IMG/VR virus record: IMGVR_UViG_3300033233_000015
Span: 32,001-96,000 of that record
From: a virus
Direction: 5' to 3' (one strand)
DNA: 64,000 nt
The notes below the pieces were generated by a model. That model made no database searches. It saw nothing but the letters and a program-made list of their open reading frames with translations, and was not told the DNA's origin. This document shows positions 1 to 64,000 of the stretch, piece by piece. Numbering within the stretch: the stretch's first letter is position 1; the number at the start of each line of letters is the position of its first letter. The translations under genes and the position numbers were made by a program.

Positions 1-84
1 CGTCCTCGGTGCGCAGGACCTCGCCGCGTTCGCCGTGTTCGCCGCGAAGGTAAGTAAGATTCGTGATCGGTAGAAAAACCTCTT

Positions 85-336
85 TCATCGCGCACGCCGA
101 GACTTGAGGACCAAGGGCGGATCGGCCTGCTTCGTCTGCTCTCTGAGTCGCCTCGCCTGCTCCTCGTTCGCGGTGCGAAGAACATGGATCTCGGACTTCA
201 ACCGATCCACCGACGATGATTTCATCATCTCGTCGGTCAACTTCTGCTCGAGTTCTTCCGCCTGCTTCTCGCTGCGTTGGAGCTGCTCGCAGAGCACCTC
301 GATGAGAGCGACGGCCGCGCGTTCGAGCTTCGTCAT
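85..336 (-). CDS. hypothetical coiled-coil protein
   Basis: ATG at 336 (MTKLERAAVAL...) overlaps the stop of the upstream ORF; heptad-like helical sequence. Confidence 0.55.
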   Translation of the reverse strand: MTKLERAAVALIEVLCEQLQRSEKQAEELEQKLTDEMMKSSSVDRLKSEIHVLRTANEEQARRLREQTKQADPPLVLKSRRAR

Positions 337-617
337 TTCGGATCCGATTCGGGTTCGCCGCCGTAGTAGACGCGCGTACTGGCCAACGCTTCGTGGTCCT
401 GCCACATGACTTCCTCAAGCTCGCTGCGCGAGTTGCCGATCTCGTGAAGCGCGCGCGAGAGCGCCTTTTCTGCACGTTTCTGCCGTTTGCTTCGGCTTGA
501 GTTCGCCACCTCGATGAAGAGGGTTTGGATCTCGTTCCGCATGGTCCGCAACAGTCGACCGATCTGCTCATGTCGCTCGAACGGTATCGTCGGATGCTTC
601 ATCTTTCTGGTGGCCAT
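333..617 (-). CDS. hypothetical protein
   Basis: MATRKMKHPTIPF... start abuts the stop of the 617..796 ORF. Confidence 0.55.
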   Translation of the reverse strand: MATRKMKHPTIPFERHEQIGRLLRTMRNEIQTLFIEVANSSRSKRQKRAEKALSRALHEIGNSRSELEEVMWQDHEALASTRVYYGGEPESDPK

Positions 618-796
618 CAGCGTTTTCTCTTCCCGTTCGAGTCGAGCCCGCGCTCGACGAGCAGCCGAACGACGTCGCTCATGCTCGGCTCGATGCCCGT
701 CAGGCTCAGGATTTCCTGCTGACGTTTGAGAATCCGATCGTGGAGCGTTTTGGAGATGCGGGCGGCGATTTGCACGTCTTGGTTTTCGGTTGTCAC
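617..796 (-). CDS. ribbon-helix-helix (Arc/CopG-like) transcription regulator
   Basis: DVQIAARISKTLHDRI...SMSDVVRLLVERGL strand-helix-helix pattern; divergent from the main operon. Confidence 0.6.
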   Translation of the reverse strand: MTTENQDVQIAARISKTLHDRILKRQQEILSLTGIEPSMSDVVRLLVERGLDSNGKRKR

Positions 797-825
797 GCAT
801 TCGATACTAGCGGATCGTTTCAAAG

Positions 826-853
826 TTGACAACAGGAACAGAGAGCGTAGTGT
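826..853 (+). promoter_or_regulatory. sigma70-like promoter for the early operon
   Basis: TTGACA (826-831), 16-nt spacer, TAGTGT (848-853); GAGGAGGAGG RBS before ATG 891. Confidence 0.55.
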
Positions 854-890
854 CGCGCGTTAGAGAGTTGGTTGGTGGCTGAGGAGGAGG

Positions 891-1595
891 ATGTTCATGA
901 GCGATGCGATTCGCATTCGTAGGGCGTGTATTCTCGACACGGAGACGACGGCGCTGGATCCCGCCCAAGCGCAGTGCATCGAGGTGGCCGTCTGCCTCTA
1001 CGACCTCGAGCACGCGCAACCGATCTCGAGTTTCGCGAGTCTGATCCGCATCGACGGGAACGACGAGTGGGGCATGCCCGCGAATCCCGCTGAGCACATC
1101 AACGGCATCAAGCCCGCGATGTTGAAGGATGCGCGACCCGCCGACGAGGTATGGCGTGCGGTGAAGTGGATGATCGCGTCGGCGGACGTCATCGTCGCGC
1201 ATCGCGCGGAGTTCGATCGCAAGTTCGTCCCCGATTTTCAGAAGCCTTGGGCTTGTTCGAAGATCGACATCCAGTGGCCCGACCGCGCGCGTGGCGACTC
1301 ACTCGTGCAGCTTGCGCTCGGCCTCGGACTCGGCGTTGCGAGCGCGCATCGGGCGATGGCCGACGTCGACACGCTCGCGCGCATCTTCACGCGCGTCGCC
1401 GAGAAGGGGCACTCGCTCGAGGCGATGCTCGTGCGAGCCATGCGTCCGAAGGTGAAGTACGTCTCGCTCGCGCCGTTCGAGGAGCGAGAGATCGTCAAGT
1501 CGCACGGCTTCCTTTGGGAACCGTCTGCGAAGGAGTGGTATCGCTTCATGCCGCCCGAAGACGTCGGCGAGCTCCCGTTCAAGGTGCGGACGTGA
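891..1595 (+). CDS. DEDDh 3'-5' exonuclease (DnaQ/PolIII epsilon-like)
   Basis: ExoI ILDTETT, ExoII HRAEFD, ExoIII HRAMADV. Confidence 0.9.
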   Translation: MFMSDAIRIRRACILDTETTALDPAQAQCIEVAVCLYDLEHAQPISSFASLIRIDGNDEWGMPANPAEHINGIKPAMLKDARPADEVWRAVKWMIASADVIVAHRAEFDRKFVPDFQKPWACSKIDIQWPDRARGDSLVQLALGLGLGVASAHRAMADVDTLARIFTRVAEKGHSLEAMLVRAMRPKVKYVSLAPFEEREIVKSHGFLWEPSAKEWYRFMPPEDVGELPFKVRT

Positions 1596-2008
1596 GCGCG
1601 CATATTGGAACGGTCGGCACGCAGGGTTATCGCTTCAGCGTGCGCGTCTCGGCATCGACGGGCGGCGTCGAGGTGGCGGAGGTGTTCGGCGACGATCGCG
1701 ATCGGGATGACGTTCGCCTCGATCCGATCCAGGCCCGAAACCTCGCCGCGCTTCTCGTGCGGGCGTCGGAAGAGGTTGAGCGGATGCGTGCTCCTGCGGA
1801 TCGGGAACGGTCACGGATAAGAGTCGGCGATGCTCTGCTCGGAATGCGCGTGCGTTTGGACGGGGAGAAAGGCGAGGGCGAGATCGTTCAAATTCACTTC
1901 GGCGCCGTCGAAGTCGATTGGGGAGATGGCCGCATCACCACGGTGAAGCAAAATTCGGTAGGGAACCTTGGGGGACTGCTGCGCTCAGCGGTGAGGTCGC
2001 GCCAATGA
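1592..2008 (+). CDS. hypothetical protein (C-terminal SH3-like beta domain)
   Basis: GTG overlapping previous stop; GMRVRLDGEKGEGEIVQIHFGAVEVDW. Confidence 0.5.
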   Translation: MSAHIGTVGTQGYRFSVRVSASTGGVEVAEVFGDDRDRDDVRLDPIQARNLAALLVRASEEVERMRAPADRERSRIRVGDALLGMRVRLDGEKGEGEIVQIHFGAVEVDWGDGRITTVKQNSVGNLGGLLRSAVRSRQ

Positions 2009-2508
2009 TCTCGCCCAAGTGCGCGAATCCATCGACGTGCGAGATTCATGGACCGCACTGCGAGTGCGGCCATCCGTACGCGCGCCACGGGTTGTCACCC
2101 GTCGGGCGGCGTGACGTGCACTCCAAGTGCGCCGACTGCGACTGCGTGAAGGTTCTTCCCGTTTCCGTGGTCGTCGTCGAGACCGACGAAAGCCGCGCGC
2201 GTCGTCAAGCCTTCCTCGACGCGCAGCCACCGATTCACGTCGAAGAACTCGATGTCGATCACGCAGCGCATCTCGTTACGAAGGCCGAGAAACTCGCGAA
2301 GACATTCCTGAACGCGCTCTCGCCGTCTTTCGACACAAGCGACAACAGGCTCGCGCTCGTTCGACTTCTGCTCGAGTTCGCGCGCGACGAGCGCGTCCGC
2401 ATGGCCGATCTGCTCGACGCTCGCGCCGCTCGAGAGCGAGCGAGCGGAGATGACATGAGTGACCCGCAGGGCATTGCGAATTGGATTCGCGACGGAGGGA
2501 ACCCGTGA
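2005..2508 (+). CDS. hypothetical protein with Cys/His zinc-binding N-terminus
   Basis: coupled start; CECGH...CADCDC. Confidence 0.5.
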   Translation: MISPKCANPSTCEIHGPHCECGHPYARHGLSPVGRRDVHSKCADCDCVKVLPVSVVVVETDESRARRQAFLDAQPPIHVEELDVDHAAHLVTKAEKLAKTFLNALSPSFDTSDNRLALVRLLLEFARDERVRMADLLDARAARERASGDDMSDPQGIANWIRDGGNP

Positions 2509-2843
2509 AGCGCGAGACCGTCACGTACGAGTGCGATGCCTGCAAGAAGGCGATCGAGTGCTCCCCTGGAAAACTGGAAGAGCAGACCGGGGGAGAGTGG
2601 CGCATCTTGCGCGTTCACGTCTCTAGGATGAACGGACAGACGGTGTCTGAGGGACACGGCCACGCCTGCTCGAGCGTGTGCGCCGAAAAAGTGGTCGCGT
2701 CGCTGGCGATGGCGAAAAGAGGGAAGAGCACCCCTGACAAGCAGACGCCGGCGTCCATCAAGCAGTGGATCACCGATCAGAGGGTGGCTCAGGAGAAGCG
2801 ATCGAATCGACGGACGCGCACGAAGAAGGGGGCCGCACGATGA
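2505..2843 (+). CDS. hypothetical zinc-ribbon protein
   Basis: CDAC ... HACSSVC; coupled start. Confidence 0.5.
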   Translation: MKRETVTYECDACKKAIECSPGKLEEQTGGEWRILRVHVSRMNGQTVSEGHGHACSSVCAEKVVASLAMAKRGKSTPDKQTPASIKQWITDQRVAQEKRSNRRTRTKKGAAR

Positions 2844-3181
2844 GCGATTGGGAACCAGAAGAGTACGCGGACGATCCGAAGGTCAACGCGATGCTCAACA
2901 TTGCTGCTGGCATTTTCGCCCTTGCGCGCGCGACCGACGGTCTTCTGTACGCGCTGAAATACAGCAAGGGAGAAGGCATGAGTGTCGCGGAAGCGATCGA
3001 GGTCGGCGCGAAAAACATCGCAGAAGCGATTCAACTCAGCGATCCCGAACCTGTCGAACCCGTAGACGTCGATCCAATCGTTGAGGCGATTTCTGACATG
3101 AAGATCGAACTGTCGACGGAACTGTCGCGCCTGTCGGCGGAACTGTCGGAAGCGATCTCCAAGTCATCGGACGAGCGATGA
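2840..3181 (+). CDS. hypothetical acidic protein
   Basis: coupled ATGA start and stop. Confidence 0.55.
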   Translation: MSDWEPEEYADDPKVNAMLNIAAGIFALARATDGLLYALKYSKGEGMSVAEAIEVGAKNIAEAIQLSDPEPVEPVDVDPIVEAISDMKIELSTELSRLSAELSEAISKSSDER

Positions 3182-4266
3182 CCTCGCGCGTCTATCTTTG
3201 GGAGACAAAAACTACGTCTGAGGACATTTCGAACGGGTCGACGTTTTTTCTGAGAACCATTCTCGATCCGCAGCTCTCTCTCTACATACCCGCGCTGCGC
3301 ACGATGGGATTCGACCCGATCGGCGCCATCTACGACGTGCTACGCAAGCCGGGACAGTTGCCGTCGAACATTCCGCTCAAGGATGCGGACGGAGTGAAGA
3401 TCGTCTTCGACGCAGCAGGCCGGCGCGCGCGCACCAAGGACGGCAAGAAGTGGCGTGAGACGGGCGGCGACGGTCTCTTCTTGCAGACGCGACCCGAGAC
3501 TCCTGAGGAGTACGGCAAGCGTTGTCTCGGCGCCATCGCTGAGGATCCGAATAGGTACTACGCGCGGGCGAAGGTCGTGCGGCTCGAGGCCGACGAGCGC
3601 GAGGCTGCGGCGGACGTGTGGAACACGGCCACGCAGATGCGCGACGCGCGAAGACTGAAGGTGTTTGCGCGGAATCCTGATGCGTGCATGTCTTGGTCTC
3701 GTGAGTGCGACTACTTGCGCGTCTGCGCTGGGCAGGCCGACATCATGGATCCGATTCTGTTCAGGAACGAGGAGGCGCACGTCGAGTTGAAGTTGGAGAA
3801 CGAAGAGAGCGGAACCAATCTGCTCACGCAGAGCGCGATGCGTTCGTACCGTTCGTGCCCGCGCAAGTTCTACTATCGCTACGAGCTTCGTCAGCGACCG
3901 CTCAGCAAAGCGGAGGCGCTGACCACTGGCAACTCGGTACACGAGGCGCTCGACGTCTTCCGTCGCACCTGTTCGCTCGATGCGGCGCTGGTGGCGCTCA
4001 CGACCGACGATCTCTACGTGCGCGCGAAGGAGGCGGCGATGCTCGTCGGCTACGCCGCGCGCTGGCCGACTCCGCGAGGCGTCATCGCAATCGAAAAGCA
4101 GTTCCGCATCCCGCTCATCAACCCCGCTACCTGCGCACCGAGCAAGACGTTCGAACTTGGCGGAAAGGTCGACGCGATCGTTGAGGAGGAGGCCGCGCTC
4201 GCGTCGCTTGAACCGAGTTTGGAGTACGTGCTCGAAGGTTCGTTGAAGGAGGAGGCTGTTCCGTGA
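3178..4266 (+). CDS. PD-(D/E)XK RecB/Cas4-like exonuclease, circularly permuted motif order
   Basis: ETK, QLSLY and C-x6-C-x5-C precede SYRSCPRKFYY, GNSVHEAL, IEKQF and GKVD. Confidence 0.75.
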   Translation: MTSRVYLWETKTTSEDISNGSTFFLRTILDPQLSLYIPALRTMGFDPIGAIYDVLRKPGQLPSNIPLKDADGVKIVFDAAGRRARTKDGKKWRETGGDGLFLQTRPETPEEYGKRCLGAIAEDPNRYYARAKVVRLEADEREAAADVWNTATQMRDARRLKVFARNPDACMSWSRECDYLRVCAGQADIMDPILFRNEEAHVELKLENEESGTNLLTQSAMRSYRSCPRKFYYRYELRQRPLSKAEALTTGNSVHEALDVFRRTCSLDAALVALTTDDLYVRAKEAAMLVGYAARWPTPRGVIAIEKQFRIPLINPATCAPSKTFELGGKVDAIVEEEAALASLEPSLEYVLEGSLKEEAVP

Positions 4267-4814
4267 GCTACGGCGGAACGCATCGACGCAACGATCTGAC
4301 TGGCGAAGTCTTTGGACGCTGGACTGTCGTTCGTCGCGTTGAGAATCGCCAGAGGCCGAGCGGAGTGATGGCGATGTACGAATGCCTATGTGTCTGCGGC
4401 GTCGTGAAGACGGTCCTCGCTCAAACGCTTCGATCCAGCAGTTCGCGCTCGTGCGGGTGTTTGCTGAAAGACGTCGCGGCGGAAATGTGCCGCGCACGAT
4501 CGACGCACGGTCATTCGCGCGGTGGAAAATTGACGCCGACGTTTCGTTCGTGGATTTCAATGCATGACCGCGTCCGATCAAATAATCCGAACAGCAAGCC
4601 GTATTACAAGGATCTTGGCATTCGCGTCTGCGACCGTTGGTCCGACTTCGAGAATTTCTTGAAAGACATGGGCGACAGGCCGTCGCTTCTCCATTCGCTC
4701 GATCGGTTCCCGAATGGCGATGGCAACTACGAGCCAGGCAATGTGCGTTGGGCGACCAGCGTGGAGCAGACCTTCAATCGCAAGAAGAGGAAACTTCCGA
4801 AAGGATCAACATGA
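4263..4814 (+). CDS. HNH homing endonuclease
   Basis: DLTGEVFGRWTV, CLCVCG, SCGC, VCDRWSDFENFLKDMG, SLDR...GNYEPGNVRWAT. Confidence 0.85.
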   Translation: MSYGGTHRRNDLTGEVFGRWTVVRRVENRQRPSGVMAMYECLCVCGVVKTVLAQTLRSSSSRSCGCLLKDVAAEMCRARSTHGHSRGGKLTPTFRSWISMHDRVRSNNPNSKPYYKDLGIRVCDRWSDFENFLKDMGDRPSLLHSLDRFPNGDGNYEPGNVRWATSVEQTFNRKKRKLPKGST

Positions 4815-5716
4815 TCGATCTGAAACGAATCACCGAAGGCAAGCAACAGCGCGAGCCGCGCGTCCTGATCTACTCCGCCGACGGCGTCGGTAAGACGCGA
4901 TTCGCGGCGGGTGCGCCCGATCCGTTCTTCATTGACGTCAATCGAGGCAGCTTCCAGTACGACGTCAAGCGCGTCGTGCCGGAGACGTGGAGCGAAGTGC
5001 TCGAATGGGTCGGCGCCGTCGAGCGCGGCGACATCAAGTGCAAGACGCTCGTCATCGACTCGATCAGTGACCTCGAGCACATCGGCAACGCGGAATTTTT
5101 TCCAAACACGACCATCGACAAATGGGACGGCGGATATGGACGCGGAACGGGCTACGCGGTGACGCGCTGGCGCGAGTTCGTCTCCGCCCTTGAGCGCGTT
5201 TGGAACGCCGGCAAGTCGATAGTCCTGATCGGCCACATGCAGGTGAAGCGGTTCGACGACCCGACCGGAGTCGGTTACGAGCGGTATCAGATCGCTGCTC
5301 GCGAACAACTCGCAGGTCTCCTTCGTCAATGGGTAGACTTCGTTCTCTTCGCGAATCTCGAGGTCGCGCAGCAGAAGGTCGGCGGCGACGTCAAGATGGT
5401 GACGAACGGCACGCGATGGATCCACACGCAGCGATCCCCCGCCTTCGACGCCAAGAGTCGAGGCACGACGCTCTTCCCCGAGAAGGTGCTCCTGTCGTGG
5501 GACGAGTTCGCCAAGGCGCGCGCGGCCGACACTGCGCGCGCGGAGGAGTTGAAGCGAGAGATCGAGTCGATGCTCAAAGAGATCGGCGACAAGAAGCTCG
5601 ACGAGATCGTCAAGGAGTACCTGCGCGCGAACCCCGGCATGGTGGTCGAGGCGCGCAACCGCGTGGCGTCGAAGTTGGAAGAGAAGAGAGCGAGTTCGAA
5701 GGAGAACGACAAATGA
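4811..5716 (+). CDS. AAA_24 / Sak4-like ATPase (recombination)
   Basis: Walker A SADGVGKT, Walker B LVIDS, IVLIGH, AKSR; next to nuclease and SSB-like gene. Confidence 0.85.
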   Translation: MIDLKRITEGKQQREPRVLIYSADGVGKTRFAAGAPDPFFIDVNRGSFQYDVKRVVPETWSEVLEWVGAVERGDIKCKTLVIDSISDLEHIGNAEFFPNTTIDKWDGGYGRGTGYAVTRWREFVSALERVWNAGKSIVLIGHMQVKRFDDPTGVGYERYQIAAREQLAGLLRQWVDFVLFANLEVAQQKVGGDVKMVTNGTRWIHTQRSPAFDAKSRGTTLFPEKVLLSWDEFAKARAADTARAEELKREIESMLKEIGDKKLDEIVKEYLRANPGMVVEARNRVASKLEEKRASSKENDK

Positions 5717-6231
5717 TCAGTCCGGGGAATTACAAGGCCAAGGCAGTCAAGAGCAGCGTGCAGTTCGGCGAGACCGAGCGAGGCAATCTCCAGATCGCGG
5801 TCGATCTGGACATCAAGAACGAGAAGGGGGAGTCGCTCGGCACGATGACGACGTTCCTCTTCTTCACCGACGCCTCGCAGAGCTACTCGTACGAGCGACT
5901 GCGCGCGCTCGGGTGGCAGGGCAAAGGTCCCGAAGAGGTCGACAACATGGAGGGCATCGACGCGAACGAGGTCGAAGTTCGCGTCACGCAGCCAGAGTCG
6001 TACAAGGCGCCCGACGGCACGATGAAGATGGGACAGAGCAAGGTCGAGATCACGACGGGTGCCGGAAAGGTCGTGCTCGCGAAGACGGTCGACGCCTCGA
6101 CGTTCAAGGCTCGATTGAAAGCGCTCGGCGGCGGCGGTGCAGCTCCGTCGGGCGGCAGCAGCGGCGGAGCAGCGGCGCCGCCGTTCATCTTCAACACGAT
6201 CGAGGCGGACGAGCCGTGGTGGAGGGGCTGA
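5713..6231 (+). CDS. single-stranded DNA-binding-like protein (DUF669-like)
   Basis: PGNYKAK start, beta-rich core, Gly-rich linker and acidic/aromatic tail; follows Sak4-like gene. Confidence 0.6.
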   Translation: MISPGNYKAKAVKSSVQFGETERGNLQIAVDLDIKNEKGESLGTMTTFLFFTDASQSYSYERLRALGWQGKGPEEVDNMEGIDANEVEVRVTQPESYKAPDGTMKMGQSKVEITTGAGKVVLAKTVDASTFKARLKALGGGGAAPSGGSSGGAAAPPFIFNTIEADEPWWRG

Positions 6232-6656
6232 AGCAGTGCTTCAAGTGCGGCAAGCATTTGCCGAGACAGGCGTTCTACCGTCATTCAAAGATGGCGGACG
6301 GCCTTCTCGGCAAATGCAAGTCGTGCACGAAAAACGACGCAATCAACCATCGGATGAAGAATCCGGAGCGTATGCGTGAATCCGAACGTGCCCGAAGACA
6401 GACGCCGAAGCGACGCGCGTGGGCGAAGCAATACGAGAACACTCCGGCTAGAAAACGAATCTCGTTTGCCCACCACAAGGTGTGTCAGGCGATCATCGAC
6501 GGAAAACTGGTCAAGAAGCCCTGCGAAGTATGCGGAGACAAGGCCAATGCTCATCACGATGACTACAGCAAGCCGCTCGACGTTCGATGGTTGTGCACCA
6601 CTCACCACGTAGAGCATCACCGAATGATGAGGAAAAAGGCAGAGGACGCAGGGTAG
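6216..6656 (+). CDS. HNH endonuclease with N-terminal zinc finger
   Basis: KQCFKC...CKSC; CEVCG..AHHDDYSKPLDVRWLCTTHH. Confidence 0.85.
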   Translation: MVEGLKQCFKCGKHLPRQAFYRHSKMADGLLGKCKSCTKNDAINHRMKNPERMRESERARRQTPKRRAWAKQYENTPARKRISFAHHKVCQAIIDGKLVKKPCEVCGDKANAHHDDYSKPLDVRWLCTTHHVEHHRMMRKKAEDAG

Positions 6657-6876
6657 GGATCGGCGGTTGAGGGCCGCGCATCGGGTGAAGCAAAGGAGAA
6701 GCGCAGGATCGAGGAGGTCGATTCGTTTTTCGATAAGACCTCGGTAGGCCGCGCGCTTCGAGGAACGTACGGAGATCAAATCTCCCGCAGAGACCCAAGG
6801 TAGCCACTCGGGCTCACGCATCCAGAGGCGCGCAAGCCTCGAACGCCCGGTGCTCGGCTGCTCAGCCGCCGATCCC
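6656..6876 (+). ncRNA. candidate structured non-coding RNA (~220 nt)
   Basis: intergenic; ends pair over ~31 bp (6656-6687 with 6844-6876, several G-U pairs) enclosing 3-4 internal helices. Confidence 0.6.
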
Positions 6877-6896
6877 AACACGACACGGAGGAAGAC

Positions 6897-7253
6897 ATGG
6901 ACGAGATCGAATTGAAGAAGGTCTGCGACGAAATCTTGGTGATCTCGGACTTCCTGAACGCGACGACCGAGGAGACTAACGAGCGCAACGAGGACAACTC
7001 GTACGTCGCCGAGAAGAATCCGACCGATCCGATCCGAGAGCCCGGTGAGCAGTTCGACATCCGTGTTCAGCGCGAACACGGCAAGGCGTGGCAGGCACGG
7101 GTGACGCGATCGGTTCGCCAACGGAACGCCGTAGTTGTCACCGTCGCACGCGGTCTTGTGTCCCTCAGTCCAGCAGCGGCGCTCCTGTCGCTGCTCGACG
7201 TACTGAAGGTGGATCTTCGTCACCGTCGGGATGCGGCGGCGAGGTTCATCTAA
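6897..7253 (+). CDS. hypothetical protein
   Basis: GGAGG RBS before ATG. Confidence 0.55.
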   Translation: MDEIELKKVCDEILVISDFLNATTEETNERNEDNSYVAEKNPTDPIREPGEQFDIRVQREHGKAWQARVTRSVRQRNAVVVTVARGLVSLSPAAALLSLLDVLKVDLRHRRDAAARFI

Positions 7254-7384
7254 GAGTCTCGGGGAGCGTCTTCCTTTCGTTCCTTTCGGAAGTCGCTACG
7301 AGCATCGACGCGCGGCCGATGCCCCGATGATCCGTGCACCTGTCGCCGTGGCGTGGCACGGCAATTTCGACTTCGGAGAGGGCG

Positions 7385-7930
7385 ATGTCAAAGAAACGCG
7401 CGTACTGCTCCCACTGCAAGCACGATGATCACAAGGGCCGCAAGTGCGGCTACGGTGAGGGCATCGGTACGACCGTCGCGGTGTGCGTCTGCGAGACCGA
7501 CAAGCGAGGCCGAGTCGTCACGCCCGCGAGCGTGGAGTTCGTGAATCGCGAGACGCTCTTCGCGAAGGCGCTCGACGATGCGGCGAAGGCCGCCCACGCG
7601 ATGGGCGACGCGCTTGCGCGCGCGCACGAGGATGCTCGTCGCGAAGGGATCGAACGAGCTGTCTTCGGAGATCGCGAATGCACTGGCGGGGGGATCGTGA
7701 AGACCAGCGACCGTAAAACGCAGCGAGATCATCAGATCGAGATCAAGCTCAGCGCCAGTGAACGCCTTCTCTTCAAGGCGGTCACGAAACGACGCGGCTT
7801 CCGAAACATTTCGGAGATGGTTCGATACGTCGTACGCGCGTACGAGGAGGACACCCGCGAGGGGCGACCAGTCTGCACGGGGCAACTCGTTCACGACGCA
7901 TTCAATTCTTGCCCGGTGCACGACGCATGA
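7385..7930 (+). CDS. hypothetical protein with Cys/His N-terminus and RHH-like C-terminus
   Basis: GGAG RBS; QIEIKLSASERLLFKAVTKRRGFRNISEMVR. Confidence 0.5.
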   Translation: MSKKRAYCSHCKHDDHKGRKCGYGEGIGTTVAVCVCETDKRGRVVTPASVEFVNRETLFAKALDDAAKAAHAMGDALARAHEDARREGIERAVFGDRECTGGGIVKTSDRKTQRDHQIEIKLSASERLLFKAVTKRRGFRNISEMVRYVVRAYEEDTREGRPVCTGQLVHDAFNSCPVHDA

Positions 7931-8445
7931 CGACGATGCCTCTCTTGCCCGGCGTCAGCGGCACCGCTCGCTTCAGCGAGGACGGTCGCTACCGCTACAT
8001 GCTCCGTCGCTGGTGGCAGGGCGGTGGCCGTGCCGCCATCTTCATCGGTCTCAACCCGAGCAAGGCGGGCTCGGACGTAGACGATCTCACGATCCGCAAG
8101 TGCATCGGCTTCGCGACCACTTGGGGATGCAGCGAGATCGTCATGCTGAACCTCTTCGGTCTCATCGCGACGGATCCCGAGGAGCTCTTCACCTCGCTCG
8201 ATCCGGTCGGTCGAGAGAACGAGTATTGGGTCGACCAGACGCTCGCGCTGTACGGCGACGACGCCAAATTGATCGCCGCGTGGGGCGCGCATCCGATGGC
8301 GGAGACGCGCGGCTGCAAGCTCGAGTACGCGCTTCGGCCGCGCAAGATGATGTGCCTCGGTAAGACCAAGGACGGATCACCGCGGCACCCGTCACGAATC
8401 GCGTACGCGACTGCGCTCGAGCCGTTTCGCGGAGGTTCGCTTTGA
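7927..8445 (+). CDS. DUF1643 family protein
   Basis: RYRYMLRRWW, GLNPSKA, DDLTIRKC, AWG, TKDGSPRHP. Confidence 0.85.
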   Translation: MTTMPLLPGVSGTARFSEDGRYRYMLRRWWQGGGRAAIFIGLNPSKAGSDVDDLTIRKCIGFATTWGCSEIVMLNLFGLIATDPEELFTSLDPVGRENEYWVDQTLALYGDDAKLIAAWGAHPMAETRGCKLEYALRPRKMMCLGKTKDGSPRHPSRIAYATALEPFRGGSL

Positions 8446-8768
8446 GTCGCAGAAAGCAGTGCGCGAAGTGCCCGTGGCGCGTGGATGTCGATCCGAACGA
8501 CATCCCGAACGGCTACTCGCGCGAGCTTCACGCGGGGCTCGCGTGCACGATCGCGGAGCCAGGCGCGATTCGCGTCGGTGCTCTTCGCATGATGGCGTGC
8601 CACGAGTCGAAGGTCGGCAAAGAGAAACCGTGCGTCGGATGGCTCGCGAACCAACTCGGTCCAGGGAACAACATCGCGCTTCGCATCTGCGCGCTGCGCG
8701 ACAAGAGCCTTGCGAACTTCCGTCTCGTGGGTGAGCAGCACGAGCGGTTCGAGGACACGTTGCCATGA
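8442..8768 (+). CDS. DUF6283-like Cys-rich protein
   Basis: CAKCPWR, ACHES, CVGWL. Confidence 0.55.
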   Translation: MSRRKQCAKCPWRVDVDPNDIPNGYSRELHAGLACTIAEPGAIRVGALRMMACHESKVGKEKPCVGWLANQLGPGNNIALRICALRDKSLANFRLVGEQHERFEDTLP

Positions 8769-9007
8769 GCGTCAGCGACGAGAAGAAGACATACGCCGCC
8801 GACATCCTCGACGAACTTCGGAGTGGGGGTCGGGACGTCGCGGGCGTTGTCGTCATCGTGGTCACCGAGCACGGCAGCGATCTGCGTGTGTCGGTTGCCG
8901 ACGGGTTTTCTAAGAATCTTGTGCTCGACAGCGCGCAGGAGACGATCGCTTCGATTCCGCGCGAGCGCTGGAAGATCGAAGTGGAGATCAAGGGGTACGG
9001 GGTATGA
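8765..9007 (+). CDS. hypothetical protein
   Basis: coupled start and stop. Confidence 0.5.
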   Translation: MSVSDEKKTYAADILDELRSGGRDVAGVVVIVVTEHGSDLRVSVADGFSKNLVLDSAQETIASIPRERWKIEVEIKGYGV

Positions 9008-9246
9008 AAATATCGACCGTTGGGAATGGCCAAGCAAGATGGATGTCCACGCGAACCGCTGTACGCGAGACGCTCTACGAGGCGAAACGATCCATGACGA
9101 TCGAGGAGTTGGTGGAAGAGACGGAGGGAGCAGCATCGACCATTCGTAGTCACCTCGCTGATCTCGTATGGGACGGGCGTGTTGTTCGGATCGAAGATCA
9201 CCCCGTTCGTTACATTCATTCGTTTTGGGCCAAACAACGCACATGA
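9004..9246 (+). CDS. winged-helix DNA-binding protein
   Basis: MTIEELVEETEGAASTIRSHLADLVWDGRV. Confidence 0.65.
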   Translation: MKISTVGNGQARWMSTRTAVRETLYEAKRSMTIEELVEETEGAASTIRSHLADLVWDGRVVRIEDHPVRYIHSFWAKQRT

Positions 9247-9659
9247 AAGCCCTATCCCTCCGCCAGCCGTGGGCCGCGCTCGTCGTGCACTTCGGCAAGC
9301 ACATCGAGAATCGGCGCTGGAACACCTCGTTCCGTGGCGAGTTCCTCATCCACGCGGCCAAGGGCATGACGAATCGCGAGTTCGAGGAAGCGATGGACTT
9401 CGCGTTTGAGTTGATCGGCGACAAGTGCCCGACCGAAGCGCAGCTCCGATCGATGCTCATGTTCGGTGGCATCGTCGGTCGCGCGAATCTTGTCGATGTG
9501 ATTCCCCCGCGATCGATGTTCTATCCGTCGGGCGTCGAGCGCGGGTGGCACATGCCCGAGCAGTACGGCTTCGTCCTCGAGAGCGTCGCGCCGCTGACGT
9601 TCGAACCGATGCGCGGCGAGCTCGGGTTCTTCGAGGTTCGGAAGGTGGCCAATGTCTGA
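9243..9659 (+). CDS. ASCH domain protein
   Basis: KALSLRQPWA...GKHIENRRW..RGEFLIHA. Confidence 0.9.
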   Translation: MKALSLRQPWAALVVHFGKHIENRRWNTSFRGEFLIHAAKGMTNREFEEAMDFAFELIGDKCPTEAQLRSMLMFGGIVGRANLVDVIPPRSMFYPSGVERGWHMPEQYGFVLESVAPLTFEPMRGELGFFEVRKVANV

Positions 9660-12270
9660 CTACCGCATCCTCCAAGGCGACGCGCTCGAGCGTCTTCGCG
9701 AACTGCCGTCCGACTCGTTCGACGCGATGCTCTGCGATCCGCCGGCCGGAATTTCGTTCATGAACAAAAAGTGGGATGGCGATAAGGGCGGACGCGATCA
9801 GTGGATCGCGTGGCTCGCCGACGTCATGCGCGAGGCGAGGCGATGTTTGAAGCCTGGCGCGTACGCGCTCGTGTGGGCGCTTCCCCGCACGTCGCACTGG
9901 ACCGCGATGGCGATCGAGAACGCGGGCTTCGAGGTGCGCGATGTCGTCACGCATGTCTTCGGGTGTCTGAGCGATGACACCGAAATACTGCTCGATTCAG
10001 GGTGGACCCGCTACCGTAATATCGACGAAGGTGATCTCGCACTTTGCTACGATGCGGAGCATGACGAGTTCCGATGGCAGCGCGTCGAGGAAGTCGTCTC
10101 CTACGCCTACGCGGATACCGCCTTCCGTATTCGCTCGGATCGTACAGACCAGCTCGTCTCCCGCGAGCACCGCTGCCTCGTTGAACGAGATGGAGGCTAC
10201 GCTTTCGCGCGAGCAGACTCACTGGAACGCGAAGCGCGTGTACCCGTTCTGGAAGACGTGCACGAACTGCTCGCAGCCCTTCCCGTGCCATACGAGGGAA
10301 CAGGCGGTTCGGAACGCATCGTGTGCGGGGTGTCACGGATCGCTCATCTCGAAGGCGAAAAAGGGTGTCTACCGAACGCCCGCAGCGACATGCCTGCATT
10401 GTCGCAAGACGTTCCGTCGTCATCGAGGTCAGCCGACATCGCGCGCGAAATACTGCACCAAAAAATGTTGGGGAGCTGCACGGTCAGCGGACCCGAAGTT
10501 CGCGGCGAAGATGCGGAAGATCGGGGCATTGGGTCGGTCGGGATGGACGGCCGCGAGCGCGGACTCGTATCGGGAGAAGATGAGCGGAGCGAAGAATCCG
10601 GCCTGGCGGGGCGGAGTCACTTTCAAGCGGAACAAGGGGAACTACATCGGGCCGAAGTACGTGAGATGTCCGAAGGTGTTCGCCAAGATGTCGCGCAAGG
10701 ACGGCTACGTGATGGAGCATCGACTAGTCGTCGCTCAGCAGATCGGTCGCTCGCTGACGCGCACGGAGTCAGTGCACCACGAAGACCACAACACGCGGAA
10801 CAACTCACCATCGAACCTTCTGCTCTTCGCGACGAACCGAGATCACAAGCTGTACGAGGCGCACGGTTCACCCGCACCGATCTGGCGACTGTAGAGCCCG
10901 TTCTGTACGAGGGCATCGTCTGGTGCGTTCGGGTGCCGACGGGGGCGTTCGTCGCGCGTCGTAACGGCAAGGCGTTCGTCACGGGTAATTCTGGTTTCCC
11001 GAAGTCGCTCGATCTGTCGAAAGCGATCGACGCGCACTTCGGCGCCGAGCGCGAGGTCGTCGGCACGCGAACGCTGACGGGCAACGCAGCGGTCTCGACG
11101 AAGGAGAAGGGCGGCACGTACGGTGTGCAAGTCGGCACCGCGCCGGCGAAAGAGGTCGATGTGACGACGGCGGCGACGCCAGAGGCCGCTGCGTACGACG
11201 GCTACGGCACGGCGCTGAAGCCCGCCTCCGAGCACTGGATCCTCGCGCGCAAGCCGCTCGAGGGGACGTACGCGGAGAACGCGTTGAAGTGGGGGACGGG
11301 AGGGATCGCGATCGATGCGTGCCGCATCGGATACGCCAGCGAGGGCGATCAAGCAGCAGCAGCGCAACGAGCGTGCCACGATCAGAACGCGGGTCGCACG
11401 GCCTACGGCGACTTCAACAACGGCGCAGCGTCGCTGCCTGGCTACTTCGAGAAGCAGGCGCTCGGCCGATGGCCCGCGAACCTCATGCTGTCGCACGCGG
11501 ACGGGTGCGAGCGGACCGGCTCGTCGACGTCGATACGATCCGTACCGCGCGGCGTCTCGGTGCGAAATAACAAGAACGCGATCTACGGCCCTGGCCTCGG
11601 CGGTCGGCCGGAAAAGGTCGAAGAGGTCGAAGAGGTCGAAGAGGTCGAAGAGGTCTTCTCGTGCGTCTCGGGATGCCCTGTCAAGCTCCTCGACGAACAG
11701 AGCGGCGATCGTCCCGGCATGTCCGGCGGCGGCGCGCACCACTCGGAGTACGAGGGCGGCATGTTCGGCGCGATCGACTCGACGTCGACGGCGCGCGCGG
11801 ACACGGGCGGCGCGTCGCGCTTCTTCTACGTCGCCAAGGCCAGCCGCTTCGAGCGCGAGCTCGGATGCGAACATCTTCCGAAGAAGTCGGCGGGCGAGAT
11901 GGTCGATCGCGAGGACGAGAGCGACGGTATGAAGAGCCCACGCGCTGGCGCGGGCCGCACGGGCGGAGCGCGCAACCATCACCCCACGATCAAGAGCGTC
12001 GCGCTCGCGACGTACCTGGCAAAGCTCATCAAGCCGCCGAAGTCCGCGAGGCTGCTCAATCCGTTTGCCGGATCGGGCACCGAGGGCATCGGCGCGATGC
12101 GCGCGGGCTTCGACGAGATCGTCTGCATCGAACTAGAGCCCGAGTACGTCGCCATCGCCGAAGCTCGCTTCGCGCGATGGTCGGAGATCCCCACGCACGT
12201 CAACCCGCAGGAGTCCAAACCCGCGAAGGTGGACGAGCGGCAGGCGTCGCTCTTCGGAGGTTCGCGATGA
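9652..12270 (+). CDS. N4-cytosine/N6-adenine DNA methyltransferase (beta class) containing an intein
   Basis: DPPAGISFM, GFPKS, ALKPASEHW, HPTIKS, NPFAGSGT. Confidence 0.85.
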   Translation: MSDYRILQGDALERLRELPSDSFDAMLCDPPAGISFMNKKWDGDKGGRDQWIAWLADVMREARRCLKPGAYALVWALPRTSHWTAMAIENAGFEVRDVVTHVFGCLSDDTEILLDSGWTRYRNIDEGDLALCYDAEHDEFRWQRVEEVVSYAYADTAFRIRSDRTDQLVSREHRCLVERDGGYAFARADSLEREARVPVLEDVHELLAALPVPYEGTGGSERIVCGVSRIAHLEGEKGCLPNARSDMPALSQDVPSSSRSADIAREILHQKMLGSCTVSGPEVRGEDAEDRGIGSVGMDGRERGLVSGEDERSEESGLAGRSHFQAEQGELHRAEVREMSEGVRQDVAQGRLRDGASTSRRSADRSLADAHGVSAPRRPQHAEQLTIEPSALRDEPRSQAVRGARFTRTDLATVEPVLYEGIVWCVRVPTGAFVARRNGKAFVTGNSGFPKSLDLSKAIDAHFGAEREVVGTRTLTGNAAVSTKEKGGTYGVQVGTAPAKEVDVTTAATPEAAAYDGYGTALKPASEHWILARKPLEGTYAENALKWGTGGIAIDACRIGYASEGDQAAAAQRACHDQNAGRTAYGDFNNGAASLPGYFEKQALGRWPANLMLSHADGCERTGSSTSIRSVPRGVSVRNNKNAIYGPGLGGRPEKVEEVEEVEEVEEVFSCVSGCPVKLLDEQSGDRPGMSGGGAHHSEYEGGMFGAIDSTSTARADTGGASRFFYVAKASRFERELGCEHLPKKSAGEMVDREDESDGMKSPRAGAGRTGGARNHHPTIKSVALATYLAKLIKPPKSARLLNPFAGSGTEGIGAMRAGFDEIVCIELEPEYVAIAEARFARWSEIPTHVNPQESKPAKVDERQASLFGGSR
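9964..10989 (+). mobile_element. intein (342 aa) in the DNA methylase
   Basis: FG|CLSDDTEIL N-junction; block B SREHRC; VWCVRVPTGAFVARRNGKAFVTGN|S C-junction; splicing restores HVFG-SGFPKS. Confidence 0.9.
10190..10894 (+). CDS. HNH endonuclease with zinc fingers, in the +1 frame inside the intein
   Basis: CTNC, CAGC, CLHC..YCTKKC, NPAWRGG, GYVMEHRLV, VHHEDHNTRNNSPSNL. Confidence 0.85.
   Translation: MEATLSREQTHWNAKRVYPFWKTCTNCSQPFPCHTREQAVRNASCAGCHGSLISKAKKGVYRTPAATCLHCRKTFRRHRGQPTSRAKYCTKKCWGAARSADPKFAAKMRKIGALGRSGWTAASADSYREKMSGAKNPAWRGGVTFKRNKGNYIGPKYVRCPKVFAKMSRKDGYVMEHRLVVAQQIGRSLTRTESVHHEDHNTRNNSPSNLLLFATNRDHKLYEAHGSPAPIWRL
11611..11655 (+). repeat. in-frame 9-nt tandem repeat (GAAGAGGTC x4 plus one variant)
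   Basis: encodes EKV-EEV-EEV-EEV-EEV within the methylase. Confidence 0.9.
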
Positions 12271-12686
12271 CCGACCAGCGCCCCAAAGTGGTGACCGACC
12301 AGCCCGCCACCCGCACCTACAACGAGATCACTCCGTCGATGCGCGCGTTCATCGGGACGCGCGAGGTGCTTCGCCGCATCGGCTACAGAGCCGACGATCT
12401 CTACTGCATGACGGCGCGCAGCGCGAAGCTGCGCGGCGCGATCAGCGCGTTCTGCGTTCTGAGGACGCAGGGCAAGGAGTTCTCGGTCGAGCTCGGAGCC
12501 ATCGACAGCGAGCCGAAGTTCGCCGACGAGTACAAGATCATCGCGTACGTCGTCAACGCGGGCGGGATCCCGAAGCCCGATCTCGATCGCATGTATAACG
12601 AGTGCGAGGCGCGACAGAACGTCGTCGATCTGGTGATGGCGATTCAGGCAAAGGGGATCCTTCTCCCGAGCGAGATGCTTCGATGA
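12267..12686 (+). CDS. hypothetical protein
   Basis: GGAGG RBS, coupled start. Confidence 0.6.
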   Translation: MTDQRPKVVTDQPATRTYNEITPSMRAFIGTREVLRRIGYRADDLYCMTARSAKLRGAISAFCVLRTQGKEFSVELGAIDSEPKFADEYKIIAYVVNAGGIPKPDLDRMYNECEARQNVVDLVMAIQAKGILLPSEMLR

Positions 12687-13186
12687 AGTCGCCGTGGACC
12701 ATCTCGTGGAGAGCGGACCCGCGCGCGCGTGCGATCGCCGACCGCCACTACAACAGACAGAACCCTGGCTCACCGCAGTTCGTGCCGCCTGGAAAGCCGC
12801 TCGTTCTTCTGACCGACGACGCGCGCGCGCTCTGGATCTCGCACTGGCCGATCGCCGAGTACGTGAAGCACGAGTGGGCGGGCGCGTGGATGTGCACCTG
12901 CTTCCGAAACGAAGCGCGCGAGGTCTACCTGTCGAGCGATCTCATTCGCGCTGCGGTGGCGGCGACGATCGCGGAGTGGGGCACACCTCCCGAGCTCGGG
13001 ATGGTGACGTTCGTCGATCCCGAGAAGACGCACAAGAAGCGCGATCCGGGTCGCTGCTTTCGGAAAGCGGGCTTCCGCGTCGTCGGCCGCACCAAGGACA
13101 AGAACCTCGTCGCGTTGCAACTCTTGCCGTCGGAGATGCCCGAACCACTCGCGCCTCTCTCGACGCAGATCGGACTATTCGCATGA
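12683..13186 (+). CDS. putative Mom-like/GNAT-type DNA modification protein
   Basis: ADRHYNRQ, CTCFRNE, TFVDP, PGRCFRKAGF (GxxY/FxAAG-like acyl-CoA motif); inside the modification cluster. Confidence 0.5.
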   Translation: MKSPWTISWRADPRARAIADRHYNRQNPGSPQFVPPGKPLVLLTDDARALWISHWPIAEYVKHEWAGAWMCTCFRNEAREVYLSSDLIRAAVAATIAEWGTPPELGMVTFVDPEKTHKKRDPGRCFRKAGFRVVGRTKDKNLVALQLLPSEMPEPLAPLSTQIGLFA

Positions 13187-13358
13187 TGACGCCCGAACAG
13201 AACCGAGATCGAATCCTGGCGCGGATCGACGCGATCATGAACCAACCGTACAAGGCTCCCGAGCGCATCAAGTCGGAGCTCTACGCCTTCATGATCGAAG
13301 AGTTCCGCGCGTGCTCGGAAGCGACGCTGCGGGCGGTTCGTGACGGGAAGGTCAAGCC

Positions 13359-14036
13359 GTGAACAATCCGAACGCGGTCGTTCTTCTCTCGGGAGGCATG
13401 GACTCGGTGGCGGCGCTCTATTGGGCGCGGACGCGGTACGACCGCGTCTTCGCCGTGTCGTTCGACTATGGTCAGCCGAACCGCGACGCCGAACTGTACG
13501 TAGCGGGGACGTGCGCGAAGGGGCTCGACATCAAGTGGGATCGGCTCGTCCTGGCGGGGCTTCCTCGAGCGGGGCTCCTCGATCACATCGAGCCGCACAA
13601 CGACGCGAAACCGATCAACGCCGCGTTCGTGCCCGGCCGGAACCTCGTCTTCCTCACGCTGGCGGCGGGCCGTGCGACGTCTCTCTGCCCGAACGGCAAC
13701 ATCGATCTCGTCATCGGAGCGTGCGTCGACGACGCGCGCGGGTTCCCCGACTGCCGCGCGACGACGCTGGCGAAGCTCGGCGAGGCGCTGCGTGCGGGCA
13801 TGGCGAGGGAGATCCAAATCGTCTCGCCGTGGATCGATCGCACCAAGACGCAGATCCTCGACTCGCTCGACGGAGCTGCGCGTATCGCCGTCGCACGATC
13901 GTGGTCGTGCTACCGAGGCACGGGGCCGTGCGGCGAATGCTCGGCCTGCGTCGCACGCGCACGCGCGTTCGCCGCTGCGCATCTTCGCGATGAATCCTCG
14001 ATGCCCATCATGACGGGCGGGGACGGTGCGCGATGA
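13359..14036 (+). CDS. queC: 7-cyano-7-deazaguanine synthase
   Basis: LLSGGMDS, FDYGQ, VPGRN, FPDC, SWSCY, CGECSAC. Confidence 0.9.
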   Translation: MNNPNAVVLLSGGMDSVAALYWARTRYDRVFAVSFDYGQPNRDAELYVAGTCAKGLDIKWDRLVLAGLPRAGLLDHIEPHNDAKPINAAFVPGRNLVFLTLAAGRATSLCPNGNIDLVIGACVDDARGFPDCRATTLAKLGEALRAGMAREIQIVSPWIDRTKTQILDSLDGAARIAVARSWSCYRGTGPCGECSACVARARAFAAAHLRDESSMPIMTGGDGAR

Positions 14037-14758
14037 AGGCGTTCTTCGCGATCGGTGATGCGCACACGGGGATCAAGTTCCTGTCGGACAAGCGCGTCCT
14101 CTTCAGTTTCGCGTACGTCGGAACCAACTGGCTCCCGAATCACAAGCTCGCGGAGGTCTGCGCGGGCTCGCCTGAGGTGATGATCGATTCTGGCGTGTTC
14201 ACGGCCTGGAAGCAGGGGAAGACCATCGAGCTCGAAACGTACGTCGATTGGCTCAAGAACACCGCGCCAGCGTTTCGGTGGTGCATGGCGCTCGACGTCA
14301 TCACGGACGCGAAGGCGTCGCTCGCGCAGTGGCGCAAGATGATCTCCTCGGCGCCGACGCTCGCCTCCAGCATCGTGCCGGTGTGGCACGAAGGCGATCC
14401 GCTCGACATCCTCGACGAGTACGTCTCGCTCTCGGAGCTCGTCGCTCTCGGCCGCATCGAGGGTCGCCGATCGGAGCAGAAGACGTACGAGTTCTACGAC
14501 GCGGCGTTCAATGCCTACCCTGAGGGCAGGTTTCACGCGCTCGGTCAAGCGAACCCCGTGCACCTAGAGCCGTATCCGTTCGCGTCGTTCGACTCGACGG
14601 GATGGCAGCGCGACGCAGCGTACTCGAACGCGGCGAGGTGGCCGTTCAACCGCTGCTCGAAGGAGACGCGGCTTCGCGCGTACATCGAGGCCATCGAAAC
14701 GATCGAGCACAAGCCGCCGAAGCAGTTGAGCCTCGCGATGGGGAGGAGGACGGCGTGA
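14033..14758 (+). CDS. TGT-fold / DpdA-like guanine transglycosylase
   Basis: IDSGVFT, LDVI, VPVWH, FHALG, SFDSTGW; coupled to queC. Confidence 0.7.
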   Translation: MKAFFAIGDAHTGIKFLSDKRVLFSFAYVGTNWLPNHKLAEVCAGSPEVMIDSGVFTAWKQGKTIELETYVDWLKNTAPAFRWCMALDVITDAKASLAQWRKMISSAPTLASSIVPVWHEGDPLDILDEYVSLSELVALGRIEGRRSEQKTYEFYDAAFNAYPEGRFHALGQANPVHLEPYPFASFDSTGWQRDAAYSNAARWPFNRCSKETRLRAYIEAIETIEHKPPKQLSLAMGRRTA

Positions 14759-15126
14759 GCAAGCACGAAGAACGCGCGCGGCGGGTGAACGCATCGACTT
14801 GTCCCGCTCAGGAGAGCAACGATCCGAAGGATTGCAACTGCGTCGAAACACTCGTTGCCGAGTTCGACGCGGTAGAGGCGGAGGCGAAGTCCGCCGAGCC
14901 TGGCGGAGTAGATCGCATCGTGCCGCTGTCGAACGGCGACATCGAAGTATGGAGCGACGGGCACGCGCATACTTACTCGCCGACCTCACGACTCGTCGCT
15001 GCTGAGGATGATGTAGCGCGGTTGCGAACTGCGCTGACGAACATGCTGGAGACGCAACTCTCGAAGTCGAGCGAGGGTGATCGGCATCGGGACCAGGCGC
15101 GCGACGTGATGAGGAGGACCGCGTGA
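14755..15126 (+). CDS. hypothetical protein
   Basis: GGAGGA RBS, coupled GTG start. Confidence 0.45.
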   Translation: MSKHEERARRVNASTCPAQESNDPKDCNCVETLVAEFDAVEAEAKSAEPGGVDRIVPLSNGDIEVWSDGHAHTYSPTSRLVAAEDDVARLRTALTNMLETQLSKSSEGDRHRDQARDVMRRTA

Positions 15127-15304
15127 AAGATCGAGTGAGAGGCGCGCTCGTCATCGCTCTCGTGGTCGCGTACTGCATCGCGATCATGCACGACTTCTAC
15201 TATCTGCGCACCGCGCGTCCGCACGAGATCGGGTGGTGTCTGCAATGATGATCATTGGCATCGGGGGCTTGACATCGTCGACCGTTCCGTGGCATTGGTG
15301 GTTG

Positions 15305-15754
15305 GTGCCGCGCGGAGCGAAGCCAAAAATCTACGACAAGGGTCTCGTTGCGCGCGTAACCGATTTGTACGCGGGTGGGATGACGCAGACCGAAGTGGCC
15401 GCTGCGGTCGGGCTCACGCAGAAGGTCGTGTGGAAGTTGATGCTTCGTCACGGAATCAAGGCGCGCGTCGCGGCGAAACGAGATCAGCGAGGTCCGAAAA
15501 ATTCCACATGGAAAGGTGGGCAGGCTCGATATGCAGCCCTGCATCTTCGGGTCGCGACCGTTCGCGGTAAGCCGAAGCGATGCGGGGACTGCGGGACCAC
15601 GAAGGCGAAACGATACGAGTGGGCAAACCTGACGGGTCGCTACGACGACGTGAACGATTACAGACGGCTATGCGTTTCCTGTCATCACAAGATGGACGGA
15701 ACCGTCCGCAACCTTGGGGCGCACACCAAGAGAAAGGGTACTCGCCCGAGATGA
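15305..15754 (+). CDS. HNH endonuclease with N-terminal HTH
   Basis: MTQTEVAAAV HTH; WKGG, CGDCG, WANL..RRLCVSCHHKMD. Confidence 0.8.
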   Translation: MPRGAKPKIYDKGLVARVTDLYAGGMTQTEVAAAVGLTQKVVWKLMLRHGIKARVAAKRDQRGPKNSTWKGGQARYAALHLRVATVRGKPKRCGDCGTTKAKRYEWANLTGRYDDVNDYRRLCVSCHHKMDGTVRNLGAHTKRKGTRPR

Positions 15755-17152
15755 TGACGATTGGTTCATTGTTCTCGGGCATAAGTAGGCGGCCTCGAGT
15801 TGGGGCTTGAGCGCTCGGGCTTCGGCCCCGTCGTCTTCCAGTGCGAGATCGATCCGTTCTGCCGCAGCGTGCTCGCAAAGCACTGGCCCGACGCAAAGAG
15901 GTATGAGGATGTCCGATCCATTGACGAGTCCGCTCCACGAGTCGACGTCCTCTGCGGAGGATTCCCTTGCACGGACATCAGCGTCGCTGGAAGGGGAGCG
16001 GGACTCGAGGGAGAGCACTCCGGGCTCTGGTTCGAGTTCGCTCGCATCATTCGCGTTCTACGACCGCGGATCGTTGTTGCCGAAAACGTGGCAGCTCTCC
16101 TTGGTAGGGGAATCGATCGTATACTCGGAGACCTTTCCTCGCTCGGGTACGATGCGGAGTGGTCGACTCTACGAGCGAGCGACTTGGGCGCGCCGCACCT
16201 CAGGGATCGCGTCTTCATCATCGCGTGGAGGGTGGCCGACGCCGACGGCGAACGACTGGAAGGGGCCGAACCTCAGCGGGAGCGGGACGGCGAGCTCGAA
16301 CTCGCTGTCGACGAAGGTAGCGTTGTGGCCGACGCCGAACGCAGCGAGGGGGCAGACGCTCCCCGAGGAAGCGTCGGACACGGGAGCGATGCCCGACGGC
16401 TCGAAGCGTCAGTTCGGTCTTCGCGAAGCGGTGAAGCGATCGACATGGCCGACGCCACGAGCTCACGATGCGGAGTCGCCGGGCGGATTCGATCGAGCGA
16501 CGGAGGGCGGCCCGAGCTTGGCGACGGCGGTGCGATTGTGGCCGACGCCCGACGCTTCGATGGTGACGGGCGGTCGGACGCTGCCGTCGGACTGCTCGGA
16601 TACGGGGCGCATGCCCGACGGGACGAAGAGACAGATGGGGCTGCGCGAGGCGGTGAAGCGCTCGACGTGGCCGACGCCGACAGCGGGCGATGCGAAATCA
16701 TCGGGATCGAGGAACCTCGAAGGCTCGGATGCACATCAGGGGATCTCGCTGACGGATCTGGTGCTGCACGGAGGCTCGACGATCGGCCGCCGTGGGACGA
16801 CGACGTGGCCGACACCGAGCGCGACGCCGTACGGATCGAGTCAGAACGGGGTGAACAGCGACAGACCGAGTGCGGGGACTCCGTCGCTCGAGACGAGCGC
16901 GAAGAAGGAGGGCGGCGTCCTGAATCCGTCGTGGGTCGAGTGCCTGATGGGATTTCCGATCGGGTACACCGATGGCCTGCCGGTCCCGACGAAGAGCAGT
17001 ACGAGTGGGAGCCGCCGCGCGCGCTCCCCAAAGGCCGACACCCCAACCGAGCCGCACGACTGAAGGCGCTCGGCAACGCGGTCGTGCCGCAGCAGGGCGA
17101 GGTTGTCGGTCGAGAGGTGCATCGGATTCTTGCTGAGCGAGGTGTGATGTGA
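15751..17152 (+). pseudogene. C5 cytosine DNA methyltransferase alpha chain with a 4-nt insertion in motif I
   Basis: MTIGSLFSGI + [AGTA 15784-15787] + GGLELGLE; GGFPCTD, ENV, RDRVF, RLKALGNAVVPQ. Confidence 0.75.
15807..17063 (+). CDS. overlapping +1-frame methyltransferase beta chain (WPTP repeats, motif IX-like); start uncertain
   Basis: six WPTP units and LNPSWVECLMGFPIGYTD. Confidence 0.7.
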   Translation: MSARASAPSSSSARSIRSAAACSQSTGPTQRGMRMSDPLTSPLHESTSSAEDSLARTSASLEGERDSRESTPGSGSSSLASFAFYDRGSLLPKTWQLSLVGESIVYSETFPRSGTMRSGRLYERATWARRTSGIASSSSRGGWPTPTANDWKGPNLSGSGTASSNSLSTKVALWPTPNAARGQTLPEEASDTGAMPDGSKRQFGLREAVKRSTWPTPRAHDAESPGGFDRATEGGPSLATAVRLWPTPDASMVTGGRTLPSDCSDTGRMPDGTKRQMGLREAVKRSTWPTPTAGDAKSSGSRNLEGSDAHQGISLTDLVLHGGSTIGRRGTTTWPTPSATPYGSSQNGVNSDRPSAGTPSLETSAKKEGGVLNPSWVECLMGFPIGYTDGLPVPTKSSTSGSRRARSPKADTPTEPHD

Positions 17153-17895
17153 TCGCGCTGTTCAGGCGGGGCACCCTCAAGCTCGAAATGTATCTCGTGG
17201 ACGCCTTCGGAAATAGGCTTCCAACGAACCAAGGAATCGCCGTCGCTGGCTATTTCCCGAGTCTTCCGCCGACACCAGCGCCGACGGGGATCCCCGTCTT
17301 GTCGCCAGGCAGGCGTCTCTGCTCTGGCTGCCAGCAGGTTCGACCCCTCGCCGAGTTCGGTTACGGCGGTCACGACGGCCACGCGCGCGCCGCGCGATGC
17401 GCGTCGTGTCGCCGCGCGAATCCGTACGCTCGCATGGGTGAACGCGAGTGCGAACGATGTGGATGTCGAACCGACGCCGCTGGTGGCGTCTGTCGATTCT
17501 GTCAGGAACGAGAAGGTCAGAAGGAGAACGATCATGGATAAGAAAGAGTTGTGGCTCAGGTTTGCGTGTGCGGCTTTGGCGAACCTCGAGACGGGAGACG
17601 ACATCGACGACGACGCGGAAGACGTCGCGAAGCTCGCCGACGCGATGGTCGAGGAGTACGAAGAGCGGTTCGCCACCCCCCGTCGGCGCCGCGGCAAAGA
17701 AGGAGACTGATCGATGGCTCAGTTCTTCGTGCCGATCGACGTCGCGATCGAAGCTCGTGATCGCGAAGACGCCTTTCGTCAGGCGAGCAGCGTCCAAGCG
17801 CTCGTGAAGAACCCCTTCGTCCGAGGTCAACTCGAGAACGAGGGGGTTCAGGTCAAGAAGATCACCGTCTTCATGCCGCAAGAGAAACCGAGGGT

Positions 17896-18765
17896 GTGAC
17901 CATGGGAACGAAAGATACTCGCGCGGCACACGGGGCTTCGGGCAAGAGGGACGTCCTCTTGTTCGATCCCGACGACTTGGTGCTCGTCACCGATCCGAGC
18001 CACCCGCTCTACCAGCCGTCGGTCAACGCTCCGCCCGAAGAGGCCGACGTGCTCAACATCATGCACTACGGCATCATCGAACCGATCGTCGTGCGCAAGA
18101 ATCCCGAGACGGGCGAGACCGAGGTCGTCGCGGGACGGACGCGAACCAAGGCGCTTCGCGAGGCGAACCGCCGCCTCAAGGCGCGAGGCGACAAGCCGCA
18201 CATGATGCCAGCCATCGCCAAGCGCGGTGAGATTTCGATGCTCGCGGGCGTCATGGTGAGCGAGAACGCCATCCGACGCACGTACTCCCCCATGGAGCGC
18301 GCGAACGAGATGAAGAAGCTCGCCGACATGAACTTCTCGGACGAGGACATCGCCGTCACGTTCGGGCTGAAATCGGTCACGAGCGTCAAGACGGCGATGG
18401 CGGTCCTCGACGCGACCAAGACGGTGCGTGACGCCGTCGACTCGGGCAAGGTCACGTTCGCGCAGGCCGCGAAGCTGGCGTCACTGCCGCCCGACGATCA
18501 GCGCGCGAAGATCGAGGAGATCGACAAGATCGGCGCCGTCAACGGCAAGCGCAACGGCAGCGCGCGACAGCGAGCTCAGTTCGTCAACGATGGCCCCGTC
18601 GCTCGCGGCAAGCGAGAAGTCGAGAAGAAACTCGAAGCGCTCAAGGGAGAAGACGTTCCCGCGAAACTCGACGCTCACCGAGTTCGGCACTGGCGAGAGG
18701 CGCTTGAGTGGTATCTCGGCGAGGAGAACGCGCTCTGTTCGGTGGTGGCGAGCGATGGCGACTAG
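17896..18765 (+). CDS. ParB/Srx-like nuclease-domain protein with HTH
   Basis: GIIEPIVVR, VAGRTRTKA, ENAIRRTYSPMERA. Confidence 0.8.
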   Translation: MTMGTKDTRAAHGASGKRDVLLFDPDDLVLVTDPSHPLYQPSVNAPPEEADVLNIMHYGIIEPIVVRKNPETGETEVVAGRTRTKALREANRRLKARGDKPHMMPAIAKRGEISMLAGVMVSENAIRRTYSPMERANEMKKLADMNFSDEDIAVTFGLKSVTSVKTAMAVLDATKTVRDAVDSGKVTFAQAAKLASLPPDDQRAKIEEIDKIGAVNGKRNGSARQRAQFVNDGPVARGKREVEKKLEALKGEDVPAKLDAHRVRHWREALEWYLGEENALCSVVASDGD

Positions 18766-19138
18766 GCGCAAACCGTACGTCGCGCCGAAGATCGTCATCC
18801 TGCCGACGACGATGGTGGTTTCTCGTCCGCGCTGGAAGGAGTTCCTCTCTCGCATGGAGGGGAAAGAGGGCTGCAACTTCCGCGAGGATCCGAAGAAGCT
18901 AGAGACCCGCAAGGAGAGCGCGCGGTTCGGCAAGCCTCGGATCGTTTGGAACTGCGAGCACACCCTGAATATCGCCTCGCGACTGCTTCGAAAGATGGGC
19001 TTCGATGTCGAATCGTCGCTCACTTACTTCCGCAGCCGCGGCGGCTACTGCGACTGCGAAGTGCTCTTCAACGTGCCGCGTCGACGTCGTCGCGGGCGAC
19101 AGCGACGGCGCATTCGGAAGAAGGGATCACCGTCATGA
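18755..19138 (+). CDS. DUF2695-like protein
   Basis: YFRSRGGYCDCEVLFN. Confidence 0.7.
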   Translation: MATRRKPYVAPKIVILPTTMVVSRPRWKEFLSRMEGKEGCNFREDPKKLETRKESARFGKPRIVWNCEHTLNIASRLLRKMGFDVESSLTYFRSRGGYCDCEVLFNVPRRRRRGRQRRRIRKKGSPS

Positions 19139-19603
19139 CGCGGCACTTTTCGTTCTGGTGCGAGTCATGCCCGACGCGCGTTCTGGTGGAGACGGAGGTG
19201 TCCGCAGCTTCCTGCTATCCCGATCCTGAGTACGTGGGCGCGATGGACGGAGTGGCCACCGCACGTATCCGTCCGCCTGTAGAACACGATGACGGGCTTG
19301 AGATCGCTGATCTCTGCCCCGCGGACGGCGGGCAGCTGCACTGCCTCGACGAACTGATCGGTCGAGGCCTCATCCCGCATCACGACGACATCGACTCTCC
19401 GAATCTGCACGCAGGTTGGATCGAGAAAAGAAAGGCGAGTGCGTGAACTCGCGTCGCCCGTGCCCCGACTGCGGCGAACCGGTCGAGGTTCGCCGCTCGG
19501 AGTCGGAGGGGAACTATCCAGGCGCGATGGTGATCTTGGGCTTCGAGATCAAGTGCGGTCCCGAACACGAACGACGATGCCGATACTACAAGGAGAAGAC
19601 ATC

Positions 19604-19891
19604 ATGAGCGCTCGAGGCAAGGCAAGGAAGTTGGTCCGTCTCGCTACGGACAAGGGGACACCGGACAACGAAGCGATGGCCGCCGCGATGACGGCATGCA
19701 GGATCATCAACGAGAACGATCTGCTCGACGACGAAGGCGAGGGTGGTATCGGATCGATCATCAGCGGCGCTGGTCTCGACGAAGATCAGGTCGAAGCCGC
19801 CACATCGATCTTCAAGAAGCTCTCCGATCCCGAGTTCGTCTCGTCGGTGAAGAAGATCGCGCGTTCGCTCATGCGGGGGAGGCGGAGGTGA
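19604..19891 (+). CDS. DUF2786-like protein
   Basis: KARKLVRLATDKGTPDNEAMAA. Confidence 0.5.
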   Translation: MSARGKARKLVRLATDKGTPDNEAMAAAMTACRIINENDLLDDEGEGGIGSIISGAGLDEDQVEAATSIFKKLSDPEFVSSVKKIARSLMRGRRR

Positions 19892-20290
19892 ACCGCGACA
19901 CGCGACGACGTGCCGAGCGTCGCGCTGAAGGCGTCTGTATTCGGTGCGGCAAATGGGAGATCGCGCGCGAGCGATCACGATCACGGTGCGGCGACTGCCT
20001 CGAATACCAACGGACACGAAACGAGCGAGCGAGGAGACGATGAGCTGGCACGCGCGATGGGGAAAACCCGATCCGTTCAAGAAGCCGGTCAAGGTCGGCG
20101 AGCGAATCGGACCATGGGAGGTGCTCGGCGAAGTTCGCGCGCACGCGCACTACGGTGTTCAAATCAAGGCGCGATGCATCGTCTGCGGGGTCACGCGCAT
20201 CCACGTTCAGACGCGCTTGCGGTACGCGGCGAAGAAGGCGAAGCGCGGTGGCGTCGCGCTCGGTCACAAGGGATGCGGAAAGACGAAGCG

Positions 20291-20818
20291 ATGATCTCCA
20301 CCACATGCATCGTGTGCGGCGGGTTCGCGACCGAGTGGTGTGCTCGGCTCGAGCATCGCGCGTTCGCGTCGAGCATCACGCCGAAGATGGAGCCGCACTG
20401 CCGCGAGCACGGGATGGTGAGATTCTTAGACGACTCGAAGCGTGTCGATTGGGCCGCGCGTCTCGCCGTCGTCAAGAGCGACTGGTATCGCGTGCTCAAG
20501 TTCTGCAGCATCGAGCCCGCCTTCAACGACTCGATGACGGATTCGCTCGCGGTCGAACGGTACATCAAGGAGCTTCAGATCGCCCTCGACCTCGCGGGCA
20601 CCGTCATGTGTCTCATGTGCACGCGCACCGATCACACGACAGCCGAGCACGAGCGGCTCGCGGAGATGAGCCCGCAGCCCTCTGGCGGCATCGAGGCGAT
20701 GCGCAAGGGCGAGTTGAAGAAACTTCGCAAGATCGCAGAGGCGGCCCGAGACGTCGTCGATTCGACGGAGGACGTCTTCGCCGAGCTCAACGAACTGCTC
20801 CGAGAGGCTGGCTACTAG
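20291..20818 (+). CDS. hypothetical protein with Cys/His motifs
   Basis: CIVCG, CREH, CLMC; coupled start. Confidence 0.5.
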   Translation: MISTTCIVCGGFATEWCARLEHRAFASSITPKMEPHCREHGMVRFLDDSKRVDWAARLAVVKSDWYRVLKFCSIEPAFNDSMTDSLAVERYIKELQIALDLAGTVMCLMCTRTDHTTAEHERLAEMSPQPSGGIEAMRKGELKKLRKIAEAARDVVDSTEDVFAELNELLREAGY

Positions 20819-21275
20819 TGGGCGCCGTAGATATCTTCTCCGCGACGGAGCCGTGCGAGTATGAGGGCTCGCGCAAGGTGATCTCGCGCGACGGACACGC
20901 TTCACCGCTGCTCTGCGTCGCGCATGCGGAGGAGTGGTTCAAGAACGTGCCCGGCTGCACGCACATCGCGCGTCCGAGGCTCCTTCCGGGCGAGGGAGAA
21001 TCGCACCCCTGCCAAGCGAACTGGCCGTTCACGGGGGCTGTACCAGGATGAAGAAAGGATCGGATCATGACGCCTAGAGAATTGGGTGGAGCAATCACGC
21101 GCGCGGAGGACGTGTTCGTTTGGGTGGGGTACACCCGAGACAAGGGGGTGTTCATTCGCGTCCCGAAGCCGGCGGCGAGAGAGATTGTGGACGAGGCGAA
21201 AGCCGAAGAGGTGACGAACGTCGAGGCGCACGCCTCCGGCAACGAAGTCTTCATTGGCCATTCGCCGCCGTACTG

Positions 21276-22163
21276 ATGCTCTCCCTACCTTCCGAACTCG
21301 CAGGTCTTCCGCTCGTCGCGTCCGTGAGCGGAGGCAAGGATTCGACGGCGCTCATCCTCGCGCTGCTCGAGGCGGGGCTCGTGACGCGCTACGTCTTCGC
21401 CGACACGGGATGGGAAGCGCCAGAGACGTACACGTACCTCGACACGCTCCGCACGAAGCTCGGGATCGTGATCGACGTAGTGGGCGTGCCAGGAGGGATG
21501 CTCGCCATCGCGACGAAGAAGGCGGGCTTCCCTCAGCGCAAGGGGCGGTGGTGCACCGAGAAGCTCAAGATGATTCCGATCCGCGAATACCACCGCGCGA
21601 TCGGCGCCGACGTCGTCAACGTGGTCGGCGTCCGCGCGGAAGAGAGCGCGAAGCGGGCGGCGATGTCGGAACTCGAGGACGACGCCGAATGGGGCGGGTG
21701 GGTGTGGAGACCGCTGCTTCGATGGAGCGTCGCGGAGGTGCTGGCGATCCACCATCGACACGGCGTCCCCGTGAACCCGCTCTACAAGCGCGGTCACAAC
21801 CGCGTCGGCTGCTACCCGTGCATCAACGCCGACAAGGAAGAGATCCGCCTCGTCGCCGAACACTCGCCCGAGCGCATCGACGAGATTCGGGCGCACGAGC
21901 TGGCGCAGAGCACCGAGCGCGCGCGCCGCAACACGAGCGGCGAAGGAAACTTCAAGCATCTGACCTCGACGTACTTCAGTGCGCGTGAGTCGCTCGGACC
22001 GCGCGGCATCGACGAGGTCGTGGAGTGGTCGCGCACCGACCACGGCGGCAAGCAGCTGCCGCTCCTCGCTTCCGTTCCGAGCGGCGGATGTATGCGATGG
22101 GGTCTCTGCGAACCGCCGACGACGGAAGGAGAAGGAGAAGACGATGCAGCACAAGGAAATTGA
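21276..22163 (+). CDS. PAPS reductase family protein
   Basis: SVSGGKDS, DTGWE, RWCTEKLK, GVRAEES, RVGCYPC. Confidence 0.9.
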   Translation: MLSLPSELAGLPLVASVSGGKDSTALILALLEAGLVTRYVFADTGWEAPETYTYLDTLRTKLGIVIDVVGVPGGMLAIATKKAGFPQRKGRWCTEKLKMIPIREYHRAIGADVVNVVGVRAEESAKRAAMSELEDDAEWGGWVWRPLLRWSVAEVLAIHHRHGVPVNPLYKRGHNRVGCYPCINADKEEIRLVAEHSPERIDEIRAHELAQSTERARRNTSGEGNFKHLTSTYFSARESLGPRGIDEVVEWSRTDHGGKQLPLLASVPSGGCMRWGLCEPPTTEGEGEDDAAQGN

Positions 22164-22819
22164 CTCGATGCCTACGGGGGTGGCTCACCCCGACGGCCGC
22201 ACGTACAGCAACGCGACGCCCGACGACAAGAAGCCGATCGACAAGGACACCCCAAAGTGCGTCGGCTGCGGAAGCTGGCATGGGGGTGTAGGGGCAGAGC
22301 ATCTCTGCATGCAGGCGGAGATCCTCCGCCTACGAACGGAGAACCACGCACTGAGGCTGCGATGACAGACGACGATCCGTTTTTCCCTACGACGATGACC
22401 ACCGCAGCGAAGGCCGATCTCGAGCTGCTCGATCGCATCCTCGATCCGCGAAACGATCCCGAACTGTCACCCGCCGAGCGGCGCGCGTTCCACGACATGC
22501 GGTGCACGATTCGCGCGGGAGACCAGGGCAGGCTCACCGCGAAACAAGCGGCGTGGGCGAACGAGGTCAATGCGCGGCTCAGGCCGATCGATCTCAGTAC
22601 GGTGCCTGGGCTGACGGGTCGCGTTCCAACGATGTCCGTGCTCGCGGCGCCGCTACCGAAAAGGCCACCCGGACGATGAAAACGTGCGAGGTGTGCGGGT
22701 GCCAGGTTCCCGATCGCAGTCACCAGGACGCGACCGCGCGGACTTGCTCTCCGACGTGCGCGTCGACGCTGTTCAAGCGCGAACATCCCGACTGGTCTCG
22801 TCGTCTTCTCGTTGCGGAC

Positions 22820-22945
22820 GAGGATCACCCGATGCTCGGGCTTCGGATAGTACGGCGCGAGCGTCCACTTCCCACCGAAGTAGGAGAAGAACGGCCTGAG
22901 CGGCGCGCTGAATCCGAAGCCGAGCTGTCGGGTTGGCTCTCTCAT
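22820..22945 (-). pseudogene. N-terminal remnant of a Dam/D12-class adenine methylase
   Basis: PLRPFFSYFGGKWTLAPYYPKPEHRVI, then no EPFxG motif. Confidence 0.55.
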
Positions 22946-23499
22946 TGGTCGTCCTGCTTGCGGGACGAGTACGACGGACGTGGCGGCCGGCGGAGAGGCG
23001 AGGACGGCATGAACGAATGGGAAAAATTGCCAGCGGACACGTCTAAGACGTGCGGGTATTCCGAACTGCCGTTTCACGGCGGGACCATCGTGGTGTGGAC
23101 CTCGAACGAAGATGCTTCAGGTCGATGCGGTAAGAAGGCAACGACGGCACGCATCTCTAGATGCGGATGCGGCAGGCGCGACATGTCCACCTTCTGTTGC
23201 GACAAGCATCGGAAACACGCGGGTTCGTGATCCGATGAGCAGGGGCGCCCAACGCGACGAGACGATCCTTCTCCAGCAGATGGTCGACGCCATCCGCGAG
23301 TCGCGAGGCCAACCTCCTCTCTACGCGACCGATCGCGAGACGTACCACGTGTACCCCGATCCAACCGCGAGCCGAGATTTTCTTCCGTCCGGCATGAAGC
23401 GCAGTCGCGTCTATCAGTGACGAGCCCACACCCACGCGAGCGCGATGACGACCGCGATCGATCCCAAGATGACGATCGCGACGAGGACCACGCCCTCCT

Positions 23500-24471
23500 T
23501 CACGAGAAGGCTCGGCGGAAGAAGTCGACGACACCGCCCACGACAGCGCCAACGAGGGCGCCGACGGGACCTCCGATCGCAGCTCCGACCGCTACGCCTC
23601 CCGCGATGATCGCCACGTCGCTAGCGCCCGATCCTTTCGTAGCGACCATCGGCGAACGAAGACCTGCCGTGCACATCATGCCGACCTTCGTCTGCACAGC
23701 GACGCAGTTGTACGGCGCGATTCCTGGCTGACGACCGACGAGCAGTGGCTTGCCGTCATGAACCATGAGACCGCAGAGCTCGGGATCGCTCATCACATCG
23801 ACCGTGTCTCTTGGGGTGCCGTCCACGATGCAGTAGCGACTGAGGAGTCCCTGCGCGATCCCCACATAGTCGTCCTGATCGGTGCCGTGAAACGGGGGCC
23901 ACCAGTAGCCTTGGATGACTCCGATGCTCGGTTCGCTCACCGTCTTCGCGACCTTGACCCCGAGCCAGGTCGTCCCTCCGGGCTGCGGCACGTACTGGCC
24001 GTAGTTCTCGGCCTTGCCAGGATAGCTGGCGAGCTGGTTGTCGATGATCCACGGCTTGCCGGGACCGAAGAAGAGCCCACCCGAGTAGCCCGCCTTCACG
24101 AGCGCGTCGTCGAGCATCTTCGAGTTCGTTCGCATCGTCGAAACGAACATCATCTCGTTCGTCGTGAGATGCATCATTCCGAGCGTGATCGGCGTCACCG
24201 TCACCGCGCGTTGCATGTACGCGAGGTCCGAGAGACGCGCGGTGAGGAACGTGCACTCAAGGATGTCCGCCACCCGCTGCATGATGCGTGCGCCCATGCC
24301 CGGATAGAAGCCGTCGATCTTGATCGGCGTCGAGGTCACGTAGAACGTCGCGGTGTGGTTCTTGTACGAGCTCGTGATGGGCGTGAACGTGACCTGAGCC
24401 TGCCCGTTCTTCACGGCGTCGAGGACGAGAGCTTCGTAGGCGGGATCGCTTGCTGACTTGGGCCAGTTCAT
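23500..24471 (-). CDS. hypothetical protein with C-terminal Gly-zipper membrane anchor
   Basis: start MNWPKSASDP coupled to the upstream stop; C-terminal IIAGGVAVGAAIGGPVGALVGAVVGG. Confidence 0.7.
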   Translation of the reverse strand: MNWPKSASDPAYEALVLDAVKNGQAQVTFTPITSSYKNHTATFYVTSTPIKIDGFYPGMGARIMQRVADILECTFLTARLSDLAYMQRAVTVTPITLGMMHLTTNEMMFVSTMRTNSKMLDDALVKAGYSGGLFFGPGKPWIIDNQLASYPGKAENYGQYVPQPGGTTWLGVKVAKTVSEPSIGVIQGYWWPPFHGTDQDDYVGIAQGLLSRYCIVDGTPRDTVDVMSDPELCGLMVHDGKPLLVGRQPGIAPYNCVAVQTKVGMMCTAGLRSPMVATKGSGASDVAIIAGGVAVGAAIGGPVGALVGAVVGGVVDFFRRAFS

Positions 24472-24887
24472 TTTTGCATCAACTCCCATCCCGTAAACGC
24501 GAGGCCAGCACTGAGCGACACGATGGTGAGCACCGCAGCGGTCTTCGACAAGCTCGACATCTGCTGTACGGGCGGCGTCGGTTCTACGCCGCCCGTCGGA
24601 ACGTACGCGCCGCACGCGTGGAAGCATCCCTCAAGGGGGTTGCCCTGCCGATCGCGCGTCCATGTGTGCGGCTCGACGAGGAGAAGCGCGGTCACTCCGG
24701 GCAGAGGGAAGCTCTCGGTTACGCCGAGCGGAATCGCCAGATCGTTCGCCAGGGCGTTCGCTCGAGCGACGAGCGCTGCAGGGATGGGGCCGTCTTCGCC
24801 CTCATTCCAGTAGCGGTATCCGCTCGGAATGACTCCGCGCGGGCACTTGGCGGCGTAGCCCGCTCCTGCTCCGTACGAGACAGACAT
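24468..24887 (-). CDS. hypothetical tail-anchored membrane protein
   Basis: C-terminal AAVLTIVSLSAGLAFTGW. Confidence 0.65.
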   Translation of the reverse strand: MSVSYGAGAGYAAKCPRGVIPSGYRYWNEGEDGPIPAALVARANALANDLAIPLGVTESFPLPGVTALLLVEPHTWTRDRQGNPLEGCFHACGAYVPTGGVEPTPPVQQMSSLSKTAAVLTIVSLSAGLAFTGWELMQK

Positions 24888-24903
24888 CGCTCAGGAGCGT
24901 AAC

Positions 24904-25932
24904 ATGCGGGGCATGTACGTGCGCGACGGCTTCGAGGACGTGGCCTTCAACGGAAGGCGAGTCACGAGTCTCGGATACGGTCTCGGGTTCGATCTCAGCG
25001 ACGTGGGCGACGCGGTTATGGATGTTGTTGACGCCGCCATCGATGCGGTCGCGTACTTTGGAAAGCACCTCGACTCGGTTGCCGAAATTGCGATCGTGGC
25101 CGGTCTCGTGATGGCGACTGGCGGCGGGGTCTTGCTCGCGAAGGGCGCGGTAGGTGCCGCAACACTCATCGCGGTGGGTGGTGCGCTGAGTTCTGCGGGG
25201 TACGCGATCGATCGGTTGGAAAAACAGTACGGACCGCAAATCAAGGCCGCGATCGATTGGGCTCAGACGGGAACTCACTCCGCGACCGACGCGCTCCGCA
25301 AAGCGATGCACGACATGCCTCCGAAGGAGCAGGCCGATCTCATCGCGTCGCAGGACTACCGTATCGCGATCAATCTGCTCAACGACTACGGGGCTCACCC
25401 CGAACGCACTGCGGGAATGCCTGAGCCGACGTTTCGCGATCCGGATGTTGATGTGGCTGCGATCTTGAAGAAGGTCAGCGCGAACGAGCTGACGGGACGC
25501 GAAGCGTACGAAGCGTTCGCGAACAGCGGTCGCATGGCCGAGAGCGCGATCGAGCGTGCGAAGTGGGAGAACAGCCTTCGCTATTCACCGATCGGGGCGC
25601 TCATCCTCGCTGGCATCGCCGAGAACAGCAAGTCGGCTGTCGTGATGCTCGGCACGGCTCGAGATTTGGAGAACGCGGCAGCCGCACATCCATCCAACGA
25701 GTCGGAGCTCCTCGGTCTCGCGAAGACGTTGAGGGAACGTGCGAAGCAGACGGCTCGCGCTGCCGCTGGAGCGGGGGTCGCGAGCGCGGGGGTCGCGAGC
25801 ACGAGCGGCAAGAAAAAACTCGTCGTCGGCACCGTCGTCGCGGGCGGCGCTGCGGCGGGCGGGCTCGCGTGGTACGCGAGCAAGCACGGCCTCACGATGA
25901 TGCAGGCGCTTCGTCGGATCTTCGGTCATTGA
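24904..25932 (+). CDS. membrane protein with GRxV..GLG leader
   Basis: AGGAG RBS; FNGRRVTSLGYGLG; internal and C-terminal TM segments. Confidence 0.7.
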   Translation: MRGMYVRDGFEDVAFNGRRVTSLGYGLGFDLSDVGDAVMDVVDAAIDAVAYFGKHLDSVAEIAIVAGLVMATGGGVLLAKGAVGAATLIAVGGALSSAGYAIDRLEKQYGPQIKAAIDWAQTGTHSATDALRKAMHDMPPKEQADLIASQDYRIAINLLNDYGAHPERTAGMPEPTFRDPDVDVAAILKKVSANELTGREAYEAFANSGRMAESAIERAKWENSLRYSPIGALILAGIAENSKSAVVMLGTARDLENAAAAHPSNESELLGLAKTLRERAKQTARAAAGAGVASAGVASTSGKKKLVVGTVVAGGAAAGGLAWYASKHGLTMMQALRRIFGH

Positions 25933-25957
25933 CGAGCGAGCGACTCACGCTTAGGCT
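25929..25957 (+). promoter_or_regulatory. sigma70-like promoter, possibly leaderless
   Basis: TTGACG-N17-TAGGCT, 6 nt before GTG 25964. Confidence 0.45.
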
Positions 25958-25963
25958 ACTTCC

Positions 25964-26152
25964 GTGATCCCGAAGCTCACCGAGGTTTTCCACTTCAAGG
26001 CCACTCCCGAGCAGGCTCGCGCGATCAAGAGGATGGCCAAAGCCCGACGCATGCATGTCGGAGCGTGGCTCCGATCGGTCGTCGTCGCTGCGTCTGCTCC
26101 TCTCTCAAGCAACGGGTCGATGAATCTCGACACGCCGAGGCTACCGAAATGA
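25964..26152 (+). CDS. ribbon-helix-helix regulator
   Basis: VFHFKATPEQARAIKRMAKARRMHVGAWLRSVV. Confidence 0.6.
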   Translation: MIPKLTEVFHFKATPEQARAIKRMAKARRMHVGAWLRSVVVAASAPLSSNGSMNLDTPRLPK

Positions 26153-26631
26153 GCTCGCCCCAGGATCAGATTCTCGGCTTCCAGCCGGAATCCAAGGTTT
26201 CGATCGACGCCCGGCATTGGGAGTCTCTCAAGCGCATCGTGTGGCGCATGAAGACGTCGTGGGGCTTCGTCGAGAGCGAGTGCCGCGACCTCATCGCTTC
26301 GTGCCAGCACGCTGAGGGATGTTTGGGAGCCGACGACATTCGAGAGCCGTGCCTGTCGTCGTGTCCCGACAGGCAGACCCGCCTCTCGGCGCTCGTCATC
26401 TACGCCAACGCGCGCGAGTTCATCTCCGTGAACGCGCCCAAGCCCACCTCGATCGAGGGCGGCGGATACATCCCGCCGACGCGTGAGTTCTTCGATCTCG
26501 TTCTGAGCGAGCTCGTCGTCGCGCACGCCGAGCTCGACGACATGAAGAAGTTGATTCAGGAATCGGGCGCGACTCTTCCGCCCACCGTCAGTCCGCCCGT
26601 CCTCCCCCCAAAATCGGAGCCTCAACCGTGA
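26149..26631 (+). CDS. hypothetical protein
   Basis: coupled start and stop. Confidence 0.6.
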   Translation: MSSPQDQILGFQPESKVSIDARHWESLKRIVWRMKTSWGFVESECRDLIASCQHAEGCLGADDIREPCLSSCPDRQTRLSALVIYANAREFISVNAPKPTSIEGGGYIPPTREFFDLVLSELVVAHAELDDMKKLIQESGATLPPTVSPPVLPPKSEPQP

Positions 26632-26984
26632 ACATCGAGCTCGATCCGCAAGCCAACATCATCATCGCCCGCCTCATCGACATGCAGCGCACCGAGAGCG
26701 GCATCATCATGCCCGACACGCAGATCAAGGGCGTCACCGTCTTCGCGCTCGTCGAGCGAATCGGTCCCGACGTCAAGCGATGCAAGCCCGGCGATGTCAT
26801 CCTTCCTCGAGCGGTGGAGCACTGCTGGCTTCGGGGTGGTACATTCCATCGCGCGCTCATTCAGGACGAGCACGTCGTCGCGATCGTCAAGAACGGCTTC
26901 AACCGCGAGCACATGAAGTTCGTGGACGAGCGCATCGCGGCGGGCGACGACGGCGGTGGTAAAGAAAAGAGGCTGGTCACGTGA
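26628..26984 (+). CDS. GroES-like co-chaperonin
   Basis: RTESGIIMPDT, VERIGPDV..CKPGDVIL, LIQDEHVVAIV. Confidence 0.75.
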   Translation: MNIELDPQANIIIARLIDMQRTESGIIMPDTQIKGVTVFALVERIGPDVKRCKPGDVILPRAVEHCWLRGGTFHRALIQDEHVVAIVKNGFNREHMKFVDERIAAGDDGGGKEKRLVT

Positions 26985-28123
26985 AACTCGAAGCGGTGTA
27001 CGAACGTCGCAGAGAAGTTCGCCGGCCACGCCGCGCAGCGTCGCCGTGCGGATGTGGATGCGCAGCGTCACCGCGAGGAGTCGTTCCGCCGCCAGCGCCG
27101 CGCGCGCGCGAGGTCCGACGAGAGGTTCGCGATTTCGGTTCGATGCTCGACGCGCTCGAGGCTGCGAAGGCTCAGGGCGCGACACATGCGCTGCAGAGCG
27201 GATACGCCGTCTACTTCCCGATCTCCGCTGCGGCGGGGTACGACCACTGCGCCATCTATCAGAGACTCGGCAAGTGGCACATCGAAGCGCCAGGCAAGAA
27301 GAGCAGAGGTCCGCTTCCCACGCTTGCGGTCCCGATCGGTGATCTGATCTTCTCTCTTCAAGGGCGCGGCGCGAGAGAGGCCGATCCGCCAGGCGGTCCA
27401 GTTCTGCGAGTCGGATCGACCATCGTTCTGCCCGCTGGACATCGCGTCGGTATGGGTCGTCTTCGCAAGGACACGACGGTTCGGATCGATCGAATCGAGA
27501 ACGACTCCGAGGGAGCCCCGATCTACGGGTTCTCTTGGATGGATGAGAGAGGCAAGGCCCGAAGCGGGTGGCTCTCGCAGAGCGAAGCGCTTCAATACGT
27601 TCGACGTGGCGGTTTCTCTCACGAGTCACCCTCGCGCGAGATCGAGTCGGAGTGCCGTCCGTACCTGAAGATCGAGCGCGACGAGAAGCGTTTCCGTGCG
27701 TGCCAAGCGATCGCCGATCGCATCGGGCCAATCGACTCGACCGAGAAGTCGTACGAGGTGCTTCGGCAGGCGGTTGGTCACGAACTCGCCGAGCGGTTCG
27801 GTGTGATGACGATGGACACGCACTTGAAGCTCCGCGACATCGCCGAGACCGGGGCAGGCGAGACGGACGCCGTGATGGCGCCGAAGGTGCCGACGCTTCA
27901 GGCCGCTCTCCTCTCGTCGCCGACGTACGCGATCATCTATCACGTGCATCCCGCCGCGAGCGAGAGGCCGAGCGATGCGGATGTCGAAGTGACCAAGGAC
28001 TTCGCGAAAGCGTTCGCGGAGGTCGGTGTGCCGCTACTCGATCACATCATCATCTCGACGGGATCGAAGAAGGGGCACTACTCGTTCGCCGAGTCGAAAC
28101 CGAAGACGCTTCAAGTGGAGTGA
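26981..28123 (+). CDS. multidomain protein with C-terminal RadC-like JAB domain
   Basis: E...HVHPAASERPSDADVEVT...LLDHIII. Confidence 0.85.
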   Translation: MKLEAVYERRREVRRPRRAASPCGCGCAASPRGVVPPPAPRAREVRREVRDFGSMLDALEAAKAQGATHALQSGYAVYFPISAAAGYDHCAIYQRLGKWHIEAPGKKSRGPLPTLAVPIGDLIFSLQGRGAREADPPGGPVLRVGSTIVLPAGHRVGMGRLRKDTTVRIDRIENDSEGAPIYGFSWMDERGKARSGWLSQSEALQYVRRGGFSHESPSREIESECRPYLKIERDEKRFRACQAIADRIGPIDSTEKSYEVLRQAVGHELAERFGVMTMDTHLKLRDIAETGAGETDAVMAPKVPTLQAALLSSPTYAIIYHVHPAASERPSDADVEVTKDFAKAFAEVGVPLLDHIIISTGSKKGHYSFAESKPKTLQVE

Positions 28124-28126
28124 TCG

Positions 28127-28573
28127 ATGTCGAACCAACAGCAGCAGCAGACCAAGACGCTCGAGATTCCGAAGGCCGAGTATCCGATCGTCAACAGGGT
28201 TATCACCGATCATCCGTTTCCGACGGAACCCGTACAGGGAGTGCCCGTCGATCCTCATCGCCCGGCAGCGCTGATCTGGAATCTAGGGTCACCGCATCCG
28301 ATCGTGAACAACCTCAAGATCGTGCGCATGTACGTGGTGCCCGGAATCAGTGCAGAGATTTACAGCGCGAGCGAGGACGGGAAAATGGGCGTGCGCAACG
28401 CGATCCCGTGGCCGCAAATTCGCGTCGTAGAAGAGGTGTGCGACGCCGAGTCGTTCGTCGCGGAGATTGTCGCGGCCGAGCGGGACGACGACGACGACGA
28501 CGATCCCGATCCCGAGCCTGCGCCCACTCCGCTCGTGGCTCTTCAACCAATGCCGAACGGTGGAGTTTCCTGA
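28127..28573 (+). CDS. hypothetical protein with acidic tail
   Basis: GGAG RBS, typical codon usage. Confidence 0.65.
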   Translation: MSNQQQQQTKTLEIPKAEYPIVNRVITDHPFPTEPVQGVPVDPHRPAALIWNLGSPHPIVNNLKIVRMYVVPGISAEIYSASEDGKMGVRNAIPWPQIRVVEEVCDAESFVAEIVAAERDDDDDDDPDPEPAPTPLVALQPMPNGGVS

Positions 28574-28911
28574 TGCCTCCCACGACCGCGACGCTCGTCT
28601 ATAGAGTGACGCCGACGAACGTCCTTCCGACCGCGACGATGCAGGCGAAGATGGCGGCAGTTCCGCTCTACGCAAGCGCGCTGACCGACCCGGTGCTCAA
28701 GACGCTGTTCGACTGCACGGTGGCATCCGATGCGACCGCGCCCGCAGGACCGAACATCGATCGCACCATCGTGCTCAACTTGGGCGCGGGGTTCTTCTCT
28801 CTCTTCCCGACCGCTGCCGATTGGGCAACGGCGTTCAACGATCTCTTCGGCAGAACGCTCGCTCTTCTTCTTCCGGCGCAGGTGAAGAGCCTTCCGGTGG
28901 TGTTCGCATGA
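28573..28911 (+). CDS. hypothetical protein
   Basis: TGATG coupling. Confidence 0.6.
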   Translation: MPPTTATLVYRVTPTNVLPTATMQAKMAAVPLYASALTDPVLKTLFDCTVASDATAPAGPNIDRTIVLNLGAGFFSLFPTAADWATAFNDLFGRTLALLLPAQVKSLPVVFA

Positions 28912-30344
28912 GCGGTGACGGCAGACGTGACGGCAGACGACACCGCGGCGTGGCCGCTCCTCCCGAGCACGAAATCGTCGACGAACTCTCCGAAGAGATC
29001 GAGGACAACGGAGAGACGCGCGCGGTCGCAAACGAGGAGACCGTCAAGCGCGAAGGTGCGCTCAACGCGGAAGCGGTGCAAAGCAACCGCCGGCGGAAGT
29101 CCATCGAGAACAAGAAGAGGGGTGGTGCCGGGACAGTTCCCTGGAACGAGTCTCGAGCGCCGCTTCTCTACGACGACATCATCGCGCTCTACCCGCCGAA
29201 CACGTTGATGATCTACGTCGAGCGTCTCTCGGGCACGCTCGCGAGCTGGTACTTGTACGGACAGCCGAAGAGCGGTCACGAGCTCTATCAGGCGATCCTC
29301 AAGCAGTGTCACGGGCGAAAAGAGGAGACCGAGTACCGCGTCGTCTTCCGCGATGCGCAGCGGAAGTTCGAACGAGGCATCGGTCGGCTCACGCTTCCGT
29401 CGACGCTCGACGACGCTACGCTCCCCGTGCAGCCTCAGGGAATGGGGATGCCGAACGGCGTGCCGCCCGCGAACTACGGGCAGCAAAACGGCTACGGTCA
29501 GCCGAACGGATATCCGCCGCAACAGCCGCCGCAGAACAACGGCTACCCGCAACAGCAGCAGCCTCCGCCGCAGAACTATCCGCAGCAAGCACCGCAGTTC
29601 GCGCAGCAACCGATGCAGCCGATGCAGCCGCAGTACGCGGGTCACTCACCGCAGGAGACGCAGGTGCTCCTCGACATGCAGCGGCAGATCGCCGAGATGA
29701 GCGGGCGAGTGACCGCGTACCTGACGCAGCAACCGATGCAGACGCCGCCTCAGCAAGATCAGCATCGACCGATCTACGATCGGCCGTCGCCGCGCTACAA
29801 CGGAAGCGTCGTACCGCCCGCTCCTCAGCCTCCGCCGCAACAGGCCATGCAGCCTCCGCCGGGGATGTACCACGTCCCCGGATTCGGCTTCGTCCCCACC
29901 GCGAAGCTCATGGAAGCGATGGGAGTCGTCGGGCCTCAGCAGCAGCAGGCTCCAGCAGCTCCTCCGCAGCCCCCGAGGAACGCTGCCGACGAGTTCCGAA
30001 GCGCGATCGGTCTCATGACCACGGTCGCCGATGCCGCGCGCACCGTGCAGTCGATTTTCCCTAGCGCAGCAAGCGCGCCCGCGGCGCCGGCCGCTAGAGA
30101 AGACGACGATCTGCCGATGAAGACGATCAAGTACGGCGACTTCAACACGGTCGTGAACAAGGAAGACGGCAGCCTGCGGATTCCAGACACGATCGCCGCG
30201 AACGGCGAGAAGATCCTCGGTTGGATCGAGAAGCAGCGCAAAGACATCCAAGCCCAACGCCAGCAACCTCAGTCGATACCCGAGCAACCGCCTCAGAACG
30301 GCATGATGCCGATGCCGCAGTATCCCGGAGAACAGCAGCGATGA
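28908..30344 (+). CDS. Gln/Pro-rich low-complexity protein
   Basis: globular N-terminus followed by Q/P/N/Y/M-rich disordered tracts. Confidence 0.75.
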   Translation: MSGDGRRDGRRHRGVAAPPEHEIVDELSEEIEDNGETRAVANEETVKREGALNAEAVQSNRRRKSIENKKRGGAGTVPWNESRAPLLYDDIIALYPPNTLMIYVERLSGTLASWYLYGQPKSGHELYQAILKQCHGRKEETEYRVVFRDAQRKFERGIGRLTLPSTLDDATLPVQPQGMGMPNGVPPANYGQQNGYGQPNGYPPQQPPQNNGYPQQQQPPPQNYPQQAPQFAQQPMQPMQPQYAGHSPQETQVLLDMQRQIAEMSGRVTAYLTQQPMQTPPQQDQHRPIYDRPSPRYNGSVVPPAPQPPPQQAMQPPPGMYHVPGFGFVPTAKLMEAMGVVGPQQQQAPAAPPQPPRNAADEFRSAIGLMTTVADAARTVQSIFPSAASAPAAPAAREDDDLPMKTIKYGDFNTVVNKEDGSLRIPDTIAANGEKILGWIEKQRKDIQAQRQQPQSIPEQPPQNGMMPMPQYPGEQQR

Positions 30345-30796
30345 AGGCGAACGTCACGATCGAATTTACCGACGAGGAGTTGAAGGACTACGGGTGGGGT
30401 CTTCTCGTCCGCGGGATCCAGTCTCTCGGCAAGATCAAGGTGTTCGACGATCCGCAGTCGGTGAGCATGATCCAAGGCATGATCAACCAGCTCATCAACG
30501 GTGCGAACGCCGCGAGATCGGGTACGCGCGTCCCGCCCGCGTGGGGTCCTCAGCCACCGATCGGATACGGACCGATGCCCACGCAACAAGCGCGCGTCGT
30601 TCCGATTCAACCGCAGATCGTTCACGACAAGTGCTTCGTGATCGAGGAGACGCGTGCGAACGAAGCAGGAATCGGGTGTCACGTCTGCGCGTCGTTCAAC
30701 GCTGCGGGACGAACCGTGTGTCGTCACTGCGGTCACGAGCTCTGCTGCGATATCCCCGGTCCCGTGATCACTCCGCCACCGAAAACACAAATGTGA
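30341..30796 (+). CDS. hypothetical protein with C-terminal zinc ribbon
   Basis: CHVCASFN..CRHCG. Confidence 0.65.
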   Translation: MKANVTIEFTDEELKDYGWGLLVRGIQSLGKIKVFDDPQSVSMIQGMINQLINGANAARSGTRVPPAWGPQPPIGYGPMPTQQARVVPIQPQIVHDKCFVIEETRANEAGIGCHVCASFNAAGRTVCRHCGHELCCDIPGPVITPPPKTQM

Positions 30797-30827
30797 CGAC
30801 CGCGCGCGCATCGCGTACGATGCGCTC

Positions 30828-31385
30828 ATGCGGGTCTACAACGTGCAGCCCGGCGACAGCCCGGCGTCGATCGCAATTTCGTACGCTGGATGCCCAAAAT
30901 GTTCGATCGATCTCGTCTCCGTGAATCCGCACAAGCCGACCGTTCGCTATCCGAACGGCTACGTGACGTTCAAGGATCTGCGCGCGGGTGAGCGGCTCTG
31001 GCTCCCCGACAAGTGGTTCAGCGGCGCGCTCGATGATTTGCCGAGCGAATATTTCGCATCGCTGCCGAGCGCCGACGGATTTCTGGCCGATCCACGGCCG
31101 AACCTGCCGCCGCCGCAAAAGGGGCCGTCCGGTCCTCCGGACTATCCGAAACCTCCTCCTCTGATCATCTCGCCCGTGGCACCGTATCGGCCGCCGCCCT
31201 TGGCGCCGGTGCCCGATCCGTCCAAGCAGAAGCCGCCGAACGCTGGTGGCGGAGGATCGGCGGGCGGCGGAACCCCAGGAGAGACGACGCCGTCGGAGTC
31301 GGGCATGAGCACCGGAGCGAAGGTCGCCATCGGATTCGCAGTCGCCGCAGCAGGAGGGTTCGCACTATGGACTTTGGCGAAGTAA
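30828..31385 (+). CDS. LysM-domain, Pro-rich, tail-anchored membrane protein
   Basis: YNVQPGDSPASIA...LRAGERLWLP; C-terminal TM. Confidence 0.8.
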   Translation: MRVYNVQPGDSPASIAISYAGCPKCSIDLVSVNPHKPTVRYPNGYVTFKDLRAGERLWLPDKWFSGALDDLPSEYFASLPSADGFLADPRPNLPPPQKGPSGPPDYPKPPPLIISPVAPYRPPPLAPVPDPSKQKPPNAGGGGSAGGGTPGETTPSESGMSTGAKVAIGFAVAAAGGFALWTLAK

Positions 31386-31585
31386 GCATCCACGGTCGTT
31401 CGGTCGCCGAGCTCGGAATGCTCGGTGCTGACGTCAACGTCACGAACTGCCCCGCCTGCTCGTGCAGCGGGTATTTTTGGGCGGGCATGTTCCTCGGAGC
31501 GGGCACGCTCTACATCACGACCGCAGTGCTCGGCGCTGCTGCGATCTTCGGATCGACGGTCGCGTACAAGCGGATGAATCCGTGA
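31367..31585 (+). CDS. small membrane protein with GRSV..LG leader
   Basis: MDFGEVSIHGRSVAELGMLG, then TM. Confidence 0.6.
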   Translation: MDFGEVSIHGRSVAELGMLGADVNVTNCPACSCSGYFWAGMFLGAGTLYITTAVLGAAAIFGSTVAYKRMNP

Positions 31586-31589
31586 GCTC

Positions 31590-32234
31590 GTGATGGACTT
31601 CGGGAGCGAACTCTCTTTCGGTGGTCGTTCCGTCGAAGGATTCGGGCTCGGCACGTTTCTTCGCCAGCCGTCCGTCGAGGATCTTCGCAACCTCATCAAC
31701 GCCAAAGACTACGAGCTGAATCAAATCTACAAGCACTACATGGCCTTCTGGCAGATGTGGGAGACCGTAGATTTGCCGGCCAAGCTCGATTGGGCCAACG
31801 ACTGGAACGCGCTTCTCGCAAGATACAAGAAGGCAAAGGAGACCGCGCAGTGGGCGTTCGACAAGGCGGCGGGGCAGCCGTGGCCGGACTCGGTCATCCT
31901 GGCTCCCGACGAATGGAACACCGTGCTTCGAGCGCTGAGAAAAAATTGGGACGGCAAGACGGGGGGTACGCTGGAGAAGGGTGATGAGGCCGATCTCGAA
32001 TTTCGCCTTTCGGCTGCGAGCCACAAGAGCAGCGACTTCTCGCACGAGCCGCAACCGACGGGCGACGTCGATCTCGAGATTTTCAAAGCCGCCGACAAGG
32101 CGACCAAGGGGATCGAAACCGTCGCGGGTAAAATCGCCAACTACGTCCCGATCGGACTCGCCATCGGGGCAGGCATCTTGGTGCTCGTAGCGGGGGCCTA
32201 CGTCATCGCTCTCTTGCCCAAGTCGAGATCATGA
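31590..32234 (+). CDS. tail-anchored membrane protein with GGRSVEGFGLG leader
   Basis: helical body, C-terminal TM. Confidence 0.7.
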   Translation: MMDFGSELSFGGRSVEGFGLGTFLRQPSVEDLRNLINAKDYELNQIYKHYMAFWQMWETVDLPAKLDWANDWNALLARYKKAKETAQWAFDKAAGQPWPDSVILAPDEWNTVLRALRKNWDGKTGGTLEKGDEADLEFRLSAASHKSSDFSHEPQPTGDVDLEIFKAADKATKGIETVAGKIANYVPIGLAIGAGILVLVAGAYVIALLPKSRS

Positions 32235-32578
32235 AGTCCAGCACGAAGACCCTCATCGCGGCCGGCGCGGGCGCGGCGATCGTCGGATTGATCGCGGTGA
32301 TCGCTTCTCCGAAGTCGAACGCCAGCTCGGGACAGGTTCAAGTCCTGCACGGTCACCGATACCGACTCTCGCACGTGTACCCATCGGGAACGCAGCCTCC
32401 GAGCGTCGCGGTGATGCAGCAGAAGATCGATGTTCTGATGCCGAACACGTGGAGAGTTGTCTCCTCGTCGTTCGACATAGACAGATCGGTCGGGACGTTC
32501 ATCGCCGACATGATCGGTCAGACGCACTACGAAATGACGGTCGGCGGATCGATCGAAGACATGGGGCCGACGCCATGA
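32231..32578 (+). CDS. N-terminally anchored membrane protein
   Basis: LIAAGAGAAIVGLIAVIA. Confidence 0.65.
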   Translation: MKSSTKTLIAAGAGAAIVGLIAVIASPKSNASSGQVQVLHGHRYRLSHVYPSGTQPPSVAVMQQKIDVLMPNTWRVVSSSFDIDRSVGTFIADMIGQTHYEMTVGGSIEDMGPTP

Positions 32579-33279
32579 CCATTTTTTTCGGAGGTAGACC
32601 CGTACGCGGCTTCGGTCTCGAGGATTCGGGACCGACACCGATCCCTCTCTGCGGTTTTCCGAACACGCCCGACTGCGACAGGTTCACGCTCAAGACGGGC
32701 CACCGCTACGTCGCTGGAGGCATCTTCCTCTATCGCTACAAGCCCGACTTCCCGATGGCGGAGGAAGAGAAGCAGGATTTCATCTCGAGCTTCGGCGGCG
32801 CGATGATGGTCGATTGGGTGAAAGCGCTTGGGCCGCCGAACGATCTCGGTGCAGCAGCGCCTCAGGGATTTCAGTGGGCTCTTTCGGTGATCTTCCAGGG
32901 CTACGCCAAGCGCGATCAGATCCTCATCAACGGACAGACGGAGACGTGGCTCGTTGCTGCGCAGGTGCCCGACAACGTCACGCCTCCGCCCGAACCTCCT
33001 GCGCCGACACCGCCGAGCGTCACGGAGCACCGAGGCGTGAAGATCATCTACCAGCTGGTGCCTGGTGGCGGATGCGTCGCTGCGTTCGTTACGCAGCAGG
33101 GGAGCTTCGACGTGCAAGACGTCGACTGCGACGGTGCCATCGCGAAGGCGAAGGCGAAACTCGACTCGATGATGGGCGGCGGCGCGAGCCCCTCTTCCTC
33201 GAGCCACACCGGCATCATCGTCGGCATCGCGGCGGGCGTCGTCCTCGCGGGAGCTGCCCTGATCGCAACATCGAGATGA
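32575..33279 (+). CDS. tail-anchored membrane protein with GGRPVRGFGL leader
   Basis: C-terminal GIIVGIAAGVVLAGAALIA. Confidence 0.7.
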   Translation: MTIFFGGRPVRGFGLEDSGPTPIPLCGFPNTPDCDRFTLKTGHRYVAGGIFLYRYKPDFPMAEEEKQDFISSFGGAMMVDWVKALGPPNDLGAAAPQGFQWALSVIFQGYAKRDQILINGQTETWLVAAQVPDNVTPPPEPPAPTPPSVTEHRGVKIIYQLVPGGGCVAAFVTQQGSFDVQDVDCDGAIAKAKAKLDSMMGGGASPSSSSHTGIIVGIAAGVVLAGAALIATSR

Positions 33280-33953
33280 AGCGTGCATGGATCGTCGCCG
33301 GCGGAGCGGGAATCGCCATCGCGACGGTAGCGATCGTGAGGTCTCGACACGCGCGCGCGCAGTCGAGACCAGACTTCAATCGCTCCGTGCTTGCTCGAGC
33401 CGAAAGCGATCTCGGTGTCATCGAGACGTCACCCAACAGCGGGCCACGCGTGGACGAGATGCTGAGATCGGTCGGGATCAACGTACCCGCCAACTGGTGC
33501 GCGGCGGCCGTGTCGACATGGGTTCGGGAAGCAGCGCGCGAGCTCGGCGTTGGCGTGCCCATCGCGGGGTCTGCGAGCGTGCTTTCGATCGTTCAAGAGA
33601 TGCGCGATCCGAACAACCCAAAGGTCGGATGGATCGAAACAACAGACCTGCGCGCGCATCCTGAGCGCGTGCGGCCAGGGATGATCGTGGCGTGGACGCG
33701 CGGTCTGCCTGGCAGCGGCTTGGGACACATCGGTATCGTCGAGAGCAGCGACAGCCGAGGCGCGTTCGTACACATCGACGGCAACGCGGGCGCTAACGCT
33801 GATCGCGTCGCCAAAGGCACAAGCGATCTCTCGAGCGCGTCGCTGATCGGGATGGGGTTCTTCCGCGACATCGCTGTCGGACTCGGCGACTACAACTTCG
33901 CGCTCGGCTACTACAACGATCCGCCGGGGGCTCTCCTTTTTCCGCTATCCTGA
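33276..33953 (+). CDS. CHAP/NlpC-type peptidoglycan amidase with N-terminal anchor
   Basis: NWCAAAVS, GHIGIV, HIDGN. Confidence 0.8.
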   Translation: MKRAWIVAGGAGIAIATVAIVRSRHARAQSRPDFNRSVLARAESDLGVIETSPNSGPRVDEMLRSVGINVPANWCAAAVSTWVREAARELGVGVPIAGSASVLSIVQEMRDPNNPKVGWIETTDLRAHPERVRPGMIVAWTRGLPGSGLGHIGIVESSDSRGAFVHIDGNAGANADRVAKGTSDLSSASLIGMGFFRDIAVGLGDYNFALGYYNDPPGALLFPLS

Positions 33954-33958
33954 AGATC

Positions 33959-34618
33959 ATGATCGAGAAGCCCGTACCTGGCGTCCTCGCGAGACCTCAC
34001 CCCGGCGGCAAACGCGGAGCGATGATCTCGCTCGACGAGACCGCGAAAGGCGCGTGGCGCGATCGGATGTCGCCGCGGCTTCGCGCGTGGGCTACGCAGC
34101 AGCTCGACAAGTGTGGCCGTCCCACGGGGAAACGCGCACGCGTGCAGTGCCTCCTCGACGCCTTCCGCAAGAAGGTGCCCTATCTGGCCGATCCGAAGTG
34201 GGGTGAGTTCATCGCGAGCTCCGACCAGCTTCTCTGCGTGGACGAAGACAAGAACCTCTGCTTCATCGGCGCCGACTGCGAAGAGCACGCTCGAGCGATG
34301 GCGGCCCTCTGTCTCTGCATCGGGATTGACGCGATGATCGTGGGCCAGTCGTCACGAGATCCCGCCGACGTCCCCACGCACGTCTACTTCGCGTTCAAAG
34401 ACGATCTCGATTCGTGGGTCCGAGGCGACTCGACGACGACGTATCCGGTGGGCAGGGTCGCTCCGTACCTTCGCGAGTGGTGGGTCGATCCGTCCGAGGG
34501 TGTCGCTGAGGCGGGGCTCGGCGACATCGTCGTGATGGGCGCCACGGATGGTTTGCAGGATGCACCTAAAAATGGTGCGGTCTACACGGGTCGATACGCG
34601 GGGCTGTTCTCGAAATGA
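33959..34618 (+). CDS. transglutaminase-like Cys-His-Asp enzyme
   Basis: GADCEEHA, THVYF, WVRGDST. Confidence 0.7.
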   Translation: MIEKPVPGVLARPHPGGKRGAMISLDETAKGAWRDRMSPRLRAWATQQLDKCGRPTGKRARVQCLLDAFRKKVPYLADPKWGEFIASSDQLLCVDEDKNLCFIGADCEEHARAMAALCLCIGIDAMIVGQSSRDPADVPTHVYFAFKDDLDSWVRGDSTTTYPVGRVAPYLREWWVDPSEGVAEAGLGDIVVMGATDGLQDAPKNGAVYTGRYAGLFSK

Positions 34619-35049
34619 GCCGTTCGCGGCGAAGAGTGAAAATTCTCGGTGACGACGTCGCTCTGTCGATTGTCGATCGTGAGCCGTTGGTGTTCCCTAA
34701 GGATCACGTACTCATCTTCGATCCGAGTGGGCGATCGATCGGGAAATGCTGCCTCGTCATCGGCCCCGCGCGCTTCACCAACGATCCGATTTCTAATTTT
34801 TCCAAATTCGATCGCGGTTGGTACGGCGACGACTACGAACGTCGATTGGCTTTCGTTGACGTTCCCGAAGATCACTGGCACTCTTTCGATCGCGTGGACG
34901 AGATCACCTACTTCCGATACGGAGAGCTCGAGGGAGATTTCACGCATCCCTTCCGCGAACCGCAGCAGCTCTTGAAGAGCAGGAAGTGGCACATGCTCGT
35001 CCTCTCGTCCGATTGCAGAATCACTCGTCGCGGGATCGAGGAACCGTGA
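34615..35049 (+). CDS. hypothetical protein
   Basis: coupled start. Confidence 0.6.
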   Translation: MSRSRRRVKILGDDVALSIVDREPLVFPKDHVLIFDPSGRSIGKCCLVIGPARFTNDPISNFSKFDRGWYGDDYERRLAFVDVPEDHWHSFDRVDEITYFRYGELEGDFTHPFREPQQLLKSRKWHMLVLSSDCRITRRGIEEP

Positions 35050-36468
35050 ATGGCGTCCTACGCGGATTGGCTCTCAGAGATGTCTCGACGGCGACCTCGC
35101 CGTCGTCGCGCTCGACGATCCGCCGCGCCCGTCGCCTCTTCCCGATCCTCTACATCCCGAACGTCGCCGAAGCGTCCTGCGAAAAAAAAGAAGACCAAGC
35201 AAACCGCCGGCTCCGGCGGACGTAAAACGAAACAAGGAGTGACCATGGCCCGTCGCCGTCGCCGAAAGCACGCCAAGAGCCCCGTCGCAGAGACCCGTCG
35301 TCGTCGCCGGCGAGCCGCAGCCCCGAAACGTCGTCGCCGTCGGGCGCGAGAAGCGGCGGTGGCGCAAGCTCCGCGTCGGCGTCGTCGCGCGCGTCGTCGC
35401 GCGGCACGGTCGTGGTTCGGCAACGCCCCCGGACATCGTCGAGCCGCGAAGAAGGGCTGGCGTAAGAAACGCAGCAGCGGTCGTCGGCGTCGAAGCCGCG
35501 AGGTGAGCGAGGCTCCGCGCCGCCGCCGCCCGAGCCGTCGTCGGGGTCGTCACTACCGAGAGGCCGCGCACGAGGCGCGTCGCGGCGGGTACTCCCGACG
35601 TCGGCGCCACGCGCGCAACAACCCGGCGATGAACGGAGGCGAGCTCGCCATCGCGTTCATCGCGGGCGGTCTCGGCTTCACGCTCGCCGACTTCGCCGAT
35701 CGGTACTTCGCCACGTACGATCCGTCGGCGACGGGCGAACTGCCGAAGGACAAGTTCACGGGCGGCAACGGCACGATGGCGAACACGCTCAACATCGCCG
35801 CGCCGCCAGGCTTCCTTCGAATCGGCGTCGGCGTCGCGCTGACGGCTCTTCCGGGGGTCGGCGCGTACCTCGTCAAGAACTCGATGGCGAAGGCCGCGCT
35901 CCACGGCATGATGATCGGCGCGGGCATCAAGCTCTTCTCGACGCTCTTCAATGCGTTCGTGATGGGCAACCTGCTCAAGCCGGGACCGCAGGACGATCCG
36001 AAGAAGTCGCTCGGAGCGCGCCTCTACCCGGCCGAGATCACCGCGGCGCAGAACATGTCGAACAGCCCCGCGACGATGGCCTCGCCGTTCAACCCCGGCC
36101 TCGCGGCTCGTCCTCAGCAACGCGACGTCGGACCCTTCGCACTCGCGCAGGATCCGAGCGCGTTCGCTCCCGCACCGAGCGCGCCGCCCGTGAACGTCGC
36201 GCCGAGCCCTCCGCCCGTGAACGTGGACAGACCGCCATCGAACGGCGGCGGTCCGCCCGTGAACGTGGACAGACCGCCATCGAACGGCGGCGGTCCGCCC
36301 GTCGTCATGAGCCCGCCCATGGGTCCGCCGCCCTCGAGCGGACCGCCCGCGCGATCGGGCGGATCCTGCCCCGCCTGCAAAGGCGAGAGCGGGGCGTGCG
36401 GCTGCCTCGGATCGCAACCTCAAGCGCAGACGAACTACGCCTACCTCGGCGTCATCAACGAATCGTGA
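35050..36468 (+). CDS. Arg-rich (protamine-like) membrane protein, putative DNA-condensing core protein; alternative start 35245
   Basis: poly-Arg N-terminus, three hydrophobic segments, Pro-rich tail; AAGGAG RBS before ATG 35245. Confidence 0.7.
   Translation: MASYADWLSEMSRRRPRRRRARRSAAPVASSRSSTSRTSPKRPAKKKKTKQTAGSGGRKTKQGVTMARRRRRKHAKSPVAETRRRRRRAAAPKRRRRRAREAAVAQAPRRRRRARRRAARSWFGNAPGHRRAAKKGWRKKRSSGRRRRSREVSEAPRRRRPSRRRGRHYREAAHEARRGGYSRRRRHARNNPAMNGGELAIAFIAGGLGFTLADFADRYFATYDPSATGELPKDKFTGGNGTMANTLNIAAPPGFLRIGVGVALTALPGVGAYLVKNSMAKAALHGMMIGAGIKLFSTLFNAFVMGNLLKPGPQDDPKKSLGARLYPAEITAAQNMSNSPATMASPFNPGLAARPQQRDVGPFALAQDPSAFAPAPSAPPVNVAPSPPPVNVDRPPSNGGGPPVNVDRPPSNGGGPPVVMSPPMGPPPSSGPPARSGGSCPACKGESGACGCLGSQPQAQTNYAYLGVINES
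36211..36302 (+). repeat. perfect 42-nt tandem duplication (PPVNVDRPPSNGGG x2)
   Basis: 36211-36252 is identical to 36253-36294. Confidence 0.95.
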
Positions 36469-36524
36469 TGGAGAGAGCCTGCGGCTGACCGACTGAAACG
36501 GCAGGCTCGGAAAGAAAGACGACC

Positions 36525-37775
36525 ATGGAAGCTCAAGTGAAGAAGTCGATGACGAAAGCTCGGTTCGGCCAGGACCGCGATCGGGTGAAGCGCGTTCCCT
36601 TCGGTCTCGGCGACGCGCCAAGCTCCGACGCGCTCAACAAGACGCTCCGTTGCTCCTTCGGCAACGTGCCCGTCATCGAGGAGGTCGTTTGGACGATTCC
36701 TCTCCCGCTCTCCGAAGCGGAAGCGCAGAGCACGTTCGGCGACATCATCAACGTGCTCACCTCGCAGGCGAACGTGCCGGGTGTCGCGTCGATCGACTCG
36801 ACGTTCCTGCTCAACGGCATCCTGCAGACGGACCTCTACACGCAGGGCGTCGGCGTGCACGTCTTCTGCGAGCCGATGCAGCTCGCGACGATCGGCAACG
36901 CTTGGACGTCGCCGCCCACGGCCGGCGCCGTTCCGCCGCCGTCCCCCGACGTCTTCACGCTGAACGATGTCGCCGGCGGCGCGCTCGGTCTCGCGCAAGG
37001 CACCACGATGGTGCCCGCCGCCTTCGATTGGGGCGGCGAGGTGTGGCGCGCGGGCTGGAACTTCATCAACGCGTACCAGTTCCAGTGGAAGACGAGCCAG
37101 CGCGAGCTCGTCTTGAACGAGCTGGCGGCCGACGTCTCGTACTTCGGCAGCTTCGCGGACGCGGAGGCGGCGGGCACCAGCGAGTTCCCGATCGCGGAGC
37201 TCGTCGCGCGCACGAACGCCGTCTACCGCTCGAAGGCGTCGGGGTTCACCTTCCTCCCCGTGAACTTCCGCCGCGTCGGAAGCGTCACGGTGGCGGCGGC
37301 CAACGTCGGCATCTTCCACCCGACGCGCGACTTCGACCTCGCGCCCGTCACCTGGGGCGGTCTCCGCTGGCAGGGGTACGGCTGCAAGGGTCAGATGTAC
37401 CGGATGATCGAGAACCCGTGCTTCCTCGAGCGCGCGATTCCGATCGGCATGCAGTTCATCGTGCAGGATCCGGTGCACCAGGCCGCGATGCTCGAAGCGC
37501 TCACGATGGACAACTCGCTGCTCGGGACGAACATCAGCCCCGACACGAACATCAGCTGCGCGAACACGACGACGGGCGCGAACGTCATGCTCGAGCAGAC
37601 GCTCGACTCGCCGCCCGTGAACACGCCGCAGCAGGTGACGCTCTGCCGTCAGGTCTTCAAGGGCGGCATCCTCAAGATCGGCATCAAGCTCAAGGGGTGG
37701 GAGTTCCCCGCTCCGTGGCGTCTCTGGTGCCAGCAGAACGCGCCGCAGCTCGTCTCCTGCCCCGCGCAGAGCTGA
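36525..37775 (+). CDS. candidate major capsid / major structural protein
   Basis: 416 aa, beta-rich, strongly biased codons, follows the Arg-rich protein and is followed by a strong hairpin; no HK97 motifs recognised. Confidence 0.45.
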   Translation: MEAQVKKSMTKARFGQDRDRVKRVPFGLGDAPSSDALNKTLRCSFGNVPVIEEVVWTIPLPLSEAEAQSTFGDIINVLTSQANVPGVASIDSTFLLNGILQTDLYTQGVGVHVFCEPMQLATIGNAWTSPPTAGAVPPPSPDVFTLNDVAGGALGLAQGTTMVPAAFDWGGEVWRAGWNFINAYQFQWKTSQRELVLNELAADVSYFGSFADAEAAGTSEFPIAELVARTNAVYRSKASGFTFLPVNFRRVGSVTVAAANVGIFHPTRDFDLAPVTWGGLRWQGYGCKGQMYRMIENPCFLERAIPIGMQFIVQDPVHQAAMLEALTMDNSLLGTNISPDTNISCANTTTGANVMLEQTLDSPPVNTPQQVTLCRQVFKGGILKIGIKLKGWEFPAPWRLWCQQNAPQLVSCPAQS

Positions 37776-37796
37776 GCCAAGCAGCGTGACTAGACC

Positions 37797-37838
37797 GCGA
37801 CGGGCGGCGCGGATTTCTGCGCCGCCCGTTGCCGTTTC
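37797..37838 (+). terminator. GC-rich hairpin (terminator/attenuator or mRNA stabiliser)
   Basis: ACGGGCGGCGC (37800-37810) / GCGCCGCCCGT (37819-37829), short T tract. Confidence 0.65.
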
Positions 37839-37849
37839 AGGAGAGCCCG

Positions 37850-38536
37850 ATGCTGCCGCGTGACCTCCAGATAAAGAATCTCGCTTGGATCTCCCCCAAG
37901 ATCGCCTACGGTCTCGTGGCGCAGGTTCCCCGTGTGCCGTTCGTCGGTCCCATCACGACGAACCCCGGCGTTCCGTCGCCCGTCGTACCGATTCAGTTCA
38001 CCGCGAACTGGCTCGCTCCGCCCGCGCTGCCTCCGGGCAATCCGCCGAACAACATCGGCATCAACCCGATCATCCAAGGCACGCTTCAGAACAACGTGAC
38101 GCAGGACACGCTGATCGAGCGCATCGTGTACTCGCTCTGGCAACCGAACGCGTTCTCGACGCCGCCGTCTCCGTTCCAGACGCTATACCTGTCGCAGCTC
38201 AAGAGCTCCACGGGCGTCGATGTCCTGCTCGATGTCTACGGAAGCCCGAAGTACCGCGTGTGCGACTTCTTGCCGCTCGAGAACCTCGCTGACGTGCTCG
38301 CCGTCACGTGGCCCAACGGATGGCCGCTGCGCAAGCAGGAGAACGTCAAAGTGCAGGCCGTGCTCACCAGACCGCAGCCCGGAACGGTCGAAGCCCCCGT
38401 CGGCATCCCGTACTTCGTGAACATGGCGCTCGTCGGATGGCAGTTCGTCGGGAAGGAGATCGACGACATGTCCGACGACGAGGCGCGTCGGCGTCTCAAA
38501 GCGATGGGGATCGAAGTCCCTGAGGTGCCGCGATGA
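37850..38536 (+). CDS. putative structural protein, paralogue A
   Basis: AGGAG RBS; aligns end to end with 38533..39156. Confidence 0.7.
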   Translation: MLPRDLQIKNLAWISPKIAYGLVAQVPRVPFVGPITTNPGVPSPVVPIQFTANWLAPPALPPGNPPNNIGINPIIQGTLQNNVTQDTLIERIVYSLWQPNAFSTPPSPFQTLYLSQLKSSTGVDVLLDVYGSPKYRVCDFLPLENLADVLAVTWPNGWPLRKQENVKVQAVLTRPQPGTVEAPVGIPYFVNMALVGWQFVGKEIDDMSDDEARRRLKAMGIEVPEVPR

Positions 38537-39156
38537 TCGACCGCGACTACAACGTGAAGAACTTGGCGCTCTACGCGCCGCGCGTCGCGTGGGCGATGAT
38601 CGCGGGCATTCCGCGCGTCGCGTTCGCGGTGGACGTGCCGATTCAGTTCTCGTCGGCGACCGTCAACGCTCCCCCCGTCGTCGGGAGCTTTCAGAACTCG
38701 CTCACGCAGGACACCGTCATCGAACGTGTCTCGTTCTCGCTCTTCCAGCAGAACACGTTTCCGGGCTCTCCCTTCCAGACGCTCTACTTCGCGATGGCGA
38801 AGGCGATCAGTGGCGTCGGCGTGCAGATGAGCGTCTACGGGGGGCCGAAGTACAACGTGAACGACACGTTCACGGCGCTAGAGAACATGGCCGACGTGCT
38901 CGCGATCACGTGGCCGAGCGGATGGCCGCTCTACAAGGGCAGCAACGTCAAGGTGACGGCGGCGCTCCTCCAGACGCCGTTCTCGACGCCGTACGACGTG
39001 AACCTCACGTTCCTTGGCTGGCAGTTTCTCGACGCCGAGCTCGACGCGATGAGCGACTCGGAAGCTCGTCGTCGTTTGCGGGCGCTCGGACTCGAGTCAC
39101 CCGATCTCGCATCGCTCATCGGATCAGGGGGCGCGACGGCGCCACACAAGGAGTGA
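38533..39156 (+). CDS. putative structural protein, paralogue B
   Basis: shares KNLA, TQDT.IER, EN.ADVLA.TWP.GWPL, GWQF, MSD.EARRRL. Confidence 0.7.
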   Translation: MIDRDYNVKNLALYAPRVAWAMIAGIPRVAFAVDVPIQFSSATVNAPPVVGSFQNSLTQDTVIERVSFSLFQQNTFPGSPFQTLYFAMAKAISGVGVQMSVYGGPKYNVNDTFTALENMADVLAITWPSGWPLYKGSNVKVTAALLQTPFSTPYDVNLTFLGWQFLDAELDAMSDSEARRRLRALGLESPDLASLIGSGGATAPHKE

Positions 39157-39159
39157 GTC

Positions 39160-39642
39160 ATGGCATTTCGAATCGGTAGAAAGCACGCGCAGCACACGTA
39201 CCCGGAGCCGAACAGGGGCAGCCAGGCGTTGTCGCTGGCACATGGGTGGGCGGACAACCCGACCGACGTAGCGATCGGGGTGGGAAATACCACCGTCGCG
39301 AGCGTGCCCGTAACCCCCAAAGTCACCGGCAAGTTTCGTGTGACGGCGACGTTCACGCCGACGAACACGGACACGGGCGTGCCGCACAACATCGTGCCGC
39401 TTCTGCGCCACGCGGGAGCACCGCCCGTCACCGACTACACGCCGGGGACGCCTACGCGCCTCGAAGTGGCGGCCGCGGGCAACGAGGCCATCGCGACGGG
39501 CGCGTTCACGTTCGAGTACACCGTCGCGTTTCCGGTAGGTCAACCGGTCACGCTTCTCCTCACGCTCTCGGACGCGGCCTCGCCTGGGGTGACGGTCTTC
39601 GCGCACTCCGCGCAGCTCCTCGTCGAAGAAGTGGGGAACTGA
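39160..39642 (+). CDS. beta-rich putative virion protein
   Basis: AAGGAG RBS; IGRKHAQHTYP N-terminal motif. Confidence 0.65.
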   Translation: MAFRIGRKHAQHTYPEPNRGSQALSLAHGWADNPTDVAIGVGNTTVASVPVTPKVTGKFRVTATFTPTNTDTGVPHNIVPLLRHAGAPPVTDYTPGTPTRLEVAAAGNEAIATGAFTFEYTVAFPVGQPVTLLLTLSDAASPGVTVFAHSAQLLVEEVGN

Positions 39643-39655
39643 GGTCCACGCTCGC

Positions 39656-40534
39656 ATGAACAACGTCATTCGCCTTCAAGACAAGCGCGGCGGTGTGGGG
39701 ACGAACCTCCCCGGCGCGGCGGTGTGTCGAGGGCGATACGAAATCGTGTCCGCGTCGCTCGATCCCGATCTCGCGTTCATCGGAAGCGATCCGTACAACA
39801 CGAGCGACTTCACGGGCGTCATCGTTCCTGCGGTGCCGTCGTCCTTTCTTGGCACCGGTCAGCGCTATCTCTTCATGCTCGCGCGCGCGCAGTTCAGTTC
39901 GGGACAAGAGGGGGTTCATCTAGTTGGTGTCCGCCTCTACGCTGATCTCGTCGCGCGCGTTCCGCAAGAGGACGCTCCCACGCTCGTCTTTCACAAGGAG
40001 ATCACGCACCCGATGTTCCATCCACCCGATGGCAACATCTCGTTCCATGTGATGGTCCTCGACAAGACGTGGCGCGACAGAAGGAACGCGTTCAACGCAG
40101 ACACGAGGACGTTCCAAGACAGCTTCTCTCCATCGCTGCTCTTTCAGACGCCCGAAGCTGCGGGCTACACGCCGCCGAACGGCGGACGAGCCTGGGGAAC
40201 TCCGCTCGACGCCTCACTCGGCAACATCCACGAGCTCCGATGGCCGTGGCGAGACAGCAAGATCGAGCACACCCTGCGCGTGCCCATCCCCATCCCGAGC
40301 GACATCGCCATCTTCGCGTCGGTCAGGCAGAACGATCCCGCTATGAACCCGAGCGCGGCCGGGTTGTCCGCGCAGCAGTTCGCGGCGCTCGATCCTGAGG
40401 AGCAGTTCCTCACTTCGTTCTTTACGGTCGCGCAGTACGGGCGCATCTCCGCATCGCTCGTCTTCGAGGGGGATTCGTTTTTGTACGGCAGCGAGGGATG
40501 CAAGTCCGAGGACTCGCGGGAGAAGTGCCGATGA
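39656..40534 (+). CDS. hypothetical (putative virion) protein
   Basis: GAGG RBS, long ORF within the operon. Confidence 0.65.
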   Translation: MNNVIRLQDKRGGVGTNLPGAAVCRGRYEIVSASLDPDLAFIGSDPYNTSDFTGVIVPAVPSSFLGTGQRYLFMLARAQFSSGQEGVHLVGVRLYADLVARVPQEDAPTLVFHKEITHPMFHPPDGNISFHVMVLDKTWRDRRNAFNADTRTFQDSFSPSLLFQTPEAAGYTPPNGGRAWGTPLDASLGNIHELRWPWRDSKIEHTLRVPIPIPSDIAIFASVRQNDPAMNPSAAGLSAQQFAALDPEEQFLTSFFTVAQYGRISASLVFEGDSFLYGSEGCKSEDSREKCR

Positions 40535-41163
40535 GGTGCCCGTACGTGCAGAACATGGTGACGGGGCAGGTCGAGAGCGAACCTGCTGGACCCAATGATG
40601 CGGGCATCGAGCGTTCGCTCCGATGTTTCGCCGAGTACATCAACAGCATGGGGCTCGGAGACGGAGGAAACATGATTTCGTACGGTGGACGCCCCGTAGC
40701 GGGCTTCGGTGTGCTCGACAACCTCGGCCTCTCGGGTGCCGACATCTACAACGCTCTGTCCAGCGATCAGCGGACGTGGCTCGCCTCGGCGATGCAGACG
40801 TTCGAAGGAGCTCGCAGGGACGCTGGCGCGTCGGCGTGCCCGGAGTGGCCGCAGACGTTTCAGACGGTCGCGGACTTCCAGGCAGCCGTCGCGTGCACGC
40901 AGGCGTGGATCAACGCCGGCAACCCCGGCCTTCTTCGCACCGACGGCGTCATGGACGAATCCACGCTCTGCGCGATCCAGTTCGAGGCGTACAAGATGCC
41001 CCCCTACGCGCAGAACAGATTCCCCGATCCGTCGGGCAAGTTCTGCAAGTCGATGACGACGACGGAGAAGAAGTCGAACACCGTCTACTACGTCGCTGGC
41101 GGCGTCGCGGCGGCGCTGGCCGTCGGCGCGGCGATCGTCTACTCGAGAAAGCGAGCTGCGTGA
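40531..41163 (+). CDS. tail-anchored protein with GGRPVAGFG motif and PG-binding-like motif; possible internal start 40672
   Basis: GGAGG before ATG 40672; LRTDGVMDESTL; C-terminal TM + RKR. Confidence 0.65.
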   Translation: MRCPYVQNMVTGQVESEPAGPNDAGIERSLRCFAEYINSMGLGDGGNMISYGGRPVAGFGVLDNLGLSGADIYNALSSDQRTWLASAMQTFEGARRDAGASACPEWPQTFQTVADFQAAVACTQAWINAGNPGLLRTDGVMDESTLCAIQFEAYKMPPYAQNRFPDPSGKFCKSMTTTEKKSNTVYYVAGGVAAALAVGAAIVYSRKRAA

Positions 41164-42314
41164 TGCTCGACTACAAGGTCCGTCATGGCGACTCGCCCGC
41201 CGCCATCGCGCGCCGCTACGGCGTGTCGGTGACCTCGCTCGTCGGGGCGAACCCGCAGAAGCACACGACCGTCGTCGCGGGTCAGCAGACGTGGCGCTCC
41301 TTGCACATCGGAGAGGTCGTGCGCGTTCCGTCGGCTCGAGTCGGGCTCGCGGGACAGACTTCGGTGGACGTCGGTGCGTCACCCATCGGATCGAAGACGC
41401 CGACGATCACCGCGTTCATTACGAACTCGGATCAAGCAACCATCGGCGGCGACGTGCAGTTCTTCGTGGACGGGAACTTCGTTGGCGCCGCTTCGGTCAT
41501 CCCTCAAGGCGGCGGCAGTTCGACCGCAAGCGTGACCCTCGCCGACGAGCTCTCGCCCGGTAACCACACGTTCGATGCCGCGTACTCGGGAGATCCTTCG
41601 AACGACGCGGGCCGAGGATCGGTGACGTTCTCGGTCGCAGGCGGCGGTGGCGGAGGCGGCGGAGGTCGCTACTCGAGCACGATCGTCGCTGCCGCGCAGG
41701 CGCTCGACGCGCAACTCGTCGCGAAAGGCTGCTGCGGCTGCGGCGATGCGGCGTCTGCCCTCAGCGCAGTGGTCATGGCCTTCAAGAGATCGATCCTCAC
41801 GAACCCCTCGCAGTGGGGCGTCCCTGGCATCGGAAACGCTGCCACCGTGACGGGCAGCACGATCGACGTCTCGAACGATCAGTGTCAGCACGCGTTCGGC
41901 AACGGCACGATCAACGATCTGCGTGCCGTGCTCGGATCGGGCATGCGGTACTCAGGCGGTCCGTGCGCGACGTGGAACGGAGCAGGTAACTGCCCGTGCA
42001 CGAACACGGGCTCGAACTGCGGACAGCAGCCGCCTTCGCAGACGTTCCCGTGTCCGGCAGGAACCGTCAAAGAGGGTCAGCAGGTCGCGAACATCCTCAC
42101 CGACTGCGGCGGCCCGAAGCAGCCTCCGCGCGGCTGCTCGACGAACAACCCCTGCCCGTCAGGTCAGCAGTGCCAAAGCGGCCAGTGCATCACGCCTCCG
42201 AGCTCGGGCGGAGGCGGCGGAAGCGCGGGCGCGCTTCTCGCTGGCGTCCTGCTCGTTGGCGGCGGCATCGCAGCCACCACGATCGCCATGAAGAGAAAGA
42301 AGCGTCACCCGTGA
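41163..42314 (+). CDS. LysM + Ig-like + Cys-rich tail-anchored protein
   Basis: YKVRHGDSPAAIARRYG; GDVQFFVDG..GNHTFDAAYSGD; C-terminal TM + KRKKR. Confidence 0.8.
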   Translation: MLDYKVRHGDSPAAIARRYGVSVTSLVGANPQKHTTVVAGQQTWRSLHIGEVVRVPSARVGLAGQTSVDVGASPIGSKTPTITAFITNSDQATIGGDVQFFVDGNFVGAASVIPQGGGSSTASVTLADELSPGNHTFDAAYSGDPSNDAGRGSVTFSVAGGGGGGGGGRYSSTIVAAAQALDAQLVAKGCCGCGDAASALSAVVMAFKRSILTNPSQWGVPGIGNAATVTGSTIDVSNDQCQHAFGNGTINDLRAVLGSGMRYSGGPCATWNGAGNCPCTNTGSNCGQQPPSQTFPCPAGTVKEGQQVANILTDCGGPKQPPRGCSTNNPCPSGQQCQSGQCITPPSSGGGGGSAGALLAGVLLVGGGIAATTIAMKRKKRHP

Positions 42315-42523
42315 AGAAGACCGTTCACGAAGAGACGATCTGCTGCAACTCGAAGCGTTGCCCAACGCTTCGCGTCTTCGAAGATGGATCGATCGAGATC
42401 CGCGACAACGACGCAGAGAACGAGTCAGTCGGCGTGGTGAAGTTTGATCGCGAGCAGGCGCTTCTGCTCGCGAAACGGATCGTGGAGAAGAGCGGATGAC
42501 GTACGAAGTAAGGAGATCCTGAG

Positions 42524-42847
42524 ATGACGTACGTCGCGCTCATCGGTCTCGTGCTCGTCCTCGTGCGGAGCTCGATCTTCAATCGGCTCAGGCCGAAGCT
42601 GAAGATTCTCGCATGCGCGCAATGCACCGGATGGTGGGTGGGCCTCTTCGCGTGGAAACTGGTCCCGTCCGTCTCGGACATCTCGTTCATGGGTGTGCGT
42701 TACGTCGACGCCCTCGTGAGCGCGTTCTCGATGAGCGCGATGGCCTTCCTAGCGAACTCGGTTCTCACGCATCTCGTGGGTGAGGTGCTGACCGTCTCAG
42801 AAGCGGAGAAGAAACATGCGACGCAAGCTGACAACGCTCAGAAGTAA
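42524..42847 (+). CDS. DUF1360-like membrane protein
   Basis: TM segments and CAQCTGWW. Confidence 0.5.
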   Translation: MTYVALIGLVLVLVRSSIFNRLRPKLKILACAQCTGWWVGLFAWKLVPSVSDISFMGVRYVDALVSAFSMSAMAFLANSVLTHLVGEVLTVSEAEKKHATQADNAQK

Positions 42848-43050
42848 GCAGGGGCACTCGCAGAACGGAGCTCCGCGGACGCTCATCGACCTCGCGCTCT
42901 ACCGAGAGCATCGCGCGGCGATCAATTTTTTGATCTTCCCCCCGAGGCGTTACGACTCGGAGTATTCGGGGTGGAGCAACGCCTCACGTCCTCGAGATCA
43001 GGCGATCAGTCTTCGGGGCACGTTCCCGAACCAAGGGTGAGGCATAGGCC

Positions 43051-44412
43051 ATGAGGGGAAACGCGGTCCCGTTCGCGGCGCAGACATATCCTCAAGCGAG
43101 ACCGGGATCTCCGCTCACGCCCAACATCCTTTCGCAGCCGTCGATCTTCATCGATCGCGTCAATGGCAGCGACTCGAACGGAGGCACAACAGCGCTCACG
43201 CCGTTGAAGACGTGGCGCGAATACTGGAAGCGGATGTCGCTTGCAGCGGTGCCATTTCTAGCGATCTTCTTGCAAGCCGATCAGGCGGTGCAGTACCTCG
43301 ACACGCTCACTGCCGCCGACGCGCGCGTGACGTCCGATCCTGTCTTTCTATCTGGCTACTGCATCAACAATCAGCGCTTGCTCACGATTCGTGGGACGTT
43401 CAAGGAAGAGCGCGCGAGCACGTTCACCGCAGCGACGCAGCACGTGCTCGGTGGCAACGTCCCCTTCCAAGCAACGGATCCGACCGTCGTCAGTTGGGCT
43501 ACGGACGTCGGAAAGATCGTGCTCCAAGCAGGGCCTAAAGCCTTCCTCGTCGACAAGGATCTCGGGGCGGGTGCTGCACGCTTCTCGCAACCGATGACCG
43601 ACGCCGACGTCTTCTTCGCGGCGCTCACCACGATCACGGTCGGCGCCTACCAGATGGGCACGTACACGTCGATCATCACGAGCGATCTTTGCGTCAGCGG
43701 TGGCGGCCAAGCGTTCGCAGGTGAAGTGCGCTTCGACAAGTTCGCGTTCGGCGACGGCTCCAACGAGGTCGCGCCGACTGTAAACGCGCCACTGTCGGGC
43801 GTCATCACGTTCACGCAATGCATCTTTCACGACTACGTGTCCGCGGGTCACGACGTATGGATGCAGAACTGTTGGTTCGGGCTTGGTTTCGGCTCCGTGT
43901 TCGCAGCCTCGTCCGACAATGCGATCATCCTTGGCGGCTCGCACGATCCGGCCGGCTTCTTCACGCTCTCGGGCGGCATCATCGTGGACGGCAACTTCTA
44001 TCTGAAGAGCCCCACCAGTGTGTTCACGATCATCCCGGCGCGCATTGGCCTCCTCGCGCTGCTCGACAACGCGGCGCTCAATCTTCAGTTCGGCACCACG
44101 ATGCTCTTCAAAATCTACGCCTTCGGTGCGCGATCGATTTGGGGCAACACCGCTGCTGCGAGCGTGTTCATCAGTAACAACGGATCGTCGTTCATTTGGG
44201 GTGGCGCCGGCTTCGTGGTCGCCGACTGCCCGATCGTTGGCGCGCAGGTGTCGAACGACAAGTTCGGCGCGACGTCGTTTCCGTTCGATCCGGCTGGTCC
44301 GGGGTTCGCGGCGGCAGCAGCGACGACGCTCGCGAACATCGCCGCCGCTCCTCCGGGGGGCTACGGCGGCACGCTCGCGGACCCTCGTCTGAACAGCAGC
44401 TTCGGAGACTGA
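43051..44412 (+). CDS. beta-helix-like spike / receptor-binding protein candidate
   Basis: FIDRVNGSDSNGGTTALTPLKTW motif typical of beta-helix proteins; G/S/F-rich body. Confidence 0.55.
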   Translation: MRGNAVPFAAQTYPQARPGSPLTPNILSQPSIFIDRVNGSDSNGGTTALTPLKTWREYWKRMSLAAVPFLAIFLQADQAVQYLDTLTAADARVTSDPVFLSGYCINNQRLLTIRGTFKEERASTFTAATQHVLGGNVPFQATDPTVVSWATDVGKIVLQAGPKAFLVDKDLGAGAARFSQPMTDADVFFAALTTITVGAYQMGTYTSIITSDLCVSGGGQAFAGEVRFDKFAFGDGSNEVAPTVNAPLSGVITFTQCIFHDYVSAGHDVWMQNCWFGLGFGSVFAASSDNAIILGGSHDPAGFFTLSGGIIVDGNFYLKSPTSVFTIIPARIGLLALLDNAALNLQFGTTMLFKIYAFGARSIWGNTAAASVFISNNGSSFIWGGAGFVVADCPIVGAQVSNDKFGATSFPFDPAGPGFAAAAATTLANIAAAPPGGYGGTLADPRLNSSFGD

Positions 44413-44415
44413 TCG

Positions 44416-44742
44416 ATGAACCCCGACAAGCGATTTCAACTCGTGTGCCGCGGCCATATCGTCGACAGCGAAGACGAGCTCGAGGTCGCGGAATCGAATC
44501 TCGCGCACCGCAAGGAGTTCGGCTGCACCGCAGTGGAAGCGGAAGCGCGGGCCGAGCGCATTGCCTCACGGTCGCAAGACCCCGAAGATCACGAGGTCAT
44601 CCTCGCACGACTTCTCGAACAGCTCCGCGAAGAGACTAAGTTCGACGAGCGCCGCATTAGTCGTTTACGCAAGGATGATCCGTGGACGATCGTGGACGCG
44701 ATGACCAACGAGATCGTTTTTCCCGCAAGCCTTCAGGAGTAA
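44416..44742 (+). CDS. hypothetical protein
   Basis: GGAG RBS. Confidence 0.6.
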   Translation: MNPDKRFQLVCRGHIVDSEDELEVAESNLAHRKEFGCTAVEAEARAERIASRSQDPEDHEVILARLLEQLREETKFDERRISRLRKDDPWTIVDAMTNEIVFPASLQE

Positions 44743-44748
44743 CGAACC

Positions 44749-44982
44749 ATGGGATCCATCATCGGTCGAGGCAGATACGCACGCGAGACGTACCCCCAGG
44801 TGCCCACGTCGGGGTCTCCGCTGACGCCGAGCATCCTGACGCAAGCGGCCCTCTTCTTGAAGCCGCAGACAGGGAGCGACGCGGCAGACGGCCTCACGCC
44901 CGCTACGGCGATCAAGACCTGGCGCGAATACTGGCGCCGCATGTGCGTCGCGCCGAACGCCATCACGGTGCCTGGTAGTTGA
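44749..44982 (+). CDS. short paralogue of the N-terminus of 43051..44412
   Basis: TYPQ..GSPLTP.IL.Q...GSD..G.T..T..KTWREYW.RM shared. Confidence 0.7.
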   Translation: MGSIIGRGRYARETYPQVPTSGSPLTPSILTQAALFLKPQTGSDAADGLTPATAIKTWREYWRRMCVAPNAITVPGS

Positions 44983-45004
44983 GTTACAATCAGGGAGAAC
45001 GCGC

Positions 45005-46261
45005 ATGAAGTCGAGCCTCGAAGAAGCGCACTACAGCGAACTGCTCTATCTCGTTCAGATGGCGCTCGCGCGCGCGTCATCCGCCAGCGGGCTCTTGCTG
45101 GCCGGCAACGTCGTCGGGCCGCTCGGAGCAAACCGCGTCGTCGAGCTGAGTGGCGACTCGATCACGAAGCTCGTCGCGCTCGATTCGGGAGCTACGATCA
45201 GGCAAATGCAAACCGGGACAGCGGCAGCCCCCTCGACGGAAGTGCCACTCGTCCTTCAGCCGCGCCTGACGACGGACGGCTTAGCGAAGTCGCCGTTCGT
45301 GATGGAGATGGCTTCGTATCTGTTCGCGACAACCTACGATGAGGTCGTCGACTTCGGCTGGAACATGAACAGCGCAGAGCCGACGCTCCCAACGATCCGT
45401 GATAGCTGGGAAACCGACTACGAGATTTTCCCCGGCATTCATCAAGCCGAGATGCACAAGCAGTTCAGTCGGCTCGGTGGTGGTGGTGGCGACACGTACC
45501 GCTGGATCACCTCCGGTTTTCGATACGCCTCGCATCGTGGAACGTCTGCTCTTCAGTGGCGCGACGGTACGGGCGGCACCGATCCCGATGGCGGCGACGC
45601 TGGCTACACCAACATTGGTGAAGTCACCGGCAACCCGACGATGACGTTCGCGACCGCTGGAATCACGACGAACACGAAGAACATCAACTTCCTCGCGGTA
45701 GGGACGTGGCTGCTCGACGGCGGGACGAAGACCGACAACATCGCCGCCCCCAACAGCATGGTCTTCAAGCCGCAAGCCCCGTTCGCGGGCGCCACGCTCG
45801 GGAATCGGAATCCAGGCAACTACGAGATCGACCTGGCCGTTCCCATCGCGGGAGGGAGCGAAGCGAACGTCATCGTCCGGCGAGGCGTCAACATCATCTA
45901 CGAGCTGTCAGCGGGATCGACGACGTGGGCGGACGCGACCGGAGCGTCTTACTTCGAGATCGTTCTTTCTGGCGTCTCGACTCAACTCGTCGGCCTTTCG
46001 CCAGGCACGATGTACGTGTCAAACAATGCTGGCGCTCTGCAACTCACGGCGACGACCGGCGTCTATCTCCTCGCGGGCGCGGGGGACCAGTGTCACTTTT
46101 ACGTAGCCGGTGTAGAGCTGGCGCAAGTGGCCGCTAACGGCGTCGCGAATCAGACGTCGCTCGTCGTGGCATGCGACGCTGCAAACACGTTGAGCCGAGT
46201 GACACTGGGTGCGGCCAACTCGGGCGGCGCTGGGTTCCGCGTACTTCGTGTCCCGAACTGA
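45005..46261 (+). CDS. fibre-like virion protein
   Basis: LAGNVVGPLGANRV; C-terminal RVTLGAANSGGAGFRVLRVPN; beta-rich. Confidence 0.55.
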   Translation: MKSSLEEAHYSELLYLVQMALARASSASGLLLAGNVVGPLGANRVVELSGDSITKLVALDSGATIRQMQTGTAAAPSTEVPLVLQPRLTTDGLAKSPFVMEMASYLFATTYDEVVDFGWNMNSAEPTLPTIRDSWETDYEIFPGIHQAEMHKQFSRLGGGGGDTYRWITSGFRYASHRGTSALQWRDGTGGTDPDGGDAGYTNIGEVTGNPTMTFATAGITTNTKNINFLAVGTWLLDGGTKTDNIAAPNSMVFKPQAPFAGATLGNRNPGNYEIDLAVPIAGGSEANVIVRRGVNIIYELSAGSTTWADATGASYFEIVLSGVSTQLVGLSPGTMYVSNNAGALQLTATTGVYLLAGAGDQCHFYVAGVELAQVAANGVANQTSLVVACDAANTLSRVTLGAANSGGAGFRVLRVPN

Positions 46262-46492
46262 GGAGAGATCGGTGTCTAGCAAAAAGTCTGCGGCGCAAAT
46301 CGAACACGAGAAGGCTTCAGCGAGGCTCGCGCAAGCGCACGGGGCGACCAGCAAGGCGCACAAGGCTTGGCAAGATGCCGTGAGTGCCGAGCAAGCGGCC
46401 GATCACGCGCTCCGCGACGCGAAAAAAGCTGCGTCCGACGAGAGGCGCCGACAGATGCCGAAAGATCACGCCGCCGAGATCGAGATCAAGTC

Positions 46493-46828
46493 GTGACCGA
46501 CATCAAGCTCACGCAGAAAGAAGCCGACGAACTTCGTACGCGCCAGCAGATGCTCAACGAAGCAACGCTGCGCGTGGGCCAGATCGACCTCGCGATGGCC
46601 GAGCTCGAAGGGCAGCGTCATCAGGCGCGCACGGAAGCGATGCGCCAGACGCAGGAACTTCGATCAGCAGCCGAGCGCGCGGGGACGGCACACGGCATCG
46701 TCAACCCGATTGGGTGGAAGCTGGACATTCAAGAGGGCGTCCTGCGCTCAAACGCGCCGTCGTCTTCGGCGACCGTCACGCCCATTCGTCCCAACGGGAA
46801 GAAGAACGGGCATCCGCAACCAAGGTGA
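46493..46828 (+). CDS. coiled-coil hypothetical protein
   Basis: coupled GTG start. Confidence 0.55.
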   Translation: MTDIKLTQKEADELRTRQQMLNEATLRVGQIDLAMAELEGQRHQARTEAMRQTQELRSAAERAGTAHGIVNPIGWKLDIQEGVLRSNAPSSSATVTPIRPNGKKNGHPQPR

Positions 46829-46831
46829 AGT

Positions 46832-47248
46832 TCACCGCCGCGGCGGATCGCTCGTCGGCGACGTCACGCGCGGGATGCCTCCAGACGGATACCGCTGCAT
46901 CGCTTGAAGGATCTGCGCGAGCTGCGCGCGCACGCTCTGCATCGCAGCGTCGAACAGATCGCGCGTCACGACCGTGCGCTTGATCTCGGCCACGTCTTCC
47001 GAGAGCGCATCGTGGTTCGCCTTGACGCCGTTCACTTCGCCCTGAAGCCGCGTCGTTGCCACTTCGTCGGCGTGGAGTTGCTCTCGCAAGATGTCGCGAC
47101 TCGCCTCGAGAAGCGCGATGCGTCGCTCGAGCTCGCGCTTGTCGTTGCCGTAGGCGTACCGAGAAACCACGAAGAGCACGCCGAGGAGCGCCGAGAGGAT
47201 CGCCGTTCCCACCGATACGACCAGCGACAGCGGCACCTGCGTCTCCAC
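46832..47248 (-). CDS. TM + coiled-coil protein (holin/spanin-like)
   Basis: N-terminal TM followed by heptads. Confidence 0.55.
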   Translation of the reverse strand: METQVPLSLVVSVGTAILSALLGVLFVVSRYAYGNDKRELERRIALLEASRDILREQLHADEVATTRLQGEVNGVKANHDALSEDVAEIKRTVVTRDLFDAAMQSVRAQLAQILQAMQRYPSGGIPRVTSPTSDPPRR

Positions 47249-47439
47249 GGCTACAACTCGTCGAGGTGTTCAGCGTGAAGCGGAATCGACCACCCATCCT
47301 CTTCGTCGACGGTCGGCGGCCACTCTTCGGGCACGTCGTAGTCCACCTGCGTCACATCGGAGAAGAACGGGGAAGGGGCGGGGATCGTGTCGCGGGGATG
47401 CACTCGGCAAGCATACCACCGTGAGGTAGACTGATCCCG

Positions 47440-47673
47440 ATGATCGATGAGGCGGAATTGAAGGAGCGCGCGAACGCGGCCCTCGCCGGCAAGAGCAAGA
47501 ACTACGTCGACGATGTGACGTACTTCGCTCGCGCCATCGAAGAACTTCTCGGAGAGCGTGCTTCTCTGAATCTGGAAAACAAGACGCTCAATGACAACGT
47601 GACCGCGTTGCAGATCGCCGGCACCGCGCTCGTGCGCGAGAACCGTCGCCTGAAGGGAATCGAGGACACATGA
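47440..47673 (+). CDS. small coiled-coil protein, paralogue of 60758..60982
   Basis: DEAEL.ERA...GKSKNYVDD. Confidence 0.6.
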   Translation: MIDEAELKERANAALAGKSKNYVDDVTYFARAIEELLGERASLNLENKTLNDNVTALQIAGTALVRENRRLKGIEDT

Positions 47674-48338
47674 TCGCAAAGACCGTCGGGCCCGGCTTGT
47701 GGGCTGATACGAGTGAAACGCTCACGCTCGCGCACTACCAGTTTCTCGCGAAGGCGGGCTACCGCGGCGTCTTCCGCTACGTGCCGCTTGCTGGAGGAGG
47801 CGGAGGCATCAAGCTCGCCGAGCTCCAACTCGCGCTCAGCGTGACGTGCCCCGACGGATCTCCGTTCGGGATTCAGTTCGTGCAGTTCGCGCGATCGAAC
47901 GGCATCAACGCCGCGAACGGCGCTGCCGACGGGCAAGCCGCAGCCGACTACGTGCTCAAGACGCTCGGCGTTCCGAACAACGTGTGCGTGTGGCAAGACC
48001 TTGCGCCCGGTCCGAAACAAGCGTGCATCGACTACTCGAACGCGAACTACGCCGCGATGCAGGCACACGGCATCGCCTCGAGCGCACCAGGCATGTACGC
48101 CGAGCCCGGCTACCCGCTCACGGCTGACGAACGCTACGCGCTGCTCCACCTCCACCGCTATTGGGCGACGGCCGCGAACGATCCGCAGAAGTTTCCCGCT
48201 CACCGCGGTTGCCAAGTGATCCAGCTTTGGGAGAGCTCGCAGGGGCAGTTCTTCCCCGAGCCTGGATTGGTGATCGATGCTGACGCGATCCAGCGCGATT
48301 ACTTCGGCGACTTCCCTGTCGCGGTCGTGGCGGGATGA
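47670..48338 (+). CDS. DUF1906/GH25-like glycoside hydrolase (endolysin candidate)
   Basis: AGYRGVFRYV, GAADGQAA..LGVP..VCVWQDL. Confidence 0.7.
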   Translation: MIAKTVGPGLWADTSETLTLAHYQFLAKAGYRGVFRYVPLAGGGGGIKLAELQLALSVTCPDGSPFGIQFVQFARSNGINAANGAADGQAAADYVLKTLGVPNNVCVWQDLAPGPKQACIDYSNANYAAMQAHGIASSAPGMYAEPGYPLTADERYALLHLHRYWATAANDPQKFPAHRGCQVIQLWESSQGQFFPEPGLVIDADAIQRDYFGDFPVAVVAG

Positions 48339-48579
48339 GCGACGACACCCCCAGGCAGTCAGGCAGCCTCGCCGTCTTCGAGACGACGTGCGAGGAAGCC
48401 ATCTCGAGGCTCTCGGGACGCGATTCCGTCGAAGCCGACGAGCTCCGTCACGAAGCGCGCGAACTGATTTCGACCTTGCGCTCATGGAAGATCATCCCTC
48501 CGTCGACTGATGACAGATCGCTCGTCGCGGCGCGTGTGCTTGCTCTGCATCGGGCGTCGCTCGAGTTGGTGTCCTCCTC

Positions 48580-49137
48580 ATGAAGCCCTGGCTGAAAGCG
48601 GCATCCGCGCTCTTCGGCGTCGGCGCCGTCGCGCTCACGCTGACCGCAGCGTCGCGCGCGTCGAAGTCCTCAGCAGCTCCACGCCACTCGCGCATCGCTC
48701 TCATCGGTGACTCGTACGCGGTAGGTCTTGGTCCCGAGCTCGCCAAACTCCTGCCTGACTTCAAGGCTGAGGGCCACGTCGGAACGAACACATCGCAGTG
48801 GGCTCATCACGATCGTGCGTGCGGAACGTGCGGAGACTGGCTGACGGCGTTCGCGCCCACCCTCGTGCTCGTATCGCTCGGCGTCAACGACGACGGATCC
48901 CCACACATCGAGAACTACCAAGCCATCGTGCGCGCGCTGCACGGAATCGGTGCGCGTGTCGTGTGGATCGAGCCGCCGGCGAACGTGACGGTGAACGTGG
49001 CAGCGGTACGGAGGATCATCGCGTCGCTCGGCGTCGAGACGGTGCCGGCGACGCAGACCGCGCTGAGCTCGGATGGAGTGCATCCTCAGAGCTACGCTCC
49101 GTGGGCGCGGGAGGTGGCGGGGCATGTTGTGGCCTGA
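48580..49137 (+). CDS. SGNH/GDSL hydrolase with N-terminal anchor
   Basis: IGDSYA, SLGVND, DGVHP. Confidence 0.85.
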   Translation: MKPWLKAASALFGVGAVALTLTAASRASKSSAAPRHSRIALIGDSYAVGLGPELAKLLPDFKAEGHVGTNTSQWAHHDRACGTCGDWLTAFAPTLVLVSLGVNDDGSPHIENYQAIVRALHGIGARVVWIEPPANVTVNVAAVRRIIASLGVETVPATQTALSSDGVHPQSYAPWAREVAGHVVA

Positions 49138-49990
49138 CAAGCGAGAGAAGAAGATCCGCTTCACCATCTACCTCCATCGCAACCGAGTCACCGGCAAGCC
49201 GTACGTCGGGCAGACGAAGAAGACGATGCAGAGACGATGGAGCGACCACGTAAGCGACGCCAAAAAGAATCGCGGTTGCCGTCTTCTCGGCGCCGCCATT
49301 CGCAAGTACGGATCCGACGCATTCGATCACGAAGTCCTCGACGTCGTGACCTCGCAGAGCGGAGCTGACATCGCTGAGGCGGTGTGGATCAAGCAGCGGC
49401 GGGCGCTCACTCCGGACGGGTACAACCTGGACTCAGGTCGCTACCAGGGCGCAGAGAGATCGTTTTCGCATAGCGAAGAGACGAAGCGGCTGATGAGCGA
49501 GAAGGCGAAGGCGCGCGAGGTGCGGATGACGCCTGAAGAGAGAAGCGCGCGAAGGCTCGGGACGTCCACGCAGGAAGATCGAAACGAAGTCGCGCGAAAT
49601 AGATGGGCGTCGTACACACCCGAGAAGCGGGCAGACATTGCGAAGAGGGTGAGCGAATCTCTGTCTGCTTCGGAGAAGAACACTGCTGCGATTCGGGCTC
49701 GATGGGCGAAGACGACGCCAGAGCAGCGGAGCGACATCGCGCGCAAAGTTCATGAAGCGCAGACACCTGAGCAGCGAAGCGAACGGCAGCGCAAATCGTG
49801 GAACTCGATACCGATCGATCGACGCATCGAGATGATCGCGACCCTCGCAGCAGCAAGGCGAAAACCTCGTGGCCCGAACGGAAGGAAGATCGGGTGCTCA
49901 AGGTGCGGAGCCGACGTGGAGGTATCATCGGGATCTTGGTGTAAAAACTGTCGTCGCGAATACAGCAGGAATTGTCGCCATGGCACTTGA
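49124..49990 (+). CDS. GIY-YIG homing endonuclease with NUMOD3-like and helical repeats
   Basis: TIYLHRN..KPYVGQT..RRWSDH; HSEETKRLMSEK; TPEQRS repeats. Confidence 0.85.
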   Translation: MLWPDKREKKIRFTIYLHRNRVTGKPYVGQTKKTMQRRWSDHVSDAKKNRGCRLLGAAIRKYGSDAFDHEVLDVVTSQSGADIAEAVWIKQRRALTPDGYNLDSGRYQGAERSFSHSEETKRLMSEKAKAREVRMTPEERSARRLGTSTQEDRNEVARNRWASYTPEKRADIAKRVSESLSASEKNTAAIRARWAKTTPEQRSDIARKVHEAQTPEQRSERQRKSWNSIPIDRRIEMIATLAAARRKPRGPNGRKIGCSRCGADVEVSSGSWCKNCRREYSRNCRHGT

Positions 49991-50663
49991 TTGGCCCGCA
50001 TTCGGCGATGCGCTCTGGAAGGTCTACGACCAGACGGGCATTCGTCCCGAGTGGCAGATCCCCGTGATGTCGCTCGAGACGGGCGGCACGTTCGATCCGG
50101 CGATCTGCAATCCATCGAATTGTTGCGGACTTAACCAGTTCTGCGGCTCCACGTACACGCACTACGTCCACGTCCCCATCAGCGAGTACCGCACGTGGCT
50201 GGCGAGTCAGCAGCTCGCCGGTCCGGTGCTCGCGTACTGGAAGGACGCGCTCAACTTCGGCAAGATCCGCTCGAGCGCCCGCCTCATGGTCGCGCAGCTC
50301 GGTCAAGGGCTCCTCCGAACCCCCGCGAGCCTCGAGCGCGTCGTCTTCCGATCGCCTAGCATCGAGTACAAGAGCAACTCGGGCTTCGACACGCAGAAGA
50401 AAGGGACCATCACCGAGCAGGACATCGCGAACTCGATGGCGCGGCAGGTGCCGCGCGCTTCGGTGAAGGACGCCATCGCGAAGGCGTACGCGATGCGTCC
50501 TGGCGAAGTGGTGCGCGATCCCGTGTACGGCGAAGACTACGGAGGAGGCGGCGTCACACCCCCCGTGCGTCGCGCCGCGAGCTCGACGTCGTGGATCGCT
50601 CCCGTGCTCGTCGTCGGGACGCTTCTTGGCGGCGGCGCGGCCCTCGCGTACGTTTGGAAATAG
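49980..50663 (+). CDS. lysozyme/lytic transglycosylase-like protein, tail-anchored
   Basis: VMSLETGGTFDP..CGLNQF; C-terminal TM. Confidence 0.7.
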   Translation: MALDWPAFGDALWKVYDQTGIRPEWQIPVMSLETGGTFDPAICNPSNCCGLNQFCGSTYTHYVHVPISEYRTWLASQQLAGPVLAYWKDALNFGKIRSSARLMVAQLGQGLLRTPASLERVVFRSPSIEYKSNSGFDTQKKGTITEQDIANSMARQVPRASVKDAIAKAYAMRPGEVVRDPVYGEDYGGGGVTPPVRRAASSTSWIAPVLVVGTLLGGGAALAYVWK

Positions 50664-51009
50664 ATGTCGGCCGCGCTCCGATACCAAGACTTCGATCACC
50701 TCGCAGTATCGGTGCGCGAACTCCTCGAGCAAACCGATGCGTTCACAAGAACGATGTCGGCTCGCGATCAGATGCTCGTGCATCTCGGCCTCGAGAGCGC
50801 GCACGCGGAGGAAGCCATCTCTCAAGGTGATCTCTCACGCGCGGAGATCCACCTGACGACGCTCTCGAAAATCGTAGACGCACTCGGAGGTTCGAGATGA
50901 ATAAGATGATCTTGCTGGCCGCTATCGCGGCGTGCGGCGCCGCGCTCGTGGGGGAGGACGGAACCGCGCGCGCGATCTGCACGCACTGCTTCATCGCGCA
51001 GGTCGCTTC

Positions 51010-51186
51010 GTGAACTGGCTCACGAACAACCGAGCCGTCGGGCTCGTGCTCATTCTCGCGACGCTGGCCGTCGACGTCGTGCTCACCCTATACGGACACG
51101 CGATCCCCGCGACCATCGCGTCGATCACGGTGGCTGGCGTTGGCCTCGTCACGAGGTCGATTGTAAAGTCCAAACCGAAGGGGTAG
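51010..51186 (+). CDS. small two-TM protein (holin-like)
   Basis: two hydrophobic segments and a basic tail. Confidence 0.45.
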   Translation: MNWLTNNRAVGLVLILATLAVDVVLTLYGHAIPATIASITVAGVGLVTRSIVKSKPKG

Positions 51187-51194
51187 GCTGAATC

Positions 51195-51563
51195 GTGTCC
51201 AGCGACGTCCTGCCCGAGTGTCGCGCGCGAGATCGCAAAGGCGCGATCCACACGCCGAACGGATGGTTCGTCCCCGTCTACTGCGCCAACTGCGGCAAGA
51301 TCGCTGGCATGGTGCCCGAGAGCCACATCACGCACGTATTCGCGCTCTGCGACAACGGATGCGCGGGGAAATACGGCGACACTGCGCATGAGTACGTAGA
51401 CCCCGATGCCATCTACCGCGAACGCGCGACCGCGGAAGCGTTGAAGAAGTACGGTCGCGCGCTCACGCCTGCGGAGGTCGAGCGCGAGCTCGACAACGTG
51501 TCGTCACCCATCGCCAAGATCGCCAAGGAATGGCAGGATCGCGTTCGCAAGGAGAGTCGATAG
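51195..51563 (+). CDS. hypothetical zinc-binding protein
   Basis: CANCG, CDNGC. Confidence 0.6.
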   Translation: MSSDVLPECRARDRKGAIHTPNGWFVPVYCANCGKIAGMVPESHITHVFALCDNGCAGKYGDTAHEYVDPDAIYRERATAEALKKYGRALTPAEVERELDNVSSPIAKIAKEWQDRVRKESR

Positions 51564-51824
51564 ATGCCCGCTCCGAAACTCGTTCCCGCTCAATGCGACG
51601 TCCCCGGATGCGGGATGCCCGCGATCATGTCCACCGACGGCACCGAGAAGGACATCGCCAAGAAGCGCGTCACCAACAAGGACGGTGACACGCGCGATGA
51701 GCTCCTCAACCGACCCGCCGCCAAAGACGTCAACGTGTGCGACCGCCATCGCAACTGGCCGCACTCCGACGACGCGCACCGATTCGTCGCGAGCGACGAC
51801 TTCAAGAAGCAGAAGCGAGGCTAA
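51564..51824 (+). CDS. hypothetical protein
   Basis: CDVPGC..CDRH. Confidence 0.55.
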   Translation: MPAPKLVPAQCDVPGCGMPAIMSTDGTEKDIAKKRVTNKDGDTRDELLNRPAAKDVNVCDRHRNWPHSDDAHRFVASDDFKKQKRG

Positions 51825-51827
51825 GCC

Positions 51828-52319
51828 GTGCTCTACTACACCGACGTCCCCGGCGCGACGATCACCACGAACGCGGCGATCAATACCGCCAACGACTGCA
51901 CCTTCATCAAGTCGGGATCTGCGCGCACCTGCTGGCTCAACGCGATCTATCCCCAAGGACGCGGCGCGCTCCTCACGTCGATCAGCGGCATCAGCTACCG
52001 ACTCGAGAAGTGGACGACGACAGCGAGCTCTGGCGGAAGCGCGATCACGCCGAGCCCTGACGATCCTGGTTTTCAGGCCGCGAAGCACACGGCGGGATTC
52101 TCGGCCACCACCGTCACAAGCGGTACGGGCGGCCCCACGCTGATGATCTCGATCGGATCGGGGACCACGAGCCCCGGCAACTGGCTCGCTGCTGACAGCA
52201 ACGGTCCGAACAGCATGGGGTACTCGCTCGAAGCGGGTGCCAACCAATCGCTCGACATCTTCAACATCGCGAGCGCGACGGCGCTCACGTTCGAAATCAG
52301 CTGGGGCGTCGCCGAGTGA
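51828..52319 (+). CDS. beta-rich putative virion protein
   Basis: S/T/G-rich composition. Confidence 0.6.
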   Translation: MLYYTDVPGATITTNAAINTANDCTFIKSGSARTCWLNAIYPQGRGALLTSISGISYRLEKWTTTASSGGSAITPSPDDPGFQAAKHTAGFSATTVTSGTGGPTLMISIGSGTTSPGNWLAADSNGPNSMGYSLEAGANQSLDIFNIASATALTFEISWGVAE

Positions 52320-52545
52320 TGATCAAGCAGAACCCGAAAGATCCAATCTGGCTCGTCGTCTTGCAGGTTCGTTGCTCCAACGAGCCAAGCCGCATCGTCG
52401 GCGCGGACGGTCGCTCAGCGATGCTGAGCGCGACGTACGAAGAGCCGAGTGAGATCACGGTTCACGCGCCCGATGAATCGACCGCGAAGGCGTACGTCGA
52501 ACAGCAAAACCCCGGCGCGAAAGTCGCCTCCGCGGAGATGGTCAA

Positions 52546-52860
52546 GTGACCCAACCGGCCGAGAGCTTCATCCCCGTATCGCCGAGCGTCGATACGACGG
52601 CGCCGAAGGTGCGGCAGCTTCTCGTCTTCGAGTTTCAGCCAGCAACGCAGACGTACGTGCAGGTCCAGACAGAGGTCGTGGCGCTAGCCGATCCGCTCAC
52701 CGGACTAACCGTGCGCGCCGCGAGCGAAGAGTCGTTGGATAGCATCGCTCTTCTTTTGCGTGCGAATCTACGAGCGCTAACGGCCATCGCCAACGAGCTT
52801 GGCGGACGCGAGCGCAGCTACGACGTGGACGAGTTTTACACCGACGCGCAAGAGGACTAG
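52546..52860 (+). CDS. hypothetical protein
   Basis: coupled GTG start. Confidence 0.55.
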   Translation: MTQPAESFIPVSPSVDTTAPKVRQLLVFEFQPATQTYVQVQTEVVALADPLTGLTVRAASEESLDSIALLLRANLRALTAIANELGGRERSYDVDEFYTDAQED

Positions 52861-52863
52861 CCG

Positions 52864-53583
52864 ATGGCCGATCTCGTTCTCAAAGGCGGAGCCCCCAACT
52901 CCACAACGATCGGTGTCCCGTTCACGCCCTTGATGGTGGACGCGACATACAACGCCGCTCGCGTCACGTTGAAGCCGGACGAGTACAACTTCGGATCGTT
53001 CAACGGGGGTCACTACCGTACCGCGCAAGTATCAGGCGCGCTGACTGGCGTAGGCGCAGCGGGTGCCGTCTTCTCGATGCGGTGGGCGAACACGAACGGT
53101 CTCTTTCTTCTGAAGCGCCTCCTCGTCGGCTACGCGATCACGACCGCGTTTACCGCGGGGCAGCTCGTAGACTTCGATGTCGTGCGCGACAGCGCGTTCA
53201 CTGCGGCCGACACGGGCGGAACGGCGCTCACGCCGTTCATCGGAAACAACGCGAAGAAGCGCTCCTCCACCATGGCTACGAGCCAGGTAGCTGACATGCG
53301 TATCTCTTCAACCGCAGCGCTCGGAGCGGGCACGAAGACCGCGGACACGAATCCGTTCGGATACGCGACGACCGCTCCGACCAATCTCGCTGTCCCTACA
53401 GCCACCGTCGCTGGCGGCTTCATGCAGCTCACGGAGATGTACGTTCAGGACGCGAACGCGGCCCACCCTGAGATGTTCGGCGCGAACGAGGGCTTCAACA
53501 TCCGTAACGTGACCGCGATGGGTGCTGCAGGTGTCATCAAGCTCTACGTCGTCTGCGATTGGGCCGAGGTGCCGGGCCTGTAG
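52864..53583 (+). CDS. beta-rich putative virion protein
   Basis: GAGGA RBS; A/T/G-rich. Confidence 0.65.
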   Translation: MADLVLKGGAPNSTTIGVPFTPLMVDATYNAARVTLKPDEYNFGSFNGGHYRTAQVSGALTGVGAAGAVFSMRWANTNGLFLLKRLLVGYAITTAFTAGQLVDFDVVRDSAFTAADTGGTALTPFIGNNAKKRSSTMATSQVADMRISSTAALGAGTKTADTNPFGYATTAPTNLAVPTATVAGGFMQLTEMYVQDANAAHPEMFGANEGFNIRNVTAMGAAGVIKLYVVCDWAEVPGL

Positions 53584-53603
53584 TCGGCTCGGCGTAGCGC
53601 GCC

Positions 53604-55796
53604 GTGCTCGACAATCTACTCGGCGGAATAGGACTCGAAGAAGTCGGCCAACCGCCGACGACGCTTCGATCGCAAAGACCCGTAGCGCCGTCGAGCGGTG
53701 AGGACTTCGTAGGATCTCTCCCGCCGCTTGAGGAGCAGTCGACACCGACGCGCGTGTGGAAATCGCGCGCGCAGCTGCCGGCAAATCGTGACGAAGACTT
53801 CGTCTCCACGACTGTCGTTGCTCTCGACGAGGATCCCGCACTGGCCCGATCCAGGGCTCGAGCGATCGTCTCGATCGTCACAAGAGGAGAAGACTTCGCA
53901 GGATCGCTTCCGCTAGAGGAAGATCCCTCTCGAGTCACGCAGCGCCGTCGACAACCGGTGATCGCTTTCGCTCGAGAGGAGGAGTTCGGGCTTCCGCACC
54001 CCGTCGATGAGTCGGCGCTCATCGCGCGCGCGCGCCCTCGTTCGCCAGCCCCGATCACTTCTCGTGGAGAGGACTTCGCAGGCAGCCTCCCGCTCGAGGA
54101 GATCGGCACGCTCGCGGCAGTTCGGCGTCGATCGGCATCGATCGCGGTATCGCGTGACGAGGAGTTCGGCGCGACGCATCCATCGGAAGACTCTCCACTG
54201 CTCGCGCGGTTGGCCCGCCGAGCGCTGCGATGGGTGCTTGGTCAGAGCGAAGACTTCGCGGGCAGTTTGCCCCTGGAGGAGCTCGCCCCGCCTGTTCAGA
54301 TCACGGCTCGCAAGCGATCGATCGTCTGGACGGTCGGCGAAGACTTCGCGGGAAGCCTGCCGCTCGAAGAGGACGCAGCGAGATCGCTGATCACGCCGCG
54401 CAAGCGCTGGATCAGCTGGACGGTCGGTGAAGATTTCGCCGGATCGTTGCCTCTCGAAGAGTTCTCACCGATCGTTCGCGGAGGCTCTCCGCGTCGCCAC
54501 GCGACGACGATCGTCGCAGAGGATTTCGCGGGATCTCTTCCGCTAGAAGAGCTCAGTTCGTTCTCATCGACACCGACGACGAAGCGCACGCACTCGCCGA
54601 CCTTCGGGCACGAAGACTTCGCGGGATCGCTTCCGTTCGAGGAATCGTCTTCCGTCGTTCGTCGGGAGACGTTGCGTCGATTTTCGCTACCGACCTTCGG
54701 GGAGGACTTCGCCGGCGCGTTGCCGACAGAAGATCCCGTACCTGGGGCGGTAGTTCGAGCTCGACAACGGATTCCGCCGATCTCTACGGACGAAGAGTTT
54801 GGGGCTTCGCACCCAATAGAGGATCAGCCATCGAGCGCGATTGTTCTGTCGCTCGCGCGCGCAAGGGGCCGTGCACCTATCGTCGAGGATTTCGCAGGAT
54901 CGCTTCCGCTAGAGGAAGAGACCACGAGCGCGCGAGTGATCGCCAGGGTGAGGATTTCGACCGTAGAGTCGATCGGCGAAGAGTTCGGCTCCGCTCATCC
55001 GATCGAAGAAGAGGCCGCGCCGCCCATCTCCCGCCGCATCCGTCGGTGGTTCACGATCACGGTCGAGGAGCATTTCGCTCCCGCGCCCCCACCACCGCCT
55101 CCGCCACCGCCTCCGCCCCCGACACCATCTCAACTGAGCGGCGGAGGTACGGGATGGTTTGGGCCGCGCGAGCTCCCTCCGATTCCGTACTGCCCTCCCG
55201 GATGGCTGCCGAAGCCCATCAACGAGTACGAGTACGAGTGCGAGGCTGATCTCGCGATCCTGCACGAACAAGGGGCCATCGTCCGCGCGTTCGCGGACGG
55301 CATCGTCGAATCGTTCGTCGATGACAAGGGCCGCACTACGATGGTGCTCACGGACGACGGAGGCACCCGCTACTGGTACGCCGACATCGGGGAGAAGATC
55401 GCCAAAGATGGCGCGCGCGTGAAGAGCGGGCAGATCATCGCTCGCGTCAGGCCGAACGCGGCAACCGCGCCAGCGATCACTCCGCGCACTGCATCGCGCG
55501 CGCTGCCTTCTGCCACGTCGATCTCGGAGCCTGAACCAAAGCCGAAGCCCGTTCAGATCGTGTTCGTAGAGCCGCCGCATCCGCCGATTTCAAACTTCGT
55601 GATTCGGATGCCATCGACACCGCCGCCTCTACCGATTCCGCCACCAGCGCCGCCTAGACCGAACGAGTGGGGCGTGCAGTCGCCGACGCTGCGCCGCGGT
55701 CAAGAGACCGAGATCGTTCGGGCGGTCGTTTACATCGGAGGGGTGGCCGCTCTTCTCTACGCGCTCACGCTGCTCGATCCATCGAGACGGAAGTAA
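53604..55796 (+). CDS. repeat protein (~15 x 30 aa) + degenerate M23-like domain + C-terminal TM
   Basis: xEDFAGSLPLEE / xEEFGxxHPxEE repeats; VRAFADGIV..YWYAD..GARVKSGQIIARV. Confidence 0.75.
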   Translation: MLDNLLGGIGLEEVGQPPTTLRSQRPVAPSSGEDFVGSLPPLEEQSTPTRVWKSRAQLPANRDEDFVSTTVVALDEDPALARSRARAIVSIVTRGEDFAGSLPLEEDPSRVTQRRRQPVIAFAREEEFGLPHPVDESALIARARPRSPAPITSRGEDFAGSLPLEEIGTLAAVRRRSASIAVSRDEEFGATHPSEDSPLLARLARRALRWVLGQSEDFAGSLPLEELAPPVQITARKRSIVWTVGEDFAGSLPLEEDAARSLITPRKRWISWTVGEDFAGSLPLEEFSPIVRGGSPRRHATTIVAEDFAGSLPLEELSSFSSTPTTKRTHSPTFGHEDFAGSLPFEESSSVVRRETLRRFSLPTFGEDFAGALPTEDPVPGAVVRARQRIPPISTDEEFGASHPIEDQPSSAIVLSLARARGRAPIVEDFAGSLPLEEETTSARVIARVRISTVESIGEEFGSAHPIEEEAAPPISRRIRRWFTITVEEHFAPAPPPPPPPPPPPPTPSQLSGGGTGWFGPRELPPIPYCPPGWLPKPINEYEYECEADLAILHEQGAIVRAFADGIVESFVDDKGRTTMVLTDDGGTRYWYADIGEKIAKDGARVKSGQIIARVRPNAATAPAITPRTASRALPSATSISEPEPKPKPVQIVFVEPPHPPISNFVIRMPSTPPPLPIPPPAPPRPNEWGVQSPTLRRGQETEIVRAVVYIGGVAALLYALTLLDPSRRK
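53697..55076 (+). repeat. protein-level repeat array, ~90-nt period
   Basis: conserved 12-aa motif with synonymous DNA variation and unique 18-19-aa spacers. Confidence 0.9.
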
Positions 55797-56148
55797 GGCT
55801 TCTTCTCCCTCCGTAATATTTCTTCTCCTCGATCGCGTGCTAACCGCGCGACTTCGCATGCGTGCGCGATGGCCGCGCTCTTGCGATGAGGCCAGGCATG
55901 CTGCGCGAATACGAGTGGGAGCCGAACGGTCGCTGCGACGGGTGCCGCAAGAAGATCGAGGTCGTCCTCGGTCCGATGTTCAACCGCACCGCGCGCGGGT
56001 GGGACAACTGGATCCCACGCGTTCGCGCTCAGGAGCTCGCGCGCGAGGGCGTCTGTCCGTGGTGCGGACAGCGAACGACTACGCCGTCGCGCACGCTGCT
56101 CGGACGGTTCGAGCGCATCTTGCGTGCGTACGAGAGGGAGTCCTGCTC

Positions 56149-56442
56149 ATGATCCAGGCCGAGTACGACTGGCTAGTCAATGTGATCGCCGAGTGGAACG
56201 GCTTCGACGCGCGTGCTGTCCGTGAGCGCATCGAGCGCGCTCTTTGGGAGGGCGACGTCGACACGCTCTTCGATTTGGCGCCGTGTCGATGTTGCTGCCA
56301 CGAGCACACGTTCGAAGACTGCTTCGCGCGGATCTGGAACGACTGCCGCGGCCAGTACACGATGACGCGCGCTGAGATCGAATCGTGGGCGTCGCACTAC
56401 GAACGGTTCCACGGAATGACGCGCGACGAGTTCTACGGGTGA
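56149..56442 (+). CDS. hypothetical Cys-rich protein
   Basis: coupled start; PCRCCCHEH. Confidence 0.5.
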   Translation: MIQAEYDWLVNVIAEWNGFDARAVRERIERALWEGDVDTLFDLAPCRCCCHEHTFEDCFARIWNDCRGQYTMTRAEIESWASHYERFHGMTRDEFYG

Positions 56443-57049
56443 GGGTAGAATCGCAAGCATGTTCGGGAACTACACGAGACCCCCGTATCGTCGATGACGA
56501 ACCTGAGTCCCTATTACGACGATTACGTCGACCACGATCACTCCTTCTACCGCACGCGCAAATCCGCGCCATCGCTGTCACCGTGGCCTCAATTCGAACG
56601 CTTGGCACCCGACGAAGGGTACGTCCCGAAGCTCGGCAGTCGTCCGCAGCCGCCGCCGTGTCCCATCGAGCTCGCGATGATCGACGTCTTGCGTGAGCGC
56701 ATCGCCGTGTCCGACGTGCAGCCGTCGTCGACGTTTCTCGCGTGGGCGCAGAGCGGAGCTCGGGAGCGCAAGTCGCGTCGACGTCGCGCGCGGCCGAGCG
56801 GGTTCGAGGAGCGCAACTATCGCCCCTCGTCGATCTCGATCTCGCGCTTGTTGCGCCCGCATCCGAGGCAGCGCCCTCTGAGCTTGCCGTGACGACTGCA
56901 ATCGTACTGCCGCGTGATGCTCAGACCGTCGCTCACGCCGCCGCCAGTGCCGAGCAGCTCCTCGACTTGCACGAACGCTCCGTCACCCGATCGTCTCGCG
57001 AACTTCGGGCCGTTCCTCCAAAGCTGATCTCGCTTCACGTCGTCGTCCA

Positions 57050-57646
57050 TCACGCCACCTTCCTCTTGAGATCGTCGATGAACGCCAGGAGATCGGGCGT
57101 CGCACGGAACCATTCGCCCCTGATGCGCGCGTGGGCGAAGCGCTTGTGCAGCGCGCTCTCTACTTCTCGGTTGCCCTCGATGATTGCTAGCACCGACAGA
57201 AGATGCGGGGTGCCGACCACCATGGCTTTCACGCGCCTGTCGACGTTCTTCGCGGTGCCGATCTTGATCGCGTGCATGCCGCTCTCTTGAACGAAGTAGA
57301 CCTTGTGAACGCCGAATGCCCGAAGCGTGAGCTGGCGACATGGCGCCACCGAAATCGGACGCGACCGAACCGAGCGCGAATCGGTGCGCCCCGTGTTCGG
57401 ATCAACCTCGTGAAGAAAGCACCAATCCCTCGCGCATTCGAAGACCGAGTCTTCGCGCGGTGACCAGAGTCCCCACGCGGGATCCAGCCAGACCTGCCCC
57501 TGACGATCGCTGCCAATCGCAATTTGGCGACGCATCATTAGATCGTTGATGATGCTGACGCGCGCAGCGCAAGCGGCGACGGGACCACCGAGAAGGGCGG
57601 CTCGCTGCGCTTTGAGCCATGCGAGGGTCTTCGTTTCTTGATTCAC
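57050..57646 (-). CDS. GIY-YIG T5orf172/Mug113-type nuclease
   Basis: VYFVQ..IKIGTA..RR..LHKRF..RIRGEWF. Confidence 0.8.
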   Translation of the reverse strand: MNQETKTLAWLKAQRAALLGGPVAACAARVSIINDLMMRRQIAIGSDRQGQVWLDPAWGLWSPREDSVFECARDWCFLHEVDPNTGRTDSRSVRSRPISVAPCRQLTLRAFGVHKVYFVQESGMHAIKIGTAKNVDRRVKAMVVGTPHLLSVLAIIEGNREVESALHKRFAHARIRGEWFRATPDLLAFIDDLKRKVA

Positions 57647-58803
57647 CGAAAATCTCCTTGCAGCACCTTCAGCCAGTCGTCGAACGTACGCTCCGAGCTC
57701 TCAGCCTTCGGTGTCGCGGGTCGCGCGGGCCGCATCGCGAGCGCTTCGTCGATCGCGCCCTTCGCGACAGACTCTTCGACCAACTCCGCACGACGGATGT
57801 ACCCCAACACCTCGCGCGCATTGCGATGCCCGGACGCTTCCATGATGTCGGGGATCTTGCGGCCCATCTTGTACATCGTGGTGATGAACCCGCTTCTCAG
57901 GGAGTGGCCCCCGAAGTCGCTTGGATCGAGGCTTGGATCGATCTTCGCGAGCTTCGCGACGTAGTGCTGGATGCGCAGCGAGACCCCTTTCGCCATCAGC
58001 GCCCCGTCCATGACGGCGAGTCCGTTGGGGGAGATGCCTCGGAAGACGGGTCCGCTCGAGATGTGCGAAGCCGAGAGCCACGCGCGCAGCGCGCGCACGG
58101 GGCAGTAGCGCACGTCTTCACCGAGCGTGATGGGGACGTCGAGTCCCTTGCCCGTCTGATCGGCTTTGCTGCGCGGGATCTTCCACCGAAAGTGGCCGCC
58201 AGCCAGAGGCGCAAAGTGTTCGACGCGAGCAGCGACGATCTCGCTGCGGCGCCGACCACCCCCCTGCCATCCGACGAGGAGCATCGCGCGGTCGCGTACG
58301 CCGCGCAGATCGTCCTCTATCGCGTCGCACACGCGGAACAGCAGCGATTCCGCCGCGCCAAGGTCGCGCTTCTGCTTTTTCGGTCCCGTCCCCTTCTCCC
58401 GAGCGAGCGTGTCGCGATCGACAATGATAAGTGGATGATTCCAGACGCTTGCGCGCCCTGAGGTGATTTCGCTCGTACAGATGGCCGCGAGAGCGCGCAT
58501 GAGCGCACTGAACCCGAGCGGCCCCTTAGGTCGGCCGCTTGGGACATCGTCGGTGTGACGTCCCGAGTCGGCGAGCTCGCGCAGGTACAAGCGGACGAGC
58601 TTTGGTTCTACAGGCGCGGCTCGAGCCCCGTGGCGGGTGCACCAAGAGGCAAAGCAGGCCAATTCGAACTCGTACGCCCGCCGCGTGTTCGGCGGTACGG
58701 CCGCGTCCGCTGCTTTCTCCGCGCGCGCGTTGAGCGCAAGCAGCTCCGTGCGCGCGGTCTCGATGGCGACGGGCAATGTAGGCATAGGTAGTAGAGAACG
58801 CAT
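57643..58803 (-). CDS. tyrosine recombinase/integrase (Cre-like)
   Basis: NTRRAY N-domain; RDRAMLL..RRSE, KADQ, GHSLRSG, GHR..Y; start 58803 or 58785. Confidence 0.9.
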   Translation of the reverse strand: MRSLLPMPTLPVAIETARTELLALNARAEKAADAAVPPNTRRAYEFELACFASWCTRHGARAAPVEPKLVRLYLRELADSGRHTDDVPSGRPKGPLGFSALMRALAAICTSEITSGRASVWNHPLIIVDRDTLAREKGTGPKKQKRDLGAAESLLFRVCDAIEDDLRGVRDRAMLLVGWQGGGRRRSEIVAARVEHFAPLAGGHFRWKIPRSKADQTGKGLDVPITLGEDVRYCPVRALRAWLSASHISSGPVFRGISPNGLAVMDGALMAKGVSLRIQHYVAKLAKIDPSLDPSDFGGHSLRSGFITTMYKMGRKIPDIMEASGHRNAREVLGYIRRAELVEESVAKGAIDEALAMRPARPATPKAESSERTFDDWLKVLQGDFR

Positions 58804-59133
58804 TGGCCGATAACGACACCTTATCACCCACGCTCTGGACTTGTCCAGAAGTCGTCGATCGCGACGCGCGGCGCCGGCCGCGCGCGCGTCGAGTTCGCGA
58901 AATCGCGAAAATCGCGCTGCGCACCCATGTTTCCCCGCTGCGCGCGGCCTCTGCGCAGGGGGTTCCTGGGCGGTTCGCGCGGCGGGTACGCCCCCACCCA
59001 CTGGATCGCGCCGTTCGTTACGATTTCGCTCGAAATTCGCTCCGCGTTCGCTCCCGACCGTGTAGCGCGTCGATTTTTTGCCCCGAGCGGCATCGATGGC
59101 TACGCTCTCCACCTTCAACGGAGGTCCGGTCCA

Positions 59134-59943
59134 ATGGCAACGACGCAAAAGTGGGTGCTCCTCAACATCGATGGCGTTCCGCTCGACCCGAGCGACGCGC
59201 AGAAGCTCGTCGACGCGCTCAACGAGGACAACGGCGAGTGCGGTCCGTTCGCTCAGGCGACAGGTCGATCGGCCAGCGTGCGACTCGGCGCGAGCTCCGA
59301 CGATCGGCAGGTGGACGAGTACGCGATGAACATCCGCCACTCGATCCCTGAAGCGCCCGGCGCGCTCGCTTACCACTACGTCACCAACGGCGTCCCCGAC
59401 ATCGAGCTCGGATGGGACCTATTCGACGGCGTGATCGACGGCCCCGACCCGTTCAGCGTCGGCGTGGACCATGAGCTGAAAGAGGCTCTGCGCGATCCCG
59501 GTGCGAACGGGTGGAAGGACGGCGTCAACTCGAACGGCAAAGCGAGCGCCGACGAAGCCTGCGACAAGGTGCAGAACACCTTCCGCAAGGCGAGCAACGG
59601 CGTCACGCTGTCGAACTTCCTCCTCGAGTCGGCGTTCATTCCGGGAGCTGCCGCGCCGTACGACGCGCTCGGCGTGATGACATCGCAGGACGATCTCTCG
59701 AACGGCTACGACATCGAGGCCGACGTCGAGAACGTGACGCAGGTGCATAGCGACGCGGATACGGACGGATCACGGGCGCTGATCGCGATCGAGAAGCACG
59801 CGACGAAGCGCAAGGTCACGATGCGCAACGCGACGAACCTCACACCGAAGCAGCTCAAGAGGAAGACGCACCCATGGAGCCGCGCGCACCGTCGCGGGTT
59901 TCGGCACTTTCACGAATCCGCCAGCGAAGGCGGTGAGGTGTGA
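59134..59943 (+). CDS. zincin-like metalloprotease-fold protein
   Basis: GGAGG RBS; LAYHY, HELKEALRDP, EACDKV. Confidence 0.55.
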   Translation: MATTQKWVLLNIDGVPLDPSDAQKLVDALNEDNGECGPFAQATGRSASVRLGASSDDRQVDEYAMNIRHSIPEAPGALAYHYVTNGVPDIELGWDLFDGVIDGPDPFSVGVDHELKEALRDPGANGWKDGVNSNGKASADEACDKVQNTFRKASNGVTLSNFLLESAFIPGAAAPYDALGVMTSQDDLSNGYDIEADVENVTQVHSDADTDGSRALIAIEKHATKRKVTMRNATNLTPKQLKRKTHPWSRAHRRGFRHFHESASEGGEV

Positions 59944-60761
59944 TGACGCGCGAGCACTGGCGCCGCGCGACGATCGGAGAATGGTTTCAGATCGTTCTGC
60001 TCACCGTCGTCTTCGCGGTCGCGGCGGTGCAATACTCGCCGATCGCTACCGCGCTCGACAGCGTTGCGGCGTCCGCGTCGGTCGCTGCTGCGGCACTGCC
60101 CGAGCCAAGCGCGTCTGCGACAGCAGATCCTCCTCCCGCACCTCGGGTGGCGGTATCCGCCAACCTCGCGGCGTACGTGCTCGAGGCGTTCACCGCATGG
60201 AAGAAGCCGGGACGCGACGCGGTGTCGTACATCGATGTCGCGAACGACATCGCTGAAGCGTGCCTCGCGACCGAACCGCTATGGCCGAACGACGCGAGGG
60301 GCGCGCGTTGCGCGATCTTGCTCGCATCGCTCGCCTACTACGAAGGCGCTCTACTCGCGTACGTCGACGACGGCCGCGTGAACGACGGCAAGTGGCGCGA
60401 GCGGGAGTTCAAGAAGGGCCTCATCTGGAGCCCGAACATCTCCGACGACGGAGAGGCGTACTCGCTCTGGCAGATCCACCCCGAGAAGGGGATCGTGCTC
60501 ACGAGCGATGGCGAGTGGAAGCACTCCGAGGGTGCCGTCACCGACACGCAGGGCAATCGAAAGTCGGGCGTCATCATCGGCTCGGACCTCACGAAGAATC
60601 GGAAGCTCGCCGTGCGCGTCGCCATCGCGTTCATCCGCAAGAGCCTGCGCGTGACACACTCGCTCGTCGGTTACACGGGCGAGACGGCGGCAACGGGCTA
60701 CGGCAAGGCGCGCTCGCGCGAGCTCTTCGCGTCGAATTGGGTGAAGCGTCACCCGCTCTAG
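59940..60761 (+). CDS. membrane-anchored lysozyme/transglycosylase-like protein
   Basis: N-terminal TM; LAYYEG...DDGEAYSLWQIH. Confidence 0.5.
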   Translation: MMTREHWRRATIGEWFQIVLLTVVFAVAAVQYSPIATALDSVAASASVAAAALPEPSASATADPPPAPRVAVSANLAAYVLEAFTAWKKPGRDAVSYIDVANDIAEACLATEPLWPNDARGARCAILLASLAYYEGALLAYVDDGRVNDGKWREREFKKGLIWSPNISDDGEAYSLWQIHPEKGIVLTSDGEWKHSEGAVTDTQGNRKSGVIIGSDLTKNRKLAVRVAIAFIRKSLRVTHSLVGYTGETAATGYGKARSRELFASNWVKRHPL

Positions 60762-60982
60762 GGATCGAGCGCGGCGGCTCGGTCCGCTCGGATCTCGTTC
60801 AGCAGATCGGTGCATCGCTTCTGCACGCTGGTGAGGTTCTCGTTGAGAAGTCGTCGATCCTCTACGAGCTCGACGACCGCTTTCGCAAGCGTCTTGGCGT
60901 CGTCCACGTAGCTTCGGCTCTTTCCGTCGAGACACGCTTGTGCGCGTTGGAGCAACCCCGCTTCGTCGGACGCTGTGATCAT
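60758..60982 (-). CDS. small coiled-coil protein, paralogue of 47440..47673
   Basis: DEAGL.QRA...GKSRSYVDD. Confidence 0.6.
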   Translation of the reverse strand: MITASDEAGLLQRAQACLDGKSRSYVDDAKTLAKAVVELVEDRRLLNENLTSVQKRCTDLLNEIRADRAAALDP

Positions 60983-61033
60983 AGCTGGAGTATACTTCAG
61001 GCGTCAGAAGATGAGCCGCGAGGGCGTTTCGAG

Positions 61034-61372
61034 ATGGTGAACACCTACCACTGGCTGATGCACCAAGACCCGAGCTCGGGCGCGTGGGACACGCTCTACC
61101 AGGGATGGGAGACGTGGCGAGTTCTCGCGATCACCGAAGAGCGCAAGTACCGCAACGAGAACATCGGCGAGTTCACGATCACCGATGAGCCAGGCGCGCA
61201 CTGGCAACCGTTTCACTTTCTCGTCATGCGAGGCGGCACCAACGACTATGGCGACGTGACGCCACCGCAGCCGACCTCTTCTCCGGGCTCAGGGAGTCAC
61301 GGCGGCGCGATCATGTTGGGCGTCGCGGCGGTCGCTGCGGTCGGTCTCGTCTTCGTAGCGGTATCGCGATGA
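61034..61372 (+). CDS. tail-anchored membrane protein
   Basis: C-terminal AIMLGVAAVAAVGLVFVAV. Confidence 0.6.
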   Translation: MVNTYHWLMHQDPSSGAWDTLYQGWETWRVLAITEERKYRNENIGEFTITDEPGAHWQPFHFLVMRGGTNDYGDVTPPQPTSSPGSGSHGGAIMLGVAAVAAVGLVFVAVSR

Positions 61373-61594
61373 GCCGTCGCGATCGCCGAGCTGCCGCGGC
61401 GCGGAAGCGCCGCGAGAAGCATCCGAAGATCGACTTCAAGTGCCCGTTCTGCGGTCTCGCCGTCAGCGCTGATGCGGGCCGCATGTCCGTCGCGCACGCC
61501 GAGCCGACCTGCGAGACGTTCAAGGGCCTCAATCCGCTTGCGTTTATGCAGGCCGTCCGCGAGAGAGTTGCGCCCGAAGCCGAAGGCTAGGACA

Positions 61595-61933
61595 ATGCTC
61601 GCGATGGATGAGGCCGACGAGGCGGAGGAAGCGGAGGACGCGGCGATGGACGACGACGAGACGAGCGAAGAGATCCACCCCGATGTCGAGTTCGCGGTCG
61701 ACGACGCCTCTGGTCGAGAACGCATCTTCAAGACCTTCGACGAGGCGGCGGGGTTCGCGGTTTCCCTCGCAGCATCAGGTCGCGAGTCGGCGATCGACGT
61801 GCTCATCTGGAGCGAAGAGGGAGCCGAAGCGTACGGCGGCGACGATGCGGTGGAGCAGTATCTCGAAGATCCCGACGCGAGCGTCTTCGAACGGCTCGAG
61901 ATCAAGGTCAACAACGCGGGGAGCGTGCCGTGA
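61595..61933 (+). CDS. highly acidic hypothetical protein
   Basis: D/E-rich throughout. Confidence 0.6.
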   Translation: MLAMDEADEAEEAEDAAMDDDETSEEIHPDVEFAVDDASGRERIFKTFDEAAGFAVSLAASGRESAIDVLIWSEEGAEAYGGDDAVEQYLEDPDASVFERLEIKVNNAGSVP

Positions 61934-62886
61934 AGCGGCGTCACCCGAACCGATCGCACGGAGAAGTCCAGGGGACAGTCCGCTCGAACGAGCACAAGCA
62001 GATCGGCACGATCGGCGACGTGAACTTCCCTGAGTACGATGGCGGTCCCGTCTACGATCGGGGCGACGGCACGTACTACATGGAGTACGTCGAGATCCCG
62101 TCCGACGATCTCGACTTCGGTGATCCGAACGCACGCTGGACCGTATACGGCGTCGAACTCGACCCCGGCGTTCCCTCGTGGGGCAGCCTGAAGGACGTTG
62201 CGCGCACCGTCGGCGCCGATCCGAAGGAGTTGAAGGCCGCCTTCGAGAGCGACGATCCGATGGCGCGCGCGGGCGCGTACATGGATTGGGCTGGTCACTA
62301 CGGCTGGCACGAGTTCGACTCCTATCCGCTCACGCTCACGTGCGCGGAGACCGCGAAGCGGTACGACACCGATCTCGGCTGCTTCAACAAGATTCACGAA
62401 GCGATCGAGGAGATCGTTCAGGAGGAAAGCATGCGACGACGACCGACGATGGCTGCTCGACGACGAATCCCCGCACCGCCTCCACCCCCTCCTCCTCCGC
62501 CCGAACCCGCACGCGTTCGCAAGCCGATCGCGGACATGATCGAGGAGCTGCGCTCTTGGATCCCCAACTACGATCGCGGCGAGAAGGAGTTCCCGACGCT
62601 GCTCTTCCGCGTGATCGCGAGCCTGCCGGGCGGCGATCGCCTCGAAGACATGGGGTACGAGACGTTCAATCTCGGATGGCAGGAGGCCGACATGCTCGGC
62701 CGCACGCTCGAGGCGATTCAGGACACGCGCGACGTCGAAGACCTCGTGAACGGCCTGATGGACGAGGAGGAAGAGGGCGCGGGCGAGGCGAGGAGAGCAC
62801 ACGCGAACGCTCCGCTCGACCGCAACGCGCAACCGATGCGTCGCAACGTCGCCACGCCGCCGAGGCGACGCTCAAGGAAACGCTGA
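61930..62886 (+). CDS. two-module acidic protein with basic linkers
   Basis: acidic domains separated by an RRRP/poly-Pro linker. Confidence 0.65.
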   Translation: MKRRHPNRSHGEVQGTVRSNEHKQIGTIGDVNFPEYDGGPVYDRGDGTYYMEYVEIPSDDLDFGDPNARWTVYGVELDPGVPSWGSLKDVARTVGADPKELKAAFESDDPMARAGAYMDWAGHYGWHEFDSYPLTLTCAETAKRYDTDLGCFNKIHEAIEEIVQEESMRRRPTMAARRRIPAPPPPPPPPPEPARVRKPIADMIEELRSWIPNYDRGEKEFPTLLFRVIASLPGGDRLEDMGYETFNLGWQEADMLGRTLEAIQDTRDVEDLVNGLMDEEEEGAGEARRAHANAPLDRNAQPMRRNVATPPRRRSRKR

Positions 62887-64000
62887 TGGCTCGCCGTCGC
62901 GCTCTCGACGTGATGAAGCTCGCGGCCGATCTGTCGAAGGCCGTCGGCGGAACAACGCCCGCGGCGATCGCCGGTGGCTTTCGATGGAGTGATCGAAACG
63001 AGGCCGCGAAGTTCACTACGTACAGCCCTGAGCACAATCAGAAGGTCGTCGTCGTCGTCGCTGTCTTCGAAGACGGGAATGTGTCGGTCGACTTCTTCTC
63101 CGACGAGCACCTGTCGGGCAGGTTCGAGAACATCGGGAACTTCCTCTACGGACCCGACGGATACACGTCGCGAAAGATCGACGTGAACGAGATGAAGGGT
63201 GACGTCGAGTGGGTCTGGAAGACCGTCGACGGGTACGCCGCTAGCTGGCAGCAGGATGATGATCAGGTCGACGAACGCGCCCACGAAGCGCGCGGCGGAT
63301 CGATCCGCGAACGGTTCGATCGATTGCGCGCTTCCTGCCTGAAGACCTACGAAGAGAGATCGCAGATCAGGCGCGACATGCACGTGAAGTACGGTCCCGA
63401 GTTTCAAACGCGATGGGCCTCACGAGGTGAACAGACGAAGTTGGAGAAGGCTCGGGCGCGGCAAAACAAGGCCGACGACGCCATGTTTGCCTTCATCCAA
63501 GAGATTTCCCCTCGCGATTGGAGCGGCGGTGTTCCCGTGGGTTGGGTGGTGCGGGAACTGACGTTCGAGGATGCCGTGCGCCCCAAGGGCGAACCACTGT
63601 CGGTCGTCCCTCCGCTGTCGTACGGCGCCACACGCCCTCTCGCGGCGCCGCGCGAATCTCGCGTCGTGCACTCGACCGCGATGGACCACTTCATCAACGG
63701 CTACTTTGACGCAGCTCTTTGGGCCGAGACCGACGACAACGATCAACCGTTCGACAAGAACTACAGTTCGGACGACATCGACGAAGCCACCGCCGACAAG
63801 ATGCAGAAGGACTGCGAAGACTTCGTTCGCCGCTTCGGCAGTCTGATCGACGACGACGAGCCCACGCACGGCGGCGGATTCGACAGGTGGGAGGTCGCTG
63901 GCCACGACTTCTGGCTTACGCGCAACGGTCACGGCGCTGGATTTTGGGACGGCGACTGGCCGAAGCACGGTGACGAGCTCACGAAGGCGTCGAAGGAGTA
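62886..64000 (+). CDS. polyvalent-type phage protein, 3' end outside the window
   Basis: open frame MARRRALDV... to the window end; contains AGHDFWLTRNGHGAGFWD, a motif recurrent in phage proteins. Confidence 0.7.
   Translation, partial: MARRRALDVMKLAADLSKAVGGTTPAAIAGGFRWSDRNEAAKFTTYSPEHNQKVVVVVAVFEDGNVSVDFFSDEHLSGRFENIGNFLYGPDGYTSRKIDVNEMKGDVEWVWKTVDGYAASWQQDDDQVDERAHEARGGSIRERFDRLRASCLKTYEERSQIRRDMHVKYGPEFQTRWASRGEQTKLEKARARQNKADDAMFAFIQEISPRDWSGGVPVGWVVRELTFEDAVRPKGEPLSVVPPLSYGATRPLAAPRESRVVHSTAMDHFINGYFDAALWAETDDNDQPFDKNYSSDDIDEATADKMQKDCEDFVRRFGSLIDDDEPTHGGGFDRWEVAGHDFWLTRNGHGAGFWDGDWPKHGDELTKASKE

Follow-up and report, generated by a model that had tools for sequence, protein, structure and literature searches.

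A predicted 31-bp long-range helix closes an intercistronic element between an HNH endonuclease gene and an orphan gene in an uncultured phage

The 221-nucleotide element located between an HNH-type endonuclease gene and a downstream orphan gene (p118) in this phage genome has a real structure, and its robust feature is a predicted 31-bp long-range helix, here called P1. Nearly all of the fold signal of the element comes from this helix. The reading favored here, tentatively and with a probability of roughly 45%, is that the element acts in cis as an intercistronic helix, a long-range duplex of the type cut by RNase III, which would separate HNH from p118. The sequence enclosed by P1 is ordinary, which points to P1 itself as the selected feature.

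The source record is an IMG/VR virus of 110,081 bp with approximately 63% GC, an uncultured phage from a sediment metagenome. The stretch analyzed (the window) is 64 kb of this record, and coordinates refer to the window unless stated otherwise. The features of the locus are listed in Table 1. All genes around the element are on the + strand, and beyond p118 there are more small genes, including a DUF1643 gene and a large methyltransferase. A 312-amino-acid ORF on the opposite strand is antisense to the homology-supported HNH gene and is taken as spurious. No relatives of p118 were found in viral contigs, and its sole match in a search against 5.8 billion proteins was itself.

The first base of the element is also the final base of the HNH stop codon (TAG, 6654–6656), and the element ends 10 nucleotides before the Shine-Dalgarno sequence of p118, so that it nearly fills the gap between the two signals, as the first-pass annotation had described. 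It is non-coding: each of the + frames is interrupted by stops, and the GC3 pattern seen in the neighboring genes is absent. A second, independent assembly of the source run gives the identical sequence for positions 5000–8500 (approximately 13x depth, no variants or joints), and the element is therefore not an assembly artifact. In a search of sequencing runs, the locus was found (as DNA contigs) in the source sediment run only, and in no RNA run.

Table 1. Coordinates of the genes and predicted RNA features at the locus, in window positions.
Feature	Position	Strand	Basis or detail
Exonuclease	3178–4266	+	
Sak4-like annealing protein	4637–5716	+	
SSB-like gene	5713–6231	+	Without the usual stop after ...PPF (TTC 6184–6186); 14 extra codons (6187–6228) run into the HNH start
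Free-standing HNH-type endonuclease, 146 aa	6216–6656	+	phrog_2340 endonuclease, E 1.9e-24
Second very stable hairpin, in the 5' part of the HNH coding sequence	6254–6317	+	−40.9 kcal/mol, z −7.5
Whole stem-closed element, 221 nt	6656–6876	+	MFE, shuffles, genome-wide fold scan
P1 5' arm	6656–6687	+	16 bp, then 5 bp, then 10 bp; C6677 in 1x1 loop; pair probabilities 0.96–1.00
Interior (core) with alternative folds	6688–6843	+	Shuffles, genome windows, MFE versus centroid
Segment GCGCGCUUC	6751–6759	+	Pairs with 6698–6704 (P2, p 0.43) or with 6825–6833 (p 0.56)
Hairpin GGAGAU-CAA-AUCUCC	6771–6785	+	p 0.93; only robust sizeable core hairpin
Small helix GAG.CCC / GGGCUC	6790–6815	+	p 0.99
P1 3' arm	6844–6876	+	Bulged G6860; U6854 in 1x1 loop
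Shine-Dalgarno GGAGGA of p118	6887–6892	+	Read from sequence; 10 nt after helix
p118, orphan 118-aa gene directly downstream of element	6897–7253	+	ATG 6897; coding-type GC3

The + strand of the element has a minimum free energy (MFE) of −120.4 kcal/mol (z −7.63), and none of 200 shuffles folds as well. This is the outcome of the folding-energy check that had been proposed with the first-pass annotation. Among 1,099 windows of 221 nucleotides covering the whole 110-kb genome, the element is the top GC-corrected fold outlier (z −4.5). Further fold outliers at genome positions ~24917 and ~106427 are of different kinds.

P1 consists of 31 predicted pairs with a probability of approximately 1.0, and its sole interruptions are one bulge and one 1x1 loop. 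The three segments of the helix pair 6656–6671 with 6861–6876, GGCCG with CGGCT (6672–6676 with 6855–6859), and 6678–6687 with 6844–6853. Its composition is 16 GC, 6 CG, 3 AU, 2 UA, 3 UG, and 1 GU pairs. These pairings had been picked out by eye, together with the internal pairings GAAGCGC/GCGCTTC, GAGGTC/GACCTC, GGAGAT-caa-ATCTCC, and GAGGC-gcgcaa-GCCTC, and all of them are present in the sequence at the coordinates first given.

P1 has four non-Watson-Crick pairs. Read as the + strand, every one of them is G.U; read as the − strand, none would be. Under neutral decay of a perfect repeat, four of four wobbles on the sense strand have a probability of about 1/16. The − strand of the element folds at −110.7 kcal/mol (z −5.57), leaving the + strand better by 9.7 kcal/mol. 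When folded as DNA, the + and − strands have energies of −59.3 and −55.6 kcal/mol (z −4.8 and −4.1). The strand-specific wobbles and the better fold of the sense strand favor a sense-strand RNA over a DNA palindrome, and the earlier interpretation of the wobbles in this direction is retained, with the caveat of a C-to-T bias. When the element is taken together with an analogue in a relative (locus L005, described below), nine of nine wobbles are on the sense strand, which could partly reflect C-to-T mutation bias of the non-template strand.

No sigma-70-type promoter and no U-tailed terminator are present in the flanks of the element, which makes read-through from upstream probable. The p118 ribosome-binding site (6886–6893) has a predicted unpaired probability of 0.79 when P1 is formed, which falls to 0.39 when the 5' arm is kept from pairing. 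As a computational hint only, opening of the 5' arm by a ribosome terminating at the HNH stop would partly mask the p118 ribosome-binding site.

The core, the 157 nucleotides between the arms, is a different matter from P1. Folded alone (6688–6844), it has a z of −2.65 against shuffles, and it ranks 71st among 500 genome windows of the same length (z −1.1). Its MFE and centroid structures disagree, and for the helices P2, P2a, and P4 the pair probability is no more than 0.43–0.49 because the segment at 6751–6759 can pair with 6825–6833 instead. The two exclusive partners of GCGCGCUUC could constitute a switch, or could be simply GC-rich ambiguity. Stable parts of the core are limited to the GGAGAU hairpin and the 6790–6815 helix. 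The first-pass annotation had described a long closing helix with a multibranch core. The closing helix stands, while the multibranch core is better regarded as a plausible drawing and not an established fold, given its z values and competing folds. There is likewise no indication of a ribozyme or of a decoy with a specific fold, both of which had been suggested, given a core with ordinary fold statistics and an ambiguous conformation.

Two further functions were considered and set aside. For a CsrA-type sponge, six GGA motifs were counted by hand, which is about the expectation from base composition. A small ORF or leader peptide in the interior is not apparent, since no start codon follows the internal Shine-Dalgarno-like words.

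The gene upstream of the element looks like a recent insertion, judging from sequence comparison. The HNH protein has 768 homologs, the best non-self match having 57% identity, and its only recognizable motifs are a zinc ribbon and the HNH motif. The GC content of the gene is below that of its neighbors (0.56/0.42/0.69 by codon position). The SSB-like protein ends in ...PPF* in 22 of 22 clade relatives examined, and homology to this phage stops exactly there. The displaced SSB stop and the lower GC are the reasons for regarding HNH as a recent arrival. Between 6184 and 6231, the SSB-like gene has lost the stop after ...PPF and continues for 14 more residues (IFNTIEADEPWWRG), overlapping the HNH start. 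The C-terminal ...PF tip is the normal partner-binding end of SSB proteins, and the 14-residue extension may impair or replace it. An 8-nucleotide direct repeat, CAACACGA (6192–6199 and 6876–6883), brackets HNH and the element; approximately 10% of random zone pairs share an 8-mer, and the repeat is not significant. A group I intron carrying HNH was rejected, as there is no Intron_gpI match at E values up to 10 over 6100–6960 and no downstream junction restores the ...PPF-stop.

The second hairpin (6254–6317) lies approximately 38 nucleotides after the HNH start and is missing at the equivalent place in HNH homologs. It could throttle expression of the endonuclease. With this hairpin on one side and the P1 element on the other, HNH is bracketed by strong RNA structure. 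The element does not appear to travel with the gene. HNH homologs in three contexts in other phages (L028–L030) are directly followed by coding sequence with no comparable element, and a covariance model gave no match beside them. With three homologs lacking the element and the L005 analogue lacking HNH, the proposed HNH-associated RNA did not survive the co-occurrence check.

Searches against known RNA families were negative. Rfam 15, the families of which include 6S, SRP, tmRNA, Y RNA, HEARO, group I and II introns, ribozymes, raiA, and ROOL/GOLLD, gave nothing at the gathering threshold in the 64-kb window. With E values up to 10 over positions 6100–7100, only noise matches to unrelated families were returned. 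ARAGORN found no tRNA or tmRNA genes in the 64-kb window. These results agree with the first-pass annotation, in which the element had not been recognized as a tRNA, tmRNA, 6S, or SRP RNA. A literature search for HNH-linked or stem-closed phage RNAs found nothing specific.

Several systems with outwardly comparable RNAs were also rejected. An IscB/HEARO guide RNA does not fit an HNH protein of just 146 amino acids with zinc-ribbon and HNH motifs only, and there is no HEARO match. The Y RNA/YrlA partners of Ro/Rsr and the msr-msd RNA of retron reverse transcriptases resemble the element in having a long closing stem and a branched interior of similar size. The phage genome differs from these systems in encoding no Ro/TROVE protein, RtcB, or reverse transcriptase (no TROVE, RtcB, or RVT_1 match in 110 kb), and the element has no Rfam match; a host-encoded Ro is possible. 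For an integron attC-like site, the R-box consensus is absent by eye and there is no integrase.

Relatives of the element itself were sought at several levels. Neither the element nor the surrounding 4.4 kb has similar DNA in 50,697 phage records by blastn. Approximately 30 related uncultured-phage loci were collected using Sak4 and SSB as anchors; these share the exonuclease, Sak4, and SSB, and none has HNH, the element, or p118. No homolog of the element was detected by nhmmer and blastn in 26 Sak4-syntenic loci. A covariance model was made from this one sequence with its MFE structure, and its only match across 35 sources and the full records of 14 relatives was the element itself. A core pattern coded as purines and pyrimidines (transition-tolerant) and patterns of both arms found nothing in viral contigs or metagenomes. 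The both-arm pattern gave 83 matches in 185,579 species genomes, all of them chance matches with no interior similarity. The set of homologs called for in order to check covariation could therefore not be assembled by blastn/nhmmer, covariance model, or pattern scans.

Two of these 83 matches are true long inverted repeats. One is in a gammaproteobacterial MAG (L070, 7382–7610) and the other in Micromonospora (L087, 64–287). They are 224–229 nucleotides in length, with perfect terminal inverted repeats of 31–34 bp that begin with the same 11-mer, GGGATCGGCGG. The L070 element forms one near-perfect hairpin with an energy of −208.7 kcal/mol. Both are probably unrelated palindromic elements, and their interiors are unlike that of the element described here.

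The slot following the SSB gene was also compared among relatives. In about a dozen of these, the gap contains (in order) a promoter-like word CGTAGAAT, a short GC hairpin, the 16-mer GGGAAAAGGAGATCCC, and then the start of a UvrD-like helicase gene. The 16-mer is exactly conserved and occurs once per locus (L003, L008–L010, L013–L015, L017, L018, L126, L132, and L133), a degree of conservation beyond what a plain ribosome-binding site calls for. The arrangement of promoter-like word, hairpin, and GGGAAAAGGAGATCCC before the helicase indicates that the post-SSB slot starts a new expression unit. The present phage has neither the GGGAAAAGGAGATCCC motif nor the UvrD-like helicase, and the promoter-like word is not enriched in the window and does not occur near the element. 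In another locus (L027, ~7590–7640), the SSB stop is directly followed by a fragment that resembles the T-arm and acceptor of a tRNA (GCAGGTTCGATTCCTGC GGCGGGGA) and that ARAGORN does not call as a tRNA. It may be what is left of an attachment site, or else a minihelix of tRNA-like form.

One relative, L005, the Sak4 of which is 75% identical, contains an analogous structure in the same slot (7262–7412 of that locus). It has an uninterrupted 27-bp helix with five G.U pairs, a sense-strand energy of −84.9 kcal/mol against −65.3 kcal/mol for the antisense strand, and a z of −5.85. Its interior of 97 nucleotides is ordinary (z −1.27), and its helix ends 18 nucleotides before the ribosome-binding site of a 129-amino-acid gene. 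The two elements show no sequence similarity (alignment z 0.0), and there is no HNH near the L005 element. A −10-like word, GCGTAGCAT, is located directly 5' of the L005 helix. A survey of both strands of the relatives found no long helix specific to the antisense strand. No second analogue accompanies the L005 element, and the resemblance may be coincidental. A broader reading joins the L005 element with the present one in a fast-evolving class of stem-closed cassettes after exonuclease-Sak4-SSB, which would gate the first downstream small gene and of which only the sense-strand helix is kept; a variant would make the excised 157-nucleotide interior a new phage RNA with its own function. This broader reading is considered quite unlikely.

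For the element as an RNase III-type intercistronic helix, the following course of events is proposed. The 31-bp duplex would clamp the 221-nucleotide spacer from HNH to p118 within a sense-strand polycistronic message, and is long enough to be a substrate of host RNase III. Cleavage would split the HNH message from the downstream message. The upstream part would then end in a 3' stem, and the downstream part would begin just before a ribosome-binding site open to ribosomes. Function would not reside in the excised interior, which would be a by-product or a passenger. Together, the element and the 6254–6317 hairpin would insulate the neighboring genes from the intruding HNH and limit HNH expression. 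No RNase III or dsRBD gene of the phage's own was found in its genome, and so the host enzyme would be the one to act. We infer transcription through the element, its cleavage, and any effect on the expression of HNH or p118.

As predicted, P1 provides continuous double-stranded RNA of at least about two helical turns within one transcript, which is the duplex expected of an RNase III substrate. The RNase III sites mapped in Bacillus subtilis mRNAs are long-range intramolecular duplexes of 10–36 bp with up to 505 nucleotides between cuts, and U-G wobbles are enriched in the distal box of these duplexes (PMC11780869). P1 is comparable in its 31 bp, in the 189 nucleotides between its arms, in its location within a message, and in the U-G wobbles that such duplexes tolerate or are enriched in (PMC11780869). 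Unlike the mapped B. subtilis sites, the predicted duplex is phage-borne and is placed exactly between two cistrons.

The RNase III sites of phage T7 (R0.3, R1.1, and others) are compact hairpins of approximately 50–60 nucleotides with an internal loop, and there are many per genome. Like these, the element is intercistronic in a phage message, has no promoter or terminator of its own, and leaves the downstream ribosome-binding site free. It differs in being single, in having a far longer uninterrupted duplex, and in enclosing 157 nucleotides. The much smaller size of the T7 hairpins counts against the RNase III reading, as does an interior of a length not needed for processing. Leader-trailer helices, which release rRNAs and other stable RNAs, are likewise long helices formed by sequences flanking a folded interior. 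The interior in those cases is a conserved functional RNA, whereas the interior here is without sign of selection.

The idea put forward in the first-pass annotation was in essence a discrete trans-acting phage ncRNA of approximately 160–220 nucleotides, for which P1 would be the processing stalk and the interior would serve in protein binding, as a decoy, or in catalysis. P1 does have the geometry of stalks that release stable RNAs, the robust hairpin carries a T-loop-like AUCAAAU loop, the unpaired junctions are purine-rich, and the RNA is in no catalogue. An interior no more structured than ordinary genome sequence and divided between two competing folds is not what such an RNA predicts, and with no homolog in any collection searched, no TROVE/Ro, reverse transcriptase, or RtcB partner in the phage genome, and no promoter or terminator of its own, this explanation is unlikely. 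The same ordinary interior would be expected if the element were a functionless by-product, that is, an inverted repeat made or carried in when HNH inserted, which has had too little time to decay and which the variable spacer tolerates. The recent-looking HNH, with its displaced SSB stop relative to 22 relatives and its lower GC, agrees with this, as does the lack of close relatives of the element, p118, and HNH. A by-product would not be expected to have every possible wobble on the sense strand (p ~1/16 when only this element is counted), to have ends set neatly between a stop codon and a ribosome-binding site, or to be matched by a similar design that arises independently in L005 without HNH. 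It is likewise judged unlikely.

The remaining explanations place the signal in DNA. Bacterial MITEs (e.g., of the Correia/ERIC type) fold into long hairpins once transcribed, and the element could be a MITE or its remnant, the terminal inverted repeats of which merely fold in the transcript. Its size of approximately 220 bp, together with its terminal inverted repeats of 16–31 bp, is typical of such elements, and it lies in a variable intergenic hotspot. It departs from them in being present as a single copy in the genome, in having no target-site duplication beside the repeats as read from sequence (the CAACACGA repeat not being significant), in having no related copies in viral contigs or metagenomes and chance matches only in the 185,579 species genomes, and in a strand-specific wobble bias that is unexpected for DNA repeats. 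A MITE origin is accordingly very unlikely. Least probable is a single-stranded-DNA signal of the replication/recombination module, acting as a priming or initiation site or origin element in the form of the folded + strand. The location within the exonuclease-Sak4-SSB module would suit such a role, and the + strand folds better as DNA as well, but only by a small margin. Iterons are lacking, as is any AT-rich unwinding region beyond a single T5 run; the element is missing from complete relatives that have this module, and the placement suits translation signals and not replication signals.

The element is uncatalogued, but it is of a known kind and not a new kind; it is a single instance and opens no long-standing question. 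It also illustrates how an impressive multibranch fold, when drawn with nothing but the sequence to go on, can owe nearly everything to a single helix. If the reading as an RNase III-type intercistronic helix is correct, the element would be one more case of phages punctuating polycistronic messages with very long intramolecular RNA duplexes. The helix would then apparently wall off an intruding homing endonuclease, which would bear on how mobile nucleases are tolerated in compact genomes.

Follow-up and report, generated by a model that had tools for sequence, protein, structure and literature searches.

Inteins whose endonuclease is encoded out of frame were recently described in actinobacteriophages (Gosselin, Arsenault, and Gogarten, bioRxiv 10.1101/2025.01.02.630785). 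The endonuclease in these inteins is endonuclease VII-like, and the arrangement was proposed to have arisen when a free-standing endonuclease gene invaded an intein. The non-canonical inteins of that study interrupt the DNA polymerase, minor capsid, large terminase (TerL), and thymidylate synthase (ThyX) genes of cultured actinophages. In a second report, an out-of-frame HNH in the gp65 DNA methylase of mycobacteriophage ShiLan was named the ShiLan domain (Arsenault, Gosselin, and Gogarten, Genes 2025, PMC11855218). Moreover, in fractured genes, a free-standing endonuclease gene lies between the two halves of a split intein (Dassa et al. 2009, PMC2677866).

We analyzed a window of 64,000 nucleotides from an uncultivated virus (IMG/VR record IMGVR_UViG_3300033233_000015, positions 32,001 to 96,000), in which an N6/N4 DNA methylase gene contains an intein that carries an HNH endonuclease gene in another reading frame. 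As in the inteins of Gosselin et al., the splicing blocks enclose an endonuclease ORF that lies on the same strand but in another frame, and the host frame remains open and yields a product without a recognizable fold. However, the endonuclease of the actinophage inteins is read in frame 3, whereas that of the window is an HNH_3 zinc-finger protein read in frame +1 of a methylase intein. Unlike the hosts of the former, the present HNH family is spread through uncultured phages of 32 to 66% GC, and a search of 50,697 deposited phage records gave a single full-length match to it. The ShiLan domain and the window share the methylase family, a hidden HNH in another frame, and a stop-free methylase frame, and about 20 intein-less relatives of the window's HNH have the ShiLan domain layout. 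Nonetheless, the ShiLan domain lacks a splicing element, lies further downstream, and by coordinates has its HNH in +2, whereas the window's HNH is flanked by Hint lobes, so that its read-through peptide could be spliced out.

ShiLan gp65 and Bobi gp73 also contain a canonical LAGLIDADG intein, which occupies the same site as the window's intein (..YG↓C...TGN↓SGFPKS, with arrows at the junctions) and has homologous Hint blocks; DNA matches span the site. At the endonuclease position, these two inteins have an in-frame domain with LAGLIDADG-like motifs. Pfam LAGLIDADG_3 was significant only in a further intein of this type at the AT-rich locus L085 (E 2.7e-6) and was weak in ShiLan (E 0.12). 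The alternative frames of the LAGLIDADG inteins are full of stops in L085 and contain a few in ShiLan. Fractured genes resemble the window in placing a free-standing-type endonuclease gene at the endonuclease position of an intein, but their host gene is divided into two ORFs whose products are joined by trans splicing; in the window, the host gene stays one ORF, since no stop interrupts its frame within the endonuclease DNA. The phage HNH homing endonuclease I-HmuI, which is encoded by a group I intron, resembles the window's HNH in its catalytic core (1u3e as best structural match; Pfam HNH_3), while its DNA-binding modules are different. Altogether, the kind of layout is already known from the two 2025 reports, and the window holds a different, widespread member.

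The methylase intein and the HNH gene within it

The methylase gene is a single uninterrupted ORF of 872 aa at 9652..12270 on the plus strand, as are all features given here. The whole ORF matched Pfam N6_N4_Mtase (E 2.8e-12) and phrog_67 (E 2e-32). The N-extein (9652..9963) comprises the N-terminal part of the N6/N4 DNA methyltransferase with the DPPA motif region and ends in ...HVFG. The C-extein (10990..12270) starts with SGFPKS, in which Ser+1 is the nucleophile, comprises the remaining methyltransferase with an AdoMet motif near the C terminus, and matched the DNA methyltransferase families phrog_3008 and phrog_498. A scan of positions 9400 to 11200 for promoters and terminators found none.

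The preliminary description, made from the letters of the window, had proposed a clean intein (C...TGN↓S) in the methylase, and its junctions were confirmed. The intein (9964..10989) has 342 aa, from Cys1 (TGT, 9964-9966) to Asn342 (AAT, 10987-10989), followed by the Ser codon TCT at 10990, all in the methylase frame. C1, H69 (block B), C321, F329, and N342 were invariant in 38 intein homologues, and Ser+1 was present in all 38. Intein-less methylases (..YG↓SGFPK..) were colinear with the window (..FG↓C...N↓SGFPKS) exactly across the junction. AlphaFold models, built on 38-sequence alignments, predicted a Hint fold. The N-terminal lobe (9964..10293; intein residues 1-110, blocks A and B) consisted entirely of beta strands, with block-mean pLDDT of 94-98 for residues 1-100 and of 85 for residues 101-110; the C-terminal lobe (10852..10989; residues 297-342, blocks F and G, ending in ...VTGN) had pLDDT of 91-98 from residue 301. 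In Foldseek, the Hint lobes matched solved inteins and hedgehog Hint with a probability of 1.00 and E down to 9e-6, and the N-lobe matched mini-inteins and hedgehog Hint, also with a probability of 1.00.

HMM scans of both frames bore out the proposed assignment, placing HNH_3 in the +1 frame and giving no Pfam or NCBIfam match for the intein-frame peptide (whole intein, curated thresholds). The best profile score for the Hint N-lobe was that of Hint_2 (E 0.019, 15.8 bits, below the 28.4 cut-off). Since no curated profile matched in the intein frame, we identified the intein by its structure, motifs, and homology. The penultimate residue of block G is Gly341, invariant in the 38 homologues, instead of the usual His; this His is common in inteins but not obligatory, and some active inteins lack it. 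The top fold match of the Hint model was a class 3 split intein, and class 3 (WCT) was therefore weighed; it was rejected, as the intein starts with Cys1, has Cys instead of Trp at position 12 of block B, and lacks Thr where block G would be expected to have it. By homology and fold prediction, the methylase insertion is a class-1-type intein at the conserved ..(Y/F)G↓SGFPKS site and presumably splices.

Between the Hint lobes, the host frame encodes a read-through linker (10294..10851; intein residues 111-296) that contains no domain and is predicted to be disordered. Nearly all of residues 114-293 had pLDDT <50 and no secondary structure in the AlphaFold model, and a search for the linker's family in Pfam and NCBIfam returned none, in agreement with the initial view that the central part of the intein frame is non-domain sequence.

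The +1 frame is open from 9971, and its stop-free stretch (9974..10894) spans 306 codons from the first ATG at 9974 to the TAG at 10892-10894. The minimal HNH endonuclease ORF (10190..10894), 234 aa from ATG 10190, had been read as a zinc-finger and HNH protein, and this assignment held. Its score against Pfam HNH_3 (PF13392) was 27.9 bits, above the cut-off of 24.8 (E 1.8e-6), and it matched ten PHROG families (best E 3.6e-14), of which nine carry the annotation HNH endonuclease; the phrog_20891 alignment covered residues 22-216 of the 234. The HNH_3 catalytic core (His-Asn-His) lies at 10718..10840, with PF13392 at residues 177-217, and a putative zinc-finger DNA-binding region lies at 10259..10468, with eight invariant cysteines in four pairs (three CxxC and one CxxxC). 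In alignment A2, the invariant catalytic columns were E207-H208-R209, H227, N236, N240, and H250-K251, and the invariant cysteines were C55, C58, C76, C79, C99, C102, C120, and C124. The HNH-frame protein is predicted to be well folded (AlphaFold, mean pLDDT 86.6). In a comparison with known structures for the beta-beta-alpha-metal fold, its best match by VIA, the homing endonuclease I-HmuI, reached a Z of only 4.9 (rmsd 3.8 Å over 69 residues), and Foldseek with the whole HNH model returned nothing from the PDB at E <= 0.001. The zinc-finger region gave only weak zinc-finger matches, including in a profile search of PDB sequences, and the N-terminal two thirds of the protein, which hold the four cysteine pairs, had no clear solved relative in these structure and profile searches of the PDB.

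Relatives, mobility, and the start of the HNH gene

Among HNH relatives in viral contigs of IMG/VR (37-67% identity in the best-matching segment), 79 of 80 were embedded in a larger ORF with the same +1 offset, and this ORF belonged to the same methylase family in every locus inspected. About 58 of them lay inside the same intein at the same site, and about 20 were inserted into the methylase itself, again at +1 and with no intein (e.g., L052 and L067). The same layout was found in 17 of 18 loci from bacterial and archaeal genome assemblies. The distribution was patchy, with many methylase alleles free of both intein and HNH. Furthermore, L007 and L010 shared 62% extein identity, 95% Hint identity, and 89% HNH identity, and L023 and L033 shared 30% extein identity and 79% Hint identity. 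We counted this discordance in favor of mobility of intein and HNH as a unit, although part of the high Hint identity at loci with distant exteins could be due to the extra constraint of dual coding instead of transfer.

Free-standing HNH relatives occur at L054, as gp30 of mycobacteriophage Jabbawokkie, and on a Curtobacterium plasmid, where the HNH directly follows a methylase gene that has no intein. In ShiLan, Bobi, and L085, members of the same intein lineage contain an ordinary LAGLIDADG domain in frame. It is plausible that the out-of-frame HNH derives from a free-standing HNH, and to this extent the initial proposal that a free-standing HNH invaded the intein out of frame stands. The accompanying proposal, that read-through is tolerated because the peptide is spliced out, fits the intein loci, but splicing is not the sole way, given the about 20 intein-less relatives. 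The HNH-core tree (69 rows, 106 columns) has too few columns to count moves between the intein and direct contexts, and it is compatible with a single origin of each.

The relatives also bear on whether the HNH is selfish. It could instead be domesticated, as a methylase-coupled nuclease that acts in a restriction-modification-like manner, or as a weapon that excludes unmethylated competitor phages, and be nested in the methylase for joint inheritance. Wherever the host ORF could be assigned, the HNH was associated with a single methylase family, and three layouts occurred (within the intein, in the gene itself, or immediately downstream); we also take the surroundings of the methylase in the window to be a dense DNA-modification gene cluster, both of which would suit such a role. 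However, association with one gene family is also expected of a site-specific homing endonuclease. The many alleles that lack both elements argue against domestication, as do the several pairs in which intein and HNH are far more alike than the exteins, and we regard it as unlikely.

The window offers ATG 10052, ATG 10061, TTG 10181, and ATG 10190 as candidate starts of the HNH gene, and a Shine-Dalgarno (SD) search upstream of these four codons revealed no convincing site. ATG 10190 is thus just one candidate. At least 11 low-GC relatives have an ATG 144-153 nt ahead of the first zinc finger, preceded by an AAGGAG/AGGAGG-type SD; the corresponding codon of the window is ACG. In the five of them read at the nucleotide level, this ATG directly follows in-frame stops, and the host-frame amino acids beneath the SD vary among these loci. 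The HNH ORF from the upstream ATG overlaps Hint block B in the low-GC relatives. In the window, a possible N-terminal two-helix module of the HNH protein (10121..10204, +1 frame) overlaps block B (10144-10194) in the host frame. A model starting at 10097 predicted helices at residues 9-17 and 22-36 with pLDDT of about 84-97 (AlphaFold); this stretch sits upstream of ATG 10190, and its translation is uncertain. The intein-less relatives have a Met 5-12 residues ahead of the first zinc finger.

These data can be set against a different route of expression, in which the HNH is reached by programmed +1 ribosomal frameshifting rather than by its own initiation, yielding an N-extein/Hint-N/HNH fusion. 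Frameshifting would account for the +1 offset shared by all relatives, intein-bearing and intein-less alike, and it would suit the window, in which neither an SD nor a start is convincing. However, an inherited cassette with one alternative frame cleared of stops also explains the constant offset. The SD-preceded ATG just after in-frame stops in low-GC relatives, together with the Met ahead of the first zinc finger in intein-less ones, speaks against frameshifting, and inspection of the aligned junction sequences by eye found no conserved slippery or stall motif. We consider frameshifting quite improbable.

Selection on both reading frames

Both frames are open over about 700 nt, as the preliminary description had stated, and the host frame has no stop. 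Synonymous-codon shuffling of the window's HNH ORF produced a mean of 4.1 intein-frame stops, and 0.35% of the shuffles had none (P=0.0035). Across 38 loci, shuffling predicted 383 host-frame stops (4-17 per locus), compared with 0 observed; all 38 loci were stop-free, with P(0) of at most 0.0035 for each.

The variability of codon positions separates the two frames. In both exteins and in Hint blocks A, F, and G, host position 3 was the most variable (0.56-0.76); in the Hint C-lobe, its diversity was 0.62-0.69, with positions 1 and 2 conserved. From about intein residue 103 to 307, the most variable position was host position 1, which is HNH position 3, and host positions 2 and 3 dropped as low as 0.07 and 0.01. 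The linker region follows this pattern, which indicates no amino-acid selection on its host frame beyond staying stop-free. In low-GC relatives, synonymous sites in block B were strongly suppressed; in high-GC relatives, the suppression was weak, and HNH-frame constraint was clear from about 10225 onward. Selection has prevented either frame from closing in dozens of related phages. The layout is an old, diversified, selected architecture and not a one-off recent accident, which refines the invasion as first pictured.

A second frame left open by accident in DNA of 61-64% GC, with the HNH as a decaying remnant, would gain from the scarcity of off-frame stops in high-GC DNA, as the low shuffle expectation of just 4 for the window illustrates. 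Yet few shuffles of the window were stop-free, relatives at 32-46% GC are expected to have 10-17 host-frame stops and have none, and the HNH frame bears a signature of purifying selection, with 44 invariant columns, among them every zinc cysteine and the catalytic His-Asn-His residues. Chance is therefore very hard to credit. Two compensating assembly indels shifting an ordinary in-frame HNH intein out of frame, which the preliminary description had named as what would overturn the layout and which the origin of the window in an uncultivated metagenome contig might bring to mind, have a negligible probability and are excluded by the comparative data, as the frame relation recurs in independent viral contigs (79/80) and genome-assembly loci (17/18) from many samples and both frame boundaries fall at conserved positions, with 95 nt separating the HNH stop from the downstream end of the intein in 27 of 38 loci.

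Proposed mechanism and implications

We are highly confident in the view that the homing nuclease is translated separately and moves together with an intein that removes the read-through peptide by splicing. This view builds on what is documented above: the anatomy of the locus, dual-frame selection, the identification of the Hint and HNH parts, and the intein/extein discordance. A complete HNH gene (HNH_3, zinc-finger), read in +1, would fill the usual endonuclease position of the intein. Ribosomes translating the methylase would pass through the HNH DNA in the host frame, producing a disordered linker of about 180-185 residues between the Hint lobes, and protein splicing would excise the whole 342-aa intein and restore the methylase. 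The HNH protein would be made apart, by internal initiation on the same mRNA, and is most likely a homing endonuclease that cuts intein-less methylase alleles; such cutting would spread the intein and the HNH as one unit. Selection would preserve the HNH amino-acid sequence and pick those HNH codons that give no host-frame stop.

More tentatively, and with somewhat less than even confidence, we propose that the HNH gene is a frame-transparent mobile cassette, with one alternative frame purged of stops, that fits inside an ORF without breaking it. In its intein form, its 5' end may also overprint folded Hint block B with a helical nuclease module, so that two structured proteins would be drawn from the same ~45 codons. 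A stop-free alternative frame that travels with the cassette would explain the constant +1 relation, both in the intein (about 58 viral loci) and in the methylase directly (about 20). If this is true, inteins could acquire new types of endonuclease through a frame-transparent cassette, which would offer them a stable alternative to the split form.

The two 2025 reports were limited to cultured actinophages, and our finding extends them to a large family in uncultured phages. Gene callers annotate the methylase only and miss the nuclease; thus, such nucleases are under-counted in phage genomes. The family is also useful for testing overlap-detection methods, as a well-sampled natural example of dual coding on one strand that extends over about 700 nt and keeps the two selective regimes clearly separate. 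Finally, an intein and its homing nuclease need not share one polypeptide, as a free-standing-type nuclease gene can be housed out of frame in an intein and persist over long divergence, and the finding supports the view of intein origins in which the splicing element came first and the endonuclease later.

Methylase, intein, and HNH reading frames

The window, taken from a 110-kb IMG/VR viral contig, contains an N6/N4 DNA methyltransferase ORF at 9652..12270 (872 aa; Pfam N6_N4_Mtase, E = 2.8e-12; phrog_67, E = 2e-32). In the frame of this ORF (the host frame), a 342-residue intein begins with Cys (TGT, 9964-9966) directly after ...HVFG and ends with Asn (AAT, 10987-10989) in ...VTGN, where the methylase resumes with SGFPKS. 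HMM scans of both frames returned no Pfam or NCBIfam match for the host-frame insert; the +1 frame, stop-free from 9971 to the TAG at 10892-10894, encodes from ATG 10190 a 234-aa protein that matched Pfam HNH_3 (27.9 bits; curated cut-off, 24.8). Against phage HNH families, its best E value was 3.6e-14, and the phrog_20891 alignment covered almost the entire protein. These results agree with the preliminary description of a methylase intein with a zinc-finger HNH endonuclease in the +1 frame, whose coordinates were exact to the base. A 163-aa gene immediately upstream (9168-9659) overlaps the methylase start, and the C-extein carries at about 11600-11650 a short acidic tandem repeat (EKVEEVEEVEEVEEV), which also served as a seed pattern for finding loci, with a CxxxC motif just after it. 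The region 9243-22163 may be densely packed with DNA-modification genes (ASCH, Mom-like, QueC, TGT/DpdA-like, and C5 methylase).

An AlphaFold model of the intein, built from a 38-row host-frame alignment, was confident at residues 1-100 (pLDDT 94-98) and 301-342 (pLDDT 91-98), with beta strands throughout; residues 114-293 were nearly all below 50 and without secondary structure. In Foldseek, this model matched inteins of known structure and hedgehog Hint domains with a probability of 1.00 and E values down to 9e-6. C1, H69 (block B), C321, N342, and Ser+1 are invariant, and the penultimate residue is Gly instead of His; assignment to the class 3 (WCT) inteins was rejected. The +1-frame protein, modeled from 10097, had a mean pLDDT of 86.6. 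Its catalytic part best resembled the homing endonuclease I-HmuI, albeit weakly (Z 4.9; rmsd 3.8 Å; 69 residues), and the remainder, with eight invariant cysteines in four pairs, had no clear relative among solved structures in structure and sequence searches. The first 36 residues of the model, upstream of ATG 10190, form two confident helices that overlap block B of the other frame.

Recurrence and selection on the two frames

Searching IMG/VR with the HNH protein as query yielded 80 loci (best-matching segment, 37-67% identity; GC, 0.32-0.66). HNH lies within a much larger ORF and in the same relative frame, at host +1, in 79 of the 80, and in every locus with flanks read the larger ORF encodes a methylase of the same family. 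About 58 loci share this intein, inserted at an identical position (..YG/CLSEDTE ... TGN/SGFPKS; slashes, intein boundaries). Bacterial and archaeal genome assemblies added 17 of 18 further loci with the HNH at +1 in a larger ORF; because these are mostly short MAG contigs of many phyla, the element is chiefly one of phages. In two viral contigs, the HNH frame continues past its usual stop and so extends over Hint blocks F and G as well, ending 17 nt short of the intein end in L037 and extending 28 nt beyond it in L043.

We shuffled synonymous codons in each HNH ORF of 38 loci, keeping protein and codon usage, and counted host-frame stops. The shuffles predicted 4 to 17 stops per locus, 383 in all, and none was observed, which rules out chance opening of the second frame; for the window, only 0.35% of shuffles were stop-free. 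The third frame held 2 to 22 stops per locus, near the shuffle expectation. Two compensating indel errors concealing an in-frame HNH, the alternative raised in the preliminary description, are also ruled out, since they cannot recur across about a hundred independent assemblies.

Diversity per codon position was measured in 38 inteins and their flanks, aligned by codon. Throughout the exteins and Hint blocks A, F, and G, host position 3 was the most variable (0.56-0.76) and positions 1 and 2 were conserved. At intein residues about 103 to 307, the signal switched frame: host position 1 (equivalent to HNH position 3) was the most variable (0.56-0.69), and host positions 2 and 3 dropped to 0.07 and 0.01 at their lowest. 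The intein center thus evolves as an HNH gene, and the only constraint on the host frame there is to stay open. Synonymous host sites were also suppressed around block B (residues 59-77); many four-fold sites of low-GC relatives had a diversity of 0.00-0.19, compared with roughly 0.7 for blocks F and G, and the suppression was weak in high-GC relatives, the window among them. Altogether, both frames are maintained open, and the feature is real and under selection.

Predicted translation of the HNH gene

In at least 11 low-GC relatives, an ATG preceded by AAGGAG/AGGAGG lies 144-153 nt upstream of the first zinc finger. In the five of these 11 or more that were read at the nucleotide level, this ATG directly follows in-frame stops, and the host-frame amino acids beneath the Shine-Dalgarno vary between loci, which points to selection acting on the RNA signal as such. 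In the relatives that lack the intein, a Met lies 5-12 residues ahead of the first zinc finger. Ribosomal frameshifting could also supply the HNH product; however, both the Shine-Dalgarno-preceded ATG after in-frame stops and the Met near the zinc finger speak against it, and we favor independent internal initiation as the predicted route.

In the window, ACG occupies the position of the conserved ATG. Four codons are candidate starts: ATG 10052 and ATG 10061, where high-GC relatives repeatedly have an ATG as well; TTG 10181, which most relatives share as a TTG; and ATG 10190. No convincing Shine-Dalgarno was found before any of these four, nor a promoter-like site in the window around the HNH gene and intein.

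Origin, mobility, and insertion contexts

In mycobacteriophages ShiLan and Bobi and in the AT-rich phage contig L085 (3382-4347, same methylase site), inteins of the same lineage contain an in-frame domain of the LAGLIDADG type; the Pfam LAGLIDADG_3 match is significant in L085 only (E = 2.7e-6). Both alternative frames of the L085 intein are full of stops; those of ShiLan contain a few. Because one lineage carries both, the HNH form is an endonuclease swap within it. Many methylase relatives lack the intein and read ..YG/SGFPK.. across the site. In some locus pairs, intein and HNH are far more alike than the exteins (L007 versus L010, 62% extein, 95% Hint, and 89% HNH identity; L023 versus L033, 30% extein and 79% Hint), a discordance that fits transfer of intein and HNH as a unit, although dual coding adds constraint of its own.

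Free-standing HNH relatives, consistent with the proposed origin from such a gene, include L054 and genes annotated as HNH in mycobacteriophage Jabbawokkie and elsewhere (32% identity). On Curtobacterium pusillum plasmid pCPAA3 (L111:996-3046), an intein-less member of this methylase family (996-2132) has an HNH relative immediately after it, in a long open frame of its own and thus free-standing beside the usual host gene.

In about 20 relatives, an HNH of the same family, again at +1, interrupts the methylase itself in the interval from the SGFPKS motif to the GTALKP motif, and no intein is present (viral contigs L052, L055, L057, L059, L061, L063, L065, L067, L068, L076-L079, L081-L083, L038, and L049; genome loci L112, L113, L115, and L116). 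Many have host-frame CxC ... CxxC motifs on either side of the insert, a putative zinc ribbon that might tie its ends together. The read-through peptide had been proposed to be tolerated because it is spliced out; these loci tolerate it without an intein, and splicing is thus not the sole means. The simplest explanation for the unvarying +1 offset would be that the HNH cassette itself carries a stop-free alternative frame and passes it on; the HNH-core tree has too little resolution for moves between the two contexts to be counted. Overall, the preliminary interpretation is supported with three refinements: the layout is long-standing, diversified, and under selection, there is this second route of tolerance, and ATG 10190 is one among several candidate starts.

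Actinophage inteins whose endonuclease is antisense or occupies a different reading frame (endonuclease VII-like, frame 3) were described in DNA polymerase, minor capsid, large terminase, and thymidylate synthase, with free-standing endonuclease genes proposed as invaders (Gosselin, Arsenault, and Gogarten, bioRxiv 10.1101/2025.01.02.630785). In this methylase family, the ShiLan domain is an out-of-frame HNH without a splicing element (Arsenault et al., Genes 2025, PMC11855218), and a split-gene outcome is known (Dassa et al. 2009). The ShiLan domain corresponds to a 195-aa HNH ORF in an alternative methylase frame of Mycobacterium phage ShiLan gp65 (L001:2783-3370), downstream of the LAGLIDADG intein; by coordinates it lies at +2 to the host, whereas the HNH of the window lies at +1. 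An HNH_3 gene at +1 inside a methylase intein is not among the elements described in these three studies; the window's element unites their published features. It is common in uncultured phages and very rare among deposited phage genomes, where 50,697 records gave a single full-length match, and it adds a widespread example to a kind of layout first published in 2025.

Follow-up and report, generated by a model that had tools for sequence, protein, structure and literature searches.

A motif shared by unrelated membrane proteins of a family of uncultured soil viruses: a putative docking tag

Why should five membrane proteins of one virus, with unrelated bodies, carry the same short glycine-rich peptide? 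The question bears on how lipid-containing prokaryotic viruses choose host-membrane-inserted proteins for the particle; in the literature searched, in Pfam and in PHROGs, we found no incorporation signal common to the membrane proteins of such viruses. The locus lies in a stretch of 64,000 nucleotides (the window, to which all coordinates refer) of a contig of 110,081 bp, and the source genome is 100% complete according to CheckV. An initial annotation had described the peptide as an N-terminal leader of five proteins ending in a membrane anchor, distinct from Sec, Tat, lipoprotein and pilin signals, and had proposed a virus-specific tag for sorting, capsid docking or cleavage, part of a dedicated targeting system. 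The claim had been staked beforehand on enrichment of the motif at N-termini and on its conservation in homologues.

Occurrence and conservation of the motif

Translation of the contig recovered all five leaders in place. The tagged genes are as follows.

24904..25932, + strand: protein A, 342 aa; tag at 24934-24999, motif start at 24952; gene call P0007 in the collection, start 24904
31367..31585, + strand: protein B, 72 aa; tag at 31376-31441, motif start at 31394; one transmembrane (TM) helix; motif HMM score 15.3 bits
31593..32234, + strand: protein C, 213 aa; tag at 31605-31670, motif start at 31623; C-terminal TM; motif HMM score 24.1 bits
32575..33279, + strand: protein D, 234 aa; tag at 32575-32640, motif start at 32593; C-terminal TM; motif HMM score 26.0 bits; gene call P0006, start 32575
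40498..41163, + strand: protein E, 221 aa if started at 40498 and 210 aa if started at 40531 (gene call P0001); motif at 40669-40734, motif start at 40687

In six frames of the contig, the strict pattern G-R-x-V-x-x-[FL]-G has these five matches and no others, each lying 5 to 13 residues past an ATG in a coding ORF with a terminal membrane helix. Two hundred first-order Markov genomes, taken as the chance model, contained on average 0.93 strict matches of any kind (maximum 4), versus 5 observed. For matches no more than 14 residues past a Met and with an open frame of 55 codons or more remaining, the mean fell to 0.04 (maximum 2), again versus 5 observed, a strong enrichment at N-termini. Shine-Dalgarno-like sequences precede the start codons of A, B and E, and all five starts were judged plausible, including that of C, a few bases past the stop of B. 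In D the tag begins at the start codon itself, which shares an ATGA overlap with the stop of the upstream gene. The bodies are indeed unrelated, falling into five separate blastp families, and a hydropathy scan found in each protein the hydrophobic helix that had been described, followed by a short tail of net positive charge.

The consensus tag comprises 16 residues, E-x-[IV]-S-[FLY]-G-G-R-P-V-x-G-F-[GA]-[LV]-G, and commonly sits straight after the initiator Met. Its seventh position is an invariant Gly (45/45); the sixth is Gly in 31 of 45 copies and otherwise often N, A, D or H. Tag and membrane helix occupy opposite ends of the protein, the helix being usually C-terminal with a basic tail, and a Pro/Ala/Gly/Ser-rich linker often stands between the tag and the variable body. 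Protein A runs from the tag through a hydrophobic region and a helical body to a C-terminal TM and a basic tail.

Protein E requires a correction of the initial annotation. The motif is there, and the ATG at 40672, which has a GGAGG box, could yield a short form beginning at it. However, orthologues of E, found in 28 of 30 related loci, carry the motif internally, behind a conserved N-domain and with no Met ahead of it, so the 40672 start is at best a second, internal one. Judging from these orthologues, the motif of E is ancestrally internal, behind an N-domain of 60-75 residues and exactly between two domains; after it come a helical body, a TM and a basic tail. AF2, applied to an orthologue, gave pLDDT values of 75-94 for the body and values under 50 for both N-domain and motif, with the motif disordered and not packed against its own body.

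A profile of 22 residues recovered the element in relatives with a capsid candidate of 54% identity or more. It gave 76 matches of at least 10 bits, reversed sequences topping out at 8.0 bits. Once redundancy is removed, 65 carriers remain, whose bodies belong to at least 17 unrelated families, with 4 to 7 tagged genes per complete genome. The same element is thus found on many unrelated membrane proteins of related contigs, in a family of uncultured, apparently tailless soil viruses of about 110 kb. When E and the A-like families are left out, a Met lies within -1 to 7 residues of motif position 1 in 35 of 39 carriers, and nearly all carriers have the C-terminal helix and basic tail. Conservation in homologues was also found: the body homologues of C (family 5, in G003, G005 and L021) have the tag at their start, and P0008, 66% identical to protein A, retains it. 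Another homologue of A, P0009, has no tag, and A-family proteins in relatives carry the motif doubled, in two tandem copies. At the DNA level, entropy is 1.52 at third codon positions versus 1.09 at positions 1 and 2, every Gly and Arg codon being used. Such variation at third positions indicates selection on the peptide.

The bodies behave differently from the tag. We found no homologue of protein B in the related loci and none of protein D among 5.8 billion proteins, and the genes of B, C and D lie inside a block missing from all relatives. P0004 shares N-domain, motif and anchor with E and has a different body. Together, this body swap and the missing block give the pattern of an exchangeable cargo on a constant tag, and the set of tagged bodies shifts freely between close relatives. 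The tag marks a gene-exchange hot spot, in which tag and anchor are constant and the body variable, probably a sign of adaptation to the envelopes of the hosts. No tagged gene is more than about 20 kb away from the candidate capsid genes. Elsewhere in IMG/VR, the exact core nonapeptide has 28 matches, about the chance level, none of them N-terminal and none in a stretch with a structural-module homologue, in keeping with the proposed restriction to one virus lineage. Two distant relatives (G006 and G007) have kept the capsid genes, and the tag was not found in them; the docking site, if any, is therefore not universal.

Known signal classes and neighbouring genes

Do the carriers bear a signal of a known class? 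Sequences and hydropathy scan agree with the annotation on the four classes that it had set aside. A Sec signal peptide has a basic n-region, a hydrophobic h-region of 10-15 residues and an A-x-A site, all in roughly the first 30 residues; here the Gly-rich motif is followed by polar or Pro-rich linkers, and none of the five proteins has a hydrophobic window before residue 35. For a Tat signal, R8 is mostly a single Arg (R-R in some copies), with neither an S/T-R-R-x-F-L-K box nor an h-region. No Cys is conserved in the 22 profile columns, as a lipoprotein signal would have at the end of its lipobox, and after G-F-G-[LV]-G come A/P/G/D-rich linkers, not the hydrophobic helix of about 20 residues that follows G|F-T-L-[IL]-E in a type IV pilin or class III signal. 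Compared with the double-glycine bacteriocin leader (E-L-x-x-I-x-G-G), the register is one residue off, since, counted back from the second Gly, Ile stands at -5 and Glu at -7; a leader of this type cut by a C39 peptidase is also rejected, given a cargo of membrane proteins of 70-560 aa and no PF03412 match in the genome. T4-type cleavage at [LI]-x-E by an S77 protease in an HK97-type prohead gains no support, as PF03420, PF05065 and PF04860 have no match. As in T4-type capsid targeting, whose tag has about 10 residues, an N-terminal tag stands on diverse proteins, here of at least 17 body families whose place in the virion is deduced from gene position only.

The following genes accompany the tagged ones.

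26981..28123, + strand: RadC-like JAB (JAMM) metalloprotease-fold protein (PF04002, E 6.7e-21)
30828..31385, + strand: LysM-like protein, untagged, with a C-terminal TM; conserved in 23 loci
33959..34618, + strand: transglutaminase-fold Cys-His-Asp enzyme (Pfam PF01841, 29.4 bits, E 1.1e-6)
36525..37775, + strand: candidate major capsid protein, 416 aa; GC3 0.92, the highest in the genome
37829..39156, + strand: a pair of small, beta-rich paralogues, 235 and 207 aa; GC3 0.84 and 0.88
41163-42314: sister of the LysM-like protein, with LysM, Big_3_5 and a C-terminal TM

The LysM-like protein is anchored and untagged, so the tag is not on every anchored protein of the module. The 416-aa protein, which has 30 relatives (44-69% identity), is a candidate major capsid protein by a weak assignment. 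Its AF2 model is poor (mean pLDDT 52), and Foldseek found no match. With the same model, VIA gave Z scores of 5.6 for HCIV-1 and SPV1, 5.3 for P23-77 VP16 and 4.8 for PRD1 P3, these jelly-roll matches being weak and mixed with many unrelated beta-sandwiches; Atlas feature matches to jelly-roll capsids score at most 0.88. Its N-terminal arm (about 36525-36620) contains a stretch, F-G-L-G-x-x-P-G, similar to the motif, a weak likeness that is not significant. The beta-rich paralogues, 53% identical to each other and represented by one copy in relatives (both match a single ORF), are candidates for second capsid or penton subunits. Terminase_6N and the HK97-capsid and portal families of Pfam, one family each, have no match in the source genome.

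Two genes could encode a processing enzyme. The transglutaminase-fold protein scores above the PF01841 cut-off of 23 bits, 18 orthologues all retain its C107, H141 and D157, and 25 of 30 loci encode it, tag-less relatives having it too. It lies in the structural block and is a candidate trimming protease or wall-active enzyme. Membership in the LapG/BTLCP family is not supported: a genome-wide search with PF06035 (Peptidase_C93), E values up to 1 allowed, gave no match; C48, C39 and S77 proteases have no match in the genome either. The JAB protein, with a complete JAMM motif (H-x-H-x7-S-x-x-D) and conserved in 18 loci, the tag-less L032 among them, is a second candidate for cutting after Gly-Gly.

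Docking, cleavage and other readings

We favour, with a probability of about 0.45, the reading of the motif as a putative linear tag through which membrane proteins of the virion dock or are incorporated, and which the transglutaminase-fold enzyme may trim. Tagged proteins would insert into a patch of host membrane, later the lipid layer of the virion. The disordered tag would then fold against some conserved part of the capsid or of the assembly lattice, and docking would pick the accessory membrane proteins that enter the particle, a changing set with several wall-binding members; the conserved Cys-His-Asp enzyme might later trim the tag. We infer here a virion with an internal membrane, the docking of the tag, the identity of its partner and any cleavage. 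The topology raises a difficulty: tails after the C-terminal helix carry a charge of +2 to +10, so that, by the positive-inside rule, the N-terminal parts would face outside the cytoplasm, which is at odds with simple tail-anchoring in which the tag is turned towards a capsid in the cytoplasm. If docking is nevertheless correct, the tag predicts virion-membrane-protein genes across a whole uncultured virus family, and, were it a portable label, foreign membrane proteins could be loaded into such particles.

The invariant Gly, the frequent Gly-Gly and the two protease-fold genes in the module suit a cleavage site equally well. The motif could thus be mainly a maturation site, cut after the invariant Gly or at the G-[LV]-G end by the transglutaminase-fold enzyme or the JAB metalloprotease, with loss of a short propeptide or, in E, of the whole N-domain. 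The position between two domains in E agrees with this, as do the invariant triad and the complete JAMM motif; the stretch in the arm of the capsid candidate would be expected if one protease cut capsid and cargo, and there is a precedent in LapG, which belongs to the transglutaminase-like Cys proteases and cleaves LapA at its N-terminus (PMC3032545). However, the 16 conserved residues flanking any candidate bond go beyond the needs of known Gly-Gly proteases, position 6 is frequently occupied by other residues, and both enzymes are present in G006 and G007, which have no motif. The failure to match PF06035 or the C48, C39 and S77 families also counts against it, and the transglutaminase fold includes non-protease enzymes. 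Moreover, as the motif is disordered, tolerates 60-180 residues ahead of it in the E family and occurs in tandem copies, a binding epitope fits better than a scissile bond alone. We therefore consider cleavage unlikely as the main function.

Binding may also take place between the tags themselves, hairpins joining the tagged proteins into a hetero-oligomeric membrane complex, for example for the vertex or genome delivery. The fairly constant number of tagged proteins per genome would be accounted for, as would the tandem tags of A-like proteins, the disorder of the tag alone in the AF2 model and a Gly-rich, alternating hydrophobic pattern that would suit beta-strand pairing. The free swapping of bodies among close relatives would nonetheless be odd for a fixed complex, and makes this scenario improbable.

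An export or insertion signal using a novel route, which would bring N-terminal domains across the host inner membrane and wall-binding bodies into the periplasm, is hard to reconcile with the untagged LysM proteins, which share the architecture without the tag, or with the internal position of the motif in E. No translocase candidate was found, and we know of no large N-terminal domains that cross a membrane without a signal peptide. Even though the strongly positive tails favour an N-out topology, peptidoglycan-binding domains occur among the bodies or extensions (PG_binding_1 in L026, E 5.8e-13) and neighbours of the same architecture carry LysM, we regard this scenario as very improbable.

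Least likely of all is the absence of a common function, the motif being a portable 5' cassette (promoter or RBS with the first codons) spread by recombination, or a trace of ancestry: the neighbouring genes B and C do have their first four residues in common, and the tandem tagged genes of G003-G005 a conserved upstream box containing CGTACG, but residues are kept while synonymous sites vary, the motif persists on unrelated bodies across relatives whose capsid candidates are 54-69% identical, and it is also kept internally in E.

Comparison with known systems

The docking reading has a close parallel in the T-even phages, whose diverse internal proteins have in common only a capsid targeting sequence that directs them into the assembling particle (PMC3012670). 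In both cases a short N-terminal peptide is the sole common part of diverse, fast-changing proteins, virion proteins by inference in our case. The sequences differ, however, and the T4 cargo is soluble and enters the core of an HK97-type prohead, whereas the carriers here are membrane-anchored, in a genome without match to an HK97 capsid, portal or S77 protease. In T4 a single enzyme, the head protease, takes off the targeting sequence and trims the major capsid protein; cleavage of the tag here is putative. Encapsulin and microcompartment peptides are likewise short and terminal, with a flexible linker to unrelated cargo, and bind the inside of a protein shell, but their cargo consists of soluble enzymes, their shells and sequences are others, and no membrane is involved.

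For trimming, LapG offers a transglutaminase-fold Cys-His-Asp enzyme through whose action a surface protein loses its N-terminal portion (PMC3032545). The viral enzyme differs in matching PF01841 only, and not PF06035, and its substrate is putative. The LapG site is Ala-Ala, not Gly-Gly. For the placement of membrane proteins, VP10 and VP13 of HCIV-1 and HHIV-2 are small, have a C-terminal TM helix and lie between membrane and capsid, where they sit under the jelly-roll capsomers and position them; no common N-terminal motif is reported for them in the same article (PMC6414509). The capsid candidate weakly matches those folds, with a Z of about 5 only. Genomes of these sphaerolipovirus-type viruses are about four times smaller.

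In vaccinia virus, the N-terminal tail of A17 links a viral membrane protein to the jelly-roll scaffold D13, and scaffold removal correlates with cleavage of the A17 N-terminus, dependent on the Cys protease I7, whose sites in core proteins are a small-residue motif, A-G-x (PMC4213562). The differences are that vaccinia is a eukaryotic virus with one such membrane protein, compared with a family of tagged proteins here, and that I7 has another protease fold (C48-type, without match here), docking and cleavage being putative in our case. A sorting-and-trimming system for the lipid layer can be imagined along these lines, rather improbable in its full form: the tag would copy the capsid arm and share its groove under the capsomers, loading exchangeable wall-attacking membrane proteins, and one transglutaminase-fold protease would cut arm and tags at G-[LV]-G. 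If true, viruses of bacteria would have, for membrane cargo, an equivalent both of the T4 targeting sequence and of the logic by which A17, D13 and I7 act in poxviruses.

Occurrence of the shared peptide in the contig

Six-frame translation of the entire contig yields exactly five occurrences of the strict pattern G-R-x-V-x-x-[FL]-G, all on the plus strand and 5 to 13 residues downstream of an ATG. In 200 Markov-simulated genomes, the mean was 0.93 occurrences overall and 0.04 in N-terminal position, against five and five observed. The initial annotation had described a common N-terminal leader on five otherwise unrelated, membrane-anchored proteins, and most of this description is confirmed: the five copies lie where it had placed them and are enriched at N-termini, the bodies fall into five separate blastp families, and all five proteins finish with a hydrophobic helix and a short tail of net positive charge. 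The genes concerned, and their neighbours, are as follows.

24904-25932, plus strand: tagged protein A
26981-28123: JAB protein
30828-31385: LysM gene
31367-31585, plus strand: tagged protein B
31593-32234, plus strand: tagged protein C
32231-32578: small, N-terminally anchored gene, untagged
32575-33279, plus strand: tagged protein D
33959-34618: transglutaminase-fold enzyme
36525-37775: 416-residue capsid candidate
37829-39156: two small beta-rich paralogues
40498-41163, plus strand: tagged protein E

The start codons of the tagged genes are credible, with Shine-Dalgarno-like boxes before A, B and E, the start of D overlapping the preceding stop codon as ATGA, and C starting a few bases past the stop of B; for A and D, the collection's own gene calls begin at the same ATGs.

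The window covers positions 32001-96000 of a single viral contig of 110,081 bp (63% G+C, 100% complete according to CheckV), which carries replication and recombination genes: a Prim-Pol, helicases (one with an intein), a methylase, a PD-(D/E)XK nuclease and an integrase. A UvrD-like helicase is split by an intein with an HNH endonuclease (Pfam Intein_splicing and HNH_3) at 3590-5902 of stretch L002, minus strand (genome 21590-23902). A family-model search of the entire genome gave no match to Terminase_6N, to the HK97-type Phage_capsid or to Phage_portal, and neither Pfam nor PHROGs matched the five tagged proteins or the capsid candidates; the gene block devoid of such matches includes the 416-residue protein. 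Calling 26628-26984 GroES-like was a guess that finds no Pfam support.

Distribution of the tag among related viruses

Relatives of the 416-residue protein were found on 30 IMG/VR contigs, at 44 to 69% identity; several of these contigs are 109 to 120 kb long and rated complete, one having direct terminal repeats. Searched by tblastn, 50,697 phage records contained nothing that matched the capsid candidate. Relatives of this protein are also present in metagenome-assembled genome (MAG) contigs labelled Polyangiaceae and Candidatus Binatia; the binning of these two structural-module relatives (L115 and L114) into such MAGs is a hint, not a proof, as to host range.

A 22-column profile, seeded by regular-expression matches from the data, was searched against six complete genomes and 30 loci, in all frames from stop to stop. 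There were 76 matches of at least 10 bits, the maximum on reversed sequences being 8.0 bits; the motif is conserved in related viruses. Complete genomes of the close clade have four to seven tagged ORFs each; there are six in G010, two or more in G008 and one in the Polyangiaceae-labelled contig, whose capsid protein is 54% identical. No tag was found in G006 (complete, 79.6 kb) or G007 (38% G+C), two distant relatives with capsid identities of 44 to 45%, and a quick look for a different tag in G007 revealed none. Outside the clade, the exact core nonapeptide is found 28 times across IMG/VR, close to the count estimated for chance, none of them near a Met or in a stretch with a structural-module homologue.

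The 65 non-redundant carriers belong to at least 17 body families. From the column counts, the consensus reads E-x-[IV]-S-[FLY]-G-G-R-P-V-x-G-F-[GA]-[LV]-G, with G7 conserved in 45/45 sequences, F13 in 37/45, G12 in 34/45 and G6 in 31/45. In 35 of 39 carriers, setting apart two special families (E and A-like), a Met lies at -1 to 7 residues from motif position 1. The tag is kept in the relatives of C from two other genomes (G003 and G005) and one locus (L021). One homologue of A, 66% identical (P0008), is tagged; another, on a 2.3-kb contig, is not. D is an orphan. A conserved box containing CGTACG, which may be a shared late promoter or translation signal, precedes the ATG by about 10 to 20 bases in several adjacent tagged genes of three loci: L047 (G003), L056 (G004) and L065 (G005).

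Tagged proteins and the capsid candidate

Tagged proteins share a common architecture: the tag, in most cases a Pro-, Ala-, Gly- and Ser-rich linker, a variable body of 40 to 500 residues, and a transmembrane helix near the C-terminus, behind which the tail carries a net charge of +2 to +10. Families 4, 7, 10 and 16 are exceptions, in which one or two helices closely follow the tag. The module also encodes untagged anchored proteins, among them two LysM proteins and a CHAP protein. Three of the tagged genes of the window (B, C and D) are grouped, with the untagged gene at 32231-32578 and a CHAP gene, in a 2.6-kb block (31367-33953) that is missing from all 30 relatives, where the LysM gene abuts the transglutaminase-fold gene. 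It probably arose as an insertion of accessory genes specific to this lineage.

Of the tagged proteins, E alone belongs to the core set of the family: 28 of the 30 loci have an orthologue. The initial annotation had considered it N-terminally tagged, with its own ribosome binding site. However, in the orthologues the motif is internal, 62 to 74 residues behind a conserved N-domain that starts M-T-P-A-Q-A, and no Met precedes it; in the window, the gene is called from 40531, and the upstream 50 to 60 residues are conserved in P0002 and in P0004, a protein from another sample. A short form of E may be made in addition from the ATG at 40672, which has a GGAGG box, but simple N-terminal tagging does not describe this protein. 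In P0004, the N-domain, motif and anchor match those of E almost residue for residue and the body is different, unrelated and beta-rich, which shows module exchange, the body being swapped between constant ends. One orthologue (L026:13880-15082, also in L011) carries a PG_binding_1 domain (E-value 5.8e-13) between the N-domain and the motif. A PG_binding-like body in the E protein of the window is unsupported, as Pfam gave no match, and Foldseek returned nothing significant for the E model. When an E orthologue is modelled with AF2, its body reaches pLDDT values of 75 to 94, and the motif and N-domain stay below 50, without secondary structure; in this prediction, the motif thus behaves as a linear motif needing a partner would. 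The N-domain (70 to 80 residues, ending in G-G) had also been considered as ubiquitin-like, which finds no support, AF2 giving no confident fold there. Finally, relatives of A have two motif copies in tandem, 21 residues apart.

As for the capsid candidate, the 416-residue protein has the strongest codon bias of the genome (GC3 0.92). Its gene is followed by the two paralogues of about 200 residues, 53% identical to each other; every relative has one. Its AF2 model is poor (pLDDT 52) and gave no match with Foldseek, and VIA, with this same model, returned weak jelly-roll matches, including the HCIV-1, SPV1, P23-77 and PRD1 capsids (Z 4.8 to 5.6). Given this model and these matches, it is reasonable, though unproven, to view the virus as tailless, with a jelly-roll capsid and a membrane inside it.

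In the capsid candidate, the N-terminal arm is conserved (36525-36620 in the window; about 9950-10130 in L004 to L031) and resembles the tag in register, with S-I-x-G-[RK] close to the start, followed by [FYW]-G and then by R-V-P-F-G-L-G-x-x-P-G. With the tag profile, most arms exceed the 95th percentile of shuffled arms, at 2 to 8 bits and over columns 13 to 20 only; hhalign of arm against tag gave P = 0.07 and a probability of 0.8%. The arm looks like a stretched copy of the tag, a weak resemblance that we take as a lead and not as evidence. If it is real, the tag would mimic the capsid arm, or one protease would trim both.

Role of the tag

The best-supported reading is that the tag may be an address label by which accessory proteins anchored in the membrane would dock to the capsid or assembly lattice, at a conserved part of it, and so enter the particle. 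It is suggested by a constant terminal peptide sitting on diverse, exchangeable cargo, by the flexible linker that follows, by the tolerance for upstream extensions, by tandem duplication in one family, and by the location of tagged genes in the structural block.

The main rival holds that the motif serves above all as a site of cleavage. The Gly is invariant and usually part of a G-G, the motif lies between domains in E, and the module has two protease-fold genes: the transglutaminase-fold enzyme, with a Cys-His-Asp triad that never varies among 18 orthologues, and the JAB protein, with a full JAMM motif. However, the conserved stretch is long for a cleavage site, motif position 6 varies, and both enzymes are also present in tag-less relatives. 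The enzyme profile found nothing real among PDB sequences. In G007 (L072 to L075), the transglutaminase-fold domain starts a 506-residue protein ending in a membrane helix (23797, minus strand), so that the enzyme itself is membrane-anchored. In L007, L013, L020 and L030 (about 6200-7900), the enzyme gene matches as one piece over its first 109 residues only, within a much longer open frame, and may contain an intein or another insertion.

Behind the anchor, the tails are strongly basic, which raises a question of topology and leaves room for reading the tag as an export signal. An explanation at the RNA or DNA level is ruled out by the variation at synonymous sites, since every Gly and Arg codon is in use in the tag and entropy is higher at third positions (1.52) than at positions 1 and 2 (1.09), indicating selection on the peptide.

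We found this motif neither described in a paper nor covered by a family model. Terminal targeting peptides on virion cargo are, as a kind, already known; one for membrane-anchored proteins of a lipid-containing prokaryotic virus is not known. There are three closest precedents. One is the capsid targeting sequence of T4, the sole feature shared by its diverse internal proteins (PMC3012670). In HCIV-1 and HHIV-2, C-terminally anchored proteins sit beneath the capsomers (PMC6414509), and in vaccinia virus, I7-dependent cleavage of the A17 N-terminus accompanies removal of the D13 jelly-roll scaffold (PMC4213562). By analogy with T4 and vaccinia, docking and cleavage would be compatible roles for one peptide.

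Follow-up and report, generated by a model that had tools for sequence, protein, structure and literature searches.

The gene at 35050–36468 of the window, the 64,000-nucleotide stretch of DNA from an uncultivated bacterial virus analysed here (positions 32,001 to 96,000 of IMG/VR record IMGVR_UViG_3300033233_000015), encodes a polyarginine arm joined to a putative membrane anchor, a design that is undescribed for phages. We propose that the product may well be a membrane-anchored, DNA-condensing virion protein and that it probably holds the viral DNA at a membrane. The reading frame, which like the enzyme, 144-amino-acid and capsid-candidate genes described below lies on the + strand, is open throughout (472 amino acids plus stop) and passes from the basic arm through a hydrophobic module of three helices, a Pro-rich linker and a Cys cluster to a C-terminal motif. 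The first 195 amino acids contain 64 Arg (33%) and 15 Lys, giving a net charge of +71 and a pI of ~12; the Arg content of 21 other genes in the window is 3–10%. The basic part closes with R-N-N-P (amino acids 189–192), after which the sequence continues A-M-N-G-G-E-L. The first-pass annotation of this DNA had described a poly-Arg domain ending at RNNP, three hydrophobic segments, a perfect 42-nt duplication in a Pro-rich region, a Cys cluster and two possible starts (35050 and 35245), and each of these was borne out, both starts having a Shine–Dalgarno-like site.

At the sequence level, the arm–anchor fusion was shown to be universal in the family and under purifying selection. When 1.84 billion cluster representatives were searched with a family profile, 318 matched, and all 81 matches with a long N-terminus are basic there (25–47% Arg plus Lys, median 36%). 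Similarly, the region upstream of the module is 29–46% Arg plus Lys in 56 of 56 loci with enough upstream sequence, drawn from IMG/VR, MAGs and metagenomes. The first-pass annotation had allowed that the Arg-rich part might be absent from homologues or might be untranslated, the true start then being M-N-G-G-E-L (ATG 35629). The second of these is suggested by the database gene calls, about half of which (260–350 amino acids) begin at the Met of the arm–anchor junction, and by a GC3 of 0.65 in the arm vs 0.86 in the rest of the gene. However, GC3 becomes 0.77 when Arg codons are set aside, and among 34 module homologues the long gene calls include the arm in frame while the short ones begin at the junction Met. 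The arm frame is open in all relatives with upstream sequence; in the loci checked frame by frame, stops were always found in the other two sense frames and in most antisense frames. Close relatives differ in the arm by indels whose lengths are without exception multiples of 3, its dN/dS (0.02–0.67) is below 1 and similar to that of the module, and peptide motifs within it are conserved. An untranslated arm is therefore extremely improbable. Initiation at the junction Met was likewise rejected, as no Shine–Dalgarno sequence precedes ATG 35629 and, although this Met is kept in 50 of 59 relatives, a Shine–Dalgarno-like site is present in just 9 of the 59.

Both proposed starts are conserved and look real from the comparison of relatives. 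ATG 35050 begins right where the upstream gene ends in TGA, with GAGGAA 6 nt before it (35038–35049, including the CCGTGA that contains the upstream stop). The CGTGA(C)-ATG arrangement is conserved in relatives, and no upstream ORF consistent across them was found whose stop would explain the conserved CGTGAC. This first start is marked in the family alignment by the peptide M-A-S-Y-A-D-W-L-S-E-M (35050–35082), for which the family consensus is M-G-L-Y-D-D-R-L-A-D-L, present in most complete loci. The probable second in-frame start, Met66 (AGGAG and ATG, 35235–35247), has AGGAG 5 nt upstream of ATG 35245. A Met homologous to Met66 occurs in 42 of 42 relatives that have an extra N-terminal domain, and it is preceded by a Shine–Dalgarno-like tetramer in 31 of these, vs 11% for all in-frame Met codons. 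Nested in-frame products are thus likely: a long form that would begin at ATG 35050 and carry the conserved N-terminal peptide, and a short form of 407 amino acids that would begin at ATG 35245.

The polybasic arm proper (amino acids 12–193, 35083–35628) is built of runs of three to six Arg/Lys residues, several of them after Pro. It contains a conserved motif, W-F-G-N-A-P-G-H-R-R-A-A-K-K-G-W-R-K-K-R (35413–35472), that aligns with W-x-G-N-x-x-G-H-x-x-A-A-K-K-G-W in relatives. The junction with the anchor, N-N-P-A-M (35617–35631), is conserved in its Asn-Pro and Met, and takes a characteristic form by group: H-A-L-S-N-P-M in the subclade of the window, E-N-P-L-S-G-G-E-L in 51 of 54 far-clade proteins and M-[RH]-A-S-x-G-G-G-M in other relatives. 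This junction could be a cleavage site. One explanation would be that the protein is a polyprotein precursor, cut at the junction and perhaps also between basic blocks to release protamine-like peptides. The cut would be made by a neighbouring Cys enzyme that is transglutaminase-like, or by the protein itself at Asn-Pro, and in either case the mature arm would be free of the membrane. Asn-Pro autocleavage is an established chemistry (in FlhB/YscU between N and PTH, in reovirus mu1 between N42 and P43), and adenain cuts adenovirus pVII and pre-Mu. Consistent with a precursor, a papain-fold enzyme of the transglutaminase type (33959–34618; Pfam Transglut_core, E 1.1e-6), a candidate maturation protease, is encoded upstream of the target in every IMG/VR locus that extends far enough to cover this region. 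Far-clade proteins contain 177 Asn-Pro pairs vs 16 expected, with Pro following 58% of all Asn, often directly before a basic run, and in the near clade Pro immediately precedes 52% of basic runs. However, Asn-Pro also serves as a classic N-cap and N1 pair of helices, so that its position before basic helices and before helix 1 is explicable without cutting. In the near clade, to which most relatives of the window belong, Asn-Pro is barely enriched (6 observed, 2.8 expected), and the window's own arm has a single Asn-Pro. We regard processing of this kind, by either agent, as possible but on the whole unlikely.

The module that follows the arm comprises hydrophobic helices at amino acids 196–221 (35635–35712), 255–274 (35812–35871) and 278–308 (35881–35973), which reach Kyte–Doolittle maxima of 1.52, 1.54 and 1.52 respectively. 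In an AlphaFold2 model from a 58-sequence alignment (mean pLDDT 75) these are three long helices of 26, 20 and 31 residues; means over 10-residue blocks are 94–97 across most of the three, and 97 over most of the length of helix 2. All three are nearly without charged residues in the sequence. With 19-residue windows and the cut-off of 1.6 used here, their hydropathy is borderline and below threshold, and neighbouring tail anchors, at 1.8–2.5, lie well above it. In relatives helix 1 reaches up to 1.84 and helix 2 up to 1.74; helix 3 is the least hydrophobic (1.05–1.47), and one relative has no peak there of at least 1.0. Foldseek returned no match to the module model in PDB or BFVD at E up to 0.001, and the top rows, which are non-significant (E at least 0.85), are membrane proteins.

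Conservation extends beyond the helices themselves. The most conserved loop in the protein connects helices 1 and 2 (35713–35811), has invariant columns in three alignments and carries the motif T-Y-D-P ... F-T-x-G-x-G-T-x-A-N-T-L-N-I-A. Further on, conserved short helices (residues 133–137 and 139–148 of the AlphaFold2 model) carry A-R-L-Y-P-A-E (36010–36057), in which R324, L325, Y326, P327 and E329 are invariant in the family alignment, as is the motif D-V-G-P-F-A-L (36124–36144). The Cys cluster, of the form CxxC...CxC (36367–36405), reads C-P-A-C-K-G-E-S-G-A-C-G-C (amino acids 440–452); the near clade keeps only the C-G-C part (C450 and C452 invariant), and CxxC motifs are present in far-clade proteins. 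The C-terminal motif Y-A-Y-L-G-V-I-N-E-S (36436–36465) was recovered in two family alignments with the consensus N-P-F-L-G-F-[VI]-G-D. The Pro-rich linker differs in length across the family and C-terminal regions vary widely, complete relatives having ORFs of 474–1209 amino acids. Within the linker, Tandem Repeats Finder located the 42-nt tandem duplication at 36210–36302 (2.2 copies, 100% matches). The P0001 protein, from an 89,961-bp contig, has exactly one 14-amino-acid copy fewer and is identical otherwise, so the duplication appears to be recent or polymorphic.

The genes around the target are consistent with a role in virion formation. A 144-amino-acid gene (34615–35049) abuts the target with its TGA; of 6 far-clade loci, 4 (L083–L086) have a homologue in this position, and no near-clade locus does. 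Downstream, the adjacent gene is always a capsid candidate of 416 amino acids (36525–37775, GC3 0.92). In IMG/VR loci that span the block, the order transglutaminase-like enzyme, target, capsid candidate, beta-sandwich protein and 292-amino-acid gene (39656–40534) is conserved, and most of these loci have a LysM-like match downstream of it. The pairing of the target with the capsid candidate, noticed at first in this one stretch, holds across the lineage, and the gene order as a whole recurs in far-clade loci in which the capsid candidate is only 44–46% identical. Homologues of the capsid candidate fall into at least 387 clusters, all hypothetical or nameless. Its nearest family-named ESM clusters are jelly-roll-type capsid proteins at a sub-threshold 0.85–0.88, a resemblance that is a lead only; its AlphaFold2 model from a shallow 22-sequence alignment is unusable (pLDDT 34), and its profile found nothing in PDB at E up to 10. 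For the second shell candidate, the Atlas model is beta-sandwich-like, with a TM of 0.6–0.7 to unnamed viral proteins, and the ESM clusters closest to it consist of unnamed proteins that bear the label Uroviricota. Strongly hydrophobic segments occur in 13 of 36 ORFs in the block at 23.5–56 kb, mostly as C-terminal anchors and several on wall-binding or wall-degrading proteins, which is a pattern expected for a membrane-containing virion. A 730-amino-acid M23-peptidase repeat protein and a baseplate-hub-like PHROG match were also noted downstream.

The whole record (110,081 bp) is rated 100% complete by CheckV, and it gave no match to Terminase_6N (E up to 0.1), TerL_ATPase, Phage_portal or Phage_capsid (E up to 1); no terminase, portal or HK97 capsid family was found among the ~45 ORFs scanned. 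The genome-wide search covered a few families, and very divergent versions may have escaped it. FtsK_SpoIIIE, the sole packaging-ATPase family of this type searched, was without a match in the record. A strict Walker-A scan gave one site, in the primase-polymerase gene, and was uninformative. The virus may nonetheless be a highly divergent tailed phage, a possibility kept alive by the Uroviricota-labelled neighbours, the M23 repeat protein and the hub-like match. The target might be a scaffolding-type assembly factor, needed for shell assembly and removed afterwards: the conserved order protease, target, capsid mirrors the protease, scaffold, capsid order of tailed phages, and the conserved internal Shine–Dalgarno sequence and ATG would give nested products resembling lambda C/Nu3. 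However, the scaffolds known to us are acidic or neutral, helical and without hydrophobic membrane-like helices, which the target has, and an arm of +71 argues for contact with nucleic acid. As none of the tailed-phage hallmark genes searched for was detected either, we consider a scaffold very unlikely.

For a membrane-anchored, DNA-condensing protein, a simple mechanism can be outlined. The hydrophobic module would lie in a virus-associated membrane, at which the arm would neutralise and condense the 110-kb dsDNA, and the C-terminal part would be across the bilayer from the arm. That the protein binds DNA, enters a membrane and is part of the virion is inferred, and so is the side of the membrane on which the arm would lie. 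The positive-inside rule predicts that an arm of +71 remains cytoplasmic, and in PRD1-type assembly the cytoplasmic face of the host inner membrane turns capsid-facing, not DNA-facing. A simple internal tether is complicated by this, because a cytoplasmic arm would face the capsid if the membrane pinches inward. Cleavage at the arm–anchor junction, were it to occur, would abolish a permanent tether.

Alternatively, the protein might act in the infected cell and not in the virion, holding viral DNA at the host inner membrane for replication, segregation or encapsidation, much as phi29 p16.7 organises phage DNA at the membrane. The positive-inside rule would place the arm in the cytoplasm with the replicating DNA, and the genome encodes ParB and replication proteins. 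Relatives have a ~70-amino-acid N-terminal domain with sub-threshold helix-extension-helix matches, compatible with DNA binding: Pfam Ish1 matches 16 of 30 of these domains (best E 0.0015, 18 bits vs a cut-off of 26.6). A profile of the domain found nothing significant in PDB, and the target of the window is without it. Against a role confined to the cell, the gene lies in a morphogenetic block, immediately ahead of the highly conserved capsid candidate, and not among the replication genes, and in relatives a promoter-like unit opens with the target gene and runs on into the capsid candidate. The charge and length of the arm are also far above the needs of site-specific or anchoring DNA binders, and we judge this explanation improbable.

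Another possibility is that the target is an ejection or pilot protein, packaged with the DNA, whose helices enter the host envelope while the arm escorts the DNA in; phiX174 H and J and the ejection proteins of T7 and P22 are the obvious comparators. An arm of DNA-binding type combined with only moderately hydrophobic helices, which could be soluble or buried before insertion, would suit such a role, and many entry-type muralytic proteins (CHAP, LysM, M23, hub-like) are encoded nearby. However, no homology to known ejection proteins was detected in Pfam, PHROGs, PDB sequences or by Foldseek, those proteins are not polyarginine, and the long, variable Pro/Gln/Ala-rich C-terminal region is without a counterpart in them. 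Delivery of this kind seems to us quite improbable.

A virion protein that condenses DNA at a membrane has partial parallels elsewhere. Adenovirus pVII and pre-Mu (pX) are Arg-rich and thought to condense the dsDNA genome in an icosahedral particle; adenoviruses have animal hosts and no internal membrane. Like the target, they are Arg-rich polycations of a dsDNA virus that encodes a papain-type Cys enzyme nearby, but they are small and soluble, lack a membrane anchor and show no sequence similarity to it. The extreme Arg content and net charge of the target are shared with protamine-like cores in general (adenovirus pVII/Mu, baculovirus P6.9), although these are small soluble proteins (below ~15–20 kDa) and the target has 472 amino acids and is fused to a hydrophobic module. 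The adenovirus core proteins have been reviewed (PMC7998265). In ascoviruses, insect viruses with dsDNA genomes of 100–200 kb, the P64 protein (64 kDa, pI 12.2) has a basic domain that was shown experimentally to condense genomic DNA (PMC6163548). P64 is an exception to a <15 kDa rule for viral condensing proteins, as the target would be; P64 is not described there as having a hydrophobic membrane module, whereas the target has a putative one (PMC6163548). No homology between the two was detected, and DNA condensation by the target is a prediction.

The nearest architectural analogue among prokaryotic viruses is Portogloboviridae, in which dsDNA bound by a virus-encoded protein lies inside a membrane under an icosahedral shell. 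Sulfolobus polyhedral virus 1, an archaeal member of this family with a 20-kb genome, has a single jelly-roll shell of two shell proteins, a lipid layer and a VP1 nucleoprotein core (PMC8459092). VP1 forms a nucleoprotein filament with DNA and, unlike the target, is not described as a polyarginine–membrane fusion (PMC8459092). The portoglobovirus shell proteins are jelly-rolls, whereas those of the window virus are candidate shell proteins with a possible jelly-roll fold. In phiX174, an ssDNA virus, one part of the 37-amino-acid J protein is basic and binds DNA, and its hydrophobic end fastens the genome to the inside of the particle; J binds the capsid protein and not a membrane, and is non-homologous to the target. 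Phages of the PRD1/PM2 type encode small-helix membrane proteins and membrane-anchored muralytic enzymes in the structural block, but we know of none among these membrane proteins with a polycationic arm. Such phages also package with an ATPase of the FtsK/HerA type and have a capsid protein with a double jelly-roll; Pfam scans detected neither in the window virus.

The best explanation for the data, to which we give about an even chance as a whole, is that the target serves in virion structure or morphogenesis in a lineage of bacterial viruses that has so far gone undescribed. Searches of Pfam and PHROGs were negative for the target (at E up to 0.1) and its long relatives as well as for the capsid candidates, and the family profile produced nothing meaningful against PDB sequences, its single match (E 0.13) falling in the Pro-rich region. 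The module and the capsid candidate had no tblastn match in 50,697 cultured-phage records, and no description of the protein or the lineage was found in the literature. In the usual view, phages use a motor to package naked DNA under pressure, and genome-condensing polycations encoded by the virus itself are characteristic of eukaryotic DNA viruses and of a few archaeal viruses. Here, a fusion of polycation and putative membrane anchor is universally conserved, always beside a probable capsid gene, in a lineage without any of the tailed-phage hallmarks that were searched for. If the target is a virion component, this would be a different solution to genome encapsidation in bacterial viruses. 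The known users of genome enclosure by condensation are eukaryotic viruses and some archaeal ones. More tentatively, and in our view doubtfully, the target could be the signature nucleoprotein or matrix component of an undescribed, widespread, high-level lineage in which a jelly-roll shell over a membrane is combined, in the absence of any recognisable packaging motor, with genome enclosure by condensation on the membrane-anchored polyarginine arm; its isoforms, and perhaps processing at Asn-Pro or by the protease, would on that same doubtful reading regulate enclosure.

The target family also provides a sequence marker with which the whole lineage can be found. The lineage, with contigs of 55 to ~160 kb from samples that include peat, is common in soil, sediment and wetland. 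Two MAG contigs with the target were binned as Polyangiaceae and Binatia, which suggests where a culturable host may be sought.

ORF 35050-36468 (+) lies within an IMG/VR virus record of 110,081 bp that is 100% complete according to CheckV; the window has a G+C content of about 63% and nearly all of its genes are on the + strand. The open frame of 472 aa begins with a basic arm (residues 1-195) containing 64 Arg and 15 Lys, with a net charge of +71 and a pI of about 12; for comparison, the Arg share in 21 other genes is 3-10%. The arm ends in R-N-N-P and continues as A-M-N-G-G-E-L into three hydrophobic stretches (aa 196-221, 255-274 and 278-308), beyond which come the motifs A-R-L-Y-P-A-E and D-V-G-P-F-A-L, both conserved, and then a Pro-rich region in which 42 nt are perfectly duplicated in tandem (36210-36302). 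Cys residues cluster at aa 440-452 near the C-terminus, where a short conserved motif closes the protein. Re-reading of the sequence confirmed the first-pass annotation in its account of the arm, the hydrophobic segments, the duplication and the Cys cluster. Over the last 279 residues, the protein encoded on an 89,961-bp contig differs from the target only in having one 14-aa repeat copy fewer, which indicates that the duplication is recent or polymorphic. The best-supported reading, to which we give an even chance of being right, is that the protein is a membrane-anchored polycation, the arm of which would bind and condense viral DNA at a virus membrane, with the hydrophobic module as the putative anchor. 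A genome of 110 kb carries some 220,000 phosphate charges and, as an arithmetic estimate, about a thousand copies of the protein would be enough to offset roughly one third of this charge.

Two doubts attached to the arm in the earlier annotation, that it might be untranslated or absent from homologues, can be set aside. A search with the C-terminal part of the protein yielded 34 cluster representatives, among which the long gene calls include an in-frame basic region and the short calls (260-350 aa) simply begin at the Met of the arm-module junction. Loci were retrieved from IMG/VR (25), MAG contigs (2) and metagenomes (52); Arg and Lys make up 29-46% of the residues 5' of the module in every locus with enough upstream sequence (n = 56), and wherever the frames of a locus were inspected one by one, both other sense frames contained stops. 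A module profile run against 1.84 billion representatives gave 318 matches, 130 of them at E up to 1e-10, and the N-terminus was basic (25-47% Arg + Lys) in all 81 matches in which it was long. These include the distant clade (P0092-P0177), some members of which have Lys in place of Arg, in some proteins almost entirely. Indels in the arm between close relatives are all multiples of three (by pair: four of 3 nt; 3, 6, 3, 3 and 3 nt; nine indels; one of 117 nt), dN/dS in the arm is 0.02-0.67, comparable to the module, and a conserved peptide, W-x-G-N-x-x-G-H-x-x-A-A-K-K-G-W, lies inside it (aa 122-137). The low GC3 of the arm (0.65, or 0.77 with Arg codons left out) is due to the skew of its Arg codons to CGT and CGA. 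Across 35050-35634 these account for 39 of 64 Arg codons, as against 136 of 419 in 21 other genes, and the genome otherwise favours CGC; avoidance of GC-rich repeats or secondary structure might explain the skew, as might tRNA supply.

Both of the starts that had been put forward as possible, ATG 35050 and ATG 35245, seem to be real ones. The conserved family N-terminus M-G-L-Y-D-D-R-L-A-D-L can be aligned to the first 11 residues, M-A-S-Y-A-D-W-L-S-E-M, which identifies ATG 35050 as a genuine start; it lies 6 nt downstream of GAGGAA and directly adjoins the stop codon of the gene before it. ATG 35245 (Met66) has AGGAG 5 nt upstream, and its counterpart, the Met that opens the basic arm, is present in 42/42 unique loci with an extra N-terminal domain, preceded in 31 of them by a Shine-Dalgarno-like tetramer, compared with 11% of all in-frame Met codons. 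The purine-rich codons at this site (e.g. CGA-GAG-GAA) are unusual for these GC-rich genomes, suggesting selection at the nucleotide level. As both starts are conserved, the protein is probably produced in two nested forms, a long one of 472 aa and a short one of 407 aa. The junction Met (ATG 35629) is kept in 50/59 relatives and is probably not a start, as a Shine-Dalgarno-like site precedes only nine.

In relatives (L001-L075, 5' alignment A6) the intergenic DNA about 60 nt 5' of the first ATG has a conserved element, TTGAC, about 17 nt, TGAAAnCCTT and CGTGAC-ATG in this order. It is devoid of a Shine-Dalgarno sequence and resembles a promoter from which the long form would be transcribed as a leaderless or very-short-leader mRNA. 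The window retains only CCGTGA-ATG (35040-35049) because a 144-aa gene (34615-35049), which abuts the target, fills that space. Four of six distant-clade loci (L083-L086) have a homologue of this gene in the same position, at 26-31% identity, and the near-clade loci have none; there the target protein instead has an additional N-terminal domain of some 70 aa. The window thus pairs the gene layout of the far clade with a module sequence of near-clade type.

The extra domain lies between the N-terminal peptide and the arm in most near relatives (mean column identity 78%) and is lacking in the target. Matches to Pfam Ish1 (helix-extension-helix) were sub-threshold only (16/30 members, best E 0.0015), so that a DNA-binding role is a lead only. 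Pro precedes 52% of basic runs in near relatives (A-A-P-R4-7). In the distant clade (E)-N-P precedes basic blocks and the junction: Asn-Pro is 11-fold enriched in the basic arms (177 observed, 16 expected), 58% of all Asn residues have Pro next, usually as E-N-P ahead of a basic run or of the first hydrophobic helix, and 51/54 proteins have Asn-Pro at the junction, its sole position in the target. The pattern could represent cleavage sites, which bears on the rival reading of a processed precursor that releases free core peptides, or it could be a helix N-cap followed by Pro, without cleavage. The C-terminal part is highly variable in length and composition (whole ORFs, 474-1209 aa) and ends in a conserved motif of the C-G-C ... 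F-L-G-F type.

An AlphaFold2 model of the module from a 58-sequence alignment (mean pLDDT 75) has three long helices, with 10-residue block means of 94-97 over most of their length; Foldseek found no significant structural match in PDB or BFVD. The helices are Gly/Ala-rich and almost without charge, which speaks for their being buried, either in a bilayer or in an oligomer. Kyte-Doolittle maxima of about 1.5 place them just under the 1.6 cut-off and well short of the tail anchors of neighbours (1.8-2.5), and membrane insertion is predicted as likely. The +71 arm would then be cytoplasmic, with the C-terminus and Cys cluster on the opposite side of the membrane. With membrane formation of the PRD1 kind, the arm would be turned towards the shell instead of the DNA; a tether therefore requires a different membrane biogenesis, or condensation of DNA on the cytoplasmic face before enclosure. 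Less likely rivals cast the protein as a DNA anchor of the infected cell, an ejection protein or a scaffold. In its proposed action the target resembles the Arg-rich core proteins that adenoviruses and baculoviruses encode, and the large cationic protein P64 of ascoviruses (PMC6163548). It shares no homology with them and differs from them, and from P64 as described there, in its fusion to a membrane-type module. [quoted passage not shown] A literature search found no description of the protein or of the virus lineage.

The expected synteny with the capsid candidate (36525-37775, 416 aa) holds. The order transglutaminase-like Cys enzyme (33959-34618), target, capsid candidate, beta-sandwich protein, 292-aa gene (39656-40534) and, usually, LysM-like protein is conserved in the IMG/VR loci that span the region and in six distant-clade loci, where the capsid candidate is just 44-46% identical. 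The latter has at least 387 homologous clusters, none of which is named or has a Pfam domain, and the contigs that bear them reach 159 kb. Those of its ESM feature neighbours that bear a family name are jelly-roll-type capsid proteins, a resemblance we treat as a lead only. Its start (36525-36620 region) has no Shine-Dalgarno sequence, GAAAGAAAGACGACC preceding the ATG, and a basic leader of about 26 aa is followed by a conserved P-F-G-L-G motif. A similar aromatic-Leu-Gly motif is found at the C-terminus of the target, and the two might be shared docking or processing signals. The beta-sandwich shell candidates (37829-38536 and 38533-39156) are tandem paralogues, single-copy in all relatives examined, and the C-terminus of each is a helix-extension-helix-like peptide, M-S-D-x-E-A-R-R-R-L-[KR]-A-[ML]-G-[IL]-E, at which the first has a weak Pfam LEM match (E 0.09).

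Strongly hydrophobic segments occur in 13/36 ORFs of the 23500-55796 block, most of them C-terminal anchors (seven tail anchors), which fits a membrane-containing particle. Muralytic or wall-binding proteins are among those with a C-terminal tail anchor: a LysM/Ig-like protein (40623-42314), a hub-like lysozyme or peptidase (49869-50663) and an M23 peptidase with 30-aa repeats (53604-55796). Terminase, portal, HK97 capsid and FtsK-type ATPase families were not detected in the record. Counter to a tailless design, the ESM clusters nearest to the second shell candidate are unnamed proteins labelled Uroviricota; a hub-like PHROG match and an M23-peptidase repeat protein of 730 aa point the same way. 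The remaining genome looks phage-like, encoding helicases (one with an intein), a primase-polymerase, RNA ligase, exonuclease, AAA_24, QueC, ParB, methylases and an integrase. The two MAG contigs bearing a target homologue belong to bins assigned to Polyangiaceae and Binatia, which hints only weakly at the host. A UvrD/AAA_30-type helicase is split by an intein with an HNH endonuclease (L027:1590-3899 (-), genome 21590-23902), and the 872-aa ORF at 9652-12270 was read in the first-pass annotation as an intein-containing methylase. QueC and a PAPS-reductase-like gene (13359-14036 and 21120-22163) accompany several DNA methylases, suggesting that the viral DNA is modified, with 7-deazaguanine or similarly.
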